NCBI GenBank assembly: GCA_905178155.1
Contig: CAJINV010000010.1
Location: forward strand, 3,678,587-3,742,586
Reading direction: 5' to 3'
Source of the DNA: Amoebophrya sp. A120
Taxonomy: Eukaryota; Protista; Dinoflagellata
Length of the DNA stretch: 64,000 bases
Both the position numbers and the translations under genes were made by a program. Within the stretch, counting starts at the first letter, position 1, and each line of letters starts with the position of its first letter. Of the stretch, positions 1 through 64,000 are shown in pieces. The notes under the pieces are model-generated. The model ran no database searches. It was given only the letters and a program-made list of their open reading frames with translations, and was not told the DNA's origin.

Positions 1-3000
1 TGCTCTCGCTACCAGCCGCAGCAATACAAGCAACTTTCCGGCATCACAGATTCCGAACTCTACACAAGATCCTGGTGGACGACAGAGTTTTGCCTCGGTA
101 TGTATTGCAAATATGTGTCTGGAAGGTTGCAACTTGTAATGCTGTCTTTGGATTCTAAAAACATCTGTGATGCTGATGTTGCATGAACAGCAAGAGAAGT
201 TGATTTTGTGCTACGCGGAGACGGCATTTGTCATGCAGTATAGGCATCGGGATTCAGGAAGCCGAAGCCCTGAAAAAGTCTGTGATGCTAGAGCATGCAT
301 CCACAGACATCATGGGTCATGCAAAATGTGCATGACAAGTCTGGCACTCATTTTCCAGACCCTTACATATTTGCAATGCATACTCGGGGCAATCACCCAG
401 TTCCACGTGACAAAGTCCGGGCAGGCGCACGGGTCCAGGATAGGCTTGGGTTACTTGAAGCCGGCGGATTTGATATGCAATGCAAAAGTATCGTACTGCA
501 GTTATGCATCACAAATCCAGATGTTACGCATTACAATTTCCATTTCTGGTGCTGAGGAAATTTGTATTGCAATCACTACTAGCACGATGCTTTGGCAGTT
601 CACATTTGACGATGACAAACAACGCGCTGTTGCATATCAGAAGGAAAAATCCCCCCTCCCCATATCGAAACGGAGATCTGTGATGCAGATTTGTGGTCAC
701 AAATCAGCTTTGCCGTGCTAGAAGGGAAAAGATGCGGACTGTAGTGCCGATTGGCGTGGGAAAGCCTTGCATCTTCAGCATGACAGGAGGCAGCTGGAAG
801 GGGGAAACAGCATGACAAATCGCCTGCAAAGAAGGCCACAACTGCGGCTCTTGGCCTTCTAGCATGACAAGTCGATTTGTGTACTGAAATACAGCATCAC
901 AAATTGCGTTTTCGATATGGGGAGGGGGGATTTTTCCTGTAGATATTGCAAACTGTGGAGGGCGGGACGTGCTCGAGTCAATTTCAAGTTTTCACGGTAT
1001 AGAACACCAGATTGTTCGGAACGGTTTTTGTATCGCGTAAAAATGATCCCGCTTCCTGAAGTGCATGTTGTGAATGCGCGTGCTGGATGACAAAATTGAT
1101 TGGAAATGAAAACAGCTTTCCGCCAAGTGGCTGGAGCAGCAAGTCCCAGTGGGTGGACACGCCTCGCGTGTCACTTCATCTTTTCCACAGGAAACATGAT
1201 GGCTGAGCTTTGGAAATGCCGCAACACCAGGACCAGAAGCAGGCCACAGCGCCTTCGTTCTGTGCGTTGTCGTTCAGATGGCCGGACGCTGTGTCGTGGG
1301 CCCGCTCTTCGAACAGTGGCCGGGCCGCCTCCTTGACCGGGGCTCGACGAGGCCCTTCGCCCGGAAGAGGAGGCCCGGCAAGGGGGGTGGTCGGGGGGGT
1401 GCATTTTTGCCCCCTTCGGAAACCCCTTTCGGGTACCCCTTCCGGGTACTCCTTCGGTAGCCTATGCCGACCCCCTAATCTCCATTGGAAACTGCCGATT
1501 TTGCGTGCCCCAAAATGGTAGCCCAGAGGCAGCCCAAGCGGACCCCCCTACCCCCCCCCTTCGGCACCCCCCCCGGAAACACTTGACTGCTGGTGCGTCC
1601 GCCTCCTCAATATCCGGCGGGCCGGAGAGGGGAGATGAGAAGATATCTGGGCGCGTCCGGAATTGAATGTGGGAGAGGGGGCGCGGCTTCCCGCAGCAGA
1701 GGGCCGCAGGCCGGTGCAAGTCCAACAAAGTGCTGTGGTTTTATTGGAAAAAAGGGATGGCCGGATGGCGGACCGTAGCACCGAAGTGTGGCGCCAACAT
1801 CTACATGGCCAACGGGAAAAAAAGCCGTAGCGACACCCCCAAAAGCCAGAATATTTTTGCCCCCCCAAAATGCGCGCTTGCAAAAATGATGATATTTGCC
1901 GACTTTTCCGCCCTAACAACAAATCAGCTTTCCGCTAAGTGGCTGGAGCAGCAAGTCCCGGTCAATGATGACGACTCCGCAGACGAGCATCTTCGCGGTT
2001 ACGGCGGCACCTTCAACCCGTTGCACGTGGAGGGGTTTGAAGGTCGTCTGGTGCAGAACGAGGCGGACAAGAACGTATCAAATGTAAAAATGGCTGGGTC
2101 TGGAAGAGTTGGAACTTGTGATGCAAACTCTGGAACAGACAAAAATTTGTGTTGCATGAGCGCCAGAAGCTGCCCACTTCAACTTCTTGGTACGCAAGTA
2201 GCAAGTTTCTCATGCGGGACAGGCATCATGAGGCGTGCTCAAAACCTGTGATGCTTTTGCCTGCATCAGACACCATTTGCGTGATCCGAAATATGCATGA
2301 CAAGTCTCGGAATCTTCCAGACCCAGACACTTTTGCATTTCATAGAACGTCTACGGCTGCAACGAATACAAGCAGAAAGTAGAACCCGGGTCCATCATGG
2401 TCGTCAAAAGAGGTAACTTATCAAATGCAAATATGTCTGGGTGGTCTGGAAGAGTGCGCGATTTGTCATGGAGCTTTTCCATGACGCATGAGGTCTGGAA
2501 TGCAGGGCCTAGCATGACAGATTCTGTGCGATCTCTATCATGCGTAGCCTGCATGAGAGACCCCCTCCCGACGTGGTCAAAACCGGGCGACTTTTGGGAA
2601 TCATGCAACACAGAGTTTTGCATGATTCGGATTTAGCATGACAAAATGTATTCTTCCAGACCCGGACATTTTTGCACTGGATATAGCTGCTGGTTCCACG
2701 AGAAAGCGCTCCGGGCGCAGAACGCAGGGGCGAGGGGAGTCATCATCGCGTATTACCGTGAAAAATGCCCCCACGACCCCGAAAGTTTGAATAATTTGTG
2801 ATGCGACCATTGTTCCAAATGAAAACTTTTTGCCATGCATGAAAGGACTGCGAATCTTTCTGATTCGAAGTCTAGTCGTATAGTCAGCATCGCTTGCATG
2901 ACAAGCGCCGCTCTTGCTGGGGTCTCTTGCAATACAGATTTTTGCTATATTCGCGATGGGAAATCTGCGATGCTGATACATGCAAGAGGGCGAGTGTTTC

Positions 3001-4848
3001 CATTGCAAAGTTTCGCAATACAAATGCTCCCAAGTAGTAGTTCTGGGGTGGGGGCATTTTTCTTCACAATATCGCGAACGACGATCGACCCATGGCGGAT
3101 ATCATGGAGGTTTATTAGCGTACACAGATAAAGCTTTTTTGATCTATGAAGTCACTCTAGCATGAGAAATAAATGCTCTGATGCATGGTCCGCATGAGAA
3201 ATAATTGAAGTTCCCAAATAAAAACATGGTTCCACATCCTCTAGGGCGTCGACACGCTCCCGGCCCCCCACATCATGTCCGTGCTGGTTAACCAGCAGCT
3301 GGGGAAGAAGTTACTGGAAATATGCAGTGCAAATATGTCTAGACGTCTGGAAGGATGCAAGCTTTGTCATGCTTGTCTGGCATGACCGAAGATCTTGTGA
3401 TGCGTGTTCAAGAAAGAGACCCTGTTGCCTGTCGTGCAAAGACGCAGTTTGTCATACGGAAAGCGCAACACTAAGCCGCGAAAATATTTCTCATGCTTGG
3501 CTGTGCATTACAGAGCATTCACCGTTCGCAAGCCAGCATTACAAGTTTCCAGACCCAGACGTCATATTTGCATTTGATAGGAAAACGCGAAGGGGAGCCC
3601 GTTCGTCAAAGTGAAAAAACACGTGGATGACGAGGTGCAAACGAAATCGCTGACGACCTTTGTCACGCTGTACTGCAGTTCTGAATGGGACCAACCGGTG
3701 TGTCCGAAGGGCACAACTGTTGAAATTTTCATGGACGACACGTGGAAGCGAGGGGTGGTGGAGAAGGAGCTGCCGGATTTGAACCACCTGCTGATTGTCC
3801 ACGGAAAGCAGGCGGCGGTCGAGAAAGTACTTATAGTTATACTGCGGTTTTCGTAGTCTTTGTCTTGGTCTTGTACAACTAGGCTTCGCATTATAATCTT
3901 CACTGATTTATAATTCATGCCTGTATAATAGCGGTACTGTATAATCTATGCGCAACATTCTGTCGATGACAAAGTCTATCATCTTGATCTCATCGTCATC
4001 TCTTCTGAAAATCAAAGATCGTCCACCGCAACTCCGTGCATCGACTTCCGGATTTCATGCCCTGCACGCCCTCCCCAGTCTATCAAAAGGAAAAATCCCT
4101 CCTCCCCATATCGAAAACGGAATTTGTGATGCTGTATTTGAGTACACAAATCGACTTGTAATGCTAGAAGGCCAAGAGACGCAGCTGTGGCCTCGTTTGC
4201 AGGTAATTTGTCATGCTGTTTCCCACTTCCAGCTGCCCCCTGTCATGCTGAAGATGCAAGGCTTTCCCACGCCAACCAGTACTACAGTGCGCATCTTTTC
4301 CGTTCTAGCACGACAAAGCTGATTTGTGACCACAAATCTGCATCGCAAATCTCTAGTTTGAGTATGGGGTGGGGGGATTTTTCTTTTTGATACAGTCCGC
4401 GTCGAGTTCGTGGAGGAGCCCAAAAACTGCCAGTCCAACATTAAAGTTCACGTTGCGATATGCAAGGAAAAAACTATGTAAGTGTAAGTCTGTGACGCAA
4501 AAGATGCAACACAGCTACGCTTGTCATGCTCCGCATGCAGGATAAGCTCATTTCCTACGTGTTTATTCCCCGTCCTATCTGCGCATGACAAGTTTTTCCT
4601 GTCATAGCAGACAAACTTGTGATGCTGTTTTGGCAAAAGACCTACACTAGTAACACAGTTTTTTTCTTGGATACGCGAGTCTCTGCGGCCACAACAGTCT
4701 GCTCCCGCAGCAGAAGACCAAAACGGAGAAAATCCGCTGCGGCTTACCTGACACGAGTAACCAGCTGGTGCACTATTTGAACCGGGTCGGGAGGAGGTTG
4801 AGCGATCCCGAGGACGGCGGGGAGAAGAAAACGAGGGAGGAGTTATAG
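1..4848 (+). CDS. 5'-truncated ER lectin-like protein: MRH (OS-9/PRKCSH-like) domain interrupted by a PA domain, C-terminal REEL
   Basis: Manual splicing of 9 introners and GT-AG introns 997-1927, 3110-3244 and 3827-4017 gives one frame. It contains WWTTEFCLGAITQFH, LLQTVEGGTC, YGCNEYKQKVEPGSIMVVKRGNCWFHEKALRAQNAGARGVII (PA domain), TTFVTLYC and VEFVEEPKNCQSNIKVHVASLC, and ends KTREEL* (TAG 4846-4848). Confidence 0.75.
99..382. mobile_element. Introner family A
   Basis: TIR TATGTATTGCAAATATG/CATATTTGCAATGCATA; TSD CTCGG. Confidence 0.9.
474..604. mobile_element. Introner family C
   Basis: Left end TATGCAATGCAAAAGTATCGTAC; right end degenerate (CACA); TSD TTTGA. Confidence 0.85.
635..945. 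mobile_element. Introner family B
   Basis: TIR ...GGAAAAATCCCCCTCCCCATATCGAAA; TSD TTGCA. Confidence 0.9.
2076..2344. mobile_element. Introner family A
   Basis: TIR TATCAAATGTAAAAATG.CTGGGTCTGGAAG; TSD GAACG. Confidence 0.9.
2419..2683. mobile_element. Introner family A
   Basis: Family A TIRs; imperfect TSD TAACT/TAGCT. Confidence 0.88.
2751..3071. mobile_element. Introner family E
   Basis: TIR ...AAAAATGCCCCCAC/GTGGGGGCATTTTT; TSD TCGCG. Confidence 0.9.
3321..3579. mobile_element. Introner family A
   Basis: Family A TIRs; TSD GGAAA. Confidence 0.88.
4081..4392. mobile_element. Introner family B (opposite orientation to 635-945)
   Basis: Family B TIRs; TSD CAGTC. Confidence 0.9.
4459..4673. 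mobile_element. Introner, family H-like
   Basis: TIR TATGCAAGGAAAAAACT/AGTTTTTTTCTTGGATA; TSD TGCGA/CGCGA. Confidence 0.85.
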
Positions 4849-7372
4849 GGGCGGGATGGAGGAAGAGAGGGCTGGTTTGATGAAATCACGTGGCTGTTGG
4901 TGCGACATGATTTAGATTTTTTCACAGCTATTTAGAGCTACAATTACCAGCGACGAAAAGAAACGCATGCTTGAAGTCAGTACTTTTTCTCCCAACTGCC
5001 GTATCCCGGCGTAAGAATAAAAAGCAGAAGAGTCTTCTGTCAAGCGAGGGCTACGATTCGATGCTAAGTAAACTTCGTCCCAGGCACACATCCTGTACAT
5101 AGACTCTTTGGGGTCCAGATTGGATTGAGCGTTGTCACAAAGCGAATTTCGAAGAAAGAAAAAAGGTATAGTACAAATGAATGCGATTGAACAAAGACAC
5201 ACGATTGACCTTCGGGCACCACTCTCGATCGTGAACAAAGTTGGCGTGTTGATTGCGAAATGCGGACCAGAATGTTCGCTCTTGCGGGGGAGAGGGTGAA
5301 GCGGGCACCGTAAGAGGAAGACATCTGGTTGATGCTGTCGGAACTTATTCCCAGCGGGCGTTCATCTCGCTGAAAAAAAAAACAAGAGGCGCCGGCATTT
5401 TCGGCGCGCGGCGCAATGGGATCGCGCCGACAATTAGCCGGAGAGTGGCGCCGCCGGCGGGGGGAATCGCCCGCGGGCCGCTGATTCCGGTGAGGAACTA
5501 CCCGCGCCAAAGCGGGGCGCTGTTCTTCACGTGGGGCAATGGAGCTGCATCGCGCGGGGGCAAAGAGGCCCGCGGGCGTCTAAGTAGTCACGCCAAGAGC
5601 AGCGCCCGCCAGCGCTTCAAAATCCCGCCGAAGCTGTTCGGGGCGTGGCGCAGAGTTTGGCGGGCCGGCCGCGGCATCGCGCGCAGCCAGCGGCTGCGCG
5701 CGCCCGGCCGGCCGCGGTGCGGCCGGGGCTAAACCGTTCAAAGAGGGTGTCCACGTTTCTCGCCTGCTGCGGGACTCTGAGCCCCGCAGCAGGTGAGAAA
5801 CGTGAGAACACCCAAAACCAGAGTAGGAGCAGCGGGAAGATTGGCAGGGCCCGCAGCAGAAGCCCGGCAAACAGAAGAAGCAGGGGTAGAAGCGGGCCGA
5901 AGCGCGCAGCTGATGCCGTTGCGGGGTGCCCTGCCTTCTTCAAGGGCGAGAAGCCCACGCACTCGCGACCTTCCAGACCTGGCGCGCCTGGGCGGGCTGA
6001 TACGTCGGGCGAGCAATGGATCACGCGGCCGGGAGATGCGTGGGGCCTTGGGGTTTTGCAATCTCCGGGCCTTACGCGGCCGCAGGCTTGCGCGTGGTTG
6101 GAAATTGGTCAGCGGAGGTGGGCACTATTGCGAAGGGCGCTCCATTTCGGAAGACCCAATCGAAGCCCTCGGGCGTTTGGACATGGAGCAGGGCGGCGCG
6201 TATGGCCAGGCTGCCGGCTTTCCCAGTAAAGCCGTGAACGAGCAGGCGGCTTCAAGGGGCATAGGCCAAGGCTTGGCGGTAGCGGATTTTTCGGAGGTGG
6301 CGGGGCGCCTGGCGCACAGGCGCAGCAGAACAGGAATAGGAACGCGCCAACGTACGGCGCCGCCGCCCTTCGGCGTCAAGCAGCGCAGGCAAATGCCTGA
6401 AGCCGTGCCGCCGGCGCCGCGCCCAGACAGGTGCCCCCGCTCGGCCGCCGCGGGGGCCGGCGTGCTCCTTTGGCGGGCCCCGCCGGCCCATTTTCCGGGC
6501 CGTCGAGCCCCATACGCTAGCGCGGGAAGTTCGACGGCGTCGGGCGGCCCTACCTGTGGCCCTTTGTTGCCCAAGTGCGGAGCCGCGTCCCGCGCTTCTG
6601 GTGCAGGCTTGGGCGCATGATGCTGATAGAAGACGACGACGAGGCTCAGGGGACGACGGCGCGAACTATTCCGATCTAGAACAGGCCCAGGGGGCAGGCT
6701 CGCCGCCATTTTCTTGCGGCCGGCGGGCTGCCCAGTGCCCGCGGGCCGCTGCTGCAGCCGGCCGCGTCCGCTGCGTGCGCGCGCCCGGCCGGGGCGCCTC
6801 CCGCCACCCGCGCTGGGGCTGGCGGAGGAGCCGGACGGCCGGGGGTCTGGTGTCTGTGTGGCCCATCGAGGGCGCCGGCGAATGCCGCGAAGGCCCCGGC
6901 GCGGCAGTCTGTGCCGTGCACGCAGTGTGTGCCCTGCATCGGGGGCACTCGCCGCGCCGTCCGGTACGTACCTGTGGCTGGCCTGGCGCCGTGTATCTAC
7001 GCCGCCTTCCTTCTCGGTCATCGTGGCCTGTTTTTCTGGTTCCCGGCACTGGATCCACGTGGCCTCTTGAGACAAACGTAACTCAATCATGCCGATTGCA
7101 GCTATGCAAAATTAGCGATGGCTCTTCTACTTGTTTTGTTCGTTGAGGGCCGCGCACTGATATGTGAGGAAAGACAAGAGAGGACTCCGTGTAGCAGTTG
7201 GTGCGATTGGGATTGAGAGACGGTCTTGCGCTCAGCTGTTACCCGTTGTGTGTTGGCCCGTACTGGTACTTCTGACTACGGAAATCGTTTATGTGAATTT
7301 TAACCTCCGTCCGTGGGTGCTCCCAGTCTATCTTCTCTTCATCTTCATCACGATTTCCATCTAGACACCAAG

Positions 7373-10300
7373 ATGGACTCCCTCACCGTCGCCACGCAGC
7401 ACGTGATTTCCCAGAGACAGGAGGAGCTCTGGGCGGACGCCAAGATCGACGGACGCGCAGTGTTTTCGAAAAGGGAAAGCTACAAGCTGCACAAACCCAG
7501 ACTGGTCTCCTTGCAACAGGACATTGCGAGAATCTTGCTGCTTGTCCGCGCGAGTTTGAGCCATGAATTTGTTGTTAATACGAGAACTTCCACGAAGAAC
7601 TCCTGCACCAGCAGCAGCAGCACAACCTCCGGTGAATGTGATGCGGACCTCCGGCTGCGAATTGCAGATGAAGCAGCGCCTCCTGTCTCCGAAAACATCT
7701 TTTCCCGTTTTTTTGGCGGTGACATTGGGGTCTTAACCCACGTCGCGAACCATTTAGCCGGCGTTGGCCTAGTGCTGGGGTTTTTCCAGAAGTGCTACGA
7801 ACTCGTTTTGCGGCGAAAGAACCAGAAAAATGATCATGGTGAGCAGCTGGAAGCTTCTGGATCAGAAGGGAAAAATTCAAAAACTCCTGAGGCAGCGCCA
7901 GAAAATAGTACACATCGAATTTCATCCAAGAAGATCAACCTGATCCTCCGCAAACGCCCGCTGCTCAGCGAATCAGAGATACAGCAGAACGAGTGGTCGG
8001 TTGTCTCCAAATTCGAGCAGGACGCTCTGCACGTGTGTGAGGGGAGAGTTGCGTACAACAACCGCAGGCTGCAACTGCATTTGTCGCATCACTACGGCGA
8101 CAAGGTTCTCTGCGACGAGGAGAAGCTGCTCTCGGCGGACTGCGTGCGGAATAGCTTGGAAAAATTGAGCGAGTTTTGCAGTTGCGCAAGACCACCATCC
8201 CCAGGCGGTAGAGCCGCTATATCTTCCTCTTACGTCGAGGGGAAAAGTTGTGATGCAAGTTCCGCTAATATGAAGAGCTCAGCCTCATCCTCAACCACCT
8301 ACCTCTGCTACGGGCAGACCGGTTCCGGGAAAACGTTTACGATGAAGGAGCTTGTGCACGACGTGTTTGGAAAAATGCAAGAACTGAGGGAGGACAGAAA
8401 CCAGGATAACAAGGATCACGTTGTTGACAGCCCGACAGTACGAAATCCGAATCTAAAATGCCGGATGCAGTGTTTCGAGGTCTTGCATAAGCAAAATACG
8501 GTTTTTGACCTACTTTCGCAACGGAAAAAAGTGAAAATCTTGGAGGACGAATTTCGCAAAGTGCACGTAAAGGCGAAGTGGGAGGAGATCGACCTTTGTC
8601 TTCATGCGGGAATGAATGCATCAGAAGGATCAAGATCAACCTCTTCCTGGCAACACGTATTCGACATCGCGTTGCAAGAACGGCTCTCCGAAGCGACAGA
8701 GAGGAACGCAAATTCTTCCCGGAGTCACGCTTTTTTCGTGTTTGAGTTCTACTACGAGGTAGATGGTGAGGAAGATGCTGATGCTTCTAGTGGTGCTAAT
8801 GCTAACGCAACTACAGCAGAAGTTTTTTCTACTTCTGAAAATAAAACTTCCAAGCCGACGTGCGCATACGATGAAATGACCCGCCCGGGCGAACCGCTAG
8901 AAGATGAACCTGCTAAGGTAAAACTCCCACCTAGAAGAAGAATAACCCACACGGTTCGGATTATTGATTTAGCGGGGTCGGAAAGGAATTTCGAAACGCA
9001 GCAAATGACGGCGGAGCAGCACAGGCATTCCGCGATGATCAATTCGAGTTTGATGACATTGAAGACCTGCATGCGGCTTCTAGCGGCGGAGCAAACAGGT
9101 TCCGCTTCTTCTACTAGTGGCGGAGCAGCAAAAATGAAAAAACAGATCACAACGAAAATCAAAATCCCCTTCCGCGAGTCGAGGCTGACGCATTTGCTGC
9201 AGGATTGTTTTCAACAGGAGGAGCAGGAGAACATCAAGAAAAATTATCCCCTGGCAGAACAAGTAGACAGTGTTGATGTTGAGCAGGTCAAAAACAGAAG
9301 CACGCACTGCAGTACGAGCAACTCCCTGATTATCATCGCCTGCATTTCCCCCTCCGCGAGAGACGCGGTGCATTCCCGGAACACTTTGTCCCACGTTTGT
9401 GAGATGGTTTACGGGGAAAATTGCTGCCCGGAAACGGTTTTAGACCTTCCCATCACTCTCTCGGGCCACGATCGGAAGAGGGTGGAAGACTGGTCGGAAG
9501 AGGATGTGCAGAACTGGCTCGGCTCGGTGGCCAGTGGAAGGTTTGTATCAAAAGGAAAAATCCCCCTCCCCATATTGAAAAGCAAATCTGTGATGCTGGA
9601 TTTGTGTACACAAATCAGATTGTCTTGTTGGAGTGGAGGACTGCAGGCCCATTTATCTCATGCCAATGTAGAAAGAGAGGTTTTGGCCTACGCACTTAGC
9701 ATGAGGAACGTCTATACTGTAGGCCCAACAGCATTACAGACCGCCTGCATAATGGGGCGGAGCCTATGCCGTTGCTTTCTTGCAAGACAGACGCGATTTG
9801 TGGCCACAAATCAGCAGCGCAATTTCTCTGAAGCGTGCCTTTTCGATATGGGGGGGGTTTTTCCGTGCGATAGTTTGCGCGGATCGTTTTGCCGGATGGG
9901 TTCAAGGATGGGAAGGGGTTGGTGAAGTTGTGTTGCGGAACTGCAGCAAGTAAAACTTCTGCTAGGCCAGGATTTTCAACAGCAAATAACAGAGTGATGG
10001 ACGAGCAGCAGCAACAGCAAACTTCTGATGCAGAAGTTTCAGCATCAGGATCAGGAACAACTAGTTCTTCCTCTAGCTCCGGCACAACATCTTCTGCAAC
10101 CGCCGCTGGTGGCACGGGGGATGGTAGTGCAACTACTAATACGACTTCTCCGGCTGCTGGTGTGGAACGAGATGAGCAAGTAGAAATGGAAAATCAATCG
10201 TTTCAATTTTACCAGATTTTCGAGACGGACCAGTTGCGTAAAGCGCGAGTCACGGAGGAAGGTGCGAGCTGGAACATCGCGGGCCCGGAGCAGGTCACGA

Positions 10301-10630
10301 TGATCATGGAACTGTTTCGGAATTTGGTTTATCAAATGCAAATATGTCTGGGTCTAGAAGGTTGGAACTTGTACTGCTAGCTTTCCATACCTAGCCCTAG
10401 GAAATCTGTATTGCATAACCAACAAAATTCGCAGCCTCTTTTGTACATGCAAACACGCAGCTTCTCATGCGGATTGCCTATGAGAAAGCGTTGTGGAAAG
10501 TTGTTATGCTAGATTGCATTCGAAACTGTTTCTATCATCCACGTTTTAGCATCACAAGTTTCCAGACCCAGACATTTTTGCATTTCATATGGTTTTGGCT
10601 GAGGTGAAAGCGAACACGGATGATTTTTAG
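7373..10630 (+). CDS. Kinesin motor protein (kinesin-13-like) with a SAM-like C-terminal segment
   Basis: Motifs RKRPL, YGQTGSGKTFTM, NANSSRSHA, IIDLAGSER, IPFRESRLTHLLQDCF and IACISP. Exons 7373-9545, 9878-10329 and 10595-10630 join in frame after removing two introners. Confidence 0.9.
9546..9872. mobile_element. Introner family B
   Basis: Family B TIRs; TSD GTTTG. Confidence 0.9.
10330..10589. mobile_element. Introner family A
   Basis: Family A TIRs; TSD TGGTT. Confidence 0.9.
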
Positions 10631-10647
10631 AAAAGACCACACAACGA

Positions 10648-10901
10648 TATAACCCACTCAGGTGTTACAATCTCAAACGTTACAATAGAATCTGAGATTT
10701 GTCTTGCATGATGAGCATGACAGACTCGCAGAGCGTTCCACTTTCTGCAATACAAACTTCGCCAGATTGTAGTGGGGTTTGGGGCTCCGGAACTTGTCAT
10801 GCGCAATGCGATGAGAGTTGGCTAGATCATGCACTCTTGCATCACAGATTTCCATATTCTATGGTAACCGATTTGAGATTGTAACACCTGAGCGGGTTAT
10901 A
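10648..10901. mobile_element. Introner/MITE family I, in the kinesin 3' UTR
   Basis: 30-bp TIR TATAACCC(A/G)CTCAGGTGTTACAATCTCAAA with 1 mismatch; TSD AACGA. Confidence 0.9.
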
Positions 10902-11718
10902 AACGACGGACCGACAAGCTGCTCCTGCTGTGTGCGATTTCGTTATTCGCTCATAGGACGCTGAACTACCTGAACGGATCATGCAGATCGAAGATCACTC
11001 AATGGGGGTTAATCTTCATGAAACAAAATAAACTAAAAAAAAGAAAAATATTCTGTCGCATTTTCGTTGCAAGGTCTTGCGCAGTCTGTCGCACGCATGT
11101 AGTAGAAATAAAGGTTGCCCGGCCACGGCCTAAGTTAGAGGATCCTTCCTGTGGATCCGTAACGCGTCGAGAAAAGAATATGCTGATGATAGAGATCGTG
11201 ATCAAAACCCAGATCCGGATTTCCTGAAGATCATGAGACGAAGGAAAAAATAAACGAGTGATCGACAGTAAGTATCGACCGGAAGTAATCAGTGTATTTT
11301 ATGTCCACGAGCAGGAACTACAGGATCATCCGAAAGCAGGAGCAGATATAGATCTTGATGAGATCCTGATCCACCAGTCTGTCGGAATTGAACAAATACA
11401 TCGATCGTGGTTCTTCCTTCAAAATACGGTCCTTCTCGTACTAAGGCAAACGTTGCTCACGTTCAATCGCTAGCACAACCGCTCGAATTTTTGAATTAGA
11501 CCCTCAGGAAGATGATGTTTCTTGTTCGGAGCTAGCGTAGTACCGATATTAGCCAACAATTCACATGCAAAGAGCTTTCTTTTTTTTTCTGCCACGTGCT
11601 GTCGACCATATTTATTACTCGAGCCTAAGCGATAGACTTCTACTTTCGAAATAGAAGTACTACACATTGCTTCTTGTCACTTCTAAGAAACAACGATAGA
11701 AGTAGCACACTAGAAAAA

Positions 11719-12852
11719 ATGCGCGTGCTCTTCCCCGGCGAGAGCGCCGGACAACAAGAACCCCAGCAAGGCTCAGCCCCTTTCACCTCCATACGACCAG
11801 CGACTACATCTTCCAGCTCTACTTCCTGCATTACCGCGATTATAGCAGAGAAAACGAAAAACGACCAGTCGAACCCCTGTTCCCCCTACCGACCCCGGCC
11901 GGGCGACGACTGCTTAGGAATTGTTCTGTCGAAACGCGGCGAGGTATTCAAACTCGACATTGGGTCGATTTCCCCAGCGGAGTTGTCCGAAACGGCGTTC
12001 AACGGGGCGACGAAGAGGAACAAACCGAGCCTGGAAATCGGGGACACGATTTTCTGCCATGTGGAAACCGTGCTGGACGGGGTTGCAAATGTATAGAGTT
12101 AGTTTTTTTTTGCTCTTCTCAGACAGGTTCAGATTCAGATTCATGGAGCGGCCCCGTGCTGGAACCCTTCAGGTTGTCATGCGTGGTCACTGGTATTGCA
12201 TAATGCATTCCGCCGTGATTTCATCCTCATCTGGTTTGCTTGTTCCTTCTTCCCGTGCAATTATACAAATCTTCGAATCGCAAATCGAATGGCAAATTTT
12301 GTGAAACAGGTCTCCTGCACCGACGACGGTGGGAAGTCTTTCGTGACAAAGGAAACCCTGTACGGGGCGTTGCAGCACGGCTACATAATCGACCACTTCC
12401 CGGTTGCGGAGTTTTCGGAAAGAACAGACAAAACAAAAACACACAAGGTGGATGCTCTGCTCGATTCATCCACGAGTAATAAGGCCATTGCGCAGCAGCA
12501 GCAGCAGCAGCGAAAAAACCTCTTCCCCCGGATTTTTCGGAAACTGGAGAAGTCGTTCGTGTTCGAAGTGGCCGTCGGAATGAACAATCGGGTGTACATT
12601 AGGTCCAACAGCTCGCTGCAAGACACGTTTTTCCTCGGAAAACTTCTGGAAAAAATCGGCTGCGAGGGGTTGACAGATGCGCAGGTGGAGGTGGTGTTGC
12701 GACGAGTCGCGACCGAGCACGGGGTGCTGGCTGGGAAGTTGACAGGAGCTGCACAGGTGCAAAATTCCGTGTTTGGAAAGAAGAAGAACAATGCGTCGAA
12801 TAACAATGCTGAGAACAACAACATTTCTCTCGTCGAAGTCGGCGGTGGCTGA
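11719..12852 (+). CDS. RRP40: Exosome complex component RRP40 (EXOSC3)
   Basis: S1 domain YRPRPGDDCLGIV...FKLDIG...AFNGATKRNKPSLEIGD and KH-like FEVAVGMNNRVYI. One GT-AG intron at 12091-12309. Confidence 0.9.
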
Positions 12853-13274
12853 GAATTACAAGCGATTCATTTTTCTTTTGAACGAACAGAATTGCGACCT
12901 GATTTGTAGTCCGAATCGATGAAGAACGGAAATAGGAGATGACAAAAATCTTATTCTTCCGAGCCGTGGGATATTTTTATTTGATCCTTTACACTTGTGG
13001 TAGGGGCAGTGCTTGTCACTCCTGCAGCCACATCAGCGTGTTCGAGGAAAAAATGCTTAAAGGAAAAATCTGTAGTACGAGGCTCGAGCTGGAGCTTCTT
13101 CAAAAATAATCCACCTGAGCGTCTGGTGGCTTTTAAGCTGGAGAATTCATGATTTTGAGAGGTAAGATAGAAGAAGATGCAGAATTGATAATATTCTGCT
13201 GAGGGCGAGGAGTAGTTTCTTGTTTTCTGTCGTCTTGTTTTTACAGCGCTTGTTACAGCCGCTGTCCGAACAAG

Positions 13275-16200
13275 ATGTTGCCCCCTCGTTCTGCTTGTTT
13301 CGTTTCTTCTTTTCTACTTTTGCTGGTGGTAACGCCCTCGTGGTTCCACCTGTGCCTCTATCAACTGTAAAAATGTCTGGGTCTGGAAGATTTTGAGATT
13401 TGTCATGCTTGTCTGACATGACTCAAGAATCTGTAATGCATGGGCACGGAGCGGTCCTCTTTTCTGTCATGCAAACACGCAGTTTGCCATGCGGAACACG
13501 CAACACATAGGAGCCCAAAAAATTTGTCATGCTTGGCTCCGTATTGCAGTGGAAATCTCGGGCACTTTTAGCATCACAAGTTTCCAGACCCAGACATTTT
13601 TACATTTGATAGCCTCGCTGTTGAACCATCAGGGGACGAAGCGTCTGTGGACTATAGCAAGGCTGCTTATCAAACGTAAAAATGTCTGGGTCTGGAAGAT
13701 TGCCCGGCTTGTCATGCACATTTTGCATGACTCCTGATGTCTGTGATGCATGCCCCAGCATCACAGATTTTGTGAGGGCTTCCTGATGCCTATACCGCAT
13801 GACAAATGCTCTTTCCGTGTAGCAAAACTTGGACTCTCTTTGCTGCTCATGCAATACAGATTTTTTTAGAATCCAAAATCAGCATGACAAGTTGGATTCT
13901 TCCAGACCCAGACATTTTTACAGTTGATACTGCTGCTGCTGCAAAAACTTCGTTGGAGAAGAAGGACCACGATACTGACAGTGCGACCAGTGCAACTTCT
14001 GTGGGTGAAACCAGCGGCAAGACAAGTTCCGCGAGCGCCAAAATCGTCGATGCAGAAGAGGCGAAAAACGCGATCTCAAAAATCGAAGAAGGGACCACGA
14101 AAAGTGTAGGAGTTGCCCCGAAGGCTACTTCTTCTACAGCAAGTTCAACACCTTCAAAAGCAGACACGACCGATGCGGGTGCTGCAGATGTGCTGGGGAA
14201 GAAACCTGAAACCTCAGATGGCGCCACCGTGGACATCAAAACTGCGGCACAAAAAGCGGATACTGGTGTGGCTGTGGACAGTTCCGCGGCAAAAACTTCT
14301 ACCGAGGCGGCGGGTCGTCCGGCTGCACCGGCGTCAGCTGCTCCTGTTGCAATAAAACCAGACCAGCAAGTGCTTGCAGCAGCAACGGAGGACCCCGCAG
14401 CTACAAAACCGGCACCGCTTGATCAAGCCGACACAACAACTGCTGCGCCAACGGCCAAGGTACTAGTCACGTCGCCAACAGCTGCACCAGATACAGTCAG
14501 TGCCACCGCGGATCCTGCTGTGGTCCCAACAGCGAAGCTCGAAAGCGTGGCTGGTGCTGTTGCAGTTACAACAAAGACGACCTCCGCTGCAGGTGAAACT
14601 ACAACAACCGATGGCACTTCTTCGGCGACACCTGCGCCGGCATCAACCGCCCCCCCTCCAGCCGAACAAACTACTGCGACCCCCGCTGGAGAGACTACAG
14701 CCGCGGGTGCAGCTGCTGCGTCTGCTGCACCAGCAGCACCTGCAGCAACATCGGCCGGAGCTGTTACAGGGCAAGAAACCGCGGCAACTTCTCCCGCTTC
14801 TGCACCAGTTGTGAGCAGCACGACGGCGCCGGCAGCCGCGGTGGGTGAGACGAAGCCAACGACTGTAACGGTTGCCCCTGAGGACGCAACCGGGGCTGCA
14901 TCTGGGACCGCCACTCCAGTTGCAGCAGGCACTCTACTTCCTGGTGTCACAGCTGCAACTGCCGCAGTTCCGACGGAGACAGCTGTTGCCAGTGCCGCAC
15001 CGGCAGCAGTAATTCCAGCTGCAGCCACGCAACCACCCGCCCCGCCCGTCGCGTCCGCAACGCAAACCCCGCCGACTGAAATCGCATTGGCGACCTCCAG
15101 AGACGAGGGGAAAAGCACAGCCGGCGGAACGGTGTTGAAGCAAGTTGCGCCCCGGGCTGGTGCAGCTCCGCCGGCACAAACGCCAATGCCTCCGGCGAAA
15201 ACAGTGTCGGAAGTAGTGCAAGAAACTCCTTCTATCCGCATCCCCTTAGAACACTCCGATATTTCCCCACACGGTGCGTGTAAGAAGCTGATCCAAGACC
15301 TGTCTTGCGGCGCGGAAACCGTGGACGCGGGGGGGGCAGCTTCTCCACCGAGCACGACGTTCCGCAGAAAGGCCATCTGCATTCGGGAAAAGATGATCGA
15401 GGTGTCGCTTCACAACAAGAACCCCGTGGAAGAGTTGGAAATCAGTAAGCAATGCTTAGCGGAGGTCGAGTCCTTTTTCCTCGAAGCGGGGGAGAAGCCG
15501 TTGCAAACCCTTCCCGAGATCTATCGTGAGGAAAAATTCCCCCTCTCCATACCAAAAAGGGATACTTCTGAAAATTTGCGATGCTGATTTGTGGCCACAA
15601 ATCGTCTCTGTATTGCAAGAAGGCGAATCCAGAGGCATCGCCGTGTTTTGCACGCAATTTGTAATGCTGCATGGCCTACAGAGTAGACATTTGCCATGCT
15701 ACGCGTCTACGTCAAAACCGTTCTGCTTAGGCTTGGCATGGGCCTGCAGTCCCCTACTGCAAGACAGACCTGCTTTGTGTACGCAGATCCAGCGTCAGAA
15801 ACTTCCTTGTGATATGGGGAGGGGGGATGTTTCCTTTTGATAAAATCGCCGCTGCCTGTTCCTCCGTTACGTGTGATTTGCAGGGCCAGGCGGCCAAGGG
15901 GGAGGAGCGGTTTTTCTGTCTGATGCAAAGCTACAAGCACCAAAAATCTTCGGCTGCTACCACGATCTCTGCGGGCCAAGTGGTATCCTCGCACTTGAGC
16001 AAGACCTGCCGCGACAAACTGTACGTATCAAGAAGAAAAATCCCCCCTCCCGACATCAAAAGGGTAAGCTGTGATGCAGATTTGTGCTCACAAATCAGCT
16101 TTGTCATGCTAGAAGGGAAAAGATGTAGACACTGTAGTGCTGGGTGGTGTGGGAAGGCCTTGCATCTTCAGCATGACAGGAGGCAGCTGGAAGTGGGAAA

Positions 16201-19200
16201 CAGCATGAGAAATTGCCTGCAAGCGAGGCCACAGCTGCGGCTCTTGGCCTTCTAGCAAAACAAGTCGACTTGTGTACTCAAATTTGCAGCATCACAAATT
16301 GCGTTTTCGATATTGGGATGGGGGATAATTCTTCATTTTGATAGTAAGCTTATCACGTTCTGTCGCACCGCAACAAAGAGATGTGTACGGAGGTGGTTTC
16401 GAAGTGCGACTCTGGCTTACAACAGCACTGCACGGCGCAGAAAATTTTGAACGGGAAAAAAGAAGTGACGGCGAATGGGATGAAGACAGTCAATTGGGTA
16501 TCCTAAATTGAAAAATGTCCCCAACCCGGAGTCAAGATGGAGAAATCCGCTAGACAAATCCGCCAGCTTTGGGTGTTGCGCATGACAAGTTTTGAAACTC
16601 GTAGCGTAAAAAGCCTGTTTAGCTCGCTCAGCAGCATCACAGATCTAGCCTGTCATGCTGATTGGAGTATTGCAAATTCCAAAACACGACGAGAAAGCGC
16701 TTGTTATGGGGCTCTGTGCATGAGAAACATTTTGATCATGCAGGTTTGCATGGCAACTATTGGGTGGGGACGCATTATTTACACAGCATATTGGGTCGCA
16801 TGGCCCTTGCAGAAGGAGTGTTTGCGCAACCAGGGCACCAATCTGGAAAGTAGCTGCCGGGCGGCTCTGTTTCGGGCGGAAATCGGGGTTGCCATCAGTC
16901 GATACAACAACGCGAAACTGGGGTCCTCTGGAGGTGGGGGTGGGCGGTTTTATAGCGCCGGGGAACTACGCCCAGAAGATGGTACTAGCACGAATGAAGG
17001 CGAGAGTGGCCGTGTCGGAGATGAAACAGGAACAACAGCATCGTCTGCAGCGAAGAGTAGTGCGGAGAGCGCAGCTGCTTCGCAGAAACGGCGGTATAAT
17101 GTCGATAAAAACGTATTTTGATGTACTCGTCCCGTGCCGTAATCGTAAGCTTATTTTTTCCGCCGGTACGCAGTCATGTTGGTGTTGTTCCATGCGCCTT
17201 CGGTCAAAAATACATACAAACTAGAAATAAACCAAACGTACAATTTTTATCACAGGCTGGATTCGTCCACCACCACCGCTCCTGGTATCTCCAACGCCAC
17301 ATCAAAAGCAACAACGGCTGCTTCCCCAACAACTTCTGCCTCCCCGGATTCGCTCGACTTTTACCCGCTGCTCAGAACCCGCTGCGAGCAGGATGTGCAG
17401 AAGCACTGCCTTTCGTGGGCGAACAAATTGAAGTGCTTGGAGGTTTTGGCCAATAACGACGAGCGGAAACTGATCCGACCGCAGATCGTCTACCCAGGAG
17501 GCGGGGGCGGCGGGGTGAATAAAGATGGAACGACGTCGAAAATAAACATGACCACTACGTCCAACGCGCTCGGGTGGCAGGGGTTTGGCACCGCGATGAA
17601 GCCGTCGACCTCGACGAAAACTACATCAAGTGGCAATAATTTGAGGAAAACAAAAACATCCGCATTTTCGACCACGGCAGATGTTGTTGAACACGACCAG
17701 AAAAGAACCACTTCTTCCTCGGGAAAGAACCATCGTGCGCTGGCTGTTGAACAAAATGATGAGAAACAAAAAGCAGAAAATCCTCTCCCAGAACAAAAGC
17801 AAAATAGTACAAAAAAATTCCTGAACCACACCGGCGCTATCTCGCCCTTCAAGTTTATGACGGATAGTATCAAAAACAGCACGAGCGCCGCTTTGGCCGC
17901 GCTGAGAAAGTCCGGGCTGCAGCAATCCAAAGCAGTCAGCGCTTTACCCTCTGCGGGGCTACGGCAGGATTTAGCGTTGACCACGGTTTGTCGTGCGCAG
18001 GTCAAGCAGACGATCAGGCAGAAGTACAGGGATATCCGCCTTAGTCCGGAACTAGCGAAGAACTGTGTCGGCGATATTGACCTTTTGTGCAAGACTGAGA
18101 AGCAGAAGATGTTGCAAACCGATTTACCCTCTGGGCAGGTGCTGCATTGCTTGCGAAGAAGGTACTACGAGATCCAACAACAGGACTGCGTGGATTCGTT
18201 TCGACTCTTTATGCAGACGTTTCAGCTGGACTGGGCGGCGGACAGCGTGACGAAGAAGGCCTGCAATGCGGACCGGCAATTGTTCTGCCAAAACGTGAAG
18301 ACGAGCTTGGTGCATGTGTGTTTACAGGAACACATCGACGAGTTGGATGTCGAATGTCAGAAGCAAGAGTTCATGGTTTCCAGCTTCGCGCAACTCGATG
18401 TGAACAGATTCAACCCGTATTTGAGCCGGATGTGCCTGCTAGATTTGGACAAACACTGCCCGCTGGACAGCTTGGGAGGTAGATACCTAGAATGGACCGA
18501 ATTTTGTAATGGCGTCCGTCCTCTCATATACTTGGAACTTGATTTTTCGCGGAACAGCACTAGTACAAAGAACAGAAAAATTGCGCTTCTGTTGCATCTA
18601 TCAGTATGACAAAGTTTTTAGAAAATAAAACTGCAGGCAGCGACATCCGTGCCATCACTTGTCTGCGGAAAGTCCCGAAGCACCAGCTGCACACTAGCTG
18701 CGAGATCGCGCTGAAGAACAACGCGCTTCGCACGAACCAGGATTTCCGGTTGAAATTTGGGGTAACCAATAACTGTATCCTGTGCAAAAGTATCGTACTC
18801 GTATTGCAATCATGCATCACAGATCTTTCTCTTAAGGTAAATCCGCATTACAAATTTTATTTCTTATGATCATGCTGAGGAAATTTGTAATGCATTTATT
18901 TATACGAGTACGATATTTTTGCAGTTCATAAACTGTGAGGAAGAAATCCAGAATAAGTGCCAAAAAGAAGCGTCTCTCGCCAAGCCGGAAGGGAAGGTCC
19001 TGCAGTGTTTAATCGAGAAGCTGGACAAGAACGAGCTGACCGTCGCTCATTCGATGGGCGAATTGGTGAACCCGAATTCCATCCAGCGCACCAAGCAGTT
19101 GTGTAAGCAAGAGGTGGAAGAGTTGGCGAAGCAGTTTGGGCAGAACATCCAGAGTGCGAAACAGATCAACCTGGCCTGCGCGGAGGACATTGAAAAGTTT

Positions 19201-22200
19201 TGTAAAAATGTCGAGCCCGGTATGGCAGTGCACAACTCCCCCTCCCCCTCATTTGTATAGCATGAACGGCAATACAAGCATCAGCAAGAGTGCCGGCGTT
19301 GCATGACAAATTCACACGACTGGAGTGTAGTGCTACTTGGGCTACCAGAACTTGTTACGCAAACAGTGCCATGAGGCAGCGACAGGATTCGGGGTTTTGC
19401 ATGACAAATGAGGGGCGGGAGTGGGAGTTGTGTACTTTCATACCCGGTTTCGGCCAAATCCATGACTGCTTGGTCGATAATCTGACCCGGGTCAGCAAGG
19501 AGTGTGCCGCGAAAGAGATGGCGCTGCAGAACGTTTTAGCTGGTGGGAAGGCGGGCGGGGCGGGAGGAGCAAATGCTGCTGCTGTCATTTTGCCGCCGAG
19601 TTTGGAGTATGCAATGCAAAAGCATCGTACTCGTATAAATGCATGACAAATTTCCTCAGCATGAGGAATAAAATTTGTCATGCGGATTTACCTTAAGAGA
19701 AAAATTTGTAATGCAGGACTGCGATTACTACGAGTACGATACTTTTGCACAGGATATGGAAAAGTGCTGTGAGAACGACATCGGCAGGCTATCAAAAGGA
19801 ACAATCCCCCCTCCCCATATCAAAACGTTGAAATTTCTGATGCTAGATTTGGATACACAAATCAAATTTGTGTTGCAGTAGAGGACCACTGCACGCAGAT
19901 CGCAAGTCTAAATCGCGAGCTTTTGGTGTAGGTGACTAGCATGGTAGTCGGCTGCCCTCTAGGCCTTACAGCATTACAAACCGCCTGGATAAAAACTTGG
20001 CGGGCAGCTGCCTGGACTTGCTTTCTTGCAAGACAGACACGACTTGTGGCCACAGATCTGCATCGCAAAGTTTCAGACGGGTGGGGAGGGGGCATTTTTC
20101 CTTGCAATACAGGCACTGCGGGAATTTCTCCAACCGGGTGAATAGCAACGTGGAAAACAAGGGAAAACTTTCCATCAACGCAGAGGAAAAGTTAACTTGT
20201 TTGATCAGTAAACAGCACGCCATGAACTTCAATTACAAGTGCCGGGAATGCGTGCAGAGGCACGTGAAAAGGCAAAACAAGGACTACAGGTTAAACCCAG
20301 GGCTGAAGAAGGAATGCGCGCCCATCATCGACGAACTGTGCAAAAAGGAAAAGGAAGAGCAGAAGAAGCACGCCGGCGGCGGGCTCGTGATCCAGTTATG
20401 CATTGCAAATATGTCCGGGTCTGGAAAGAATGGGATTTGTGATGCTAACTGTCGACGATAGAAAAACCTGTATTGCACGAGCAGCAAAAGCAGGTGCTTG
20501 AATTTTCGCCACCCGGAGAGGGCATTTCTCATGCAGAATAGGCATTAGCAATGCTTTGCGCGAACTGTGATGCCACAGCATGCATCACAGGCATCTTGGG
20601 TCATGTACAATTGTGCATGACAAACTCCACTTTATCATCTTCCAGACCCAGACACATTTGCAGTTGAGTCCAGTGTCTGATTGACAACCGCAACCGGCTC
20701 CAAGCCATATGACAAGGAAAAATCACCCCTTCCCATATTGAAAACGTGTCCTTCCGAAAATTTGTGATGCAGATTTGTGACCACAAATCCTGTCTGTCTT
20801 GCCAGCAGGCAAATCCAGAGAGTCCGCGGCGATATGCAGGCGGTTTGTAATGCTGCAAGGCCCACAGGGCAGACGTCTGCCATGCTAGGCCCCTACACCA
20901 AAAGGCCTCCCCCTATGCTTGCGATCTGCGTGCAGTGCTTTCCTGCAAGACAGATGTGATTTGTGTACACAAATCCCGCATCACAGATTTCCGTTTTGAT
21001 ATGGGGAGGGCGGATTTTTCATTTTGATAAGCCAATCCGGGCTGTTTGAAGGCGGTCCAGCTGAAAATCCGGCAGCGAGCGGACGACTACCGGGTGGCGC
21101 CGTTTTTCCACACGGTATCAAATGCAAAGATGTCTGGGTCTGGAAGATTGCCAAGCTTGTCATGCATATTTTGAATGACCCATGATGTCTGTGACGCATG
21201 CCCTAGTATCACAGATTTTTAGAGGACTTTCTGATGCCTGTACCGCATGAGAAATGCCCTCTCCGCGTAGCACAAACTGGAGTCCTCTTGCTGGTCATGC
21301 AATACAAATTTCTTTAGAATCCAGCGACAGCATTACAAGTTTAGAATCTTCCAGACCCAGACCACATTTTTGCATTTGATACACGGCGTGCGAGGACGAT
21401 CTAAACCGGTTTTGTTTCGACGTGAAGCCTATCAAATGTAAAAATGTCTGGGTCTGGAAGGGTTGGAACTTGTGATGCAAACTCTGGAACACACAAAAAT
21501 TTGTGTTGCATGCGCGCCAAAAGCTGTCCATTTCTTGGCACGCAAGTAGGAAGTTTCTCATGCGGGACAGGCATCATGAGGCGTGCTCAAAACCTGTGAT
21601 GCTTTTGCCTGCATCAGACGCCATTCGGGTGATCCGAAATATGCATGACAAATCTCGCAATCTTCCAGACCCAGACACTTTTACATTTGATAAAGCCCGG
21701 GGGCGGGAAGGTGCACAAGTGCTTGAATGCCCATTTATCGGAGCTGTCTCCCGCGTGCAAACACTTGGATATGCATTGCAAGAGCATCGTACTTCTAGTA
21801 TAAATTGCATGACAAATTGGCTTAGCACTACAAATGAAATTTGTAATGCGTATTGGCCTTAAGAAAAAGATTTGTAATGCATACGCGCATCAATTAGTAC
21901 GAGTGCGATGCTTTTGCGCTGCATACTGGAATTCCGCCAGCAAATGCAAACCGACCCGAGCAACGACCCGCAGATCAGACTCTACTGTTATCAAAAGGAG
22001 AAATCCCCCCTTTCCCATATCGAAGCCGAAACTTGTGATGCTGTATTTGAGTACACAAATCGACTTGTATTGCTAGAAGGCCGAGAGACGCCGTTGCGGC
22101 CTTAATTCCAGGCGATTTGTCATGCTGTTTTCCATTTCCAGTTGCCTCCTGTCATGCTGAAGATGCAAGGCTTATCTACGTTACCCAGCGCTATGGTCTG

Positions 22201-25200
22201 CATCTCTTCTCTTGTAGCATGACAACATGACTTGTGGTCACAAATCGCGCTACACAAATCTCTGCTCCATTATGGGGAGGGGGGATTTTTCATTTTGATA
22301 ACTGTATCGGGATGTTTTCCGATGCGACCAAGCCCTGCTTCCAGGCGAAAAAGAACAACGCGCTGTTTTCTTGCTTGGACAAGCATCGTGACAACGCGGA
22401 GTTGATCACGCCGAATTGCGCAAAAGCGGTGAAAGGGATCGGAGAGAAAAAAGCGAAGTCGATCCTGTACAACAAACCCATCGGGGAGCGGTGCGCGGCG
22501 ACGTTAGCGCGATTTATCGAAAAGGAGAAGTGCGAGCCGGGGACCTTGCCCTTCAACAGCTTGCCTTCGGGGTACAGGCCAGTGCAACGACAAGCTACAA
22601 GTGGTGGTCCAACTGCGCCGCTTGTGAAAACGGTTTCCGCAGATGCAAGTCGCATGCCGTTGAGGAGAACGAGTGTTGCAGCTTTTTTTCAAGAAAATGA
22701 GCGAAGACTGGACGAGGTGAAAACAGGTCCGGCGTCTCCCCTCCCGAACCCGAAAGCGGTTACGAAAGCTATCAAGTGTAAAAATGTCTGGGTCTGGAAG
22801 AATGAAAGTCTGTCATGCTTGTCTGGCATGATTCGAGAATCTGTGTTGCATAGGCACGAAAAGGCCCTCTTACCTGTCATGCAAAAACGCAGTTTGCCAT
22901 GCGGAATACGTAAGACATGGCAGCCAAAAAATTTGTGATGCATAGCTGCGTATTGCAGTCCGGCTATCATCCACTTTTTGCATCACAAGTTTCCAGACCC
23001 AGACACTTTTGCAGTTGATAAAAGCCTTTGCGAAACAGTTGGCGAATACGATCAACGAGCAGGTTATCAACTGTAAAAGTGTCTGTGTCTGGAAGAGTCA
23101 TGCTGCTTTTGCATGACACAGAAGGTCTGGCATGGAAGCTCTAGCATTACAGGTTTCGAGAACCTTCCGCAATGCCGAATCCGCATGACAAGTCCCCTAT
23201 TTTGCTGACAAAAAGTGGGAGCTTTTGCTACGTATGCATGAGAGACTTTTCCGTATTCTGAAATACGCATTACAAGTCGCATTCTTCCAGACCCAGACAT
23301 TTTTGCATTTGATACAGGTGGCGAAACGGATGGACCAGAAGAAGCCGGGCTCTGGATTGAAATGTCTGGTCGACAACATGAACTTAATCGAAGACAGGAG
23401 TTGCAAGCTGATGGTGTTGCGGCAAGCGCAGATGCACGTGCGGAACCCGTTCTTGTTCCGGCCCGGGTTCCGGGAAGCGTGCGAGCCCATCGCGGACAAG
23501 AGTTGCGCGGGGGCTCCGGGAGGTTTGACGAAGAACGGGTTGGTTGTCCCGCCGTATAAACCGATGTTGTTGAGTATCCTGTGCAAAAGTATCGTACTCG
23601 AAGTAACCGCAGTCATGCATTACAAACCTCCTTCTCAACCTAAATCCGCATTACAAATTGCATTGCATTTTTCGTGCTGAGAGAATTCGTCATGCGATTT
23701 CTACTAGCCTACGATGCTTTTGCATTTCATATTGAGAGCGCTGCTAGGGCAAGCAGAAGATGTTGACACGGAGTCTGAAGTAGATGTTGAGCAGCAGCAG
23801 CAACTCGGATTAGTTCTACTTCCTTGGGCAGATGAATATGAAGAAGCATTCACTCTGCCTCTCGCATCCGCAGAAGAACTGATTTCAGCACAGGCGGATT
23901 TTTCCGCAGGAGCAGAAGAAATTCTTTTAGAAGAGACTGAAAAGTTCCTCACGACGACGCCAAGAGCCCTCGAGGAGCAGTACCTGGCCGACCACTACAG
24001 CGAGGATTTTCTTCTCCTTGAGCCTTCTGACGAGCAGGACCAGAACTCGTTGCAGATCCAGGTTGATGTAGATTATGCCGATGAAAAAGAAAATTATTCC
24101 CAAATTGCCCTCGACCCGTACACCCGCCAGCTTGCCACCCAGCGGTGGTACTCCCAGGCCATCGCGAAGGAGAACGTGAAGTGCCTCCTCGACATGCTGC
24201 CCTCGAAATCGCCGGACAACAGCAGAATGACGCCATCGTGTGCCAAGGAGCTGCAGTCCTTCTCGATCTTGACCTCCACCGACATCCGGCTCCATCCCCA
24301 GTTGGAAAGGCGCTGCGGGGTCGAAATTGCCAAGTTTTGCGGGCATTTGAAGCCGGGGAACAGTCGGATTCTGGTGTGCCTGAAGGCGGAAATGGAGGCG
24401 ACGGCGCCCCCCGGCGTCGGGTTCAGCAAGATGTGCCAAGTTTCCGTCTCCCGTGTCGCATTGTCCAAATCCGCGATCGAAACCTACACGAAGTTCCACC
24501 TGAATTCCGGCATCACCGCGAAGACCTTGCAGTATCGTATTTAAAAGCGTCCCCGCCCCAGAGTTGTAATGCAGATCTGCATGCTCAGAATTTTTCTCAT
24601 GCGGAGCCCCATGAGCAGCATTTTGCAGTCGTTTTTTGCAACTTGTCATGCTCCAATCTGCATCATATACTAGATCTGTGATGCTGCAGCTGAGCTAGCT
24701 CAAACAGAACTACACTACGAGTCCAGATTAATATTTACATTGCTCGACTTCCGGGTTCTGGTAACGCATACCCCTGGCGACAGGTGACCTTGACAGGCGA
24801 CCTCGACAGGCGACCTCGACAGGTGACCTCGACAGGTGACCTCAACAGGTGACCTCGACAGGTGACCTCGACAGGTGACCTCGACAGGTGACCTCGACAG
24901 GGGACCTTGACAGGTGACCGCGACAGGTGACCGCGACAGGTGAACGCCCTGCCTTCCCCCACCAGTGCTTCGCGCACTAAGCCACTATGCGCGCGCCTGG
25001 TGTGAGGCGAGGGGCGGACGCTGTCCGCCCCGATGCCGAACACCCTTCCCCCACTAGTGCTTCGCGCACTGAGCCACCATGCGCGCGCCTGGTGTGAGGC
25101 GAGGGGCGGACGCTGTCCGCCCCGATGCCGAACACCCTTCCCCCACTAGCGCCACTAGGGACGGGCACAAGGCCCCAGCGTGGGGACCCTGTCCCCACGC

Positions 25201-26663
25201 TCGGGTGGGCCTTGTTTGTCATGCAAAACAACCAAAACTTGTGGACTTGTCTAGCCGATAGCCGATCTTAACTATGGTGTGGGGACGTTTTTACACAGGA
25301 TATGCAGCGTTTGGGGTTTATCAAACAAGGCCAGTTTTCCTTCCTCACTCTCAGAGGGCCGGTCGCTCTCCTGGCGTTGTTGTCGATGATTTTCTCCTTT
25401 GGGACGGTGTTGTACTACTTTTATCGGAGATATGGGAGTGTCAGAACCGAAAATGACAAAGTCGAAAAATTTGTGATGCGCCAAATCGGTGCCAGTTGGG
25501 CCCTCAGTTTGTAGTCGGCGCATGACAATTTCTTTCTGTCCTGGAAGCGAATCTGTCACGCGGTTGAGGGCAAAGCAGATCCCTTCTGTCATGCTAGTCA
25601 GCACCAGCAGGCAGCCCAAGAACTCTTGACCCTCACGAGGTGGACTAAAATCCGCCTCTCTTCTTGCTGCATCCTCTGCAAGAATAGCGTCGCTTTTCGC
25701 GTCGCATTTTAGTACGCATGACAGATTATTTCGACTTCGTCGAGTTCGATCCTGACGCTTCCAGAAGAGAAGGAAGACAGCGGGATACACGAGCTACGTG
25801 CCTGATAATCTGATATTAAATGCAAATATGTCGGGGTCTGCAAGATTGCCAGGTTTGTCATGCATATTTCGCATCATGACCCATGACACCTGTGAGGCAT
25901 GCCCCAGCATCACAGATTTTTAGAGGGCTTCTTGGTGCTATTATGCATGAGAAATGCCCTCCCCGCGTGGCACAAACTGGCATGCTCTTGCTGGTCATGC
26001 AACGCAAACTTTTTTAGAATCCAAAGACAGCATTAGAAGTTGCAACCTTCCAGACATGCAGGGATATTTGCAATGCATATCTGAACATTGGCACCATGAA
26101 CGCGGGAGTTGCAGTATGTTGAGTAAAAACGTCCCCCCCCCCAGAGTTGTCATGCAAATCGGCATGCCAAAAAAGTTCCTCATGCGGAGCGCCATGAGAG
26201 GCATTTTCTAGTCGTGCTTTGGAAGTTGCTTGTGATGCTATGATCAGCATGATATGCTAGATCTGTGATGCTGCTGAACCACCTAGACAGGATTACACTA
26301 CCGGGGCAAACTTGTCATGCGAAACAACCAAAGCTGGCTGATTTGTCTAGCAGATTCCCCATTTTGACTTTGGTGTGGGGACGTTTTTTTTCAGGATATG
26401 CAGCCGGGATGCAAGAGCACGAGGATGCAGAAGTCGGATCTGCTTCCAGCAGCAGCTCTGGTGGCTCGGGCGTGACGAGATCTGGGTTTGAAAAGAACTA
26501 CCAAGATGCAGAGGTGGTCAAGATCCCTCCAACGACGGGGAATAGCAAAGCATCTTCTCCGATGAAGGTGAAGCCAGAGCATGAGAAGAAGAACGTGAGT
26601 GGAAATAGACCGCCAGCACCAACATCGAAGCCACCAGGGAAAATGAACAAGGCGGCGGAGTGA
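13275..26663 (+). CDS. GLG1/MG-160-like type I membrane protein with cysteine-rich repeats
   Basis: Signal peptide MLPPRSACFVSSFLLLLVV, an Ala/Thr/Pro-rich stalk, and many Cys-rich repeats (DIRLSPELAKNCVGDIDLLC...GQVLHCL; DYRLNPGLKKECAPIIDELC; DIRLHPQLERRCGVEIAKFC..PGNSRILVCL). TM segment VALLALLSMIFSFGTVLYYFY is followed by RRRK. Contains 22 introners and GT-AG introns 17094-17255 and 18479-18636. Confidence 0.85.
13359..13611. mobile_element. Introner family A
   Basis: Family A TIRs; TSD GCCTC. Confidence 0.9.
13668..13929. mobile_element. Introner family A
   Basis: Family A TIRs; TSD CTGCT; near-identical to 42270-42531. Confidence 0.92.
15522..15842. mobile_element. Introner family B
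   Basis: Family B TIRs; TSD AGATC/AAATC. Confidence 0.88.
16026..16343. mobile_element. Introner family B
   Basis: Family B TIRs; TSD GTACG/GTAAG. Confidence 0.88.
16499..16790. mobile_element. Introner family D
   Basis: TIR ...AAAAATGTCCCCA/TGGGGACG; TSD TTGGG. Confidence 0.88.
18776..18930. mobile_element. Introner family C
   Basis: TIR TGCAAAAGTATCGTACTCGTA; TSD AACTG. Confidence 0.9.
19221..19442. mobile_element. Introner family F
   Basis: TIR ...AGTGCACAACTCCCCCTCCCCCTCATTTGT; TSD CCCGG. Confidence 0.9.
19608..19756. mobile_element. Introner family C
   Basis: Family C TIRs; TSD TGGAG/TGGAA. Confidence 0.88.
19790..20109. mobile_element. Introner family B
   Basis: Family B TIRs; TSD CAGGC. 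Confidence 0.88.
20397..20669. mobile_element. Introner family A
   Basis: Family A TIRs with mutated right terminus (GAGT); TSD CCAGT. Confidence 0.87.
20708..21029. mobile_element. Introner family B
   Basis: Family B TIRs; TSD AGCCA. Confidence 0.88.
21116..21381. mobile_element. Introner family A
   Basis: Family A TIRs; TSD CACGG. Confidence 0.9.
21430..21692. mobile_element. Introner family A
   Basis: Family A TIRs; TSD AAGCC; close copy of 2076-2344. Confidence 0.92.
21770..21925. mobile_element. Introner family C
   Basis: Family C TIRs; TSD TTGGA/CTGGA. Confidence 0.87.
21989..22300. mobile_element. Introner family B
   Basis: Family B TIRs; TSD ACTGT. Confidence 0.9.
22770..23020. 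mobile_element. Introner family A
   Basis: Family A TIRs; TSD AAAGC. Confidence 0.9.
23065..23314. mobile_element. Introner family A
   Basis: Family A TIRs; TSD CAGGT. Confidence 0.9.
23575..23731. mobile_element. Introner family C
   Basis: Family C TIRs; TSD TTGAG. Confidence 0.88.
24778..24946. repeat. 13-bp tandem repeat CGACAGGTGACCT, about 13 copies
   Basis: Read directly; the unit contains the palindrome AGGT-G-ACCT. Confidence 0.93.
24952..25149. repeat. ~92-bp tandem duplication (just over 2 copies) with hairpin GGGGCGGAC-GCT-GTCCGCCCC
   Basis: Read directly. Confidence 0.88.
25431..25765. mobile_element. Introner family G
   Basis: TIR TATGGGAGTGTCAG/CTGACGCTTCCAGA; TSD GGAGA/AGAGA. 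Confidence 0.85.
25814..26079. mobile_element. Introner family A
   Basis: Family A TIRs; TSD TCTGA. Confidence 0.88.
26115..26398. mobile_element. Introner family D
   Basis: TIR ...GTAAAAACGTCCCC; TSD TGCAG. Confidence 0.9.
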
Positions 26664-26669
26664 GATTGA

Positions 26670-26801
26670 GATTTGTGTTGCGAGATTGAGGAGTCGGTGG
26701 AACCACACCGGCAGATTTGTGTTGCGAGATTGAGGAGTCGGTGGAACCACACCGGCTGATTTGTGTTGCGAGATTGAGGAGTCGGTGGAACCACACCAGC
26801 A
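26670..26801. repeat. 44-bp tandem repeat, 3 copies, just after the GLG1-like stop codon
   Basis: GATTTGTGTTGCGAGATTGAGGAGTCGGTGGAACCACACCGGC(A/T) at 26670, 26714 and 26758. Confidence 0.93.
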
Positions 26802-28418
26802 GCTACGGGAATTAAAAGCAGTGGACCACTGCTTTGGATTTATTTTGCGCTAGGTGTCGGAAGGCAATGTTGCGTTGAGGACAAGTTTAAGTACTTACTT
26901 GTTGAAAAAGTGATAGATTGATAGATACAACCGCCGCGGCGTCCATTATTGACACCGCGATCGAAGGACTGCACTGCAAAAGCGATGCAGTTTGTTCCCA
27001 AGAAATGGTTCTTTTTTCTCTACTACCCGTGGAAAAAAATTGTAAAAGCCCGTGGGATTGATTATGAAATTGTAAATTCGTTCGATCCTGTTCGTGGAAG
27101 AAAAGTGTAATTCTGTAGTCGGTCGCGGAAATAAAAAAATGGAATTCCCGTGGTTCTGATGTTTGGCGAAAATAGATCAACTTCGAGATTCACAGTCACA
27201 ACGCACTGCTTCGAGATCTGCAACGGCCGAAAATTTAAAAGGCTAGGATCATAATTATATATAATTTCACTTCAAGATCAGCAACGACAGGAGACTGAGG
27301 CAGCAAACACAGCAACACTACAGAGGATCAATGGGCGCGTGTGGGTGCGGCAGCGGCGGTCCACATACAATTTCACGGTGCAAGATGAAGACGGAGCAGT
27401 AACATTCCGTGTGCAAAATTTCTATTTCTGCGAAAACCGAGACTACATAGTTTCTCTGCGACGCTGATCGTGCGTATGCTTACCTGGATCGTTCTCTCGG
27501 GTTTTGCATGATGGGTTCGTGAGGTCGGTTTGTTATTTTCGGTGAAATTCCGATTGGAATTTTGCTTCCCGCCTCGCATGCCCACGCTGTGATGCGCCCC
27601 TGCTGGCTTTGACTCCTGATCGTGGTATTTTATTCTTTCGAGGCTCTGCTGTGGTTGGGATCTCAAAAAAAAATGTAGTTTTGATTTTTCATACTCCGGG
27701 GCGGCTGGGTAGTTTCCGCAGCGCACTGCTTCGAGATCTGCAACGGCCGAAAATAGAAGGCTAAGATCATAATTTCACTTCAAGATGATCATGATCCCGC
27801 ATGTAAACTGATGGAGACTTCTATCGGTCAAGCTAGCGCACTACAACTTGGCACAAGAAAGTTGTAGCATTTTAATATGCCGACCTCTAACCTTCAAAGT
27901 GGCAACCAGGAAGCATCAAACTTTCATCACAGGAGCTTTCATCTTTTCCGGGTTTATTTATCCTCCAAAACAACTAAAACGCTGAAAACATACACAAGCA
28001 CCGATTTTTTACCCTGATTTTCCAAATAGAACAACTCCCCAATGTAGCTGATTTTACAAGTAGAACAAGTCCTACAATGAAATACGAAAAACAAAGCGAA
28101 GCCTGTGTTTGGTAAAGAGACGATCTTGATTTGCATTTGTCATTGAAAAATTTTGACTTTCGCTTCGAACGAAAAAGGTTTTTCTCCGCGGCATCCTGCT
28201 CTAAGGCCGTAGCTTTAGCGTTTGTTAGTCACGAAGGAAATCAATTTCATAACAAGTACGGTCTCGTCCTCTTCTACATTTCTTACTGCCTTTGTAAAAG
28301 AGAAATAGCAGCAGTATAGAATTAGAGTACAACCTTTGTGGTCGGTGCCGACCGTTCATCACAATTGAGTAGTGGTCAACATCCACGGATCTAAATTCTG
28401 TGTATTGTCGGAAAAAAA

Positions 28419-29792
28419 ATGGCCCGCAGCTTCTTTCGTCGCGTCCTTGCAGCTTCCGCCAGTGGAGGTTGCGTGTCTGTCTACAACTTTCACGCGGCGC
28501 TGCTGGGAGGACAAGGAACTTCTGAAACGATTCCAAGTACTAGTTACTTTTCGCCGGTTCTGGCCGCCTCGCCAGGATCGTGGCCCGGAAGCAGCAGCGA
28601 TCCCGAATTGCGTACGTCTCGTCATAGATCCACGTCGTCGCGCGCCTCGTCGGCGTCTCGTCATGAACAAGGGAAAAGGGCGCCGTCTCGTCCTAGATCC
28701 ACGTCGCGCGTGGGACCACGCGGAGAAGGTGAGAACGCGGTTGGAGGTGGACCGATTACGCTTTCCACAGTCGTCGCGCAATACCCTTTGCCACACACAA
28801 CTCTTCCATCATGCGACGGCCTGTTTGGCGGGAAAGAGGAAATAAACACAGCTGGAGGCTGTACTACACCGATTCCGATTTCCATCAGCGACAGCCTGTC
28901 CGGGGGGAAAGATGGAACAAATGCGGCTCGCAAACCGATTCCTATTTCCATCAGCGAGGCCGTGTCTCGCCCTTGCGGCAAGGTTAGCCGGATTGAAGCG
29001 ATCCACAGACGACTTGGCGACTGGGCTAAAAAAGGCCGCGTTGAGGACGCAGAAAGCCTCTTCAACAGCATGCAAGCCGTAGGCCTGTGGCCGCATGTCG
29101 ACGCTTACTTCGCGCTCATGAGCGCTTACGCAAAACGTGGCGACGCTGAAGGCGCAGAGCGTGTTCTGGAAAGGATGGAGCTCGCAGGCCTGAGCCCGAT
29201 CCGCGTTAGCAGCAGCGACCAACAGATCTTCCAAGGGCATAACTTACAGCGCCGCGATCAGATCTACAGCGCCGTCCTAGACGCATACACGAAAAATGGC
29301 AACGCTGAAGGCGCAGAGAGGGTCCGGCAAAAGTTGGCCGCTTTTTATGCCACCGCGATACAGTACTCACGCGAAAAAGGACAGCCCTGCACGCTGCCAG
29401 GGCTCGCCAGCGTGCTGCAGCGCGCAGGCTTCCGCCCGGACGTTACCAGCTACAACGCCCTGATTGGCGCGTACGCCGAGCGAGGCGACGCCGTGGGCGC
29501 TGGGAGCACTTTTGAAAGGATGAAGAGCGCAGGCGTGGCGCCGGATATCGCCACGTACAACACTCTCTTGCAAGCGCACGTAAGAAAAGCGCGCACATCG
29601 ATTGGCGATACGGACGCCCGCAAGGGCATTAGGGAGGTCTTGGACTTGATATCTGCGGACGAAAACGTGGAGAAAGACGAACACACCCAGAGTTTGATAA
29701 GTGACTACTATCGGGTCTGTACGCGGCACGTGAAAACTCTTGAAATCCCTTCAGAGGCACACGACCCCGCCCCGGCGACTGTTCAGCCTTAA
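28419..29792 (+). CDS. Pentatricopeptide-repeat (PPR) protein, intronless
   Basis: 457-aa ORF with PPR motifs PHVDAYFALMSAYAKRGDAEGAERVLERMELAGLSP and PDVTSYNALIGAYAERGDAVGAGSTFERMKSAGVAPDIATYNTLL. Confidence 0.88.
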   Translation: MARSFFRRVLAASASGGCVSVYNFHAALLGGQGTSETIPSTSYFSPVLAASPGSWPGSSSDPELRTSRHRSTSSRASSASRHEQGKRAPSRPRSTSRVGPRGEGENAVGGGPITLSTVVAQYPLPHTTLPSCDGLFGGKEEINTAGGCTTPIPISISDSLSGGKDGTNAARKPIPISISEAVSRPCGKVSRIEAIHRRLGDWAKKGRVEDAESLFNSMQAVGLWPHVDAYFALMSAYAKRGDAEGAERVLERMELAGLSPIRVSSSDQQIFQGHNLQRRDQIYSAVLDAYTKNGNAEGAERVRQKLAAFYATAIQYSREKGQPCTLPGLASVLQRAGFRPDVTSYNALIGAYAERGDAVGAGSTFERMKSAGVAPDIATYNTLLQAHVRKARTSIGDTDARKGIREVLDLISADENVEKDEHTQSLISDYYRVCTRHVKTLEIPSEAHDPAPATVQP

Positions 29793-30019
29793 TTAGTTTT
29801 GCCAAATTAAGTATTTTGTATTTTGTTGTTTTTTTTTAAGTACATTGTTTTTTCAAAAGGTATGCATGTAGGGATTGCATTAGTTTTGATTTTATCAAAT
29901 TGCCGTTCTTAGATAAAAATGCGACCTACTTGTATGATTTTGAGACCGGTACGTGCTGAGGCCCAGATTTTTAAACACGATGGCACGGTGAAGGTTAGAT
30001 TTTTAGCGTCGGGCATACC

Positions 30020-31170
30020 CTCGGGGAAAACAGGGGGCCCCCGCCCTCCCGCCTCTCGCCCGCTCGGTAGCCTCCCCACAGGGGGGCCCCCGTCCCCGGC
30101 TCCCGCCCTCCGTCCCGCCCGCAGGGGGGGCCCCGCCTCCGTCTTTCACTGCCCACTTACAGGGGGCCCCCGCCTCCTTGATCGCCCCCCCGCACAACCT
30201 TTCGCCCGCTGGGCATCGCGGGGCGCCGACCGCTGGCACCGCGCCTGCAGGGGGGCCTCTGCCTCCTTCTTTCACTCCCCGCGTCCCTGCAGGGGGGCCC
30301 CCGTCCCCGGCTCCCGCCCCCCCCGCCCGCAGGGGGCATCCCGCCTACAGGGGGCCCCCGCTTCCTTCTTTCACCGCTCACGCGCAGGGGGCCGACGCCT
30401 CCTTGCCCGTCCCCCCTCGCACCCTTTCGCCCGTTGGGGGTCCGCCTGCAGGGAGGCCCCCCTGGCTCCCGCCCTTCCGGCCGCTGGGTACCGCTCGTGC
30501 AGGGGGGCCCCCGCCTCCTTGCTTGCGCGCAGGAGGCCCCCCCGCCTCCTGCGGGCTGCCGGCCGAAAGCGGCCTCCTGCCCTCCCGCGGGGGGCCCCCG
30601 CGGCTCTTCTTGCCCACAAGGGGGCCCCGCCTCCCTGCCGCCCCCGCCCGAAGGGGGCCCCCACTTCCGCCGTATCAGGTCCGGAACGGGCCTCCACCTT
30701 CTTAGTTACCTGCCTGAAAGGGGAAAGTTTGGGGGGGCCCATTGTCCTGTTCGTTTGGATTTCCTGTTCGGTTGGATGGTTGCTGCCTTGCTGGCCGACT
30801 CCGCCCGTTTTTCGCCGCGGGCACGCAAGGGGCCGCCCACTTGCGGCGCGCCCGGCTTTCGGGCCCCGCCCGCATGGGTGGTTGGGGGGGGAGTGTTGTG
30901 GGCTGCCCGCTGGTCCGCTATCGCGAAGGGGTGGTGGAACTGCAACTATTGTGCCCGCGGGCCTCAACACGGACCTAACCAGTGCGGGGCTTGTGTGTGT
31001 TGGGCACAGCTATTGCGCCCGCGGGCCTCACCACGGACCTAACCACTGCGCTGCCTGCTTCTGTTGGGCGGCTGGCCGGTCCCCTCGTTGGTGACTGTTC
31101 TGGAAGTGGTCCGCTCGTCCTCCCGGGGGGCCGCAACCGCACTGGGCGGGGCGCCCGCGCGCGGCGCCGA
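30020..31170. repeat. GC-rich degenerate repeat tract (AGGGGGCCCCCGCCTCC units)
   Basis: Recurrent GGGGGCCCCC palindromic units, plus a ~40-bp duplicate near 30947 and 31011. Confidence 0.75.
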
Positions 31171-33965
31171 CGGGCGTGAAAGCGTGCCCAGCAGTAGTGT
31201 TGTTGCGCGGGTTGAAGGGAAAGAGAGGGGCGTTGGCAATATTGTATTGCGAAGGCGGGCTGGGTGATTGGTTGTCAATGCGGCAGTTGTCAAGTTGGTT
31301 TGGTTGGTTGTCAATACGCCAGAGCGACAGCTCTCACTCGGGGCCGCGCGTTGTCGCTCTGGCGTATCGTTGTCTTTCTGGCCGGCGTATTGACAACCAA
31401 CCACGACAGTATGTATATGGCGCACAGTGACAACCACAAGAACCCGAGAGACATTCCGCGCGACAGGCAAAGACCAGCAGTGCGGTGGGGAATACTGCCC
31501 GCATGCGCCGCCACACGCACTACGCGCGCGGGAAAATATTGACTGCAGACGCTGGCGCCACCATGTGCCAGGGCACGCAGTGCGCTGAGCAGTCGGCGCC
31601 GTGCTGTTAGGACGTGCGGACTCCGACCCGCGTCGGCGAGGGCAGCCAAGGTAAAAGTAGACACGCGCGCGGGCGATAAGCGGAAACACTGCCCACATGT
31701 GCCGCGGTGCGGGTCGCGATTCCCAAACGTTGCGGTCGCGACCGACAAACCACGGAAACCGACTCCGGTCGGAAGCCGGCGCGTGCCGCCGCGATTCGAG
31801 ATAAAGTCGCAGCGCTTGTTCCGATTTGTGTCACGGCGAGACACATCGTGAAAAAAAGGCCGCGCCGTCGTGATTCGGCTGCGCGACTCGTGCGAAATAT
31901 CGTGGAAAATCAGGACAAAGCAACTCCGCAAACAGGGCCCGTAGCACCGCGATTCGCGACGCAATTGTTAGGCTTTTGCACTATTTTTTGCACGGTGCAA
32001 AAACTCGTGCAAAAGAGGTCCTACCACCGCGATCAGCATAGAAAACAAAGCAACTTTTGCACGATTTTCACCAGTTTCGCGACAAATCCCGGGCTTCGGG
32101 AAATCCCGGGATTCCGGAAAGACGTGAGTAAAAGACAAAAGCAAAAACCCGAAGACTTGGAAGGGCCAACCCGCATGGTATGGCGCGCGTAGGCTACTGA
32201 AATCCTTATAGTTTCGCAGTGTAACAAAAGCCGTTCCACGAGGGCACCGCGCCCGGGTATATACGCAAGGTTTGACCCCAATCACGATGGTAGTGCAAAT
32301 AATTCTGGGCCTCAGCGCGTACCGTTCTGATGATTTTTTACAAAATTATAGAAAGAATTGCGTGCATATGCATTGAAAAATGATATCAACATATCAAAAA
32401 TAAAGAAATTTTTTTGGAACGGGAATCAGTGCAAACGTGGAGATATCTAGTAACAAAGGACTGGAACATGTGAGAGGCTGACACCCAGGACGACCAGGTC
32501 ATCCAGGGCCGTAGGCTTTGAGCGTGATTCTGGGTCTTGATACTCAAAGCAATATTTTAAAACTTGGCTCGGTAGAAGTATCATCGGCAAAGACATGTGG
32601 TAGCTTCCGAGGAAGCAAGATGAGACTGAGAGTACAAAAAAGTTGTAGAACTACTTGAGTCGGCGTTGTGCTATACAGATCGTACAGCACAGCTATCGAA
32701 TCGCTCACAACCGAACGAACACTACTAGCACGAAAAACACGAAAGACCGATGCTAAGGGAACCATTCAGACGCATTACAGATATTTCGTTATCATTCAGA
32801 AGGGAGAAGCTGCAGTGATTATTTGAATCGCAGACCTCGATGCAAGAGAAGCAAGGGGATAAAACGCGATTTTGAGATGTTGTGATAGTTTTGCAATTAT
32901 TGTTTTGGAAAAATTCGAGTAAGGAAAAAAAACGACCAGGCTTGAAAAATAGAAAATCACGAAGACTTTTCCACTTTTCAAAACTCAGTGCTGACAGGAC
33001 TTAAGAGCACCAGCAGCCACAGCTAGAAAGCTGTGCAAGTTTTCCCTGTTTTCGCATTACAAATTCAGTGTCCTACATCGTGGCTGTGTGTCAACAAAAG
33101 ATCTTGCGTCCTGTTTTCTGGAGTGTGAAATCAATAATGTACGTTTGCAGTAAGCATCGTCTTCATCGGGATGAGTTGTGTCGTTTTTCTGTTTCCAAAG
33201 TGTCTTTCGCATCCACTTTGGACAGTGCCACTCGCTCTTCCTGCGTTTTGGTGCCCATCATGCGCGATTTTCTTCCTTCCAATGTTGTACTGAAGGTACT
33301 TAGCAGCTTCAACATCTTGCATTTGAAACACGATCCTGAAATGCGAAAATTGCACGACTCACAGAATAGATCATGGGTCCGACAAGATGAACGCGTTGCC
33401 CTTGAAAAAGTCCGATATGGGGATCGGATCCAAAGAAGAGGAAGATCAAGATCTAAAATCAATGCGATCTGCTTCTTGTCAAGGAGAGGATCACGCGACC
33501 AAGGTTCTTGTGAAAATGTTCTGGTCCCAAATCCTGGGCTGGCATGTTGACTACCAAGTACTATAGTTGGTTTCAACTAGAAATCACAAAGAAGTAGTAA
33601 GTAGATCATCTTGATGTAGAACAACACGAATTATCTCGATGCGACCATTTTGATGTTTCAATTTCCCTACTGCAGGCGACTTTCGAGTTTTTTTTGGGTG
33701 ATTTCGATCGTCATAATCGTAATCCATAAGATCTTCTTCAAAGTGATAGGTACTGCTCTCATTATTACTTAGACATGTTTAAAAGTGCTGGTCTTGCTTG
33801 ATGCGTTATCAGTCAGCACACGGCTCGCTTTTATCCTGATTTTCATCTTTCATGTCACGACAACCACAACCTGTACTAGTAGTTACAATTCGTTTAACGA
33901 CAACATCGTAATTTTTCTTTTCAAATTGACGACCGCCTGATCATCTTCTTTCCCAGCCCAAAGCC

Positions 33966-36900
33966 ATGATCAACGACGAAACGAATTGGCACATTCTCAA
34001 CCAGGGGTTCTGCAGTTTCAAGGTGAAACTGAAGCAGCCGCCAGACACCTTTTGCCGCAACGAATACAATGTCACCGGGTTGTGCAACCGGGTCAGCTGC
34101 CCCCTGGCGAATTCAGAGTATTTTATTTGATTCGCGGGGTGTATAATTGTAAGGGAAAATCTTCCCTCCCCATATCGAACTGGAAATCTGTGATGCGGGA
34201 TTTGTGTACACAAGTCGACTTGTATTGCTAGAAGGCCAAGAGAAGCAGTTGTGGCCTGAATTGCAGGACATTTGTCATGCTGTTTCCCAATCATGCCAGT
34301 TGCCTCCTGTCGTGCTGAGGTTGCAAGGCCTTCCCACGCCAGCCAGCAAAAATCATCACAACAGGTATGCCACGGTGATCGAGAAGGAGGGTCTTTGTTT
34401 ATGAAATGCAAAAGCATCGTACTAGTATAAATCGCATGACAAATCTCCTCAGCATGAGAAATAGAATTTGTAATGCGGATTTACATTGAGAAAGAAATCT
34501 GTAATGCATGACTGCGATTACTACGAGTACGATACTTTTGCACAGGATATTGTTACCTGTACATCAAAACCGTGGAGCGAGCACACATATGGATTGTAAA
34601 AATGTCTGGCTCTGGAAGGTTGGAACTTGTCATGCTAAATCTGAATCATGCAAAAAACTGCGTTGCATGATTTGCAACTGCTGTCCACTTTTGACCAAGT
34701 TGAGAGGCACTTTCTCATGCAGGATAGGCATGATAGTGATCTCACCGAATCTGTCATGCTAGGTCCTCCATTACAGATTATATGGGTCATGGCAAACCTG
34801 CATGACAAGTTCCAGACCCAGACACTTTTACACTTGATAACACACGCCGAAGAAGATGTGGGAGAAGATAGAGCTATCATTTGTAAAAACGTCCCCACCC
34901 CAGAGTTGTCATGCTAATCTGCATGCTGAAAAGATTTCTCATGCAGAGCCCCATGAGAGGCATTTGCCAGTCGTGTTTTGGAATTTGCCATGCTTCATTC
35001 GGCATGGTATGCTAGATCTGTGATGCTGCTGCACTAGCAAAACAGGACTATACTACGAGGCCAAACTTGTTATGCATACTTCCCAAAACTTGGAAATTTG
35101 TGTTGCACATTTACCAACTTGACTATGGGGTGGGGACGTTTTTCCGCAGGATAAGAGCTGTCCAAAAATTTCATGCAGGCTTTGGCGCAAATAGACGAAC
35201 AGCTGCTGCACTGGGCGGATCACAAGGTAGAAAAAAGAATTTATAGGTTCTTCGTGTAAAAAAGCACTGCACGACGACAAGCACCAGCATCTTTGGTGCG
35301 CGTTGTTATTTCCCAATATCATTGTTCACCACCTGGACCTGCATGACCACAACTTGCCCGCGGCGAGAAGATTGAAAAGAACTTTTCATTTCCAGATCTT
35401 GTTACACCAACTAGAAGCATTAATGCATTTTTAATTCAGATCAAAACTTTACACCAAAAGCAAAACCAAAACCACAACAACAGAAAAACCGGTGTAAGCA
35501 GCGGCTGACGAAGCTGCGACAGGTTTTGCTGCGACAAAGGAAAGCTGCGTTGGAGCCGAAAATGACCACCATGGTTGGGATCAAACAGAAGACCGAGAAG
35601 CGCGAGGCGGTCCGGGAGGAAAAAGCGGAGAAGGCGGCAAAGGTTGAGATGTCGATCGAAAAAGAGCTGTTGGAGCGTCTGAAACTCGGGACCTACGGTG
35701 ATTTGTACCAAACAAAGAAGCAGAAAGAGAAAAGCTCCGCATCAAATAAAGCGGGAGAGAAGGAGCTGAACAGCGATATCCTGCGTAAAAACGTCGTCCC
35801 CACGCCGACCCCAGGGCTTAAGATGAAAATTCTGCAACACAGATCGATGCACAAGTTTTAGTGGGAGTCACGCATGACAAGTTTGCTTTCTCTGGACTGT
35901 AATGCGGCTGAGCTGCAAGGACAGCCGCATCACAAAGCCATGGTCCTGGCATAAGTATCCTGTTTGCACCATCTTCACAAACTCCATAACACAGTCGAAA
36001 ATACCCCTCCTGGGCGGGACGCGCATTACAAGTTCTTTTCCTGTGATTGCAAATGATCTGCATGACTAGTACAACTCTGGGGCGGTGCAGCTGGGGACGT
36101 TTTTACTCAGGATAAGCGAGGAAGAACAGTCAAACGAGATGGAGCTCGAGTACGAGGACAGTGAGGGGGAGAGGCTGATGGAACTGGAAGACGGGGACGA
36201 GGAAGTAGATGAGCGGGATTTTATTACAATGAAAAATGCCCCCACCCCCGAACTTGGGAGCATTTGTATTGCAAACCTTTCCAAATGAAACATTCTCCCT
36301 CTTGCATCTATCAGCATCACAGGTTTTCAATCGTGAATAGCAAAAAAATTTGTATTGCAAAAGACCCCAGCATAAGCGGCGCTTGTCATGCAAGCGATGC
36401 GATACTCGCCAACATTCTGCATCAGAAAGATTCATACTCCTTTCATGCATGACAAAAAGTTTTCATTTGGAAACTTCGCATCACAAATTTTTGTAATTTT
36501 GGGGTGGGGGGCACTTTTCACTGTAATAGATTTAGCCTACATCGCAGATCTGAACGACAGCGACGACGACGGAATACCCGATGAAGATTTATCGGATTTG
36601 TCCTCTGATGAAGAGGATGAACAAGCTGCTGGTGAGACGAGAAACAAAAACTCAGACGACGACATGTCTGACGACGACGAGGCCTCCTCCAATTCCCCCG
36701 ACGCGAAGGTCCAAAGGAGAGAAGACGCTTCCGTCGGTAGCTCCTCGCGGAGAAGTACGGATGTGGGCGATATCGAGGACCTGATGGGCAGCGGGGGCCG
36801 AGGGGGAAGTAGTAGTAGTGCAGCGGAGCGATTACGCAAGAAGAACCTGAAGAAGAAAAAGAAGAAAAATGATGTGGCGGGGGGTCGTGAAAAGGAACAA

Positions 36901-36987
36901 CAGCAGCCGGAAATCGAGTACGAAATGGAGGACGAGGAAAATGTGTCGCAAGTTGTCCGGCAAAAAGCGCTCGTCAGGAGGAGATGA
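33966..36987 (+). CDS. MAK16: MAK16 60S ribosome biogenesis protein
   Basis: Spliced protein FCSFKVK...[27 protein letters not shown]...[26 protein letters not shown]...CKQRLTKL...[18 protein letters not shown] with an acidic tail. Contains 5 introners and GT-AG introns 34118-34364 and 35227-35483. Confidence 0.93.
34143..34347. mobile_element. Truncated family B element inside a GT-AG intron of MAK16
   Basis: Left TIR (GGAAAATCTTCCCTCCCCATATCGAA) and B-type internal sequence are present; the right TIR is absent. Confidence 0.8.
34400..34549. mobile_element. Introner family C
   Basis: Family C TIRs; TSD TTGTT. Confidence 0.9.
34588..34839. mobile_element. Introner family A
   Basis: Family A TIRs; TSD ACACA. 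Confidence 0.9.
34875..35153. mobile_element. Introner family D
   Basis: Family D TIRs; TSD AGAGC. Confidence 0.9.
35777..36114. mobile_element. Introner family D (divergent interior)
   Basis: TIR TATCCTGCGTAAAAACGTC/GACGTTTTTACTCAGGATA; TSD AGCGA. Confidence 0.88.
36222..36528. mobile_element. Introner family E
   Basis: Family E TIRs; TSD GATTT; opposite orientation to 2751-3071. Confidence 0.9.
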
Positions 36988-38031
36988 TGAGAAGGATGCT
37001 CTTTACAAGAACTTTGTGATGAAATTACAACACAATAAATGTGACGAGCAGGACCACGTCGACACTGCGATTATGGTCGAGAGGACCTCCACGCTATCAC
37101 GAGGAACATCAGGAAACGATACCCTTAAGCTGCACTTCCTAGCGCAAGAATTGATGTCGCAAACAACGCATATTGCAAAACGAAAGCATAGGACTTACCG
37201 CTGCTTATCCTTGTTCCTGAGGAACGCGGCACAGCAGATTCATTGTGTTGATCAGTAAATATCGTGAATTTTGTTCAGCCACTGTTTCATGGACGGAAAG
37301 GGAAGCGTTCCTGTCTTCGTGTTGTGTACGAATCTATCATTACGCGAGTGCGCGAGGACGCTCTGAGCGATGTGAGTAAGTAGATGTGTCGTGAACAAAC
37401 AAGGAGAGAGAAATGGACGTCGAGACAGGACGGAGCGGCGTACAAAATTCAACGCCCCTTGTCCCGTCAACGTCCGAAGATCAACAGGACACATGATTGG
37501 AAAATGTGTCATGTTGTCCCGCTATGTACTATTAGATGGCAGGCTGCACGCGGCCGTCAGCGGCGATCGCAGGCGCCGAAAAAAAGACAAACAAGCTGCG
37601 CTGCCTAGCCCAGCGGTGAGAGGAAAAATCGTTTCCGCATCATGTATTGTTGACCTTGCTCGTCCAGCAGCCCGCCGCGCCGCCCATGATGACGAGTGTG
37701 AGGGACGATTCAGCTGCCGTGTCTGTAAGTTTCGGCTCAGAGATGAGACGGCTATACTTAATGTGTCGAGGTGGAACAAGGAGAGAAACAACTATGGTAA
37801 TGGTTTCTGTTGAGAGCAGTAGGTTTCGTCTCGGACTTGATAGTGCTAAGATAGAAGTCATCAACATCTGGGTGGGAAGGAGAACTACATCACGGGCCGC
37901 ATTTTTGTGTGTGTGCGCACTATAATTTTTAAGCCTTTTCAGCAGGAGCAGGAACCCAAAATAAACAAGAAGCTATCGCTTCGGTGACACTTGGCTGCGC
38001 CCTCCGACAGCACCTCGATCCCCTCGCCGCC

Positions 38032-41000
38032 ATGCCGACCGACGACACGAAGGCCCTGCTTGCGGGGAAGTCCAACGAGCATGAGCAGGCTGCGGGCATG
38101 AAACCACGACGGTGCACGGACATCCTCTGTCTACTTGTCTTCTTCGGTTTCCTTGGGGGCTTGATCTACATTTTGCAGTACGCGATTGCGTATGGATTGC
38201 AACTATGTGCTGGTCATCTGGAAGATGAGTGCAAGACTTGTCATGCAGATTTTCCATGACCAATGAGGTCTGGAATGCGGGACCTAGCATGACAGATTCT
38301 GTGAGATGATCTCTATCATCTTCCCTGTCCAGCATGAGAAAATCCTTGCAAGTTGGTCAAAAGTGGGAGACTTATGGTAATCATGCAACACAGATTTTTT
38401 CACAGAGGAGGCTTAGCATGACAATTTACACTCTTCCAGACCCAGACATATTTGCATTTGATATTGCGAACGGGGACGTCAGAAGATTGAGCCACGGGTT
38501 TAACTTCAAGGGGAAGTTGTGCGGGGTAGAGATTCATAGCTTGCTTCATAATTTTTGTCATGCATCAGCTTCACAACTACACATGTCCTTACGCAAGAAA
38601 CTACATGATCTGGGCTGCATGAAAAATCAAATACTTATCAATTATCAAAAACCGCACCGACCACATTCTTTATATTCAGGTCGACCCCGGTTACGAGGAC
38701 CGTCCTTACCTTTATTTCTGCCCCTCCGGCGTCCCCATCCCGGGGACAGATCCGCCTATACCTAGTTCCCTGGATCTCCTCCACCCCATCTGCGTCAACT
38801 CTTGTCCCGTGTCTGGGTCCCAATCCTTCTTGTGCTACGGTGGGGCGACGGTGAAAGAGGGGGATGCGACGAACAACGAAGGGGACTACACGAAAACCAT
38901 CACCTACGACTTTGTCCGCACCGATGCGTATGAGTCGTACGAGTTCATGCATCGGTACTGCATCCTACGCAATACAAACTTATTCTTGTTCCCCGCACAA
39001 CGTGTACAAAATGCATCACAAATCTCGCCGATTTGTCATTCTACCCTGGGATCGAGCCTAAGTTTTGTCATGCAGAGACCGCATTTGTACTATGTGTAGT
39101 ACGGGAATAAATTTCCTGTGGATACATCCCGAAGGCGGACGCACTGGCGAAGCAAGTGATGATATCGCAAGAAAAAAGTGTTACAGTTACACACTGTGTG
39201 TCAGGCATAGCAAGACAGACAAGCTCTGTCATGTTGGATATGCATGGAAGCCTTGTTTCCTACGTGTTTTCCCGTATGATTTCTGCAATGCACGTTTTCT
39301 CTCTCATGCAGAGAAACTTGTGTTGCTAAATTGACGACAAATGTGCAACTGTAATACTTTTTTCGTGTGATAGATGACTAGCATCGGAGACGGCGTGTAA
39401 GCGTTGCAAATATGTCTGGACGTCTAGAAAGTTGGAACTTGTGATGCGGATTATGGAATAGGCAAAAATAAGAATTTGTATTTTTGCATCAACGCCGATA
39501 AAAGCTTCCTACTTCGTGCCATTCACGCAAATAGGATGGAATTTCTCACGCAGGATCATAGGTACCAGCAGGCCTGCGCAAATTAACCTGTAATGCTTTT
39601 GCGTGCATCTGCATTAGTACAGTGACCTTTTGCATATAGTAATCCAAGAGATGCTTGACAAACACGGGCATTCTACTTCCGGACCCAGACGTATTTGCCT
39701 TTGACACTCTGGTTCCGCAAGCGATGATGAAAGTCGGAACCTTGCGGGCGGGGTACCCGGCGTTAGCTCTCTCCACCGCAATCGCTTTTGCCTTGGGGTA
39801 CCTCTACCTCTTCCTGCTCCGGGAGTTCGCGAAAGCACTTGTCTACACCTGTATGCTCGTCTATGGAACTGTCAGGATCGAAATCGTCAAAGTTGAAATA
39901 ATTTGCCATGCATAAAATGGATGCCAGGTGGAACCCAGTTTCCAATTGGCGCATGACGAATGTCGGTGGTCCCTAAATCCAGTTTGTCATGCAGTTTAGG
40001 CAAAGAAGGGCGATTTTCTCAAGCTACTTCAGCAGCTCGAGCTGTAACCCCAAACAGGCTTACAATCGGCCTCACTTGCCTGCTCTGCAACACACGTTCC
40101 TCAGGTCATGCGTTTTATGCATTACAGGTTGTGTAGTGGTTTCGGTCGGTTTAGTATTACAAATTATTTCAACTTTGACGATTTCAAGCCTGACGCTTCC
40201 ATATCGTCTTGATCATGGGATCGGCGGTTTCCGGGGGGTATCTGCTCTCCGTCGCAGACGCGGGTGGCGTGGGGGAGGGGACCGGGGACGGACCAACCTG
40301 CTACGTCGTCGGGGTTTCCCTGTTGGTGATGTCGGTGATATTTTTGGGTTTGTTCGCCGTCAAGAGAAAGGCTTTGGCCACAGGAATTGCCTGCGTCGAG
40401 GGCGCCTGCGAGGCGATATTCAGCATGCCGTCTCTACTACTGCAACCGGCCTTCGAGATTGTGACAAAGATAGTCGTGCTAGGAGGAATGTATAGATACT
40501 ATTCTACTTTTCATGGAGGCTCTTGTGTTGCAATCATAAGTACGCCAAGTAGAATACCACGCAAGCATGAAATCCAAACTTCGAAAACTACAAAACCCAG
40601 GCTGTACGGCTTTATGTGGGTGATGTCGACGGGCGATGTGAAGAGTTCCAGCGCGACATATCACAACGAAAAATGCCCCCACCCCCGAAGTTGGGAGCAT
40701 TTGTATTGCAAACCTTTCTAAGTGAAACATTCACGATTCACCCTCTTGCATCTACCAGCATCACAGGTTCGTTCTCAATCGTGAAAAGCAAAAATTTGTC
40801 TTGCAAAAGACCCCAGCAAGAGTGGCGCTGGTCATGCAAGCGATGCTGTATAAGTACAACTAGTAGACTGTGCATCAGAAAGATTCATAGTCCTTTAATG
40901 CATGACAAAAGATTTTGATTTGGAAACTTCGCATCACAAATTTTGGCAACTTTGGGGGTGGGGGCATTTGTCACTGTAATACGACAATAGGTGGCGTGAG

Positions 41001-44000
41001 AGTACACGGGCTGTCGAGGACATTCGACTATATGCATTTTGCAAATACAACGTTTGTCTGGATGTCGAGGTTTGGGGTGCAGCTTTCGCGTGACCCAGAA
41101 GGTCTGGCATGCACGCCCTAGCATGATCTTCACAGGCTTTCTTGAGAAGAAGGCCTCTTAATGCGCGATCCGCATGGCAAAGCCCTTCTTTCGGTGGCCA
41201 GAATTGCGCAAGTTTTGGCTACTTCTTCCACGCATGACAGATTTTTGTGTGATGTGAAATGCGCGTCACAACTTGTTCCAGTCATCCAGGGGTACTTATT
41301 TGCAGTGGATAGACTACACAGACGAGCAACTCGCGTTTCTCGGCTACTGGCTCTTCGGGATTTTCTGGATCACCGAACTGTTCTATGGGCGTGGACAATT
41401 CCCCCTCCCCCTCGTTTGTATAGCATGAGCGGCAACATAAGCAGTGGCAGCTATGTGGCTTCCGCATGACAAACCTCCTGCGCCACATGGATTGTAGTAC
41501 TGCTTGAGGTCGTTTCAAAATTTCTCATGCAGACACTGCCTAGAGGCAAGAGGTAGACTCGTCGTTTTTTTGCATTACAAATGAGGGGGAAGGGGAGTTG
41601 TGCACTCTGATATGTTCACAGCGCTGGGGCAGTTCGTGGTCAGCTACTGCGTGGTGCTGTGGTACAAACATTTTCTGTTTTTGCTTTGCATAAAGCGCAT
41701 GACAGAATTGCTTTTTTTTATGCGGCAGCAACAGCAGCAGTCGTTGTGCATGACAAGAAAAACACCGCACTCATTGAAATCTATCTTCTCCACCCAGGTA
41801 TTTCTCGGACAAGGACTCGAACGGGAGAAAACGCGGCCCCCCGTTCCCACTCTTCAAGGGCGTGTTTGTCGGTATTTTTTTCCACCTCGGCACACTGGCG
41901 ATGGGGGCGTTCTGCATAGCAATGCTGCGGGTAGTCAGAATAGTGCTACAGTACGTCGCAAAACAGGCGAAGCAAGGTACAGTCTTTTTTTTGAAATGGG
42001 TTGAACATGAAGTAGTTTGATGTTGGTATGCCAGTACTTTATTTCCAGTAGATGAAATATGATAAGATGGTCCCCTAGATGTACATGTAGATGTAGATGA
42101 AAGCGACTTTATTGTGCACCGAGTGGACGTGAAAAAGCGCACGTAAAAGAACGAAAAAGCAAGAGCAGCGCACACGTACATGCACATCTGAAATCAGCCG
42201 ACAATGCCGTTCTGGAGATAATCGCAAAGCTGCTTTTGTGCTGCGTGATGTGCTTCGAGCGGTTTGGTTTACCAAATGTAAAAATGTCTGGTTCTGGAAG
42301 ATTGCCAGGTTTGTCATGCACATTTTGCATGACTCCTGATCTCTGTGATGCATGCCCTAGCATCACAGGTTTTGTGAGGGCTTTCTGATGCCTCTACCGC
42401 ATGACAAATGCTCTTTCCGTGTAGCAAAACTTGGACTCTCTTTGCTGCTCATGCAATACAGATTTTTTTAGAATCCAAAATCAGCATGACAAATTGGATT
42501 CTTCCAGACCCAGACATTTTTACAGTTGATATGTTTCCTTCCTGAACAATACCGCCTACATGGACGTGGCATTGAGAAGTAGCAACTTTTGTGCCGCTGC
42601 GAAGTATCCTGTGCAAAAGTATCGCACTCGTATTGCAATCACGCATGACAAATCTTTTTCTTAAGGTAAATCCGCATTTACAAATTTTATTTCTCATGCT
42701 GAGGAAATTTGTCATGCATTTATGCGAGTGCGATACTTTTGCAGTGCATACGAAGAACGCCTTCACGATGATCACCAGCGAAATCGCAACGATTGCGCTC
42801 CTGAACGGGGCGTGTGCGGTGTTTCAGGTGCCATAGACTACTTTGACTACTTTGTCATGCGGCTTTCCCAATATTAAGCAGAGACGTCGCGTGTAGCTCC
42901 CTTGAAGATCCTGCGCTAGGTAGTACTTACTTCAACGACGGAACAAAGACTGAAACAGAAATTAATACCACCCCCGCCCCGCAGGTCGTCGGCGCGGCTC
43001 TGATATCCGGCTTCGGTGGGTTCCTCACCTTCCTCATGGTTACCGAGCTGGACACGTTCACGTACAACGAGTCGGCGTACTACATTGCCTATGGATTGCA
43101 AAAATGTCTGGGTCTGGAAGAATGCAGGAGTTTGTCATGCAGATTTTGCATGACCCATGAGGTCTGTGATGCATGCCCTAGCATCAGAGATTTTGCGAGG
43201 GCTCTCTGATGCTCATACCGCATGAGAAATGCCCTCTCCGCGTAGCACAAAATACACCTCTTTCGCTGTTCATGCAATACAGATTTTATGTAGAGTCCAG
43301 TGGTAGCATCACAAGTACTAGCATCCTTCCAGACCCAGACATTTTTGCAGTTGATATTGCCGACCCGGTGTTCATCTCCATCGCCGCGGGTGTGATTTGC
43401 TTGGTAATCTATCAAAGTGAAAAATCCCCCCACCCCATACTCAAACTAGAAATTTGTGATGCAGATTTGTGGTCAGAAATCAAATTTGTCATGCTAGAAG
43501 AGAAAAGATGCGGACTGTAGTGCTGGCTGGCGTGGGAAAGCCTTGCATCTTCAGCATGACAGGGGGCAGCTGGAAGTGGGAAACAGCATGACAAATTGCC
43601 TGCAACCGAGGCCACAGGTGCGTCTCCTGGCCTTCTAGCATTAAATACACCATCACAAATTTCGTTTTCGATATGGGGAGGGCAGATTTTCCCTTTTGAT
43701 ATAATCGCGATGGCGTTTATGGTGATATTCGACCAAATATCCTGAGGAAAAACGGCCCTTCACCAGAGTTGTCATGCAAATGCGCAATGACAGGAATCGA
43801 TTTGTAATGCGCAGCTCCATGAGAGGAATTTCCAATCGTGTTTTGAAGTTTGTAATGCTGAAAACAGGATTAGCATGTGAAAATGGCTTTCTCATGCGCC
43901 TTCTCTTGCCAATCAGCACTACGCGGTAGGGGAAAACTTGTGACGCACAGCTCCCAAAACCTGGAGACTTGTTTTGCTAGATTCCCAACTTGACTATGGG

Positions 44001-44127
44001 GTGGCGACGTTTTTGCTTAGGATACCAAACCGCGGACACCATGCTGTACTGCTTCGTTTACGAAAAAAAGAGCGGCTCCTCCAGGTACGCACCCGAATCT
44101 CTCGCCACGCTGATTTCCAGCAGCTGA
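38032..44127 (+). CDS. Choline transporter-like protein (CTL/SLC44 family)
   Basis: RRCTDILCLLVF, GDVRRLSHGFNFKGKLCG, FHLGTLAMGAFCIA, CFERF..FLNNTAY...NFCAAAKNAF and DTMLYCFVYE. Contains 13 introners and GT-AG introns 38526-38679, 40490-40600, 41662-41797, 41977-42197 and 42828-42984. Confidence 0.9.
38191..38463. mobile_element. Introner family A
   Basis: Family A TIRs; TSD TTGCG. Confidence 0.88.
38966..39124. mobile_element. Introner with degenerate TIRs (family J)
   Basis: TSD CATCC; weak TIR (AAACTTATTC/GAATAAATTT); removal restores RYCIPK. Confidence 0.8.
39163..39372. mobile_element. Introner family H
   Basis: TIR TATCGCAAGAAAAAAGTGTTACAGTT/AACTGTAATACTTTTTTCGTGTGATA; TSD GATGA. Confidence 0.9.
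39398..39706. mobile_element. Introner family A, decayed
   Basis: A-like TIRs with mutated ends (TAAG.../...GACA); TSD eroded (GCGTG/CTCTG); frame restored on removal. Confidence 0.78.
39862..40203. mobile_element. Introner family G
   Basis: Long TIR ...GAAATCGTCAAAGTTGAAATAATTTG; TSD TCGTC. Confidence 0.9.
40659..40981. mobile_element. Introner family E
   Basis: Family E TIRs; TSD CGACA. Confidence 0.9.
41031..41311. mobile_element. Introner, A-like and diverged
   Basis: TIR TATGCATTTTGCAAATA/TATTTGCAGTGGATA; TSD GACTA. Confidence 0.85.
41384..41612. mobile_element. Introner family F
   Basis: Family F TIRs; TSD TGTTC. Confidence 0.9.
42270..42531. mobile_element. Introner family A
   Basis: Family A TIRs; TSD TGGTT/TGTTT. 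Confidence 0.9.
42605..42750. mobile_element. Introner family C
   Basis: Family C TIRs; TSD CGAAG. Confidence 0.9.
43090..43356. mobile_element. Introner family A
   Basis: Family A TIRs; TSD TTGCC. Confidence 0.9.
43410..43701. mobile_element. Introner family B
   Basis: Family B TIRs; TSD TAATC. Confidence 0.9.
43738..44024. mobile_element. Introner family D
   Basis: Family D TIRs; TSD CCAAA. Confidence 0.88.
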
Positions 44128-47100
44128 CGGGCAGGTCGGAGTGATCATTTGATGGTGACTGTACACGACTTGACGCTAAAGGGCTCGCGCGTGCGAGTTG
44201 TGCGATGTTGAAAGAGGATCAAAACAGAGATTAAGAAAGATCATTCTGCGCAGTCTGATTCTCTGAAAACAAAAAAATGAACTAAAGCAAATTTCGGGCG
44301 CGAAGCTTTAAAAAATGCCGCGGACCAACAGTTCGAAAGATTCTAGGGCGCGTCGCAGCTGCTAGCGCTACGACCCCCAAGACGGTGGCCTGTCAGTGTT
44401 CCCCTCTCCGGAGGCTACTTTTTGTTTTTCCTCCCCACAGAACAGCCCGCTGCGCTCATGTTGTTGAGCTCCGCGCGTGATAGTGGCAGCCACAGATGAC
44501 ATATGCGGCGCCATTTCTAAACAGCAAGGAGAAAAGGCGAAGCGGGCGCGCGGGCGGCCAGGAGCGTGGTGCGGTGCAATTCGGAGCCAAAGCGCAAGAG
44601 CCACGCCGGCGCGCCTCTTGTAGCTTGTCGCCCGCGTCTGCACCCCGGCAAGCAGGGCGCACGCTCTGGGGCTGCCGGAAAGGGGCGCGCCCCCCCTGCA
44701 GTGTTTCGGCCCACTTTTGCCGAGGGCGGGCCCGTCTGGTTTGTGGGTCAGCGCCCTTGGGCCCGCCCCGTGTTGCCCATTGAAAGGGCGGCGAGGAGAT
44801 TTGTTGCGACCCATTTTCGCCGGGTCGCCTGGTCCGCCCGGCGCCGCGGGGGCCCCGCTCCTAGAGTTCCAGGCCTGTGCCCGGCCGCACCGTGGAACTG
44901 CTTGGGCCCGCGCCCGAGGGCCTTCATAGCGTGCCAGGAACAGCGCCCGGGGTTCCACATGCGGCGGCCTTTGGGGCTGCCGTGGTGCGGCTGGGCCTTT
45001 GGGCCGTTCGCCGGGTGTCTAGGCGGAATGAAGCGCCGCAGGCCACTAGCCCTTCCCGAAGAAAGCTCGCCCAAAAAGAGGCGGGCGCGGGCACGGGCCA
45101 AGGGGGTGCCGGGAGAGGTTGCGAGGGAGGATGGCCGGCGGCACGCCAGCAGGCAGCAAGGCGGGCGAGGGGGCCCCGCGCCTTTTTTCGACCGCCCCCC
45201 CGCCCCGGCTGCACGCAAGCGCGCCCGCCCCCGGCCTCCGCGGCCGTGTTCCTTCCTTGGGCCTTCGGCCGAAGGCCCGCACTGAGTGACTTCTGGCGCA
45301 ATGCCTCGTCCTCCCGCAGTGGCGGCTGGCCGGGTGGTTGCCAGGACGTGAAGGCGCGTGGCCTTTTCAACGGCAGAGGCCGCTGCGTGAGTTCCCGCAC
45401 AGATTGAACGGGCTCACTCGCGCGGGCGAGGTACGGGAGACCGCAAGGCTAATGCTGCAGAAGGGGGGGGCAAAAAATTTGGACCGCGTAAGCATGGACT
45501 TCTACCAGGATTTTTTTCGAGGGAGAGCTGGCGCGGTTGTCCAATATCCCGGACGAATGTCCTCGGCCGGGCAGGATCAGCCAAACGAAAACAATCCCGC
45601 ACGGGCCGCAAGCTTGCCGGGCCCATACAAAGGACGGAAAGCGCGGGCGCTGATTGAAGGCGGTGCAAATGCGACGGAGCGCAGGGCCATCGGCCGCCCG
45701 CGCGCCCGGCGCCCCGGGGCCTTCGGCAATTCCCACCCACCGCCGCCAGGCTTTGCCCCGTTTCAATTCCGCAATTAACGCCGACGCGCCCGCAGCGCCT
45801 TGCCCGTGTTCCCAATACGGGAAGACGGAAGGCCCTCAGCCTCGACAAGGTGAGGGCGCGGTCGCGGCGGCGCTTTGAAGCGCCGCGGCAGAGAGGAAGC
45901 AAAGGCAAACCAAATGCCCGGCCATCGTCGTCGACGCCACCGACGACATTGGCAGAGACAACTGGGGCTACGCGGCCGCTTCGACCGGCCGGGCGGGCGG
46001 GGCAAAGCACGAGACAGAGAGACGCGCGAGTCCCGGCCGGGTCAGGTGGGAGGCGGGCCACTGCGCGGGCATGATAGATTGCGCTTGTGGGATAAAGTTG
46101 GCGCCTGGCCGGCGCACTCACAGCGCCTTGGTGGCGTTGTGAGTGCGCCCCCGCACCAAAGACATCGCCGCCGCCCGTCGCGCGTGAGAGGGTGTGGCGC
46201 TGGGGTGGCTACCGCCTGCCGCCGCTTGCATGCTTGCCATTTTTATCTTCGGCGCGGGCCCGCCCCATTTTACCGGTGCGCCTTAAGCGGCGCCCGTCTG
46301 ATGCCGCCGTTCGTGGGGCGCGGCGCGCGCGTGCTTGGCGCTTGGGGCCGGGCCCGGCGCCTGCTCCTGCCGCCGCGCGCTGGCTAGTCTTTTTGCCTGC
46401 TCAAAGCGCTCCCCTGTAGTCGTGTGATATAGAGCAGCGCGGCTCTAGTAGGTACAGTTGCTCTTGCTCAACAAGGTTGCCCATGTTCTCTGATGAACAG
46501 GCACAGTTTGGGTCTTGTTCGTTTCAAGAGGAAGTTGTCAGAAGCAATGCCGAGTACAAACTGGAAGTATGTACTGAGAGAGCCCTTTGTTATATCAATC
46601 AAGTTCTTTCAGCACATACGATGTGGAACCCAAATTCAGCATAAGAAATAGTGGTGTAGCTAATATTCAGCGAGAGATGTTGAGAGCTTCGGGCGTCTGT
46701 CCTGAGTGTCAAGAACTGCAACCCGGGAAAGCAAGTAAGATCGAGCGTGACACTGAGAGCGAAGTGGTCGATTGGCCATTGCGCGTTTGTCGATATTGCT
46801 TCTTCATCTCCTCTTCTGATTGGCGGCACCGTCTTCATAAACAAACATCGAACAGCCTCCATAGTCCAAAGAAAGATTCTTATATTGCCCCACAGTAGAT
46901 GTAGAAGTTATTACCCATACCCATACCATAGAGATAGACACAGCGACAGTTACCCACCGTGTTGATTTGATGTAAGAAAGTATGATTCGATTGAAGTTGC
47001 CAGAGGACCCAGACTGGTGAATGACTCGGAAATGATATTGAGCATTTCCGGTCGCACACTTTTTTAGAGAGCCGCGAGAGCACACCTAACAAGCTTACCT

Positions 47101-47379
47101 GTCCTTTCGTCGCTACGCATCACTCTGTAACTTTCAAGAAGTTTTATTTCTGTTTGTAATTATATGGTCGACGATGTGAGGCCGACTTCGGATGTTGGTC
47201 GGAAATCCGAAGATGCGACCGTCTCGGTGTTTTCATTTTTCGCACTCGCTCACCTCGCCTCGTTTCGTTCTCTTCTGACGTAAAAATTATGTCATACTTT
47301 TTGGTCGACGTGCTTCTGTTCAAATTCACGTCCACGTGCTCTACTTGAGTATCAACCGCATTACATATCCTTTTCCACA

Positions 47380-50300
47380 ATGACAAACAACAAAGCGATA
47401 GACTTGGACGTTGTCCTAACCGCTCCAAGTCGTAGTCGTGACACTGTAGAAATAAAAGACAAAACTGCTAGTACGCCAGGAGAGGAGCAACTACATAGTT
47501 GTGGCCAACAAGAACTTCTATGTGGAGATGATGATCTTGTCGAAAAGGAGGATCTGACAAAGCAAAAAAATGAAGCCAGTAAGAAACCTTCTTGCGGAAT
47601 AGAACAAGCGAGACGGTCCTCCAGTTCAAAATCGGCGGCACAGCACCAACAGCCACTCGCCAGTGGGCCGCTGAATGTCTTGCAGAGGGAGCTGATCTTC
47701 ACGACCAGCAAAGGCGCCACCTTGTCGGAAGACGAGTCGGACGCGGGAGAAGCGATCGTAGGGAACGAATTTTTCACTTCCGACCCGCATATACAGTTCC
47801 AGTCCGACAAGACGAGAAAGAAAGAGCTACTTGTTTATCCAAGTAAAAAAAGTGGTGAAACGACAAGTAGTGCAGCTCTTCCTCTTTCAAGAACACCAGA
47901 TTCTGTTGCAAGGCAGCAACATCGCACGACTTCTACCCCGTCCTCCTCCGTATCGTCCCGCCTTGGTCCGCGTTTACCGCACCACCAGTTTTCCTCCGTC
48001 TTCTCTGCCGCGCACGGAGGGAGCGTCTTTCCAACGGAGGACGAGAGTGTAGTTTTCAGCGACGATCAACAGAGAAGAGGGCGAGGAGCAGAAGTAGATC
48101 ATACAGCGGCCGATCTCTTGTTCTCTCCCGACACCACCTCCCCGTCAGGTGGTGCATCCTCCAATTGGGTCGACCTTTCTCGAGATGTGAGCAGCAACTA
48201 CACAGCGCAAGGATTGGACGAGCAGGACGAGGTCTCGACTTGCACCAGTACCCAGATCGGACTCGGCCGCACTCGAGAACATCCTGAACGGACAAGAATA
48301 AATCCTGAAGAACTAGATTTATTGCATCAGCGGAACGATTCCCAACGACCTGCTAGCACCACCGGCGCGTCTTCAAGAAAGAATAGAAATTCATCATTCG
48401 TCTCTACTAGTACTTCCAAACCATCTACAAGTAGTGGTCCTCGGAGGACTGCTTCGCCTACCCAACCCGTCCACCCACAACTACCCACCACCTCGCCCCT
48501 ACCACCCAACCCGTTTGATAATAGGAGCAGTGGCGTGGTGTTTGACGCGAATTTTTCTTATACCGACACCAACAACACCTCCACCCCTCCCCGTCCGCCA
48601 GAACAGGAGCATAATTCTAGTAGTGGCTCAGCCTCGACTAGTCTCTACGCCAAGCTCGAGCAACTGGAGCAGTACTGCCGCGACCTGCTCGCCATATCAA
48701 ATGCAAATATGTCTCGGCCTGGAAGGTTGGAGCTTGTGATGCTAACCCTGGACTCTAAAAGAATCTGTATTGCATGACCAGCAAGACGAGTCTACTTTGT
48801 GCTACGCGGGGAGGGCATTCGTCATGCGGCTTAGGCATCAGGAAGCCCTCTTCTAAAAATCTGTGATGCTAGGTCGTGCATTACAGACATCCTGGGTCAT
48901 GCAAAATATGCATAACAAACCCGGCAACATTCCAGACCGCGACACTTTTGCAATTCATACGCCAGCATGACGAACCCTACCGACATGATGAACAACCCTG
49001 CGGCGCAAATATGCTGAGTAAAAACGTCCCCGCGCCATAGTTGTCATGCACTTCTGCATGCCAAAAACGTTTCTCATGCGGACCCCTCAGAGAAGCATTC
49101 TCTGTTCGTGTTTTGGAATCTGTGATGCTAGAATCACGATGCTATGCTAGATCTGTGATGCTTCTGAACTAGTCAAACAGGATGACACTACGAGGACAAA
49201 CTTGTCATGCCAAACAACCAAAGCTGGTTGATTTGTCTAGCAGATTTCCCCTCTTGTTGACTCTGGTGTGGGGACGTTTTTAATCAGGATAGCAAAACAG
49301 TACTTCCGCGCTCGCGCAACCGACGCAGCAGGAGCAGGCGCAGTTTCTCGCGTTAACCGCGAACCACTCTGTGGACTTGATCGTCACGAAAATTCGCTCG
49401 ATCTTGCAGAACTCCGCCACAATACGACAGGCGCTGTACTACCGGTTGTTGCGGATAACGCAGTACCTGGCGTGGAAGTTATGCATTGCAAAAGTATAAT
49501 CGCGCTAGTAGTAATTGCATTACAAATTACCTCAGCATGACAAATGGAATTCGTCATGCTGTTTTACATTGGGATGGAGATCTGTAATGCATAAATGCAA
49601 TCACTACGAGTACGATATTTTTGCACAGGATAGAAGTTCCCGACCTACAACGCGCTCCAGAACCTCCTCCACGAAGTCCTTCAGTCCAAATCCATCATCG
49701 TATGGGAGTGCACAACTCCCCCTTCCCCTCGTTTGTATGGCATGAACAGCAATACAAACACAAACACAGGTGGAGCCAATGCGTGAGAAATTTGTGTGCC
49801 TAATGTAGTACTGTTTGGGCAGTTTCCGGAATTTGCCATGCATAATAGTGACGCAAGGAAGCAACTGGATTTGGGATTTTGCATGAGAAATGAGAACGAG
49901 GGGGAGTTGTGCACTGTCATACATCGGCAAGCAAACCACGACGGTGTACATGCTCGGGAAGAAGTTCCCGTCAACCGATGACAAAACTTTCCGCGCGGAG
50001 TGGTGCCGGAAATTTCTGTTCACTTACAGGAAGAACTTCCGGCCTTTACTGCAGATGCCGAACGACAGCTCCACCGCGAACATCACGTCCGACCAGGGCT
50101 GGGGCTGCTACATCCGCACGTTCCAGATGATGCTGGCACAGTGCTACTCCCAGCTGTTTTTCCCCTCCGCGAGTGATCTGGCCCTGCAGGAGCAGATGGC
50201 GAGCGTGGATCAACATGGCAGCCGGCAGAAACAGAACACGGACCCGGAGGAGAGGGAGTTCGTGAAAGAGCTGTTCGTGGACAACGAAAAAGCGCTGTTT

Positions 50301-52747
50301 TCGGTGCACAACTTCTGTCGGGTGGGGTTGCAGAAATTCAACCGAAAACCCGGAACCTGGTTCGGGCCCTTTTCCGCGGCAAAAACCATCGAAGTGATCT
50401 ACGACGAGATACATTATCAAATGCAAAAATCCCTGGATGTCTGGAACAAAGCAACTTCTCATGCTAAATCTGGATCATGTAAAAATCTGTGTTGCGTGAT
50501 CACCAAAAGCTGTCCACTTTTGACCTAATAGAGAGGCAGTTTCTCATGCAGGATAGGCATGGTAGAACTCTCACAGAATCTGTCATGCTGTGTCCTACGT
50601 ACCAGACCTCACGGGCCATGGAAAACCTGCGTGACAGGTCTGGCATTCTTCGAGACCCAGACACTTTTGCATTTGATATACATCACGGCAGTACTAAGGG
50701 AGGTGCGTCCGGTTCCACGGCGTCGACGGCGTCAAGTATCCTGAGTAAGAATGTCCCCACACCAGAGTTGTCATGCAAATCTGCATGCCAAAAAAGTTTC
50801 TCATGCGGAGCCCCATGGGAACAATTCTCTATTCCTGTTTTGGAATTTGTAATGCTAGAATCAGCATGATATGTTAGATCTGTGATGCTTCGGAACTAGC
50901 CAAACAGGACTACACTACGAGGATAAACTTGCCATGCGAAACAACCAGAGGTGGCTGATTTGTCTAGCGGGTTTCCCATCTTGACTCTGGGGTGGGGACG
51001 TTTTTGCTCAGGATATCAAGTTCCACTTCTTCGAAAGGCTCGAGCTCATCTTCAAGTAGAAACACGACGTTCGCACATCACTGCCGAGGTATAGTGCTTT
51101 TTTTATAAGAATCTGGTACGTTGTTCTTGAGAGGTTATGAGCATTTTCTATGTATGCTTGATGCCCTCGAAGTCGAATCTGAGGAAGGACAAACAAGTGT
51201 TTGTCATGCAAAAAACGAGTGACAGCTGTCTTTTGTGATGCAAAAAGAACTAAAATAAAAAAACAGTATGCGTCTTCGACGAATTGTTCGATCCTGACGA
51301 GGTGAAAGGAAAACTCAGTGACAACAAAGCCGTCATCTGCCTTCTCTGCAAAAAACTGGGGCCGAATGCGAACATAGCCCCGGAGTATACGGAGGCCGTG
51401 AAGCAAGTCTTCAAACTCGCCACGTTTCAGGGGCTAGCATGTATATGTGATTTGATTTGTTGTCATCATAATTTCTTCGAAAGAAAAGCGAAGCTTGTCA
51501 TGCACATGACAAAGCATTCTGATGCTCGTGACGTGCCCACAATTGATGGTACGAATCCCGCATGACTACAATCAACCTGAACCTTAACAGGCGGCGACAC
51601 AGCTACGTCAGCGCACTATTTCCTGGCCGCAAGCGACACTTACGCTCTCTACCTCGACCCGCATGTGGAAACAAGGGCCGCATTGTATCGTAAGAAAAAA
51701 CGTCTCCACGACCCCGGAGTCAAGATAGATGGGGATTTCGCTACACAGACCAGCATCTTTTGGCTGTCGCGCATTTGACAAGTTTGGAGGCATCGCAGTG
51801 TAATAAATCGCGTTTAGATGATCATACTGTAGCTGCATCAGAAATCGATCTACTCTTCCTGATTCTACTAGCACGACAAACTGGCAGACACCATGAGATA
51901 GAAAATGCTCCTCATGGGGCGATGCATGAGAAACGTCCCAGGCTTGGTGCAGATTGGCATGACAAAAGTTGGGTGGGGACGCTTCTTCTCAGGATAGATT
52001 GGACGGAGCAGAAATGGACACGAGCAGCTGGCACGCGCTGAAAAGTATAAATATATACTTTTGATGCTATAATTAAGTGTTTTGTTGTAGAAAGTCGCAA
52101 TAGAAACCAGTAATCTCTTGCGTATCCAAGCATGGCAAATTGAATCAAAAATAGTAATGAAAACCGAGTGTACCAGCACATATGAAACCATCTTCATCTT
52201 CAGGTAAAGACGGCACGCCCTGTCTCTTTCGCCTGCCTTTCGAGTCTTTGAACTCTAGCAGTTGCTTCTGCTTCCTCATCCGCGATACCGAAGACCTCGC
52301 GCAGCTCTGCTTGGAATTGGAAATGTACGACTCACTCTCCGAAGCCTTTGAGGTGAAGCGCGGCGGGGTGTTCATGGAAAAACTCACGGGGTCGCTGTAT
52401 CCTCAGGAAATAAAACGTCCCCAGAGTCCAGATGGGGATTTTGCAACACAAGCCTAGAAGTTTTGTTGAGAGTGACGCATGACAAGTTGCAGTGTGTAGT
52501 GTGGTGCGGGGTAGCACGGACAGCCGCACTATAAACCCAGCTGCTCATCCTGTTCAATTATACAGCATTGCAAAATTTTCCAAATGACGACTGGAAATGC
52601 CTATCATGGGCGACATGCGGCGCATCACAAAGTTTCTTGTCATTGCAAATCCGCACGACAGGTGGGGACGTTTTTACACAGGATACGCTGGACATCAATC
52701 AAAAATGGAACTGCGACGACGAAGACGAGGAGATGGTTTTGCTGTGA
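47380..52747 (+). CDS. ATG4: Autophagy cysteine protease ATG4 (peptidase C54) with a long low-complexity N-terminus
   Basis: FTYRKNF, SDQGWGCYIRTFQMMLAQ (catalytic Cys), FSVHNF...KPGTWFGP, YLDPH (Asp/His) and acidic C-terminus DDEDEEMVLL*. Contains 8 introners. The junction near 51089-51266 is unresolved. Confidence 0.88.
48695..48959. mobile_element. Introner family A
   Basis: Family A TIRs; TSD CGCCA. Confidence 0.88.
49010..49291. mobile_element. Introner family D
   Basis: Family D TIRs; TSD GCAAA. Confidence 0.9.
49480..49632. mobile_element. Introner family C
   Basis: Family C TIRs; TSD GAAGT. Confidence 0.88.
49701..49921. mobile_element. Introner family F
   Basis: Family F TIRs; TSD CATCG. 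Confidence 0.9.
50415..50678. mobile_element. Introner family A
   Basis: Family A TIRs; TSD TACAT. Confidence 0.88.
50737..51015. mobile_element. Introner family D
   Basis: Family D TIRs; TSD TCAAG. Confidence 0.9.
51686..51996. mobile_element. Introner family D
   Basis: Family D TIRs; TSD CATTG/GATTG. Confidence 0.87.
52398..52685. mobile_element. Introner family D
   Basis: Family D TIRs; TSD CGCTG. Confidence 0.88.
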
Positions 52748-53809
52748 TACAACTTGTGTTGCAAGAAGACAAACCGCATCTACTTCTTCTATCTGCGCCG
52801 AAATAAGATTGTCATAGACAGGAACCAGGTCCAGGCCGCTACAACACTACCACGCGCGTAAGGAGCTGCACCAGACCCCCGCAGAAACAACAAGCACCGG
52901 TGGATCCGCCATATTCTTACTAGAGCATTACAAGGCTGCAGCTTATGTCGCGCAGTGGGAGGGTGAACGAGTGGACAGGGTGGAAAGAAAAACGCCAGAG
53001 GGTGGGCAAGGGAAAAATCTTTGACGCAGGGCGGGGCCAGGCATCTGCGCCGCTTCTTGCTGAAAAAACGAAGGCGGAGCGCCATGGCGCCCGTGGCTCC
53101 CGTCGTTGTGCGAGCGCGAGGACTCCGCCCGCACAGGGCGCGCGCTTGCGTGGCGGCAGGCCTTATGCCCCAGCAACAACGCAAAGCGCGGCAGCGGGCA
53201 GGCGCCAGTGGACGGAGGAAGGAAGCAGGGGAACAGCCCGCGCCATGCGAGGCGCTGGCGCGTGACGCCCCGCCCGCGCGTCTGTGGTGTGGCCCGTTCG
53301 TGCCGCCTGCGTGTGTGCCCCGCCCCTGCGCGCCTTGGTGCCGCCCCCCGCCCTTCTCCCGCGCGCAGCCTTGCAGAGCAGGGGCTTGCTGGGGCCCCTG
53401 TCGCGCGCCGCGCGTGCATGGGGGACCGGACGGGCGCCGGTTTGGGGCATTCATTGCCCCCCCCAGGCGCAGGGGCCCATCACCCTCCCCCAGCACCCCC
53501 GGACAACGGCGCCCCCCGCGTTAGCCCGCATGCAATCTGTCCCGCCCCCGCCTGCTTCCCTCGCGCGCACCCTCCAAGACAGAGACGGCGGACGGTGGCG
53601 CCCTCTGCCGGACCCCTCGTGAACAGAGGGGGGGCGCCGGGGGAGGGTGGTGGGCAGCTGCTCGCCTGGAAGCGTGGTGCTGGGGTGCGGCTTTCCCTGC
53701 GCGAACAGAGGGAGGGCGCCGGGGGAGGTTGGTGGGCAGCTGCTCGCCTGGTGCTTGGCCGCCGGCGGCGTTCGCGGTGCGGGCCCCCCACCGTCTGTGT
53801 GCCCTCCGC

Positions 53810-54606
53810 TCGTGCTTCCCGTTTTCCCCGTGTTTCCCGCTTTCCCAGGGCCTCTCGCTCTCCTCGTGCTCTCCCCGCGCTCCCCGCTTTGTTTCTCCGT
53901 GCTTCCCGCATTCCCCGTGCTTCCCGCACGCTTTCCCCGTGCCCCCCGCTTTCCCCGTGCTCCCCGCCCTCCCCTTGCTTCCCGCGCGCTTCCCCCGTGC
54001 TTCCCGCTTTCTCCGTGCTTCCCGCTTTCCCCGTGCCTCCCGCTTGTTTCCCCCGTGCTTCCCGCGTGTTTCCCCCGTGTTTTCCGCTTGTTTTCCCCGT
54101 GCTTCCCGCTTTTCTTCCTCGGGCTTCCCGCTTTTCCCGTGCTTCCCGTTTTCCCCGTGCTTCTCGCCTTCCCCGTGCTAGCTTCCCGCCGGCCTTCCCC
54201 GTGCTTCCCGCTTTCCCCGTGCTTCCCACCCGCCTTCCCCGTGCTTCCCGCCTTCCCCGTGCTTCCCGCCTTCCCCGTGCTTCCCGCCTTCCCGCCTTCC
54301 CCGTGCTTCCCGTTTTCCCCGTGCTTCCCGCTTGCCCCGTGCTTCCCGCTTGCCCCGTGCTTCCCGCTTGCCCCGTGCTTCCCGCTTGCGCCGTGCTTCC
54401 CGCTTTGTCCGTGCTTCCCGCTTTCCCCGTGCTCCCCGCTTTCCCCGTGCTTCCCACCTTCCCCGTGTTCCCCGCCCGCCTTCCCCGTGCTTCCCGCCTT
54501 CCCCGTGCTTCCCGCTTTCCCCGTGCCTCGCGCGCGCTTTCCTCGTGCTTCCCGCGCGTTTTCCTCGTGCTTCCCGCTTTCCCCGAGCTTCCCGCTTTCC
54601 CCGTGT
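53810..54606. repeat. 18-bp minisatellite CCCGC(T/C)TTCCCCGTGCTT
   Basis: Dozens of tandem copies with a strong C/T strand skew. Confidence 0.93.
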
Positions 54607-54639
54607 TGCAAAACCGGGGAGGCAGGGCGTTGGGAGATT

Positions 54640-55590
54640 GTTGCAAAATATTTGGGGTCGCGAAATATTTTTGGCCGCGAAATATTTTGGGAGGGCCGCA
54701 AAATATTTTGGGTCGCGAAATATTTTGGATCGCAAAATATTTTGCGTTGCAAAATTTTTGGACTTGCGAAATATTTTGAGCTGCAGAATATTTTGAGTTG
54801 CAAAATATTCGGACTTGCGAAATATTTTGAGCCGCAAAATGTTTGAAGTTGCAAAATGTTCGGAGTTGCAAAATAGTTCGAGCGGCAAAATATTTGGAGC
54901 TGCAAAATATTTCGAGTTGCGATGGGACTGGGGCGATTCGCCGTTTGCGATAGAACTTGGGCGATTCGCCGTTTGCGATGGGACTTGGGCGATTCGCCGT
55001 TGGGCGATTCGCCGTTTGCCATGGGACTTGGGCGATTCAGCGTTGGGCGATTCGCATTAATTTTGGGTCGCGAAATATTTTGGGTCGCAAAATATTTTGA
55101 GTTGCAAAATATTTGGACTTGCGAAATATTTTGAGTTGCGAAATATTTGGACTCGCGAAATATTTTGAGCCGCAAAATATTTGGAGTTGCAAAATATTTC
55201 GGGTTGCAAAATAGTTCGAGTTGCGATGGGACTTGGGCGATTCGACGTCTGCGATGGGGCTTGGGCGGTTCGCCGTTGGCCGTTGGCCGATTTCGCATGC
55301 AAATCTCGACAGCTTTGGAAAGTTTGAAAACTGCAAAAAAAATTCCGACGTGGGCGATTTTCCTCCCTGTTGCAAAATTTTAAGTTCCGCAGCCCAGCAA
55401 AAATAGGAGTTATTTTGCGTTGCAAAATATTTCGAGCTGCAAAATATTTTGGATGGCGAAATACTTCCACGCGCAAAATATTTCGCGGCGCAAAATATTT
55501 CGGGTTGGAAAATATTTCGGATGGCGAAATATTTCCACGCGCAAAATATTTCGCGTTGCAAAATATTTCGAGTTGGAAAATATTTGCTAT
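54640..55590. repeat. ~20-bp tandem repeat GCAAAATATTTTGAGTT, interleaved with TTGGGCGATTCGCCGT units
   Basis: Read directly; the core AAAATATTTT is palindromic. Confidence 0.9.
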
Positions 55591-55709
55591 TTTTGGTTGG
55601 GAGTTTTGAAAACGGGAAAGAAGTCGCGAAAACGGAAAAAAATTTTGTCGGGGGTTGCAAGATGTTTCTTCTTAGAAATATTGCAAACGGAAAGAGTATT
55701 TTTGTTGGG

Positions 55710-56070
55710 ATTGGGCGATGGACATTGGGCAACGGACATTGGGCGATGGACGTTGTGCTTTGGACATTGTGCGATGGGTGTTGGGCGATGGTTTGGACCG
55801 TGGGCGACTCGGCGAGGGACATTGGGCGACTGGGTGATGGACATTGGGCGACTGGGCGATGGACATTGGGCGGTGGGCGAACTCGCCAAAGCTTTCGAAA
55901 GTTCGACAATTGCAAAAAAATTTTCGACATGGGCGATTTTCCTTCCCGGCGCAAAGTTTGGACATTGGGCGATGGACGTTGCGCGATGGACGTTGGGCGA
56001 TGGACATTGTGCGACTGACATTGGACGATGGACAGTGGGCGACTGGGCGATGGACATTGGGCGATGGGCG
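55710..56070. repeat. 14-bp tandem repeat GGACATTGGGCGAT
   Basis: Two arrays separated by a ~70-bp spacer unit that recurs at about 55311, 55890 and 56080. Confidence 0.88.
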
Positions 56071-57920
56071 AACTCGCAAAAGCTTTGGAAAGTTTGAAAA
56101 CTGCGAAAAAAGTTTCGACGTGGGCGATTTTCCCCCCCGTCGCAAAATTTTAACTTCCGCAGCTCAGCAATAGGAGTTATACTAGCGAGAGCAATCTACT
56201 TCATTTCACGCGGTTCTTTTCCATAGGACAACCTGAAGAACCTTTCCGCCATTAGTTCATCTCTCTGTCTAGGTGGACCGGCAGCTGCTCGTCCAACGGC
56301 ACGCCAACTACCGGGTTGGAGTTGCTCGCGTGGTTGCAAATTTTGATGTTTTGTTTTGTTAGTGTGGTTAACCTCAGAGCAGGAGCTACAAAAGTTCATG
56401 CGGATGGAAAGTTTTTAATCGAGTTTTCACGAAGTAGAAGATTTTGGTATAGAAAACGGATTTATTGCGCTAGTACAACACACTTTCTGCGCTCAGAACA
56501 CCCTTGCTGCGCTGCAGTAAAACCAAATGAACACAGTGATGATTTAGATGCCAGCAAAACTACCTCGACTACGAACTTACAATTGGTGATGACGATAGAA
56601 CAAACTTCTGACCGACGTCGGGCCAGCGCGAGCGTGTGCTGCGAGCTGCTCCTGCTGTGAATGTCCTAGTGGAAGAAGATGCGGACTAATTAATACATTT
56701 CCCGTGTAACGATATTAAATGTTGTGATCATGATTCAACGTCGCGCAATGATACCTAATGAAAAAGAAAGGGAAAATCATTTTTATCGGAAGCAAAGAAA
56801 AAAGCACCTAGCTTTGACTTTGTCGAGCCGGGCGTCACAGCTGCTTCGTTCTGCTTCCCGAGTTCTGTTCACGACTTCTTGTTCTCCTAAATATGGTTGT
56901 GTGCTGTACTCCTTGCAGCACTTCGAAGGGTTCCTGCCGCTATACGAGACGAGCCGCCACGGTAGTAAACGCGAAAGTACCCAAGAGAGTGCTGCTCCGC
57001 GGGAGAGTTGACCGGCTAAATGCCATTCTCTTGGTTCTCCCTGAGTAGGGAGGCACACAATAGAATTCCGGTACCATCGGAATTACGATAGCAATCGGAA
57101 AATTGCCGCCCGAATTCCGATAGCAAGCGCAAAACGCACATATTGAAACGGCGCGCGCAACTTGTTTTGGAGTGTTGCCGGCGCCTAACAGCGCTCCTGG
57201 CGCCGTGTGGAATGCATGCAGCGATGGCGCAACTTGGTGCCCGAGGAGTGCCAGCGTGCGTCTGTCTTCCCGCAGTCAACGGCGGCGAGGAGTGTGGAAA
57301 AGGTCCGCGGTCCGATTTAGGGCCGGCCGCCTTTTGCGCTGTGTAATGTTGGCTCCCCCGGATCGCCTGATCGTTCTTTGGGGGCGCTGGCGATTAAGCT
57401 ATGATAGATGAGGCGCGTACGCGGGCGCCCTGCTTTTTTTCTAGCTGCAGGGGCCGTCTTTGGCAGATCCTTCCCCTGTGCGCTCTACGGGTTTGCTCCC
57501 TCTCGGAAGGGGGCGCCGCGCGACCCACGTGGCATTGCCGGGCCTGGGGCGTCGTTCGTAAGTATTTTACCGCAGCCGAAACTAGTGGGTGCCGAACGCA
57601 CGCGGGCCCCCTTCTGCCGGCGGTGGGCAGGAAGTGTGCGTTCTGTCCGTGGCAGCCGTCTAGCTGCCGCGCTGTGTTTTCTGTTTCTTGGCTCCCACCG
57701 AGAAAAGGATGCGCGCCGGCGCATAAGAGAGTGCTGCTCCGCGGAAGAGTTGGCCGGCTGAATGCCATTGTCTTGGTTCTCTCTGAGAGACGAGCTTTGA
57801 AAATACAAACACCCACCGTTTCCCTTTTGCATGGTCGTGGTCCACGTCATGTTCGTCCCTTGAGGACGATGATCGGGTAGTACAGCATCGAAAACAAAAC
57901 GAAAAAACAAGAAGACCAAG

Positions 57921-60900
57921 ATGGTTTCCTCAAATAATTATCTCCACACGCCGGCGGTTGAGGTGCTTTTCGCCGACATTGTCACAACAGATGAGATATG
58001 CACTGCAAAAGCATCGTACTCGTATTGCGATCCGGCATATACAAATCTGTTTCTTGAGGTAAATCAGCATTACAAATTTTATTTCTCATGCTGAGGAAAT
58101 TTGTAATGCATTTATTTTTATATATACGAGTGCGATACTTTTGCAATGCATATGAGAAGGTTCCGGAGGAGCTGGGCCCTTTGTTGAAAGTTGACATCAA
58201 CGTGGAGATTCCGCTTATGGGAGTGTCAGGGTCGAAACCGACAAAGTTGAAATAATTTGTGATGCATAAAACGGATACCAGTTGGCGCCCAGTTTTCGAT
58301 TGGCCCATGACAAATTTGGGCACAGCCTAAATCCAGTTTGTCATGCTGTTTCGGTAAGGAAGACGCCTTTTGTCATGCTACTTTAGCAGCTCTATTTCTA
58401 CTCCTCAACAGGCTCCTTGCAGTCTGCCTTACTTGCCTACTCTGCAAGACAGGCACGTTGTGGGTTGCATTCTATGCATTACAAGTTTGCCCTCTTTTCA
58501 ATTTCGGTCCTGACGCTTCCATACCGCTTTGCGATCTGGTGGAAGCGGTGGTCGGGAGCATTTCCGTATCAAATGTAAAAATGTCTGGGTCTGGAAGATT
58601 CTGACACTTGTCATGCACGTTTTGGATGAACCCTGATGTCTGTGATGCATGCCCTAGCAGCACAGATTTTTTGAGAGCTTCTTGATGCCTATTCCGCATG
58701 ACAAACGCCCTCTCCGCGTAGCAAGAATTACATTCCCTTTGGCACTCATGCAATACAGATTTTTTTGGAATCCAAATGCAGCATTACATACAAGTTGGAT
58801 TCTTCCAGACCCAGACATTTTTACATTTGATATTCCGGTGGGGAAGAGCTTCTCGATGTGAACGACGAAGTAGAGTTTTGCTCTGATGCAGAATTAGCGA
58901 ACGAGAATTATAACGGCGGGAACAACAAGAACAACATCGAGCAGCAGCAAAAGTTTTCGGCAGGGCAGCAATTATACGGTACCGCCCAGCACGAATTGGA
59001 ATTGCATGATGGTCAACACCTGCAAGAGAATTATGAGCAGCAAAATTACGATGAGTACGGAGACGGACGACCAATCGATAGTGATCCACAGTACACCCAA
59101 GATGGGGACGAAAGCAATTTCGAGCAAGTAGGTGCTGCTGGTCGTGTACCAGTGCACCTGCACCAACCCTACCCCATCGCGGCGGGACATCAACACTTGG
59201 GGAGGGGGGTAAAATCATGTTTTTTGGTGGTTTTCTTCGCCCATGGTGCCGCCGTGGTAAAAAGCGTTACAACCTAGCGCCGCTTGCATGGCGAACGCAG
59301 GTTGACGCGATGGCGAAAGCGAGAACTTCCGCCCGCGCCCCCGCCCTGCCAAAAAGTGTTACACTCCAGGGCCCATGGTATGCTCGGCCGAGCTTTCCGC
59401 CGTGCGCTCCGGTTGCTAGCTTGCAAAGCACGCCGCGCCCGCTGGCGCCGCCGGCCTTGGCGCGGTCCCCTCGCTCGCCCCGGTGGCCCATGGCGTTCGT
59501 GATTTCCACCGGTGCGCCGCGGCCGCCCCAGGCCCGTCGGTTGCGCCGGCCAACCGCCAGGGGCGGGCGCCGACGAGCTGCGCACGCGGGTGCGCCGGGC
59601 TATTCTCAATAAAGAAAAGTTCAAACCAGCGCGCCACCCCTAGCGCCCACCGCCGCCCGCCCGGGCGCGGGCGCGCGCCTCCTCCGTGTGGCCTGCCGTC
59701 CTTTTGTGAGTGGGTATTCGGTCTTTTCGGCATTGGCCGGCCGCACGGGGCCGGGCGGCTTCTCGCCGATTGACTAGCGGCAGGCGCGTTGGTTTTCGTT
59801 TCTAGGCATAACGAAAAAGCAGCGAGGGCGGCACCCAAAACAATCGGCGCCCGGTCTGAATCTCGACAATAGGCATCTATCGTTGGGGCGTCCAATTGTC
59901 GGGATTCAGAGCGAGCTTTGATTTCAAAGCAGGCCGGTTTTAGTTTCTGGCACTAAACAGGAAAAACAATGTGAAAATGCACAAAAAGCGTCGCACCGTG
60001 CCACAGCTTGTCTTCCTGTTGCTAGTTTCAAAGCTGGCCGGCGGCACAGGTGCGCTGGCTCACAGAACCGCTCACGTTGAAGCTGCCGCGGCCCTCTCGA
60101 ATATGGGCCGCGCAAGTCTTTGGCAACTTCTTTGCAAGTTTCCACCTCCATAAAATTGGGGGTCCGTTCCACCTGCACCAACCCTACCCCATCGCGGCGG
60201 GACATCAACACGCCTCGCGTCTGTGTCGTTCCTGTCGCTCGCGCTTCCGCGCCTCCACGCCGGTGTCAAGTTGGGCTAGATACCTTCTTGGCCCCGCAGA
60301 GGGAGACCATACCACGCCAGCCAGAAAAGAATCTCTCGTTTTTTTTGTGAGCCGCTGAGATTTTTTCGATCTAGTGGCACAAGCCGAGCGCGCCTCCGTG
60401 CCGCTGTCCCGTTCGCTGCTCAGTAAGGGCGTTTACCTTCGGGAGGTGCAAGGCTTGCGTGCTCAAATTAGTTGTGATGCCCAGCCGTCTGCTTGGATGC
60501 GCTGCAGACAAGTACACGGGCCGGCGCTGCGCAATTGTTTTGCCACACCAAGCAGAGACCGCCGACCCAGTTTTTTTCGCGAACTGGACGCGCAGCAGAC
60601 AATTTTACTTGGACCCGATTTAACCGCGCATCTGCAGGCGCCACACCGGGCGCCGGAAACAGAGAAAAACTGCAAATAGCTCGGGGCACAGAGTTAAATG
60701 AGAAAATTCCGCGATTTCCGCCCCTGAGTAAAATGAGTTAAATGAGTAAAATGAGAAAAAAGTGGAAAAAAATCAAAAGTCGCAAAACCAACGGCAAAAC
60801 GCCTGTACGCTCGCTGCGCCCTGCCGCGCAAATTAACTGTTTTTTTTCTCCTCCGGGTGGCGGAAAAAAAATACTAAAAAACTGAAATTAAATCCAGCCG

Positions 60901-63900
60901 GGCAGAGCCGTATTTTACTCACAATCGCGGAAATTTAATCGGGCTGCAATTTTTTTGGGTTTCGCGCGGCGTATTTTTTTTTCTATGCGCTTTTGCTTGC
61001 CCAGTGAAAGCCACAAAAAAAATTTGGCGCCGCCGCGCAAACCAACAGGCACGACAAAAACGCGCATCGCTCAGGGCCCTGCTCCGGGCAGCCGAGGGGG
61101 CAGACCCAGGCGTCGAAGCCTGGTAGCCATTTCCGGGGCCGGTGGCCGCGCACCCATTTGGCCGCGCGTGCGGGCTAGTATGTAATGGGGCCGGGTGAGA
61201 GAGGTGCTGTCGCAGAGTTTGGTGCGTCCTGTGTCTCCAGCAGCCCACAACTAACACCATACCGCGACGCCTTGGCACCTGCGAGAAACGAGCGCGCACT
61301 GCCTTGGCCCCTTCATGAAGGAAAAGACGTCTGGGCGGCCTTGGGGGCGGCAGTTTGGCACAACAGAACGCTTCTCAATAGCCGGGGGCGGAAAGTGTGT
61401 TGCCATATTGTCGCCATCACTTTTCATGGGAGCCCGCTTTTCGTTGCCGAAAAAAAATACTCACTTAATCAAATTTACTTTTCTTGGGAATCTGGACCTC
61501 TTGACAGTGCACCTGCACCAACCCTACCCCATCGCGGCGGGACATCAACACGAGCCGGTGTTCATTTCTGAGGAGAATCAGCTGAACGCCACGACTGGGC
61601 AGCAGGTGCAGGAGTCAAGAAATAAGCTTTCGCCGCCACCAGCACTGGACGCGGATGTTGACCACGACACACCTTCCCGCGGCGCTGCGACTGGCGAGGT
61701 TGTTGAAAATACGGTATTATATATCACAAGAAAAATAATTAAGTGTTAACGTTACCGGTTTTATTCACAGATTGCAGTCATGCATCACAAGTGTAGCCCA
61801 ACATACATGCTATGCATTACACATTTTTTCATGTTTTGTGATGCATTGGTGCATCACAAATTCCGTTAACGTTAACACTTTTTGCTGTGATATTGTATCC
61901 CCGGGAATTGCAGATCCCGATTCCGCAGGACGTAGCGGTGATACAGCGGGAGTTATTTTTGCAAGAACAGTACCAAGAAGTATCAAATGCAAAAATGTCT
62001 GGGTATGGAAGACGAAGATTCCGAAATTTGTCATGCTAGTCCGGCATGGCTCTGAACTCTGTAAGTATTGCGTGGCCCCCGCGACGAGCTCCTAACTCTC
62101 TGTCATGCAAAAACGCAGTTTCTCATGCGGAATACGCAACTCAGAACCATGAAAGAGACTTGTCATGCTTGTTAGCAGCGCATTACATTGAGCTCACTAT
62201 TCCCTTCTTTGCATCACAAGTTTCCAGAACCAGACATTTTTGCATTTGATACCAAGAGGACGGAAGCAATTTCGAGCAAGGTGCTGCTGGTCGTTATCCT
62301 GAGTAAAAACGTACCCACACCAGAGTCAAGATGGGGAATCGGCTAGACAAATCCACAAGTTTTGTCTGTTTTGCATGACAAATTTGGATTCGTAGTATAG
62401 TGCTGTTTGAGCTAGCTCAGCAGCATCACAGATCTAGCATACCATGCTGATTGGAGCATGACAAGTTGCAAAACACGACTAGAAAATGCTTCTCATGGAG
62501 CTCAGCATGAGAAACATTTTCAGCATGCAGATTTGCATTACAACTCTGGCGTGGGTACGTTTTTACTCAGGATAGTCGTGTACCAGTGCACCTGCACCAA
62601 CCCTACCCCATCGCGGCGGGACATCAACACGAGCCGGTGTTCGTTTCCGAAGAGGATCAGCATTCGCCGCCACCGGCACTTCAAGCGGATGTTGACAACA
62701 CACCTTCCCACGCCGCTACAGCTGGCGAGGTTGAAAATAGTGCGGTATTATATAATCCCCGGGAATTACAGATCCCGATTCCGCAGGACGTGGCGGTTAA
62801 TATACAGCGGGAGTTATTTTTGGACGAACAGGGAACAAGCGATCGCACGAACAGCTCGAGCAGCGGGAATCCAGCAGGCTTGGCGTCGTCGTGTCCATCG
62901 ATGACGAATAACACAAGAACTTCATCCTCCACTTCCTCCTCTTCTGCCACTGTTTCAACAGACGGGAAAACAAGAATAAATGGTCTGTCTGTGTCTGGAA
63001 ATCCGACAAGTGCAGCAGCAGCTGAGCGTGGAGATGATCCTATCAACTCCCTCCAGTTGCAAGCGCAGCGGGAGACTACTACACGGGTGCGCGAAGGAGG
63101 TTATGATCTTCAAGACGGAAGGGAAATCGGAGTGGAGGATGCAGCTGACAAGGACGACTTGTCGCTCACAAGCACGCCAATACAGCCACGGGAGCTGGTC
63201 ATCCCGGATCCAACGAAATCGCTGCCAGCCGCTAGCAGTTTGATAGCAGCGAGGGCTGGGGCAATCATGAAAACTGACAACAAAAAGCAGGAGATCATGC
63301 CAAGAAGCACTTCTCGGGGCACAAAAACTTCTACTGCGCCCGACCCAACAACAAACCGCGGCGAGAATTGTAGTTCTGAGAAAAATGCTCATGCTGTGAG
63401 TTCATCTGGTGCAGCAGCTTCACATCACGTGCCACTGCAGCTTCCGCCAGATTTGCTGTCGGTCTCAGATAAACACACAGGAGAACGTATCGTGAGTAAA
63501 AACGTCCCCACACCAGAGTTGCAATGCAAATCTGCATGCTGAAAATGTTTCTCATGCGGAGACCCATGAGAAGCAGTCTCTAGTCGTGTTGTGGGATTTG
63601 TGATGCTAGAATCAGCATGGTATGCTAGATCTGTGATGCTGCTGAACAAGCTAAACAGGATTACACTGCGAGGCCAAACTTGTCATGCGCAGCAGCAAAA
63701 GCTGGCAGATTTGTCTAGCAGATTTCCCAGCTTGACTCTGGTGTGGGGACGTTTTTCCTCAGGGTAGAACGAGCTGAGGGAATAACAACCGAAGCATCCT
63801 CCAGTAGTTCCACCTGCTCTGCTAGCACTACTGATGATCATCTTCACGGCGAGAATGTTCAGCGGGAGAACTCGATGAGCACCAGGACGCATCTGGTACT

Positions 63901-63906
63901 TAAATA
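57921..63906 (+). CDS. Uncharacterised protein with an internal ~110-aa duplication; 3' end uncertain
   Basis: The frame from ATG 57921 stays open after removing 7 introners and the GC-rich insert 59197-61509. The segment SNFEQ.GAAGRVPVHLHQPYPIAAGHQHEPVF...ELQIPIPQDVAV is duplicated. The gene ends at a TAG near 63906 or continues through a GT donor near 63895. Confidence 0.6.
57997..58152. mobile_element. Introner family C
   Basis: Family C TIRs; TSD TGAGA. Confidence 0.9.
58216..58523. mobile_element. Introner family G
   Basis: TIR TATGGGAGTGTCAGG/CCTGACGCTTCCATA; TSD CCGCT. Confidence 0.9.
58567..58832. mobile_element. Introner family A
   Basis: Perfect ~30-bp TIR; TSD TTCCG. Confidence 0.92.
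61722..61892. mobile_element. Introner family H
   Basis: TIR TATCACAAG...AAGTGTTAACGTTA; TSD TTATA/TTGTA. Confidence 0.87.
61981..62251. mobile_element. Introner family A
   Basis: Family A TIRs; flanks CCAAGAAG/CCAAGAGG (TSD length ambiguous, 5 or 8 bp). Confidence 0.87.
62295..62574. mobile_element. Introner family D
   Basis: Perfect TIR TATCCTGAGTAAAAACGTACCCAC; TSD GTCGT; empty paralogous site at 59141. Confidence 0.93.
63488..63766. mobile_element. Introner family D
   Basis: Family D TIRs, right end GGTA; TSD GAACG. Confidence 0.9.
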
Positions 63907-64000
63907 GAGAAAAAGTTTTTGATGTTGTATGCATCGATAAAGATGCTTCTCCGAGCCTGTGCTGCATGGCAGAGCCTCCTCCTGATGAAACGAAGTAAGT

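Follow-up and report, generated by a model that had tools for sequence, protein, structure and literature searches.

The window analysed here is a 64,000-nucleotide stretch of the genome of Amoebophrya sp. A120, a marine parasite. Every host gene in it lies on the + strand, and in these genes conserved domains flank inserted elements on both sides. The main host genes are:

7373..10630, +, kinesin motor gene; two introners within the coding sequence
13275..26663, +, GLG1-like gene (Cys_rich_FGFR repeats); 22 introners
33968..36987, +, MAK16 (PF04874); five introners, two predicted GT-AG introns
38032..44127, +, choline transporter-like gene (P0001); 13 introners, five GT-AG introns
47383..52747, +, Atg4 (Peptidase_C54) gene; eight introners, three predicted GT-AG introns

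The GLG1-like gene also contains two RNA-confirmed GT-AG introns (17094-17255 and 18479-18636). A script looked for TA…TA ends together with a 5-bp direct repeat of no more than one mismatch and an inverted-repeat score. It returned 63 elements that do not overlap, whereas five block-shuffled windows gave 4-10 raw candidates each. Three of the 63 (32541, 35244 and 48405) were discarded as chance, and seven elements with damaged ends or inserts were added by BLAST and by eye. The final tally of 67 TAT…ATA inverted-repeat elements, spanning 99 to 63766, matches an initial annotation made from the sequence alone. They are listed below by coordinates, sequence group and orientation; TSD denotes the 5-bp target duplication, and RNA skip the length in nucleotides missing from RNA contigs.

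99..382, F0(+), TSD CTCGG
474..604, F2(+), 3' end damaged, TSD TTTGA
635..945, F3(+)
2076..2344, F0(+), in PA-domain-like gene
2419..2683, F0(-), TSD position 3 mismatched
2751..3071, F5(+)
3321..3579, F0(+), GA-AG register possible
4081..4392, F3(-), TSD overlaps canonical acceptor
4459..4673, F7(+), TSD position 1 mismatched
9546..9872, F4(+), kinesin gene
10330..10589, F0(+), kinesin gene
10648..10901, F9 singleton, directly past kinesin stop codon, putative 3' UTR
13359..13611, F0(+), GLG1-like gene
13668..13929, F0(-), GLG1-like gene
15522..15842, F4(-), RNA skip 326, TSD mismatch puts cut at position ≥2
16026..16343, F3(+), RNA skip 323, cut position ≥4
16499..16790, F1(+), RNA skip 297
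18776..18930, F2(+), RNA skip 160
19221..19442, F6(+), RNA skip 227
19608..19756, F2(-), RNA skip 154, right-copy base 5 retained, cut position ≤4
19790..20109, F4(+), RNA skip 325, GC-AG register possible
20397..20669, F0(+), 3' terminus damaged, yet exact RNA skip 278
20708..21029, F4(-), RNA skip 327
21116..21381, F0(-), RNA skip 271
21430..21692, F0(+), RNA skip 268
21770..21925, F2(-), RNA skip 161, cut position ≥1
21989..22300, F3(-), loose RNA end runs on into downstream exon
22770..23020, F0(+), GLG1-like gene
23065..23314, F0(-), sole element with GT-AG register, TSD CAGGT
23575..23731, F2(+), GLG1-like gene
24533..25302, F1(-), 770 bp, captured tandem repeats
25431..25765, F10 singleton, 3' end damaged
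25814..26079, F0(-)
26115..26398, F1(-)
34146..34348, truncated F3-like relic inside MAK16 GT-AG intron 34118-34364, outside the 67
34400..34549, F2(-), MAK16
34588..34839, F0(+), MAK16
34875..35153, F1(-), MAK16
35777..36114, F1(+), MAK16, DNA contig spans whole at single-copy depth
36222..36528, F5(-), MAK16
38191..38463, F0(-), choline-transporter gene, RNA contig gap consistent with removal
38966..39124, F11 singleton, degenerate
39163..39372, F7(+)
39398..39706, F0(+), old, TSD positions 1-3 mismatched, 5' end drifted to G-TAAG
39862..40203, F8(+)
40659..40981, F5(-)
41031..41311, F0(-), degenerate
41384..41612, F6(+)
42270..42531, F0(-), TSD position 3 mismatch, left copy kept in annotated protein
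42605..42750, F2(+)
43090..43356, F0(-)
43410..43701, F3(+)
43738..44024, F1(-)
48695..48959, F0(+), Atg4/peptidase C54 gene, RNA contig gap consistent with removal
49010..49291, F1(-), RNA contig gap consistent with removal
49480..49632, F2(-), RNA contig gap consistent with removal
49701..49921, F6(+), RNA contig gap consistent with removal
50415..50678, F0(+)
50737..51015, F1(-)
51686..51996, F1(+), DNA contig spans whole
52398..52685, F1(+)
57997..58152, F2(+)
58216..58523, F8(+)
58567..58832, F0(-)
61722..61892, F12 singleton
61981..62251, F0(+), TSD positions 1-2 mismatched
62295..62574, F1(+)
63488..63766, F1(-)

Element length is 131-342 bp, in keeping with the 130-340 bp first proposed, with the 770-bp copy as the sole exception. 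BLAST clustering yields 13 sequence groups (nine multi-copy, four singletons) rather than about ten families. The TAT-N7-AAA terminus, which the initial annotation gave for some of its families, is present at both ends in 43 of the 67 elements and at one end at least in 59; the 5-bp duplication is perfect in 55. A TGT[ACG]ATGC motif is common to all groups, is about 27-fold enriched, lies 33-48 nt from the element ends and often recurs 31-32 nt further inward. On the sense strand, 58/66 elements have a predicted terminal stem (mean pairing probability >0.5 at positions 11-20); the antisense strand does equally well (56/66). The excess of G-U over A-C pairs in the stems is weak, both in the window (72/59, p=0.29) and in a relative (286/249, p=0.12), and does not show selection on pairing at the RNA level. 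Both orientations are frequent (+/-: F0 13/10, F1 5/7, F2 5/4).

The 67 elements are non-coding introners of Amoebophrya sp. A120, a system already published, to which the initial annotation had linked them by resemblance. The choline-transporter protein P0001, labelled Amoebophrya sp. A120, shares 99% identity with the query exon. Farhat et al. (2021; PMC7789003) describe A120 inverted repeats as TAT followed by 7 nt and at least three A, with direct repeats of 3-5 nt at the introner borders. The window elements share this end motif, the border repeats, the repeated families, RNA-supported non-GT-AG removal and the lack of an internal transposase, and no difference in kind emerges from that description. 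A120 TIR-DNA families of about 150, 210, 260, 280, 305 and 320 bp were likewise reported by Gozashti et al. (2025; PMC12130899). By their published descriptions these resemble the window elements, notably family 38, which is annotated as '5-bp TSD, TA/TA termini', Ginger-like, with Copia/Gypsy-resembling ORFs. The window copies differ in carrying no Copia/Gypsy-like ORF.

As originally stated, no transposase family was matched in the window: 25 exon or ORF stretches gave no hit, and neither did 59 of its 93 ORFs of at least 150 aa (the 34 excluded mostly overlap identified genes or elements). Insertion would depend on a transposase of cut-and-paste or integrase-like type from another part of the genome, which would make the 5-bp duplication and may recognise TAT, the AAA ten bases inward and the subterminal TGT[ACG]ATGC motifs. 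A Ginger-like family with 5-bp TSD and TA termini is proposed in print as a candidate mobiliser (PMC12130899).

RNA contigs skip all 12 elements in 15350-22050, each by exactly the element plus 5 nt, with two GT-AG introns spliced alongside. Gaps in RNA contigs are consistent with removal of five further elements. All of these contigs are cDNA-derived and come from one sample of one study. Within the GLG1 transcript, elements of F0, F2 and F4 are skipped whichever way round they lie. Removal at the RNA level is precise and takes the element plus one TSD copy, as first proposed, in either element orientation. Translation across the MAK16 and PA-domain junctions agrees with the initial annotation, and excising 13 elements and five GT-AG introns reproduces the annotated protein P0001 at 623/623 residues. 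Element retention would add a stop in 65/67 cases and a frameshift in the remaining two.

Reverse transcriptase classically produces template-switch artefacts at hairpins accompanied by short direct repeats. If the joined forms arose in this way, the true transcripts would retain the inserts, and one low-depth RNA-run contig (depth 5.4) still contains element 35777-36114; the RNA data, moreover, all derive from cDNA. However, spliced rather than insert-retaining contigs dominate, and many consecutive elements are skipped within single contigs. The 16026 junction, with only 1 nt of homology, keeps the left-copy base and avoids the in-frame stop codon that the right TSD copy would create. Retention would also break 67/67 frames, in genes whose conserved domains lie to either side. 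Such an artefact is very improbable.

The elements stay in DNA contigs and are absent from spliced RNA contigs, which bears on the question of RNA- or DNA-level excision raised at the outset. DNA contigs of depth 21-25 (intergenic 21-24) run unbroken through two elements; X1 could be the same DNA as the assembly. Alternatively, as with ciliate IESs, the elements could be cut out of the DNA of some life stage or of a somatic copy, with RNA mirroring the edited DNA. A DNA enzyme would suit the TIR and TSD anatomy, as well as the motif spacing of 31-32 bp, which is DNA-protein-like. This reading is nonetheless hardly credible, given the single-copy depth of these contigs, the 415 such elements in place in a second assembly, and a cut register (four bases of the left copy, one of the right) that follows transcription and not element orientation.

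The joints lie inside the TSD rather than at nearby GT-AG sites. The absence of GT-AG pairs, first noted at a set of tested junctions, holds for 66/67 elements and fails for 23065, whose TSD permits a GT-AG register; GC-AG is possible in one further element and GA-AG in another. A handful of mismatched duplications points to a cut after TSD position 4, so that the intron would read N-TAT…ATA-NNNN. The joint at 16026 lies at position 4 or later and that at 19608 at position 4 or earlier, this upper bound coming from one RNA joint (19608, 28-nt side) and two protein comparisons. P0001 is rebuilt under registers 3, 4 or 5, and registers 0-2 fail. In a close relative, L013:607-850 agrees with its A120 homologue under register 4 only, and L028:4882 agrees when right-copy base 5 is used; the P0002 comparison has only 68% identity and may involve a paralogue. 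The register is probably N|N5-TAT…ATA-N1N2N3N4|, with cuts likely fixed one base upstream of the element hairpin and four bases downstream of it.

Variable registers within the duplication, used by the spliceosome or another machine, would make this pattern a coincidence of few cases. The per-family table of Gozashti et al. shows mixed 5'/3' dinucleotides and mixed co-opt/carry calls (PMC12130899), and the Farhat text treats the border inside the direct repeat as unknown or variable (PMC7789003). Such variability would be expected from aligners placing junctions inside perfect repeats. Register 4 fits 8/8 informative cases, and none contradicts it. Variable registers are unlikely.

The register-4 intron matches host donors (GTA/GTAT) at +2 to +4. 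Among 14 host GT-AG donors, A occupies +3 in 13 and T occupies +4 in seven. In Farhat Table S4, the nine non-canonical site pairs that predominate in A120 all begin N-T, and A25 non-canonical sites begin TT, with inverted repeats beginning TTA (PMC7789003); the donor model of the aligner may account for the N-T starts. The initial annotation held that the removal system does not read GT-AG. This need not mean non-spliceosomal machinery, because the proposed 5' end keeps the donor T at +2 and A at +3. Farhat et al. found nearly all spliceosome proteins (PMC7789003). We slightly favour hairpin-defined splicing by a relaxed spliceosome as the best mechanism. The 5' end N-T-A-T may mimic the host donor G-T-A-T at +2 to +4, on balance the better reading of the donor resemblance. 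By a similarly narrow preference, the 3' site would be measured 4 nt from the stem base, with AG not read. The spliceosome would be relaxed in its G+1 and AG rules, and the terminal hairpin would set both ends.

Against a spliceosomal reading, G is not favoured at +1. TSD position 5 is G in 121/377, mirrored by C at position 1 in 113/377, and among 15 position-5 TSD mismatches G stands in the left copy in five and in the right copy in five. Since removal works in either orientation, the elements can hold no polypyrimidine or branch signal with a polarity. Inspection of the 14 host acceptors by eye reveals no invariant A at -5 (6/14) or -7 (7/14) that would match the terminal ATA.

A structure-specific endonuclease with an RNA ligase, or a second, unconventional machine, could act on the same elements and register by cutting in a staggered way, 1 nt outside the hairpin on one side and 4 nt on the other. 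Such a machine is suspected for the nonconventional introns of euglenids. TSD composition is close to uniform, which leaves both junction dinucleotides free, and splicing is independent of element orientation. Element 20397 is cut exactly despite its damaged terminus. Moreover, U1 snRNA was not found in A120 by Farhat et al. (PMC7789003), and euglenid introns with TIR stems and TSD-like repeats come out as circles rather than lariats (PMC11282704). This alternative is possible but clearly less probable. The register falls where the 5' end most resembles a host donor, in A120 and, from Table S4, in A25. Stem positions 4-8 pair in just 46-76% of elements, whereas TAT is nearly invariant. Old copies can also drift to canonical donors, as 39398 has done (one case).

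The euglenid introns share with the A120 elements a MITE-like origin, a terminal stem joining the ends, TSD-like repeats and non-canonical junctions, with removal of unknown mechanism (PMC11282704). Their stem is likewise asymmetric to the cuts, with values of +4 to +6 and -8 to -6, against proposed overhangs of 1 and 4 nt in A120. The lineages are unrelated, and the A120 elements lack the CAG/CTG stem of the euglenids and their pyrimidine|purine consensus at the junctions. Canonical-site introners of other algae and protists are also gene-enriched DNA elements with TIRs and TSDs; they turn exon positions into introns, with splice sites in or adjoining the TSD (Gozashti et al. 2022; PMC9860276). 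Those carry or co-opt GT and AG, whereas 66/67 elements in the A120 window have no GT-AG register.

In the text of Farhat et al. (PMC7789003) we found no statement of a fixed register, of orientation independence or of the shared subterminal motif; Figs 3, S19, S23 and S25 of that paper may show some of them. What this window adds to the published A120 introner system is a sharper, testable splice geometry.

Inverted-repeat elements occupy 17,905 bases of the window (28%). Scripted screening for inverted repeats with TA ends, bounded by a 5-bp direct repeat, returned 63 of them, against 4-10 candidates per shuffled window; three chance matches were then removed and seven damaged or enlarged copies added, giving a final set of 67. 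The 67 elements with terminal inverted repeats (TIRs) and a target-site duplication (TSD) reported in the initial annotation were recovered, whereas its roughly ten families became 13 BLAST groups (F0-F12). The three largest groups hold 23, 12 and 9 copies, and 63/67 elements belong to nine multi-copy groups. Lengths range from 131 to 342 bp, apart from one element of 770 bp with tandem repeats. The elements are short and non-coding, with TIRs and a TSD of constant length, which is the anatomy of MITEs, the non-autonomous TIR DNA transposons. The end logo reads T-A-T-(C/G), and about 90% of ends have A at positions 11-13. The signature proposed earlier, TAT followed by seven variable nucleotides and at least three A, is present at both ends in 43/67 elements and at one end or more in 59/67. 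The 5-bp duplication, likewise described before, is perfect in 55/67, and its base composition is close to uniform.

The same families were found in metagenome data, where a pattern scan detected at least 415 elements in at least 149 loci (at least 727 kb), with identity up to 96.6%. Judged by the protein P0003, which is 88-99% identical over long exons, these loci belong to an organism closely related to A120 (the relative). Horizontal transfer between the two assemblies, suggested by another protein (P0002, 68% identical), was discarded given the P0003 values. Among the matches listed, 339/415 elements of the relative have a perfect 5-bp TSD, and 0/339 extend to six. Some copies have captured unrelated DNA of 400-800 bp or tandem repeats and kept both ends and the TSD (window 24533-25302; relative loci L020:505-1608, L026:632-1465 and L054:3862-4492); the first of these, the 770-bp element, sits in frame within the GLG1-like gene.

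Long plus-strand frames open once each element and one TSD copy are taken out. They match the Pfam families of kinesin, Rrp40, a GLG1-like Cys-rich FGFR-repeat protein, a PPR protein, MAK16, a choline transporter and Atg4. Four of these genes are located as follows:

7373-10630, plus strand, kinesin gene
13275-26663, plus strand, GLG1-like gene
38032-44127, plus strand, choline-transporter gene
47383-52747, plus strand, Atg4 gene

One exon of the choline transporter retrieved only one protein, P0001 (99%), which carries the label Amoebophrya sp. A120 and was reproduced at 623/623 residues after excision of 13 elements and five GT-AG introns. Retention would introduce a stop codon in 65/67 elements and a frameshift in the other two. 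The distribution is genic: 66/67 elements lie inside the 12 coding spans (four of them open reading frames without a family match), which account for 46% of the DNA outside elements, and the remaining one lies 18 nt past a stop codon. No element was found in about 22 kb of other window DNA. Introner enrichment in genes is already known in general (PMC9860276).

Insertion is patchy within genes. Several long exons and the entire PPR gene are free of elements (7373-9544, 13935-15521, 28419-29792 and 47383-48693), and the stretches beside them carry one element per 30-100 exonic bases. A coding repeat present in several copies (59085-59274 and 61900-62680) is split by element 62295 in one copy and empty in the others, which offer a paralogous view of the pre-insertion site. 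GC-rich and 17-nt tandem-repeat DNA between genes (52928-53385 and 54640-56182) recurs in the relative (L002, 89%; L023, 71-87%); these are dispersed intergenic repeats, unrelated to the introners.

Direct evidence of removal comes from the contig sets X3-X6, all four of one sample and one study. They were taken as RNA since GT-AG introns are skipped in them and since X3 has zero depth at 44678-46579, where the DNA contigs X1 have 21-24. Placed on 15350-22050, they gave 15 joints: 12 at elements, two at GT-AG introns and one, from 19825 to 20755, between paralogous element ends. All 12 elements wholly inside this interval are skipped, each by exactly its length plus 5, which bears out the precise removal predicted previously. 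A loose end at 21988 runs on into the exon beyond a 13th element. Within 33900-52900, by our own arithmetic, the interval between positions 48689 and 49922 is represented by 291 letters in one X3 contig, equal to 1232 minus four elements plus 5 each, and a second contig gap of 62 is consistent with removal of one element and one GT-AG intron. Reverse-transcriptase artefacts, as a source of such joints, are a lesser alternative. General retention in transcripts, which would have turned the genes into pseudogenes, is not observed, and one X3 contig (depth 5.4) does keep element 35777.

Excision at the DNA level is likewise a lesser rival. Ciliate-type internal eliminated sequences are absent from expressed, somatic DNA. 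In contrast, the A120 elements are present in DNA contigs at single-copy depth in one DNA sample: elements 35777 and 51686 are crossed unbroken by X1 contigs at a depth of 21-25, equal to intergenic depth. X1 possibly stems from the sample used for the assembly itself, and empty sites that are rare would not be visible in its contigs. In the combined table of DNA and RNA joints (15 of 1338 rows shown), the DNA joints are swamped by paralogous elements. In two raw RNA runs with the same species label, X9 (12 reads) and X10 (two reads), every read falls on element ends. A few reads of X9, a run that otherwise does not match, fit an F0 end (34595-34656) at 90-95% with a different flank; related elements exist in the X9 material.

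The element junctions depart from those of canonical U2 introns. Over all mRNA-equivalent registers, GT-AG, GC-AG and GA-AG are each possible in 1/67 elements, so that GT/GC…AG ends are available in 2/67; a hand calculation for random targets gives about 2.6 with GT-AG. The claim that GT-AG is missing at these junctions holds, with the single exception counted here. Both insertion directions occur in each of five families (13/10, 5/7, 5/4, 3/2 and 2/2), and a single transcript shows splicing of F0, F2 and F4, each in both orientations.

Perfect duplications hide the position of the cut within the TSD (the register), so mismatched duplications were used to reveal it. RNA joints place the cut at position 1 or later (21770), 2 or later (15522) and 4 or later (16026), the last because the right TSD copy would create a stop, and P0001 requires position 3 or later for 39398 and 42270. 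From the other side, the joint at 19608 (from 19602 to 19757; four shared letters, no further letter reported) places it at 4 or earlier. In the relative, the two TSD copies of L013:607-850 disagree at positions 4 and 5; register 4 alone yields the Glu-Glu of the A120 homologue, in a comparison that is 68% identical, of low complexity and possibly with a paralogue. At L028:4882, the A120 protein shows the Ser encoded with base 5 of the right copy, at a site where A120 itself may or may not carry the element. All eight informative mismatched cases are compatible with register 4; three of them provide the upper bound, one through RNA. Hence, the cut likely lies after TSD position 4, in a fixed register. 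A register that varies inside the duplication is a lesser rival; a hint of it at 42270, from a transporter consensus, was abandoned since the annotated protein has the left copy. A further mismatch in the relative, at position 4 in a Rab-family gene (Pfam Ras; L041:1743-1896), gives Ala from the left copy and Asp from the right. Ala fits the Rab consensus, which would agree with register 4.

Of the 377 confidently framed elements among the matches listed for the window and the loci of the relative (L001-L149), 189 have a TSD that begins at codon position 3, and these are phase-0 introns under register 4. This pattern could be explained by a palindromic target preference (C at position 1, G at 5).

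Under register 4, the intron would read N-TAT…ATA-NNNN, and this geometry bears on the removal machinery. The donors of 14 host GT-AG introns (two RNA-confirmed, five fixed by P0001, seven inferred from frame) have T at +2 in 14/14, A at +3 in 13/14 and T at +4 in 7/14. Since register-4 elements read N-T-A-T, the element end furnishes donor positions +2 to +4 as in these U2 introns and leaves +1 free. In Table S4 of Farhat 2021 (PMC7789003), the nine predominant A120 site pairs all begin N-T, and the nine A25 pairs begin TT, where the inverted repeat starts TTA. These starts fit a common rule of T at +2 and A at +3, and the pattern may partly be an aligner effect. The same work, as far as its text goes, did not find U1 snRNA in the A120 lineage. 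We slightly favor a relaxed spliceosome, which would use the N-T-A-T end as donor positions +2 to +4 and would require neither G at +1 nor AG. Against it count the lack of preference for G at +1 and the lack of strand polarity among elements. Also against it, there is no visible branch signal: inspection by eye of the 14 host acceptors revealed no fixed A at -5 or -7.

Removal by an endonuclease and a ligase is a less likely alternative. A terminal stem (pairing probability averaging more than 0.5 across positions 11-20) is predicted for 58/66 sense and 56/66 antisense strands, and such a stem joining the ends (58/66) resembles the nonconventional introns of euglenids. Unlike those, the A120 elements lack the CAG/CTG stem and the pyrimidine|purine junctions; their end logo is TAT-S, and TSD positions 4 and 5 are near uniform. 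A G-U bias in the stems is only weak and was counted against the spliceosome. Its significance on crude strand calls (228/177, p=0.013) was gone on codon-model strands (286/249, p=0.12).

A subterminal motif connects the elements with canonical introns. Counting close variants, TGT[ACG]ATGC was found 200 times in the elements (17.9 kb) and 19 times in the remaining 46 kb, and a relaxed form is present in 67/67. In the relative, among the matches listed, 398/410 elements carry the motif; its starts peak at 33-35 and 41-46 nt, counted from the nearer end, and spacings of 31 and 32 are the most frequent. Such spacing corresponds to about three helical turns and suggests, from sequence periodicity, a motif bound as double-stranded DNA. 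Moreover, 7/13 GT-AG introns contain it (10 occurrences), at 3.9 per kb against 0.14 in exons, a rate about 27 times lower, and 0.27 outside genes. In these introns, the motif marks either introner relics or a role in intron definition.

Motif-bearing GT-AG introns include 12091-12309, 38526-38679, 41662-41797, 42828-42984, 51089-51266 and 51441-51590; the intron at 51089-51266 has two copies with the 32-nt spacing seen in elements. One further GT-AG intron, the first of MAK16 (34118-34364), consists mostly of a truncated F3-type element (34146-34348), which represents either an element that landed in an old intron or an introner that has become canonical. In an old element, the drifted 5' end (39397-39402) reads GTAAG in register 4, a textbook donor, and the 3' end is still not AG.

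The mobilizer was sought in several places. No transposase family matched the window exons and open reading frames scanned with Pfam, in line with the initial annotation, and Rfam returned 0 matches in the window. Longer elements are present in the relative (1104, 834 and 631 bp in at least 727 kb); these contain captured DNA and, by eye, no transposase-like reading frame. Among the matches listed, 41/237 F0 ends in the relative lacked a nearby partner, in most cases because the locus stopped first. Three TIR patterns gave 0 matches each in viral contigs. The best published lead is a candidate, A120 family 38 of Gozashti 2025 (PMC12130899), described there as Ginger-like, with TIRs, Copia/Gypsy-like reading frames, a 5-bp TSD and TA termini. 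The window elements share the 5-bp TSD and TA termini; unlike family 38 (about 808 bp, with integrase-like homology), they have no such Pfam match in the reading frames scanned.

The elements agree with the A120 introners of Farhat 2021 (PMC7789003) in every feature compared with its text: the A120 host, TAT-ended inverted repeats, 3-5 nt direct repeats, families and non-GT-AG removal. In that work, 29,850 repeated introns of A120 carry precisely this end signature; the border within the repeat is given as unknown or variable, and mechanism and mobilizer are left open. The earlier reading as Amoebophrya introners is real and rightly interpreted, and describes an already known system; what is added is a specific, testable splice geometry. 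Fixed register, orientation independence and the internal motif are not stated in the text of the literature found and may be in print.

As a tentative synthesis, which we consider possible rather than probable, A120 splicing would read neither G at +1 nor AG and would cut all TAT-ended elements, irrespective of their orientation, in a fixed, transcription-polarized register, 1 nt ahead of a terminal hairpin and 4 nt beyond it. With TGT[ACG]ATGC common to all introner groups and about half of the GT-AG introns, one factor could link transposon ends to intron definition in this lineage, in which no U1 snRNA was found, and old introners could mature into canonical ones. The fixed register predicts exact ends for the excised RNA (N-UAU…AUA-NNNN), indicates where a lariat branch or a circle junction should be sought and what bases can be varied in a minigene, and would allow A120 gene models to be corrected at mismatched duplications. 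The common subterminal motif offers a bait for a transposase or a splicing factor. A spliceosome that did this with neither G at +1 nor AG nor strand polarity would rank with the most relaxed known; otherwise, A120 would harbor a second, independent route of hairpin-guided mRNA splicing, after that of euglenids.

What the first reader, a model, noticed from the sequence alone, without database searches (positions are those of the whole stretch)
635..62574. The same introner families interrupt + strand exons in both orientations
Seen: B 635-945 is the reverse complement of B 4081-4392; E 2751-3071 of E 36222-36528; A 99-382 and 43090-43356 of A 13668-13929; D 16499-16790 and 62295-62574 of D 49010-49291 and 63488-63766. 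All host genes are on the + strand and all frames are restored. Established: spliceosomal donor, branch point and acceptor signals are directional. Inference: recognition relies on symmetric features such as the TIR stem that brings the two TSD copies together, or the two-strand motif. This points to structure-guided splicing or DNA-level excision.
Basis: partly seen in the sequence, partly recalled or inferred. Interest (0 to 1): 0.78.

Follow-up and report, generated by a model that had tools for sequence, protein, structure and literature searches.

The report
Reversible hairpin introns without splice signals
Small transposon copies sit inside this organism's genes facing either way and are removed cleanly from the RNA in both directions without the usual splice signals, likely because both ends read alike and would fold into a stem from which a modified splicing machine measures its cuts.

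Summary
Observation largely confirmed. The window holds 67 TIR elements (5-nt target duplication, TAT…ATA ends) in + strand genes; six families occur in both orientations (22:25). The anatomy matches the published Amoebophrya A120 introners, so the elements are known. RNA contigs skip 19 copies exactly, covering both orientations of five families, together with GT-AG introns; DNA contigs keep them. DNA-level excision is not supported. Neither orientation has GT-AG. Two mismatched duplications fix the cut 1 nt before and 4 nt after the inverted repeat (N-UAU…AUA-NNNN), if one register holds. The paper left this border open. Best model, inferred: a relaxed U2-type spliceosome uses that donor plus the stem. 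Both-orientation introners are known in Polarella, but with canonical-type sites. 242 oriented copies from a related assembly repeat the pattern. This scan's index showed no earlier finding on such DNA.

The parts
99..382 (+). Introner family A, orientation 1 (TIR to TIR; strand here is an arbitrary family orientation)
   Evidence: frame
635..945 (+). Introner family B, orientation 1
2751..3071 (+). Introner family E, orientation 1
4081..4392 (-). Introner family B, orientation 2; upstream exon join not settled
13668..13929 (-). Introner family A, orientation 2
15522..15842 (-). Introner family B', orientation 2; TSD mismatch at position 2, RNA piece ends at 15518 (cut after TSD position 2)
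16026..16343 (+). Introner family B, orientation 1; TSD mismatch at position 4; RNA joint 16024|16348 with 1 ambiguous base (intron 16025-16347 or 16026-16348)
   Evidence: runs X1, X2; stop codon with any earlier cut
16499..16790 (+). Introner family D, orientation 1; skipped in RNA
18776..18930 (+). Introner family C, orientation 1; skipped in RNA
19221..19442 (.). Introner, other family; skipped in RNA
19608..19756 (-). Introner family C, orientation 2; TSD mismatch at position 5; RNA joint 19602|19757 with 4 ambiguous bases (cut no later than 19606|19761)
   Evidence: runs X1-X4
19790..20109 (+). Introner family B', orientation 1; skipped in RNA
20397..20669 (+). Introner family A, orientation 1; 3' end AGT instead of ATA, still skipped exactly
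20708..21029 (-). Introner family B', orientation 2; skipped in RNA
21116..21381 (-). Introner family A, orientation 2; skipped in RNA
21430..21692 (+).
22770..23020 (+).
23065..23314 (+).
23575..23731 (+).
36222..36528 (-). Introner family E, orientation 2 (not tested in RNA)
43090..43356 (-).
49010..49291 (-). Introner family D, orientation 2
62295..62574 (+). Introner family D, orientation 1
63488..63766 (-). Introner family D, orientation 2
474..61981 (.). The other 37 introners, by start. A orientation 1: 2076, 34588, 39398, 48695, 50415. A orientation 2: 2419, 38191, 42270, 58567. D orientation 1: 35777, 51686. D orientation 2: 34875, 43738, 50737. C orientation 1: 42605, 57997. C orientation 2: 34400, 49480. 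B: 43410 (1). B': 9546 (1). E: 40659 (2). A': 3321, 13359, 61981. A'': 41031. H: 39862, 58216. Unassigned: 474, 4459, 10330, 10648, 38966, 39163, 41384, 49701, 52398, 61722
   Evidence: ends listed
1..3853 (+). Host gene with PA domain (5' part outside the window); 7 introners
7373..10627 (+). Host kinesin gene; 2 introners, a third behind the stop
13275..26660 (+). Host gene with Cys_rich_FGFR repeats, 2277-aa open frame over 22 introners and 2 GT-AG introns
33966..36984 (+). Host Mak16 gene; 5 introners, 2 GT-AG introns
38032..44124 (+). Host choline-transporter-like gene; 13 introners, 5 GT-AG introns
47380..52744 (+). Host peptidase C54 (ATG4-like) gene; 8 introners, 3 GT-AG introns
57921..63904 (+). 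Host gene without Pfam hit in the two exons tested, 633-aa open frame; 7 introners

Best explanation
These are non-autonomous TIR transposon copies that lie in exons in either orientation and are removed from the RNA with exactly one 5-nt duplication, likely by a relaxed U2-type spliceosome that would read the donor-like N-UAU at the 5' arm and would use the predicted terminal stem to place the 3' cut four bases past it. Shown: anatomy, both orientations, exact removal in RNA contigs, absence of GT-AG. Shown for two junctions, and generalised by inference: the intron is N-UAU...AUA-NNNN (1 nt before, 4 nt after the TIR). Orientation does not matter because both arms begin TAT, carry an A-run at positions 11-15 (a U-run when read at the 3' end) and pair in either direction. 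Inferred, untested: that the catalyst is the spliceosome, that pairing is required, and that the nearly fixed A at -7 could be the branch nucleotide.
For: RNA: 11 of 11 predicted junctions in 15900-21425 appear as joints and no others, 9 introners and 2 GT-AG introns in the same contigs. Ten more copies are removed by exact length sums 288/294/196. Register: 16024|16348 with 1 ambiguous base, 19602|19757 with 4; any cut before TSD position 4 makes a stop at 16026. Host GT-AG donors read GTA(T): +3 A 12 of 14, +4 T 8 of 14; 93 and 76 of 132 predicted introns in related loci, with a donor model trained on the window. All nine commonest A120 non-canonical classes in PMC7789003 Table S4 have T as second base. 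That paper finds U2, U4, U5, U6 and most spliceosomal proteins but no U1 snRNA or snRNP27; loss of SNRNP27K goes with +4 U donors (PMC10581693 abstract). Polarity hint: departures from TAT at TIR positions 1-2 are 1 at the 5' end vs 9 at the 3' end, at position 3 they are 9 vs 3, in 309 oriented copies (Fisher p 0.004). Stem: arms pair in 63 of 66 folds, also 63 of 66 when flipped; private transitions in arms lean to G-U, 175 vs 135, interior 536 vs 540.
Against: The register rests on two junctions, both with G at +1; Polarella introners use several registers. G at +1 is not enriched (23 of 67 vs 30% background) and the 3' dinucleotide is free, which is hard for a standard active site. The polarity test is post hoc: adding by eye the 10 deviant copies that had been dropped gives 3:12 and about 10:5 to 10:7 (p 0.016-0.036), loci alone p 0.10-0.20, and two 5' ends then lack U at +2. 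Positions 4-18 of the arms show no 5'/3' difference in composition. Direct arm-to-arm G-U vs A-C counts show no excess (232 vs 211, p 0.34), and the G-U lean comes mainly from two families. 20397 has two of three terminal pairs broken and is still cut exactly. No lariat, branch point or snRNA was seen here; Rfam found nothing in the window.
Confidence: 0.5

Rival explanations
1. A spliceosome-independent protein machine (nuclease plus ligase) would recognise the TIR stem and cut at fixed distances, as proposed for euglenid nonconventional introns.
For: Same geometry type: Euglena needs fixed spacers, 3 nt before and 5-6 nt after the paired motif (PMC12501133 abstract and section 8); here 1 and 4. 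Free terminal bases, strong hairpins (z below -2 in 64 of 66, 8 shuffles each, vs median 0.2 for GT-AG introns), no U1 snRNA found in Amoebophrya. A 490-nt foreign insert in 24533 does not prevent removal.
Against: The cut falls exactly where TAT copies +2 to +4 of the host's GT-AG donors; weak 5'/3' asymmetry of the terminal triplet; Fritillaria TIR introns need the U2 spliceosome (10.1101/2025.08.15.670264 introduction).
Confidence: 0.25
2. Sequence signals alone: proteins or snRNAs would read N-UAU plus A-run at the 5' end and U-run plus AUA at the 3' end; the hairpin would be a by-product of the TIR and not needed.
For: No arm-to-arm G-U excess; departures in the terminal triplet are mostly not wobble-type; arm positions 4-7 often mismatch (position 4: 26 of 67); 20397 is spliced with a broken end.
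Against: Families with unrelated arm sequences beyond TAT are all removed, which pairing explains simply; G-U lean of private arm transitions (p 0.027).
Confidence: 0.2
3. DNA-level excision: elements would be cut out of a transcribed DNA copy, as for ciliate IESs.
For: TIR and TSD anatomy, orientation independence. The joint table for the DNA-like run was cut (769 rows not shown) and contigs drop rare variants, so rare excised DNA is not excluded.
Against: Contigs that skip introners also skip GT-AG introns. The 8 listed contigs of DNA-like run X5, depth 38-48, show no skip, and most run from exon into element ends unbroken. A second assembly holds 320 distinct elements in place. A -1/+4 cut set by transcript direction does not fit a symmetric DNA reaction (inference).
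Confidence: 0.02

Closest known systems
Amoebophrya A120 introner elements (PMC7789003)
   Same: IR starting TAT, then about seven variable bases, then an A-run; short direct repeats (5 bp in Fig. S19 legend); hairpin; non-canonical ends; about 240 nt; co-oriented genes. The window is very likely this organism (inferred from anatomy, not from a sequence match).
   Different: The paper says the border position is unknown or variable (Fig. 3 legend) and its four uses of 'orientation' concern genes. Orientation of copies and a fixed -1/+4 register are not stated in the text or supplement text I saw; figures could not be seen.
Polarella glacialis and Aureococcus introner-like elements (10.1101/2020.10.14.339549)
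   Same: TIR/TSD elements that make introns in either orientation; some orientation bias.
   Different: There GT/GC/GA donors and AG acceptors come from the element or a constrained TSD. Here the TSD is unconstrained and about 90% of copies cannot be read G[TCA]..AG. The Aureococcus case is known to me only through that preprint.
Euglenid nonconventional introns (PMC12501133, PMC11282704)
   Same: Non-canonical ends, terminal inverted repeat, fixed unequal spacers, likely MITE origin.
   Different: Code N3CDG...CHGN5-6|R there, N-UAU...AUA-N4 here; no purine preference seen at the next exon's first base (TSD position 5); circular products reported there, untested here.
Fritillaria borealis non-canonical introns (PMC11282704; 10.1101/2025.08.15.670264)
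   Same: MITE-derived TIR introns without GT-AG.
   Different: They have preferred ends (AG-AC, AG-AT) taken from the TIR and a conserved U1; here first and last bases come from a free TSD and U1 snRNA was not found.

Membership tests
Amoebophrya A120 introner element | Inverted repeat starting TAT, about 7 variable nt, then at least 3 A | tested here: met
   T, A, T in 67, 67, 64 of 67 5' ends; A at positions 11-13 in 58-60 of 67
Amoebophrya A120 introner element | 3-5-nt direct repeat at the exon/intron borders | tested here: met
   55 of 67 perfect 5-nt repeats; 257 of 320 in related loci
Amoebophrya A120 introner element | Repeated families, non-canonical ends, RNA-supported removal | tested here: met
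Amoebophrya A120 introner element | Host is Amoebophrya A120 by sequence | not testable with these tools
   No genome held; run names are coded
MITE / non-autonomous TIR transposon | TIR, fixed-length TSD, short, no transposase ORF | tested here: met
   146-770 nt in the window; longest ATG ORF in any of 309 copies 141 aa
MITE / non-autonomous TIR transposon | Cognate autonomous element or transposase | not tested
   No search made; PMC7789003 reports no transposase in A120, PMC12130899 reports a TIR family with Copia/Gypsy-like ORFs (passages)
Canonical U2-type intron | GT/GC donor and AG acceptor | tested here: not met
   23 of 247 perfect-TSD copies can be read G[TCA]..AG in any register; 3 of 247 are GT..AG at the inferred register
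Canonical U2-type intron | Branch point and lariat | not testable with these tools
   Only contigs held the stretch; the two-strand motif has no fixed distance to the 3' end in GT-AG introns
Both-orientation introner of Polarella type | Introns made in either orientation | tested here: met
   6 window families; 15 of 15 groups with two or more oriented copies in related loci
Both-orientation introner of Polarella type | Canonical-type sites supplied by element or TSD | tested here: not met
   TSD composition near exon background
Euglenid nonconventional intron | CAG/CTG pairing at +4..6 / -8..-6 with 3- and 5-nt spacers | tested here: not met
   TAT/ATA with 1- and 4-nt spacers
Euglenid nonconventional intron | Excision as a circle | not testable with these tools
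   Needs excised-intron sequencing
DNA-eliminated sequence (IES-like) | Joined form present in DNA | tested here: inconclusive
   Not seen in the listed X5 contigs, but the table was cut and rare variants drop out

The most novel reading that the evidence does not exclude
Amoebophrya runs a second splicing code, N-UAU...AUA-NNNN, in which neither terminal dinucleotide is read: any hairpin-ended insertion with a 5-nt duplication is measured from its stem and removed by a U1-less spliceosome with a branch A only 7 nt from the end, or by a new nuclease-ligase. This would make the genome indifferent to TIR transposon insertion in either orientation at any target sequence.
Probability: 0.4. Interest if true: 0.85.

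Novelty: new variant of a known kind. Interest (0 to 1): 0.55.

Why it matters
How Amoebophrya removes its majority of non-canonical introns is stated as open in PMC7789003 and PMC11282704. The elements themselves are published, but two things here make the question testable with existing data. Mutated target duplications give the true cut position. Copies of one family in both orientations separate constraints that act on DNA (blind to direction) from those that act on the transcript. If the -1/+4 rule holds genome-wide, it defines a splice code with free first and last bases, corrects tens of thousands of annotated borders, and offers a convergent parallel to euglenid introns.

Tried and rejected
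Own genome: none held. No holder on record as RNA; X1-X4 are 'RNA?' and were judged RNA because they skip GT-AG introns. Idea that GCATGACAA is a branch point: rejected, it lies on both strands without fixed position in GT-AG introns (the pattern was defined by eye from the elements). Idea that G is selected at +1 or AG at the 3' end: rejected. Stop-codon test of register in related loci: none of the 11 loci cases listed was decisive. Arm-to-arm G-U vs A-C test: a trend in the window (92 vs 71) did not repeat (232 vs 211). An apparent 5'/3' difference at arm position 15 was not significant in composition in the larger set (p 0.11-0.16), though private substitutions there were 8 vs 23. Rfam: no match. 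snRNA alignments in the PMC7789003 supplement are figures and could not be read. The Nature 2016 introner paper was not held. Earlier scan findings: one unrelated note, no look-alike sequence.
Full report
What is there. A self-comparison and end scan of the window gave 67 elements of 131-770 nt. Each runs from TAT to ATA, with arms of about 30-45 nt, and is directly flanked by a 5-nt direct repeat: 55 of 67 perfect, 64 different sequences. Removing each element with one repeat, plus 14-16 GT-AG introns found by reading, opens long + strand frames, the longest 2277 aa across 24 junctions. Pfam confirms + strand genes: kinesin, RRP40, Cys_rich_FGFR, Mak16, choline transporter, peptidase C54, PA domain; 15 of 26 exons tested had a hit.

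All 11 coordinates are right. With TIRs trimmed off, family orientation is consistent on 135 of 135 edges; families A (8:8), D (4:7), C (4:4), B (3:2), B' (2:2) and E (1:2) hold both orientations. The named pairs are reverse complements at 74-90% identity, except 43090, which faces the same way as 13668. For 4081 and 4459 the upstream exon join is unsettled, and 10648 lies behind a stop codon.

RNA. No genome was held. Runs X1-X4 (one sample, contigs only) hold the stretch. On 15900-21425 they show 11 joints: the 9 predicted introners and 2 GT-AG introns, and nothing else; four of the 11 are flagged 'between: not known' because the exon beside them is 28-33 nt. One 2685-nt contig leaves gaps of 288, 294 and 196 nt between pieces, equal to the predicted exon sums over 13 elements, 10 of them new. 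Bins inside 19790 and 20708 (opposite B' copies) have zero depth in all four runs. Efficiency could not be measured. The DNA-like run X5 shows unbroken exon-to-element contigs in the rows listed, though most rows were cut.

Where the cut falls. Identical duplications hide the cut, which is why PMC7789003 leaves the border open (section 10). Mutated ones reveal it. At 16026 (mismatch at TSD position 4) RNA keeps the upstream base, and the other choice is a stop codon. At 19608 (mismatch at position 5) RNA keeps the downstream base in all four runs. At 15522 the upstream base at position 2 is kept. The only shared register is after position 4: the intron is N-TAT...ATA-NNNN. This assumes one register and no strain difference at those bases, and both key cases have N = G. 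On this register first bases are GT 23, AT 19, TT 13, CT 12, and last dinucleotides are scattered. Table S4 of the paper lists nine predominant A120 classes, all with T second; aligner bias may contribute.

Wider sample. A coding model (57 of 61 correct, leave-one-gene-out) oriented 242; 78 were dropped (53 weak locus, 25 conflicting). All 15 groups with two or more copies had both orientations. Pooled with the window, only the 3321 group is skewed, 29:8 (p 0.0008 before correction over 10 groups). TSD bases follow exon background, and 23 of 247 perfect-TSD copies allow G[TCA]..AG in some register.

Structure or sequence. Folding predicts arm pairing in 63 of 66 copies and equally when flipped in place; the terminal three pairs form in 50 and 49 of 66. 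But the sequence is neutral too: arms read the same from either end. Tests that can separate the two are weak. Private transitions in arms lean toward G-U on the transcript strand (175 vs 135; interior 536 vs 540; Fisher p 0.046), while direct arm oppositions do not. In the terminal triplet, +2/+3 vary less than their partners (1 vs 9) and -7 less than +4 (3 vs 9), p 0.004. With the 10 dropped deviants added by eye p is 0.016-0.036 and two 5' ends lack U+2. This fits a donor read as sequence and a conserved A at -7, but it is post hoc. The two-strand motif is 16-19 times denser in elements than exons and about 15 times above shuffles in GT-AG introns, on both strands, without fixed position; it may be a subterminal repeat left by older insertions or a general intron mark (inference).

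Mechanism. I favour a relaxed U2-type spliceosome (0.5): N-UAU matches the host GUAU donor at +2 to +4, the paper finds U2/U4/U5/U6 but no U1 snRNA or snRNP27, and SNRNP27K loss is linked to +4 U (PMC10581693, abstract only). The stem would replace AG recognition. Rivals are a euglenid-like non-spliceosomal cutter (0.25), sequence-only reading (0.2) and DNA excision (0.02).

What is in print. The elements are those of PMC7789003 (seen: abstract, sections 10-12, 16, 32, passages, supplement part 3 and figure legends; no figures). Either-orientation introners with canonical-type sites are in 10.1101/2020.10.14.339549 (passages; its supplements are closed). PMC9860276 and PMC12130899 (passages), PMC11282704 (parts 2-3), PMC12501133 (abstract, passages, section 8) and 10.1101/2025.08.15.670264 (introduction, passages) give the context. 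Searches listed no paper that I saw reporting orientation or cut register for Amoebophrya; subscription papers are not covered.

Verdict. Real, known elements; the both-orientation behaviour is confirmed at RNA level; DNA excision is unlikely; a probable fixed -1/+4 code is the new part and is directly testable. Interest 0.55.

Noticed in passing
window 1109-1962; 59150-61551 (third repeat copy at 60170); 56983-57787: GC-rich inserts of 0.7-2.3 kb between long direct repeats of 42-63 nt (39/42, 47/47, 58/63 identical). The first two can be hidden in GT-AG introns 997-1927 and 59141-61507 because the duplication copies an acceptor. Possibly another mobile element with very long target duplications.
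   Followed up: partly
window 24533-25302: Family D copy with a nested insert of about 490 nt containing tandem repeats; still removed according to the contig length sum.
   Followed up: partly
window 34118-34364: A GT-AG intron of Mak16 contains a truncated family B element (34143-34346), suggesting conversion of an introner to a canonical intron or insertion into one.
   Followed up: no
window 3321, 13359, 22770, 61981 and related loci: This family is skewed 29:8 in orientation, the only clear bias among 10 groups.
   Followed up: partly
window 61976-62256: Upstream TSD carries three extra bases before the TIR; RNA here would tell whether the cut is measured from the TIR or from the repeat.
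   Followed up: no
window 10648-10901: Near-perfect hairpin element just behind the kinesin stop codon, so probably in the 3' UTR; whether it is spliced is untested.
   Followed up: no
L001:1359-1507 and L066:1428-1689: If hand-assigned strands are right, these introns start GC and AA instead of N-T; exceptions to the U+2 rule, not RNA-checked.
   Followed up: partly
GT-AG introns, e.g. window 38526-38679, 41662-41797, 51089-51266: Carry the same two-strand motif as the introners; 68 of 132 predicted GT-AG introns in related loci do too.
   Followed up: partly
window 53800-56160: Arrays of degenerate tandem repeats of several unit types, unrelated to the introners.
   Followed up: no

Follow-up and report, generated by a model that had tools for sequence, protein, structure and literature searches.

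Introners occupy 17 % of the Amoebophrya sp. A120 assembly in 29,850 copies (PMC7789003), and two questions attach to them, i.e. how they move when no transposase is known and how splicing removes them when GT-AG borders are lacking and U1 has not been detected. Both are touched by a stretch of 64,000 bp of this genome (GCA_905178155.1 CAJINV010000010.1:3678587-3742586, hereafter the window), in which one short word, YTGTVATGC, recurs inside introners and in some GT-AG introns. What, then, is this word for? A single conserved and phased word across families would make the introners one system with one trans-acting factor. It would also separate two jobs, i.e. mobility for the interior sites and possibly splicing for the terminal repeats, and would provide a ready bait for pull-down as well as a marker for tracing canonical introns born from introners.

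The + strand of the window carries ten genes, six of them named by Pfam [RRP40, ATG4/C54, a choline transporter (CTL), MAK16, kinesin and a protein with Cys-rich repeats], and there is also a PPR gene; of the names given in an initial sequence-only reading of this DNA, Pfam upholds RRP40, choline transporter and ATG4 (peptidase C54). The genes are riddled with inserts of 130-340 bp that start with TAT, end with ATA and are flanked by 5-bp duplications, and we annotated 67 introners and 16 GT-AG introns. The inserts correspond to the introners that Farhat et al. 2021 (PMC7789003) reported from A120, which are described as non-canonical, about 240 nt long and located in coding exons, with a TAT start, an A-run some bases later and 5-bp direct repeats. 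All three of the latter features are shared by the window elements: their TIRs open with TAT followed by the A-run, and a direct repeat within the 3-5 bp range marks the exon boundary, the 5-bp TSD being perfect in 113 of the 136 elements scored. Moreover, they are multi-copy (DNA depth up to about 50,000 versus 42) and removed from mRNA, as their joints are present in contigs of presumed RNA runs; one raw-read run, X9, gave no exon coverage. The window has no Rfam match and thus no snRNA by this search.

Further elements came from a metagenome scan with a three-site pattern, in which 118 loci were analysed among the matches listed. Among these, 31 loci (160 kb) of assembly prefix JACKZZ01 carry the same families without overlapping the window; no second species was found among the matches listed, the other 18 motif-rich loci inspected being tandem repeats or unrelated. 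Scans of viral contigs returned 120 pair matches with motif counts at background level and one triple match of no relevance. The 31 loci added 135 candidates. Clustering split the resulting 197 elements into 36 clusters, and these were assigned manually to 15 terminal-repeat types. The family analysis omits L207, which duplicates L165, as well as two false calls and every element of 400 bp or longer.

A common word in unalignable introner families

Strict matches to YTGTVATGC number 210 in the window (115 on the + and 95 on the - strand, spanning 41..63688), compared with a mean of 3.97 and a maximum of 11 in 100 dinucleotide shuffles, and no class of 8-10-mers in the window ranks higher. Training a matrix on the interiors of introners gave (A)A(T/C)(T/C)T(G/C)TV(A/T)TGC, with T, T, T, G and C near-fixed. 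The strict word reaches a density of 10.8 per kb in introners (193 in 17,907 bp) and 2.4 per kb in the 15 unique GT-AG introns of the window (8 in 3,319 bp; shuffles 0.2, maximum 2), and falls to 0.09 per kb in exons, 0.31 in AT-rich and 0.22 in GC-rich non-coding DNA. A strict site is present in 65 of the 67 window introners and a matrix site in 196 of the 197 elements. The enrichment is real, and the sequence-only reading was right in describing the word as common to otherwise unalignable families on both strands and as scarce in GC-rich intergenic DNA and long exons (one match, at 8248, in 7373-9545 and none in 13935-15521). Its list of near-matches stands in part, i.e. the wider matrix has 3160 and 52130 among its common variants, and the other three (1087, 3965 and 18605) are weak matches. 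Once the motifs are masked, interiors of families from different types cannot be aligned, and only B-B and H-H matches fall below E=0.2.

The centre of the word, V-AT-G, has the form VATB, and the word might thus be a chromatin or DNA-modification site, with symmetric adenine methylation and elements kept in open linker DNA. V does precede AT (T only 2 %) and G follows, in line with the VATB/SATS preference of adenine methylation (PMC12695648). However, T replaces the A in 15 % of matrix sites, the long fixed flanks and the spacing described below exceed the context that a methylase needs, and no passage on this lineage was found in the literature text available; we consider this the least probable of all explanations discussed here.

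Spacing, end phasing and conservation of the sites

The types present in the window are exemplified by the following elements, with site positions counted within the element and > or < for orientation:
13668..13929, type A introner, one of 23 in the window; core of the TIR AAAAATGTCTGGGTCTGG; sites 41> 73> 90< 129< 183< 214<
4081..4392, type B introner, one of 9 in the window; three pairs at 32 bp; 43 bp from each end to the first site
19608..19756, type C introner, one of 9 in the window and about 150 bp long; first sites point outward; one 31-bp pair
43738..44024, type D introner, one of 12 in the window; strong sites on a single strand; junction visible in contigs
35777..36114, type D introner, reversed; sites only on the other strand; removed in the MAK16 contig, judged by length
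41384..41612, type E introner, one of 3 in the window; sites alternate at intervals of about 47-52 bp; a 32-bp pair is rare
58216..58523, type F introner, one of 3 in the window; about 41 bp from each end to the first site
36222..36528, type G introner, one of 3 in the window
4459..4673, type H introner, one of 2 in the window; array 31> 47< 62>
10648..10901, type I introner, directly 3' of the kinesin stop
38966..39124, type J introner
61722..61892, type L introner
39396..39706, type A introner, eroded, with the ends as well as the TSD decayed; removal still takes place (about 314 nt, from presumed-RNA contig size)

Same-strand copies 31-33 bp apart form 34 pairs in the window. Direct pairs at 30-33 bp occur in 13 of the 15 terminal-repeat types (family-weighted 13.9 versus 2.4 under the null, a figure inflated for types A, B, D and G because the outside loci were chosen by a pattern containing the pair), and spacings of 12-29 bp are depleted (family-weighted 2.3 versus 10.6 expected). 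Types K and O have no 32-bp pair and type E rarely has one; in E and K, the sites alternate in orientation every 46-52 bp. The spacers of 22 consensus pairs are unrelated among families, type B excepted, and spacer length inside pairs is no better kept per base than between sites. Some pairs resemble part of a 16-bp alternating array.

In 155 of the 197 elements, a site lies 20-62 bp from both ends. The first inward-pointing site is found 31-33, 39-44 or 51-55 bp from the terminus and never at 36-38 or 49-50 bp, which, over 19 collapsed units, corresponds to a phasing of R=0.63 for a 10.5-bp period (p=0.001, or 0.003 when corrected for the periods scanned); the best-scoring period is 11-11.25 bp, also compatible with A-form RNA. 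The first inward site is in phase at 48 of the 65 ends in the window and at 107 of the 124 ends outside it, versus 17 of 41 positions, and outward-pointing first sites show no phasing (p=0.48). Within type A, the end distance jumps from 32 to 39-42 bp under a single TIR. Pair spacing and end phasing together are a grammar that is absent from the sequence-only reading. Strand, on the other hand, is immaterial: sites are not biased to the sense strand (170 versus 152), and in type D they lie on the sense strand only in 6 copies and on the antisense strand only in 4, both orientations being removed. Considering the pair spacing, the end phasing and this strand indifference, the reader of the word may well be a protein that contacts the DNA duplex from a single side, set by the distance to the element end.

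The same observations bear on an action of the word in RNA, be it as a branch point-like signal, as a site for an RNA-binding protein or as the stem of internal hairpins. The branch point consensus is yUnAy, with which GCAUBAC is compatible; furthermore, predicted folds pair motif bases more than spacers (0.74 versus 0.59), 105 of 313 copies pair with another copy, and convergent sites 15-17 and 46-50 bp apart recur. Nevertheless, the remaining 208 copies pair with no other copy, type D is removed whichever of the two strands carries its sites, a sense bias is missing, and in GT-AG introns the distance to the 3' splice site varies from 24 to 200 nt. An RNA signal is therefore improbable in our view.

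For the conservation analysis, sites were called on half of each family and the other half was scored; outside elements matching the search pattern were excluded here and from the TSD-clock test, and kept for pair spacing and end phasing. Held-out mismatch was 0.112 in motifs, 0.113 in TIRs and 0.256 in spacers, with motif below spacer in all 10 families of five or more, i.e. motif bases change 2.3-fold less. This comparison of the motif with flanking bases among family copies had been proposed together with the word, and an equal rate of change, named then as the result that would speak against it, was not observed. CpG decay was rejected as the cause of the gap, which persists for A/T and for non-CpG G/C bases.

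Low change within families also strongly disfavours a purely historical origin, in which one ancestor with internal tandem duplications left behind a word read by no protein. Common descent as such is plausible, since termini with TAT, 5-bp TSDs and an A-run at 11-15 recur in every type, and the likeness of some pairs to part of the alternating array would suit it. However, the word is kept where masked spacers and interiors are unalignable across types, and the end distance jumps in discrete single turns; we give very little credence to a mere leftover.

When is the word under constraint? With the 5-bp TSD as a clock of time since insertion, TSD mismatch is 3.7 % per site (136 elements) and that of the motif core bases 3.2-5.8 %, with wide intervals that exclude nothing. 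The 23 copies with a damaged TSD show a similar small added change in motif, spacer and TIR, and old eroded elements retain 74 % of motif bases versus 66 % of spacer bases. Within these wide intervals, the pattern is compatible with sites being filtered at transposition and decaying neutrally afterwards.

The word in GT-AG introns

The GT-AG introns that bear on the question are:
12091..12309, + strand, RRP40 intron; one strict site, 12174; single-copy DNA depth
3110..3244, + strand, GT-AG intron; variant sites 3160 and 3192 (32 bp apart), weak inverted site between
38526..38679, + strand, CTL intron; site 38555
41662..41797, + strand, CTL intron; sites 41697 and 41748 (51 bp apart)
42828..42984, + strand, CTL intron; site 42852
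41977..42197, + strand, CTL intron, counter-example without site
51089..51266, + strand, ATG4 intron; pair 51201/51233 (32 bp)
51441..51590, + strand, ATG4 intron; site 51495
52045..52203, + strand, ATG4 intron; variant pair 52097/52130 (33 bp)
34118..34364, + strand, MAK16 intron; contains the left two-thirds of a type B introner (196 bp, 83 %)

All eight sites cited in the sequence-only reading hold the strict word, four of them (38554, 42851, 51200 and 51232) having been placed one base early. The introns 997-1927, 3827-4017, 17094-17255 and 35227-35483 are also without a site. Contigs of presumed RNA runs join across 997-1927, 3110-3244, 3827-4017 and 12091-12309 as well as across five CTL introns, and their sizes agree with the MAK16 introns; the ATG4 introns are called solely from an open 924-aa frame and a contig size within 8 nt, and two GLG introns from the reading frame only.

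Outside the window, introns were taken from a gene predictor that recovered 15 of 16 training introns, and a motif-blind filter (GTA start, 80-350 nt, not nested, no introner match) kept 22 of 59 predictions; L193 was badly modelled, and its by-eye 106-nt GT-AG intron with a 32-bp pair is excluded from all counts. These 22 introns hold 3 strict matches in 4,637 bp (shuffle 0.38, p=0.007; p=0.10 versus non-coding), far fewer than the GT-AG introns of the window. Pooled, unique GT-AG introns contain 11 strict words in 7,956 bp versus 10 in 45,264 bp of non-coding DNA (p=7e-5), so that the frequency exceeds the non-coding background; equality with the intergenic background had been named in the sequence-only reading as a result that would speak against its proposal. 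A strict site is present in 9 of 37 introns and a matrix score of at least 12 in 12, leaving 25 without a strong site. A core splicing signal is expected in most introns, on the sense strand and at a constant distance from the 3' splice site; this word, in 12 of 37 introns and on both strands, does not behave as one. The word is enriched in GT-AG introns; because only 9 of 37 carry it and replication outside the window is weak, it is not a required intron mark. Seven of 22 sites cluster 22-35 nt from the 5' splice site, a pattern noticed post hoc and given no weight.

How did the word come to lie in these introns? Besides the type B piece in the MAK16 intron, four eroded C, D and E elements outside the window coincide with predicted GT-AG introns and keep terminal remnants, and by sequence a continuum appears to exist from introner through eroded introner piece to GT-AG intron. 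The DNA around motif-bearing GT-AG introns is denser in introners (p=0.05), and these introns have a weak collective likeness to families (combined p=0.015, under a null that may flatter). Position-conserved introns, almost all canonical, make up 19.4 % of A120 introns and canonical introns 35 % in total (PMC7789003); a large strain-specific share of canonical introns could therefore be introner-born.

Alternatively, a host DNA-binding protein may mark some introns, at the level of the DNA duplex, and aid co-transcriptional splice-site choice, with introners exploiting its site. The pooled GT-AG enrichment and the retained 32-bp grammar are in its favour, as are the motif-only GT-AG introns, which have no TIR and mostly no significant likeness to families beyond the motif; strand independence is consistent with DNA binding, and U1 snRNA is undetected in these genomes (PMC7789003). 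On the other side stand the 25 of 37 introns without a strong site, contig-confirmed ones included, the three strict matches in the outside set, an introner motif decay that is not below TSD decay, and the loss of motif bases in old eroded elements. We judge such a mark rather unlikely.

Of note, the motif-only introns carry near-perfect words, and 3 of their 6 same-strand pairs lie at 30-33 bp (expected 0.3, p=0.002); neutral decay explains these words and kept pairs poorly, which is a point against a pure relic origin. It is tempting to speculate that one host DNA-binding protein reads phased TTGTCATGC pairs, both mobilising all families and defining introns on DNA. Introners turned GT-AG would then keep their pairs by host selection, a transposon signal becoming a splicing code. 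As a whole, this combined proposal seems to us quite unlikely.

A putative site of the mobilising complex

With moderate confidence, we favour the word as a set of putative subterminal sites of a mobilising complex common to all families, the copies in GT-AG introns being mostly relics. The interior word would be the place where the mobilising machinery of the introners binds double-stranded DNA, occupied by a dimeric or multimeric protein, either a transposase DNA-binding domain or a host cofactor, with sites on one B-DNA face 3, 4 or 5 turns from the TAT terminus. Selection would act at the birth of copies, after which sites would decay, and those in unique GT-AG introns would mostly descend from old or truncated introners. 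Decay like that of the TSD, strand independence and phasing all point to a site read on DNA at transposition. If one factor binds the phased sites, it could serve all families while family-specific TIRs drift in matched pairs.

The sequence-only reading had left two options, i.e. a factor that marks introns generally, or a transposase subterminal site with many canonical introns as eroded introners. The second is now favoured by the end phasing, strand independence, TSD-like decay and eroded pieces in GT-AG introns, and the first is weakened by the many introns without a strong site and the poor replication in the outside set.

Transposase-bound subterminal repeats that are specific to a family are already known; what differs here is one phased word across families. 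In hAT elements (Herves with CG/AATTCAT, Ac, Tol2 and Tag1), transposase binds subterminal repeats (PMC3143072, PMC8151067), and the introner sites are likewise short motifs repeated with variants just inside the TIRs, near both ends and conserved within families. In contrast, hAT motifs differ per transposase (PMC3143072) and subterminal repeats are expected to be specific to one family, whereas here one predicted-site motif with helical spacing is shared by 15 types; moreover, the TSD of Tol2 is 8 bp and that of the introners 5 bp. The MITEs Emigrant/Lemi1 (PMC1636448) and mPing (PMC9921582) are also non-autonomous TIR elements with interior repeats, which are bound cooperatively or tune mobility; unlike introners, they have one family per transposase, are not spliced as introns and share no cross-family word. 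IS3EU/GingerRoot elements have the TA..TA termini of the window introners and a TSD of usually 6 bp, compared with mostly 5 bp here, some joints allowing 6 (PMC10045372).

Farhat et al. treated 1,954 introner families as separate, ruled out a general mobilisation by transposase and found no transposase in A120 (PMC7789003). The main text of that paper has no mention of GCATG, TGTCATG, or a subterminal or conserved motif, and the shared phased interior motif described here is absent from the parts examined. Nor is the word or its phasing reported in text passages of PMC7789003, PMC12130899, PMC9860276 and PMC11282704 (figures and some supplements lie outside this scope), and searches on Amoebophrya introners, intron motifs and dinoflagellate non-canonical introns gave no report of the word.

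Further points against the favoured subterminal sites are the missing transposase, and hAT motifs that are transposase-specific where here the TIRs differ and the motif is common. Among 38 long ORFs scanned, out of 97 listed, none was a transposase, and no autonomous introner copy was seen in this analysis. A Myb-like analogue from Harbinger was considered, and a literature search on it returned nothing. In the A120 genome, introner family 38 carries LTR-integrase-like ORFs and is a candidate enzyme source (PMC12130899). A link to the apicomplexan TGCATGCA is conceivable.

A transcribed relative of the type A introner

Among the raw RNA reads of run X9, the sole match to the window was the end of the type A introner (a terminal-repeat type), i.e. 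at positions 34595-34670 and 50459-50499 (90-95%). The flanks of these matches in the reads were foreign to the window, and none of the exons of the window was matched by reads of this run. An element related to the type A introner is transcribed in a different organism under the same species label.

Introner ends, inserts and canonical splice sites

At positions 4-10 of the introners, i.e. in the outer terminal repeat, the two ends of one element are often non-complementary, the variants coming from a small common set, while the ends pair well at positions ~11-30. Two introners were enlarged or interrupted:

window 24533-25302: type D introner, enlarged to 770 bp by inserted DNA that contains short tandem repeats
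L193 (metagenome locus with the same introner families) 631-1465: type A introner, split by an unrelated insert of ~580 bp

Removal of the whole type D introner, including its insert, leaves the reading frame open.

Of the 16 annotated GT-AG introns in the window, seven have a GTAT donor, which resembles the TAT start of introners. Among the GT-AG introns of the window as a whole, the tract preceding the acceptor is often A-rich rather than pyrimidine-rich. One gene, surrounded by introner-dense genes, is introner-free:

window 28420-29792: PPR gene, without introns

Tandem and dispersed repeats

window 26660-26800: 44-bp tandem repeat, three copies, directly after the GLG stop
window 53800-56170: mixed tandem-repeat block, located between ATG4 and the gene that follows, of GC-rich 15-19-mers and AAAATATTT units
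window 59150-59210, 60160-60210, 61505-61555 and 62585-62635: recurring ~45-bp segment (CACCTGCACCAACCCTACC...)

Each of the three 44-bp copies contains a variant of the motif shared by the introner types (YTGTVATGC). At the window's right end, the ~45-bp segment is found in both coding and non-coding DNA.
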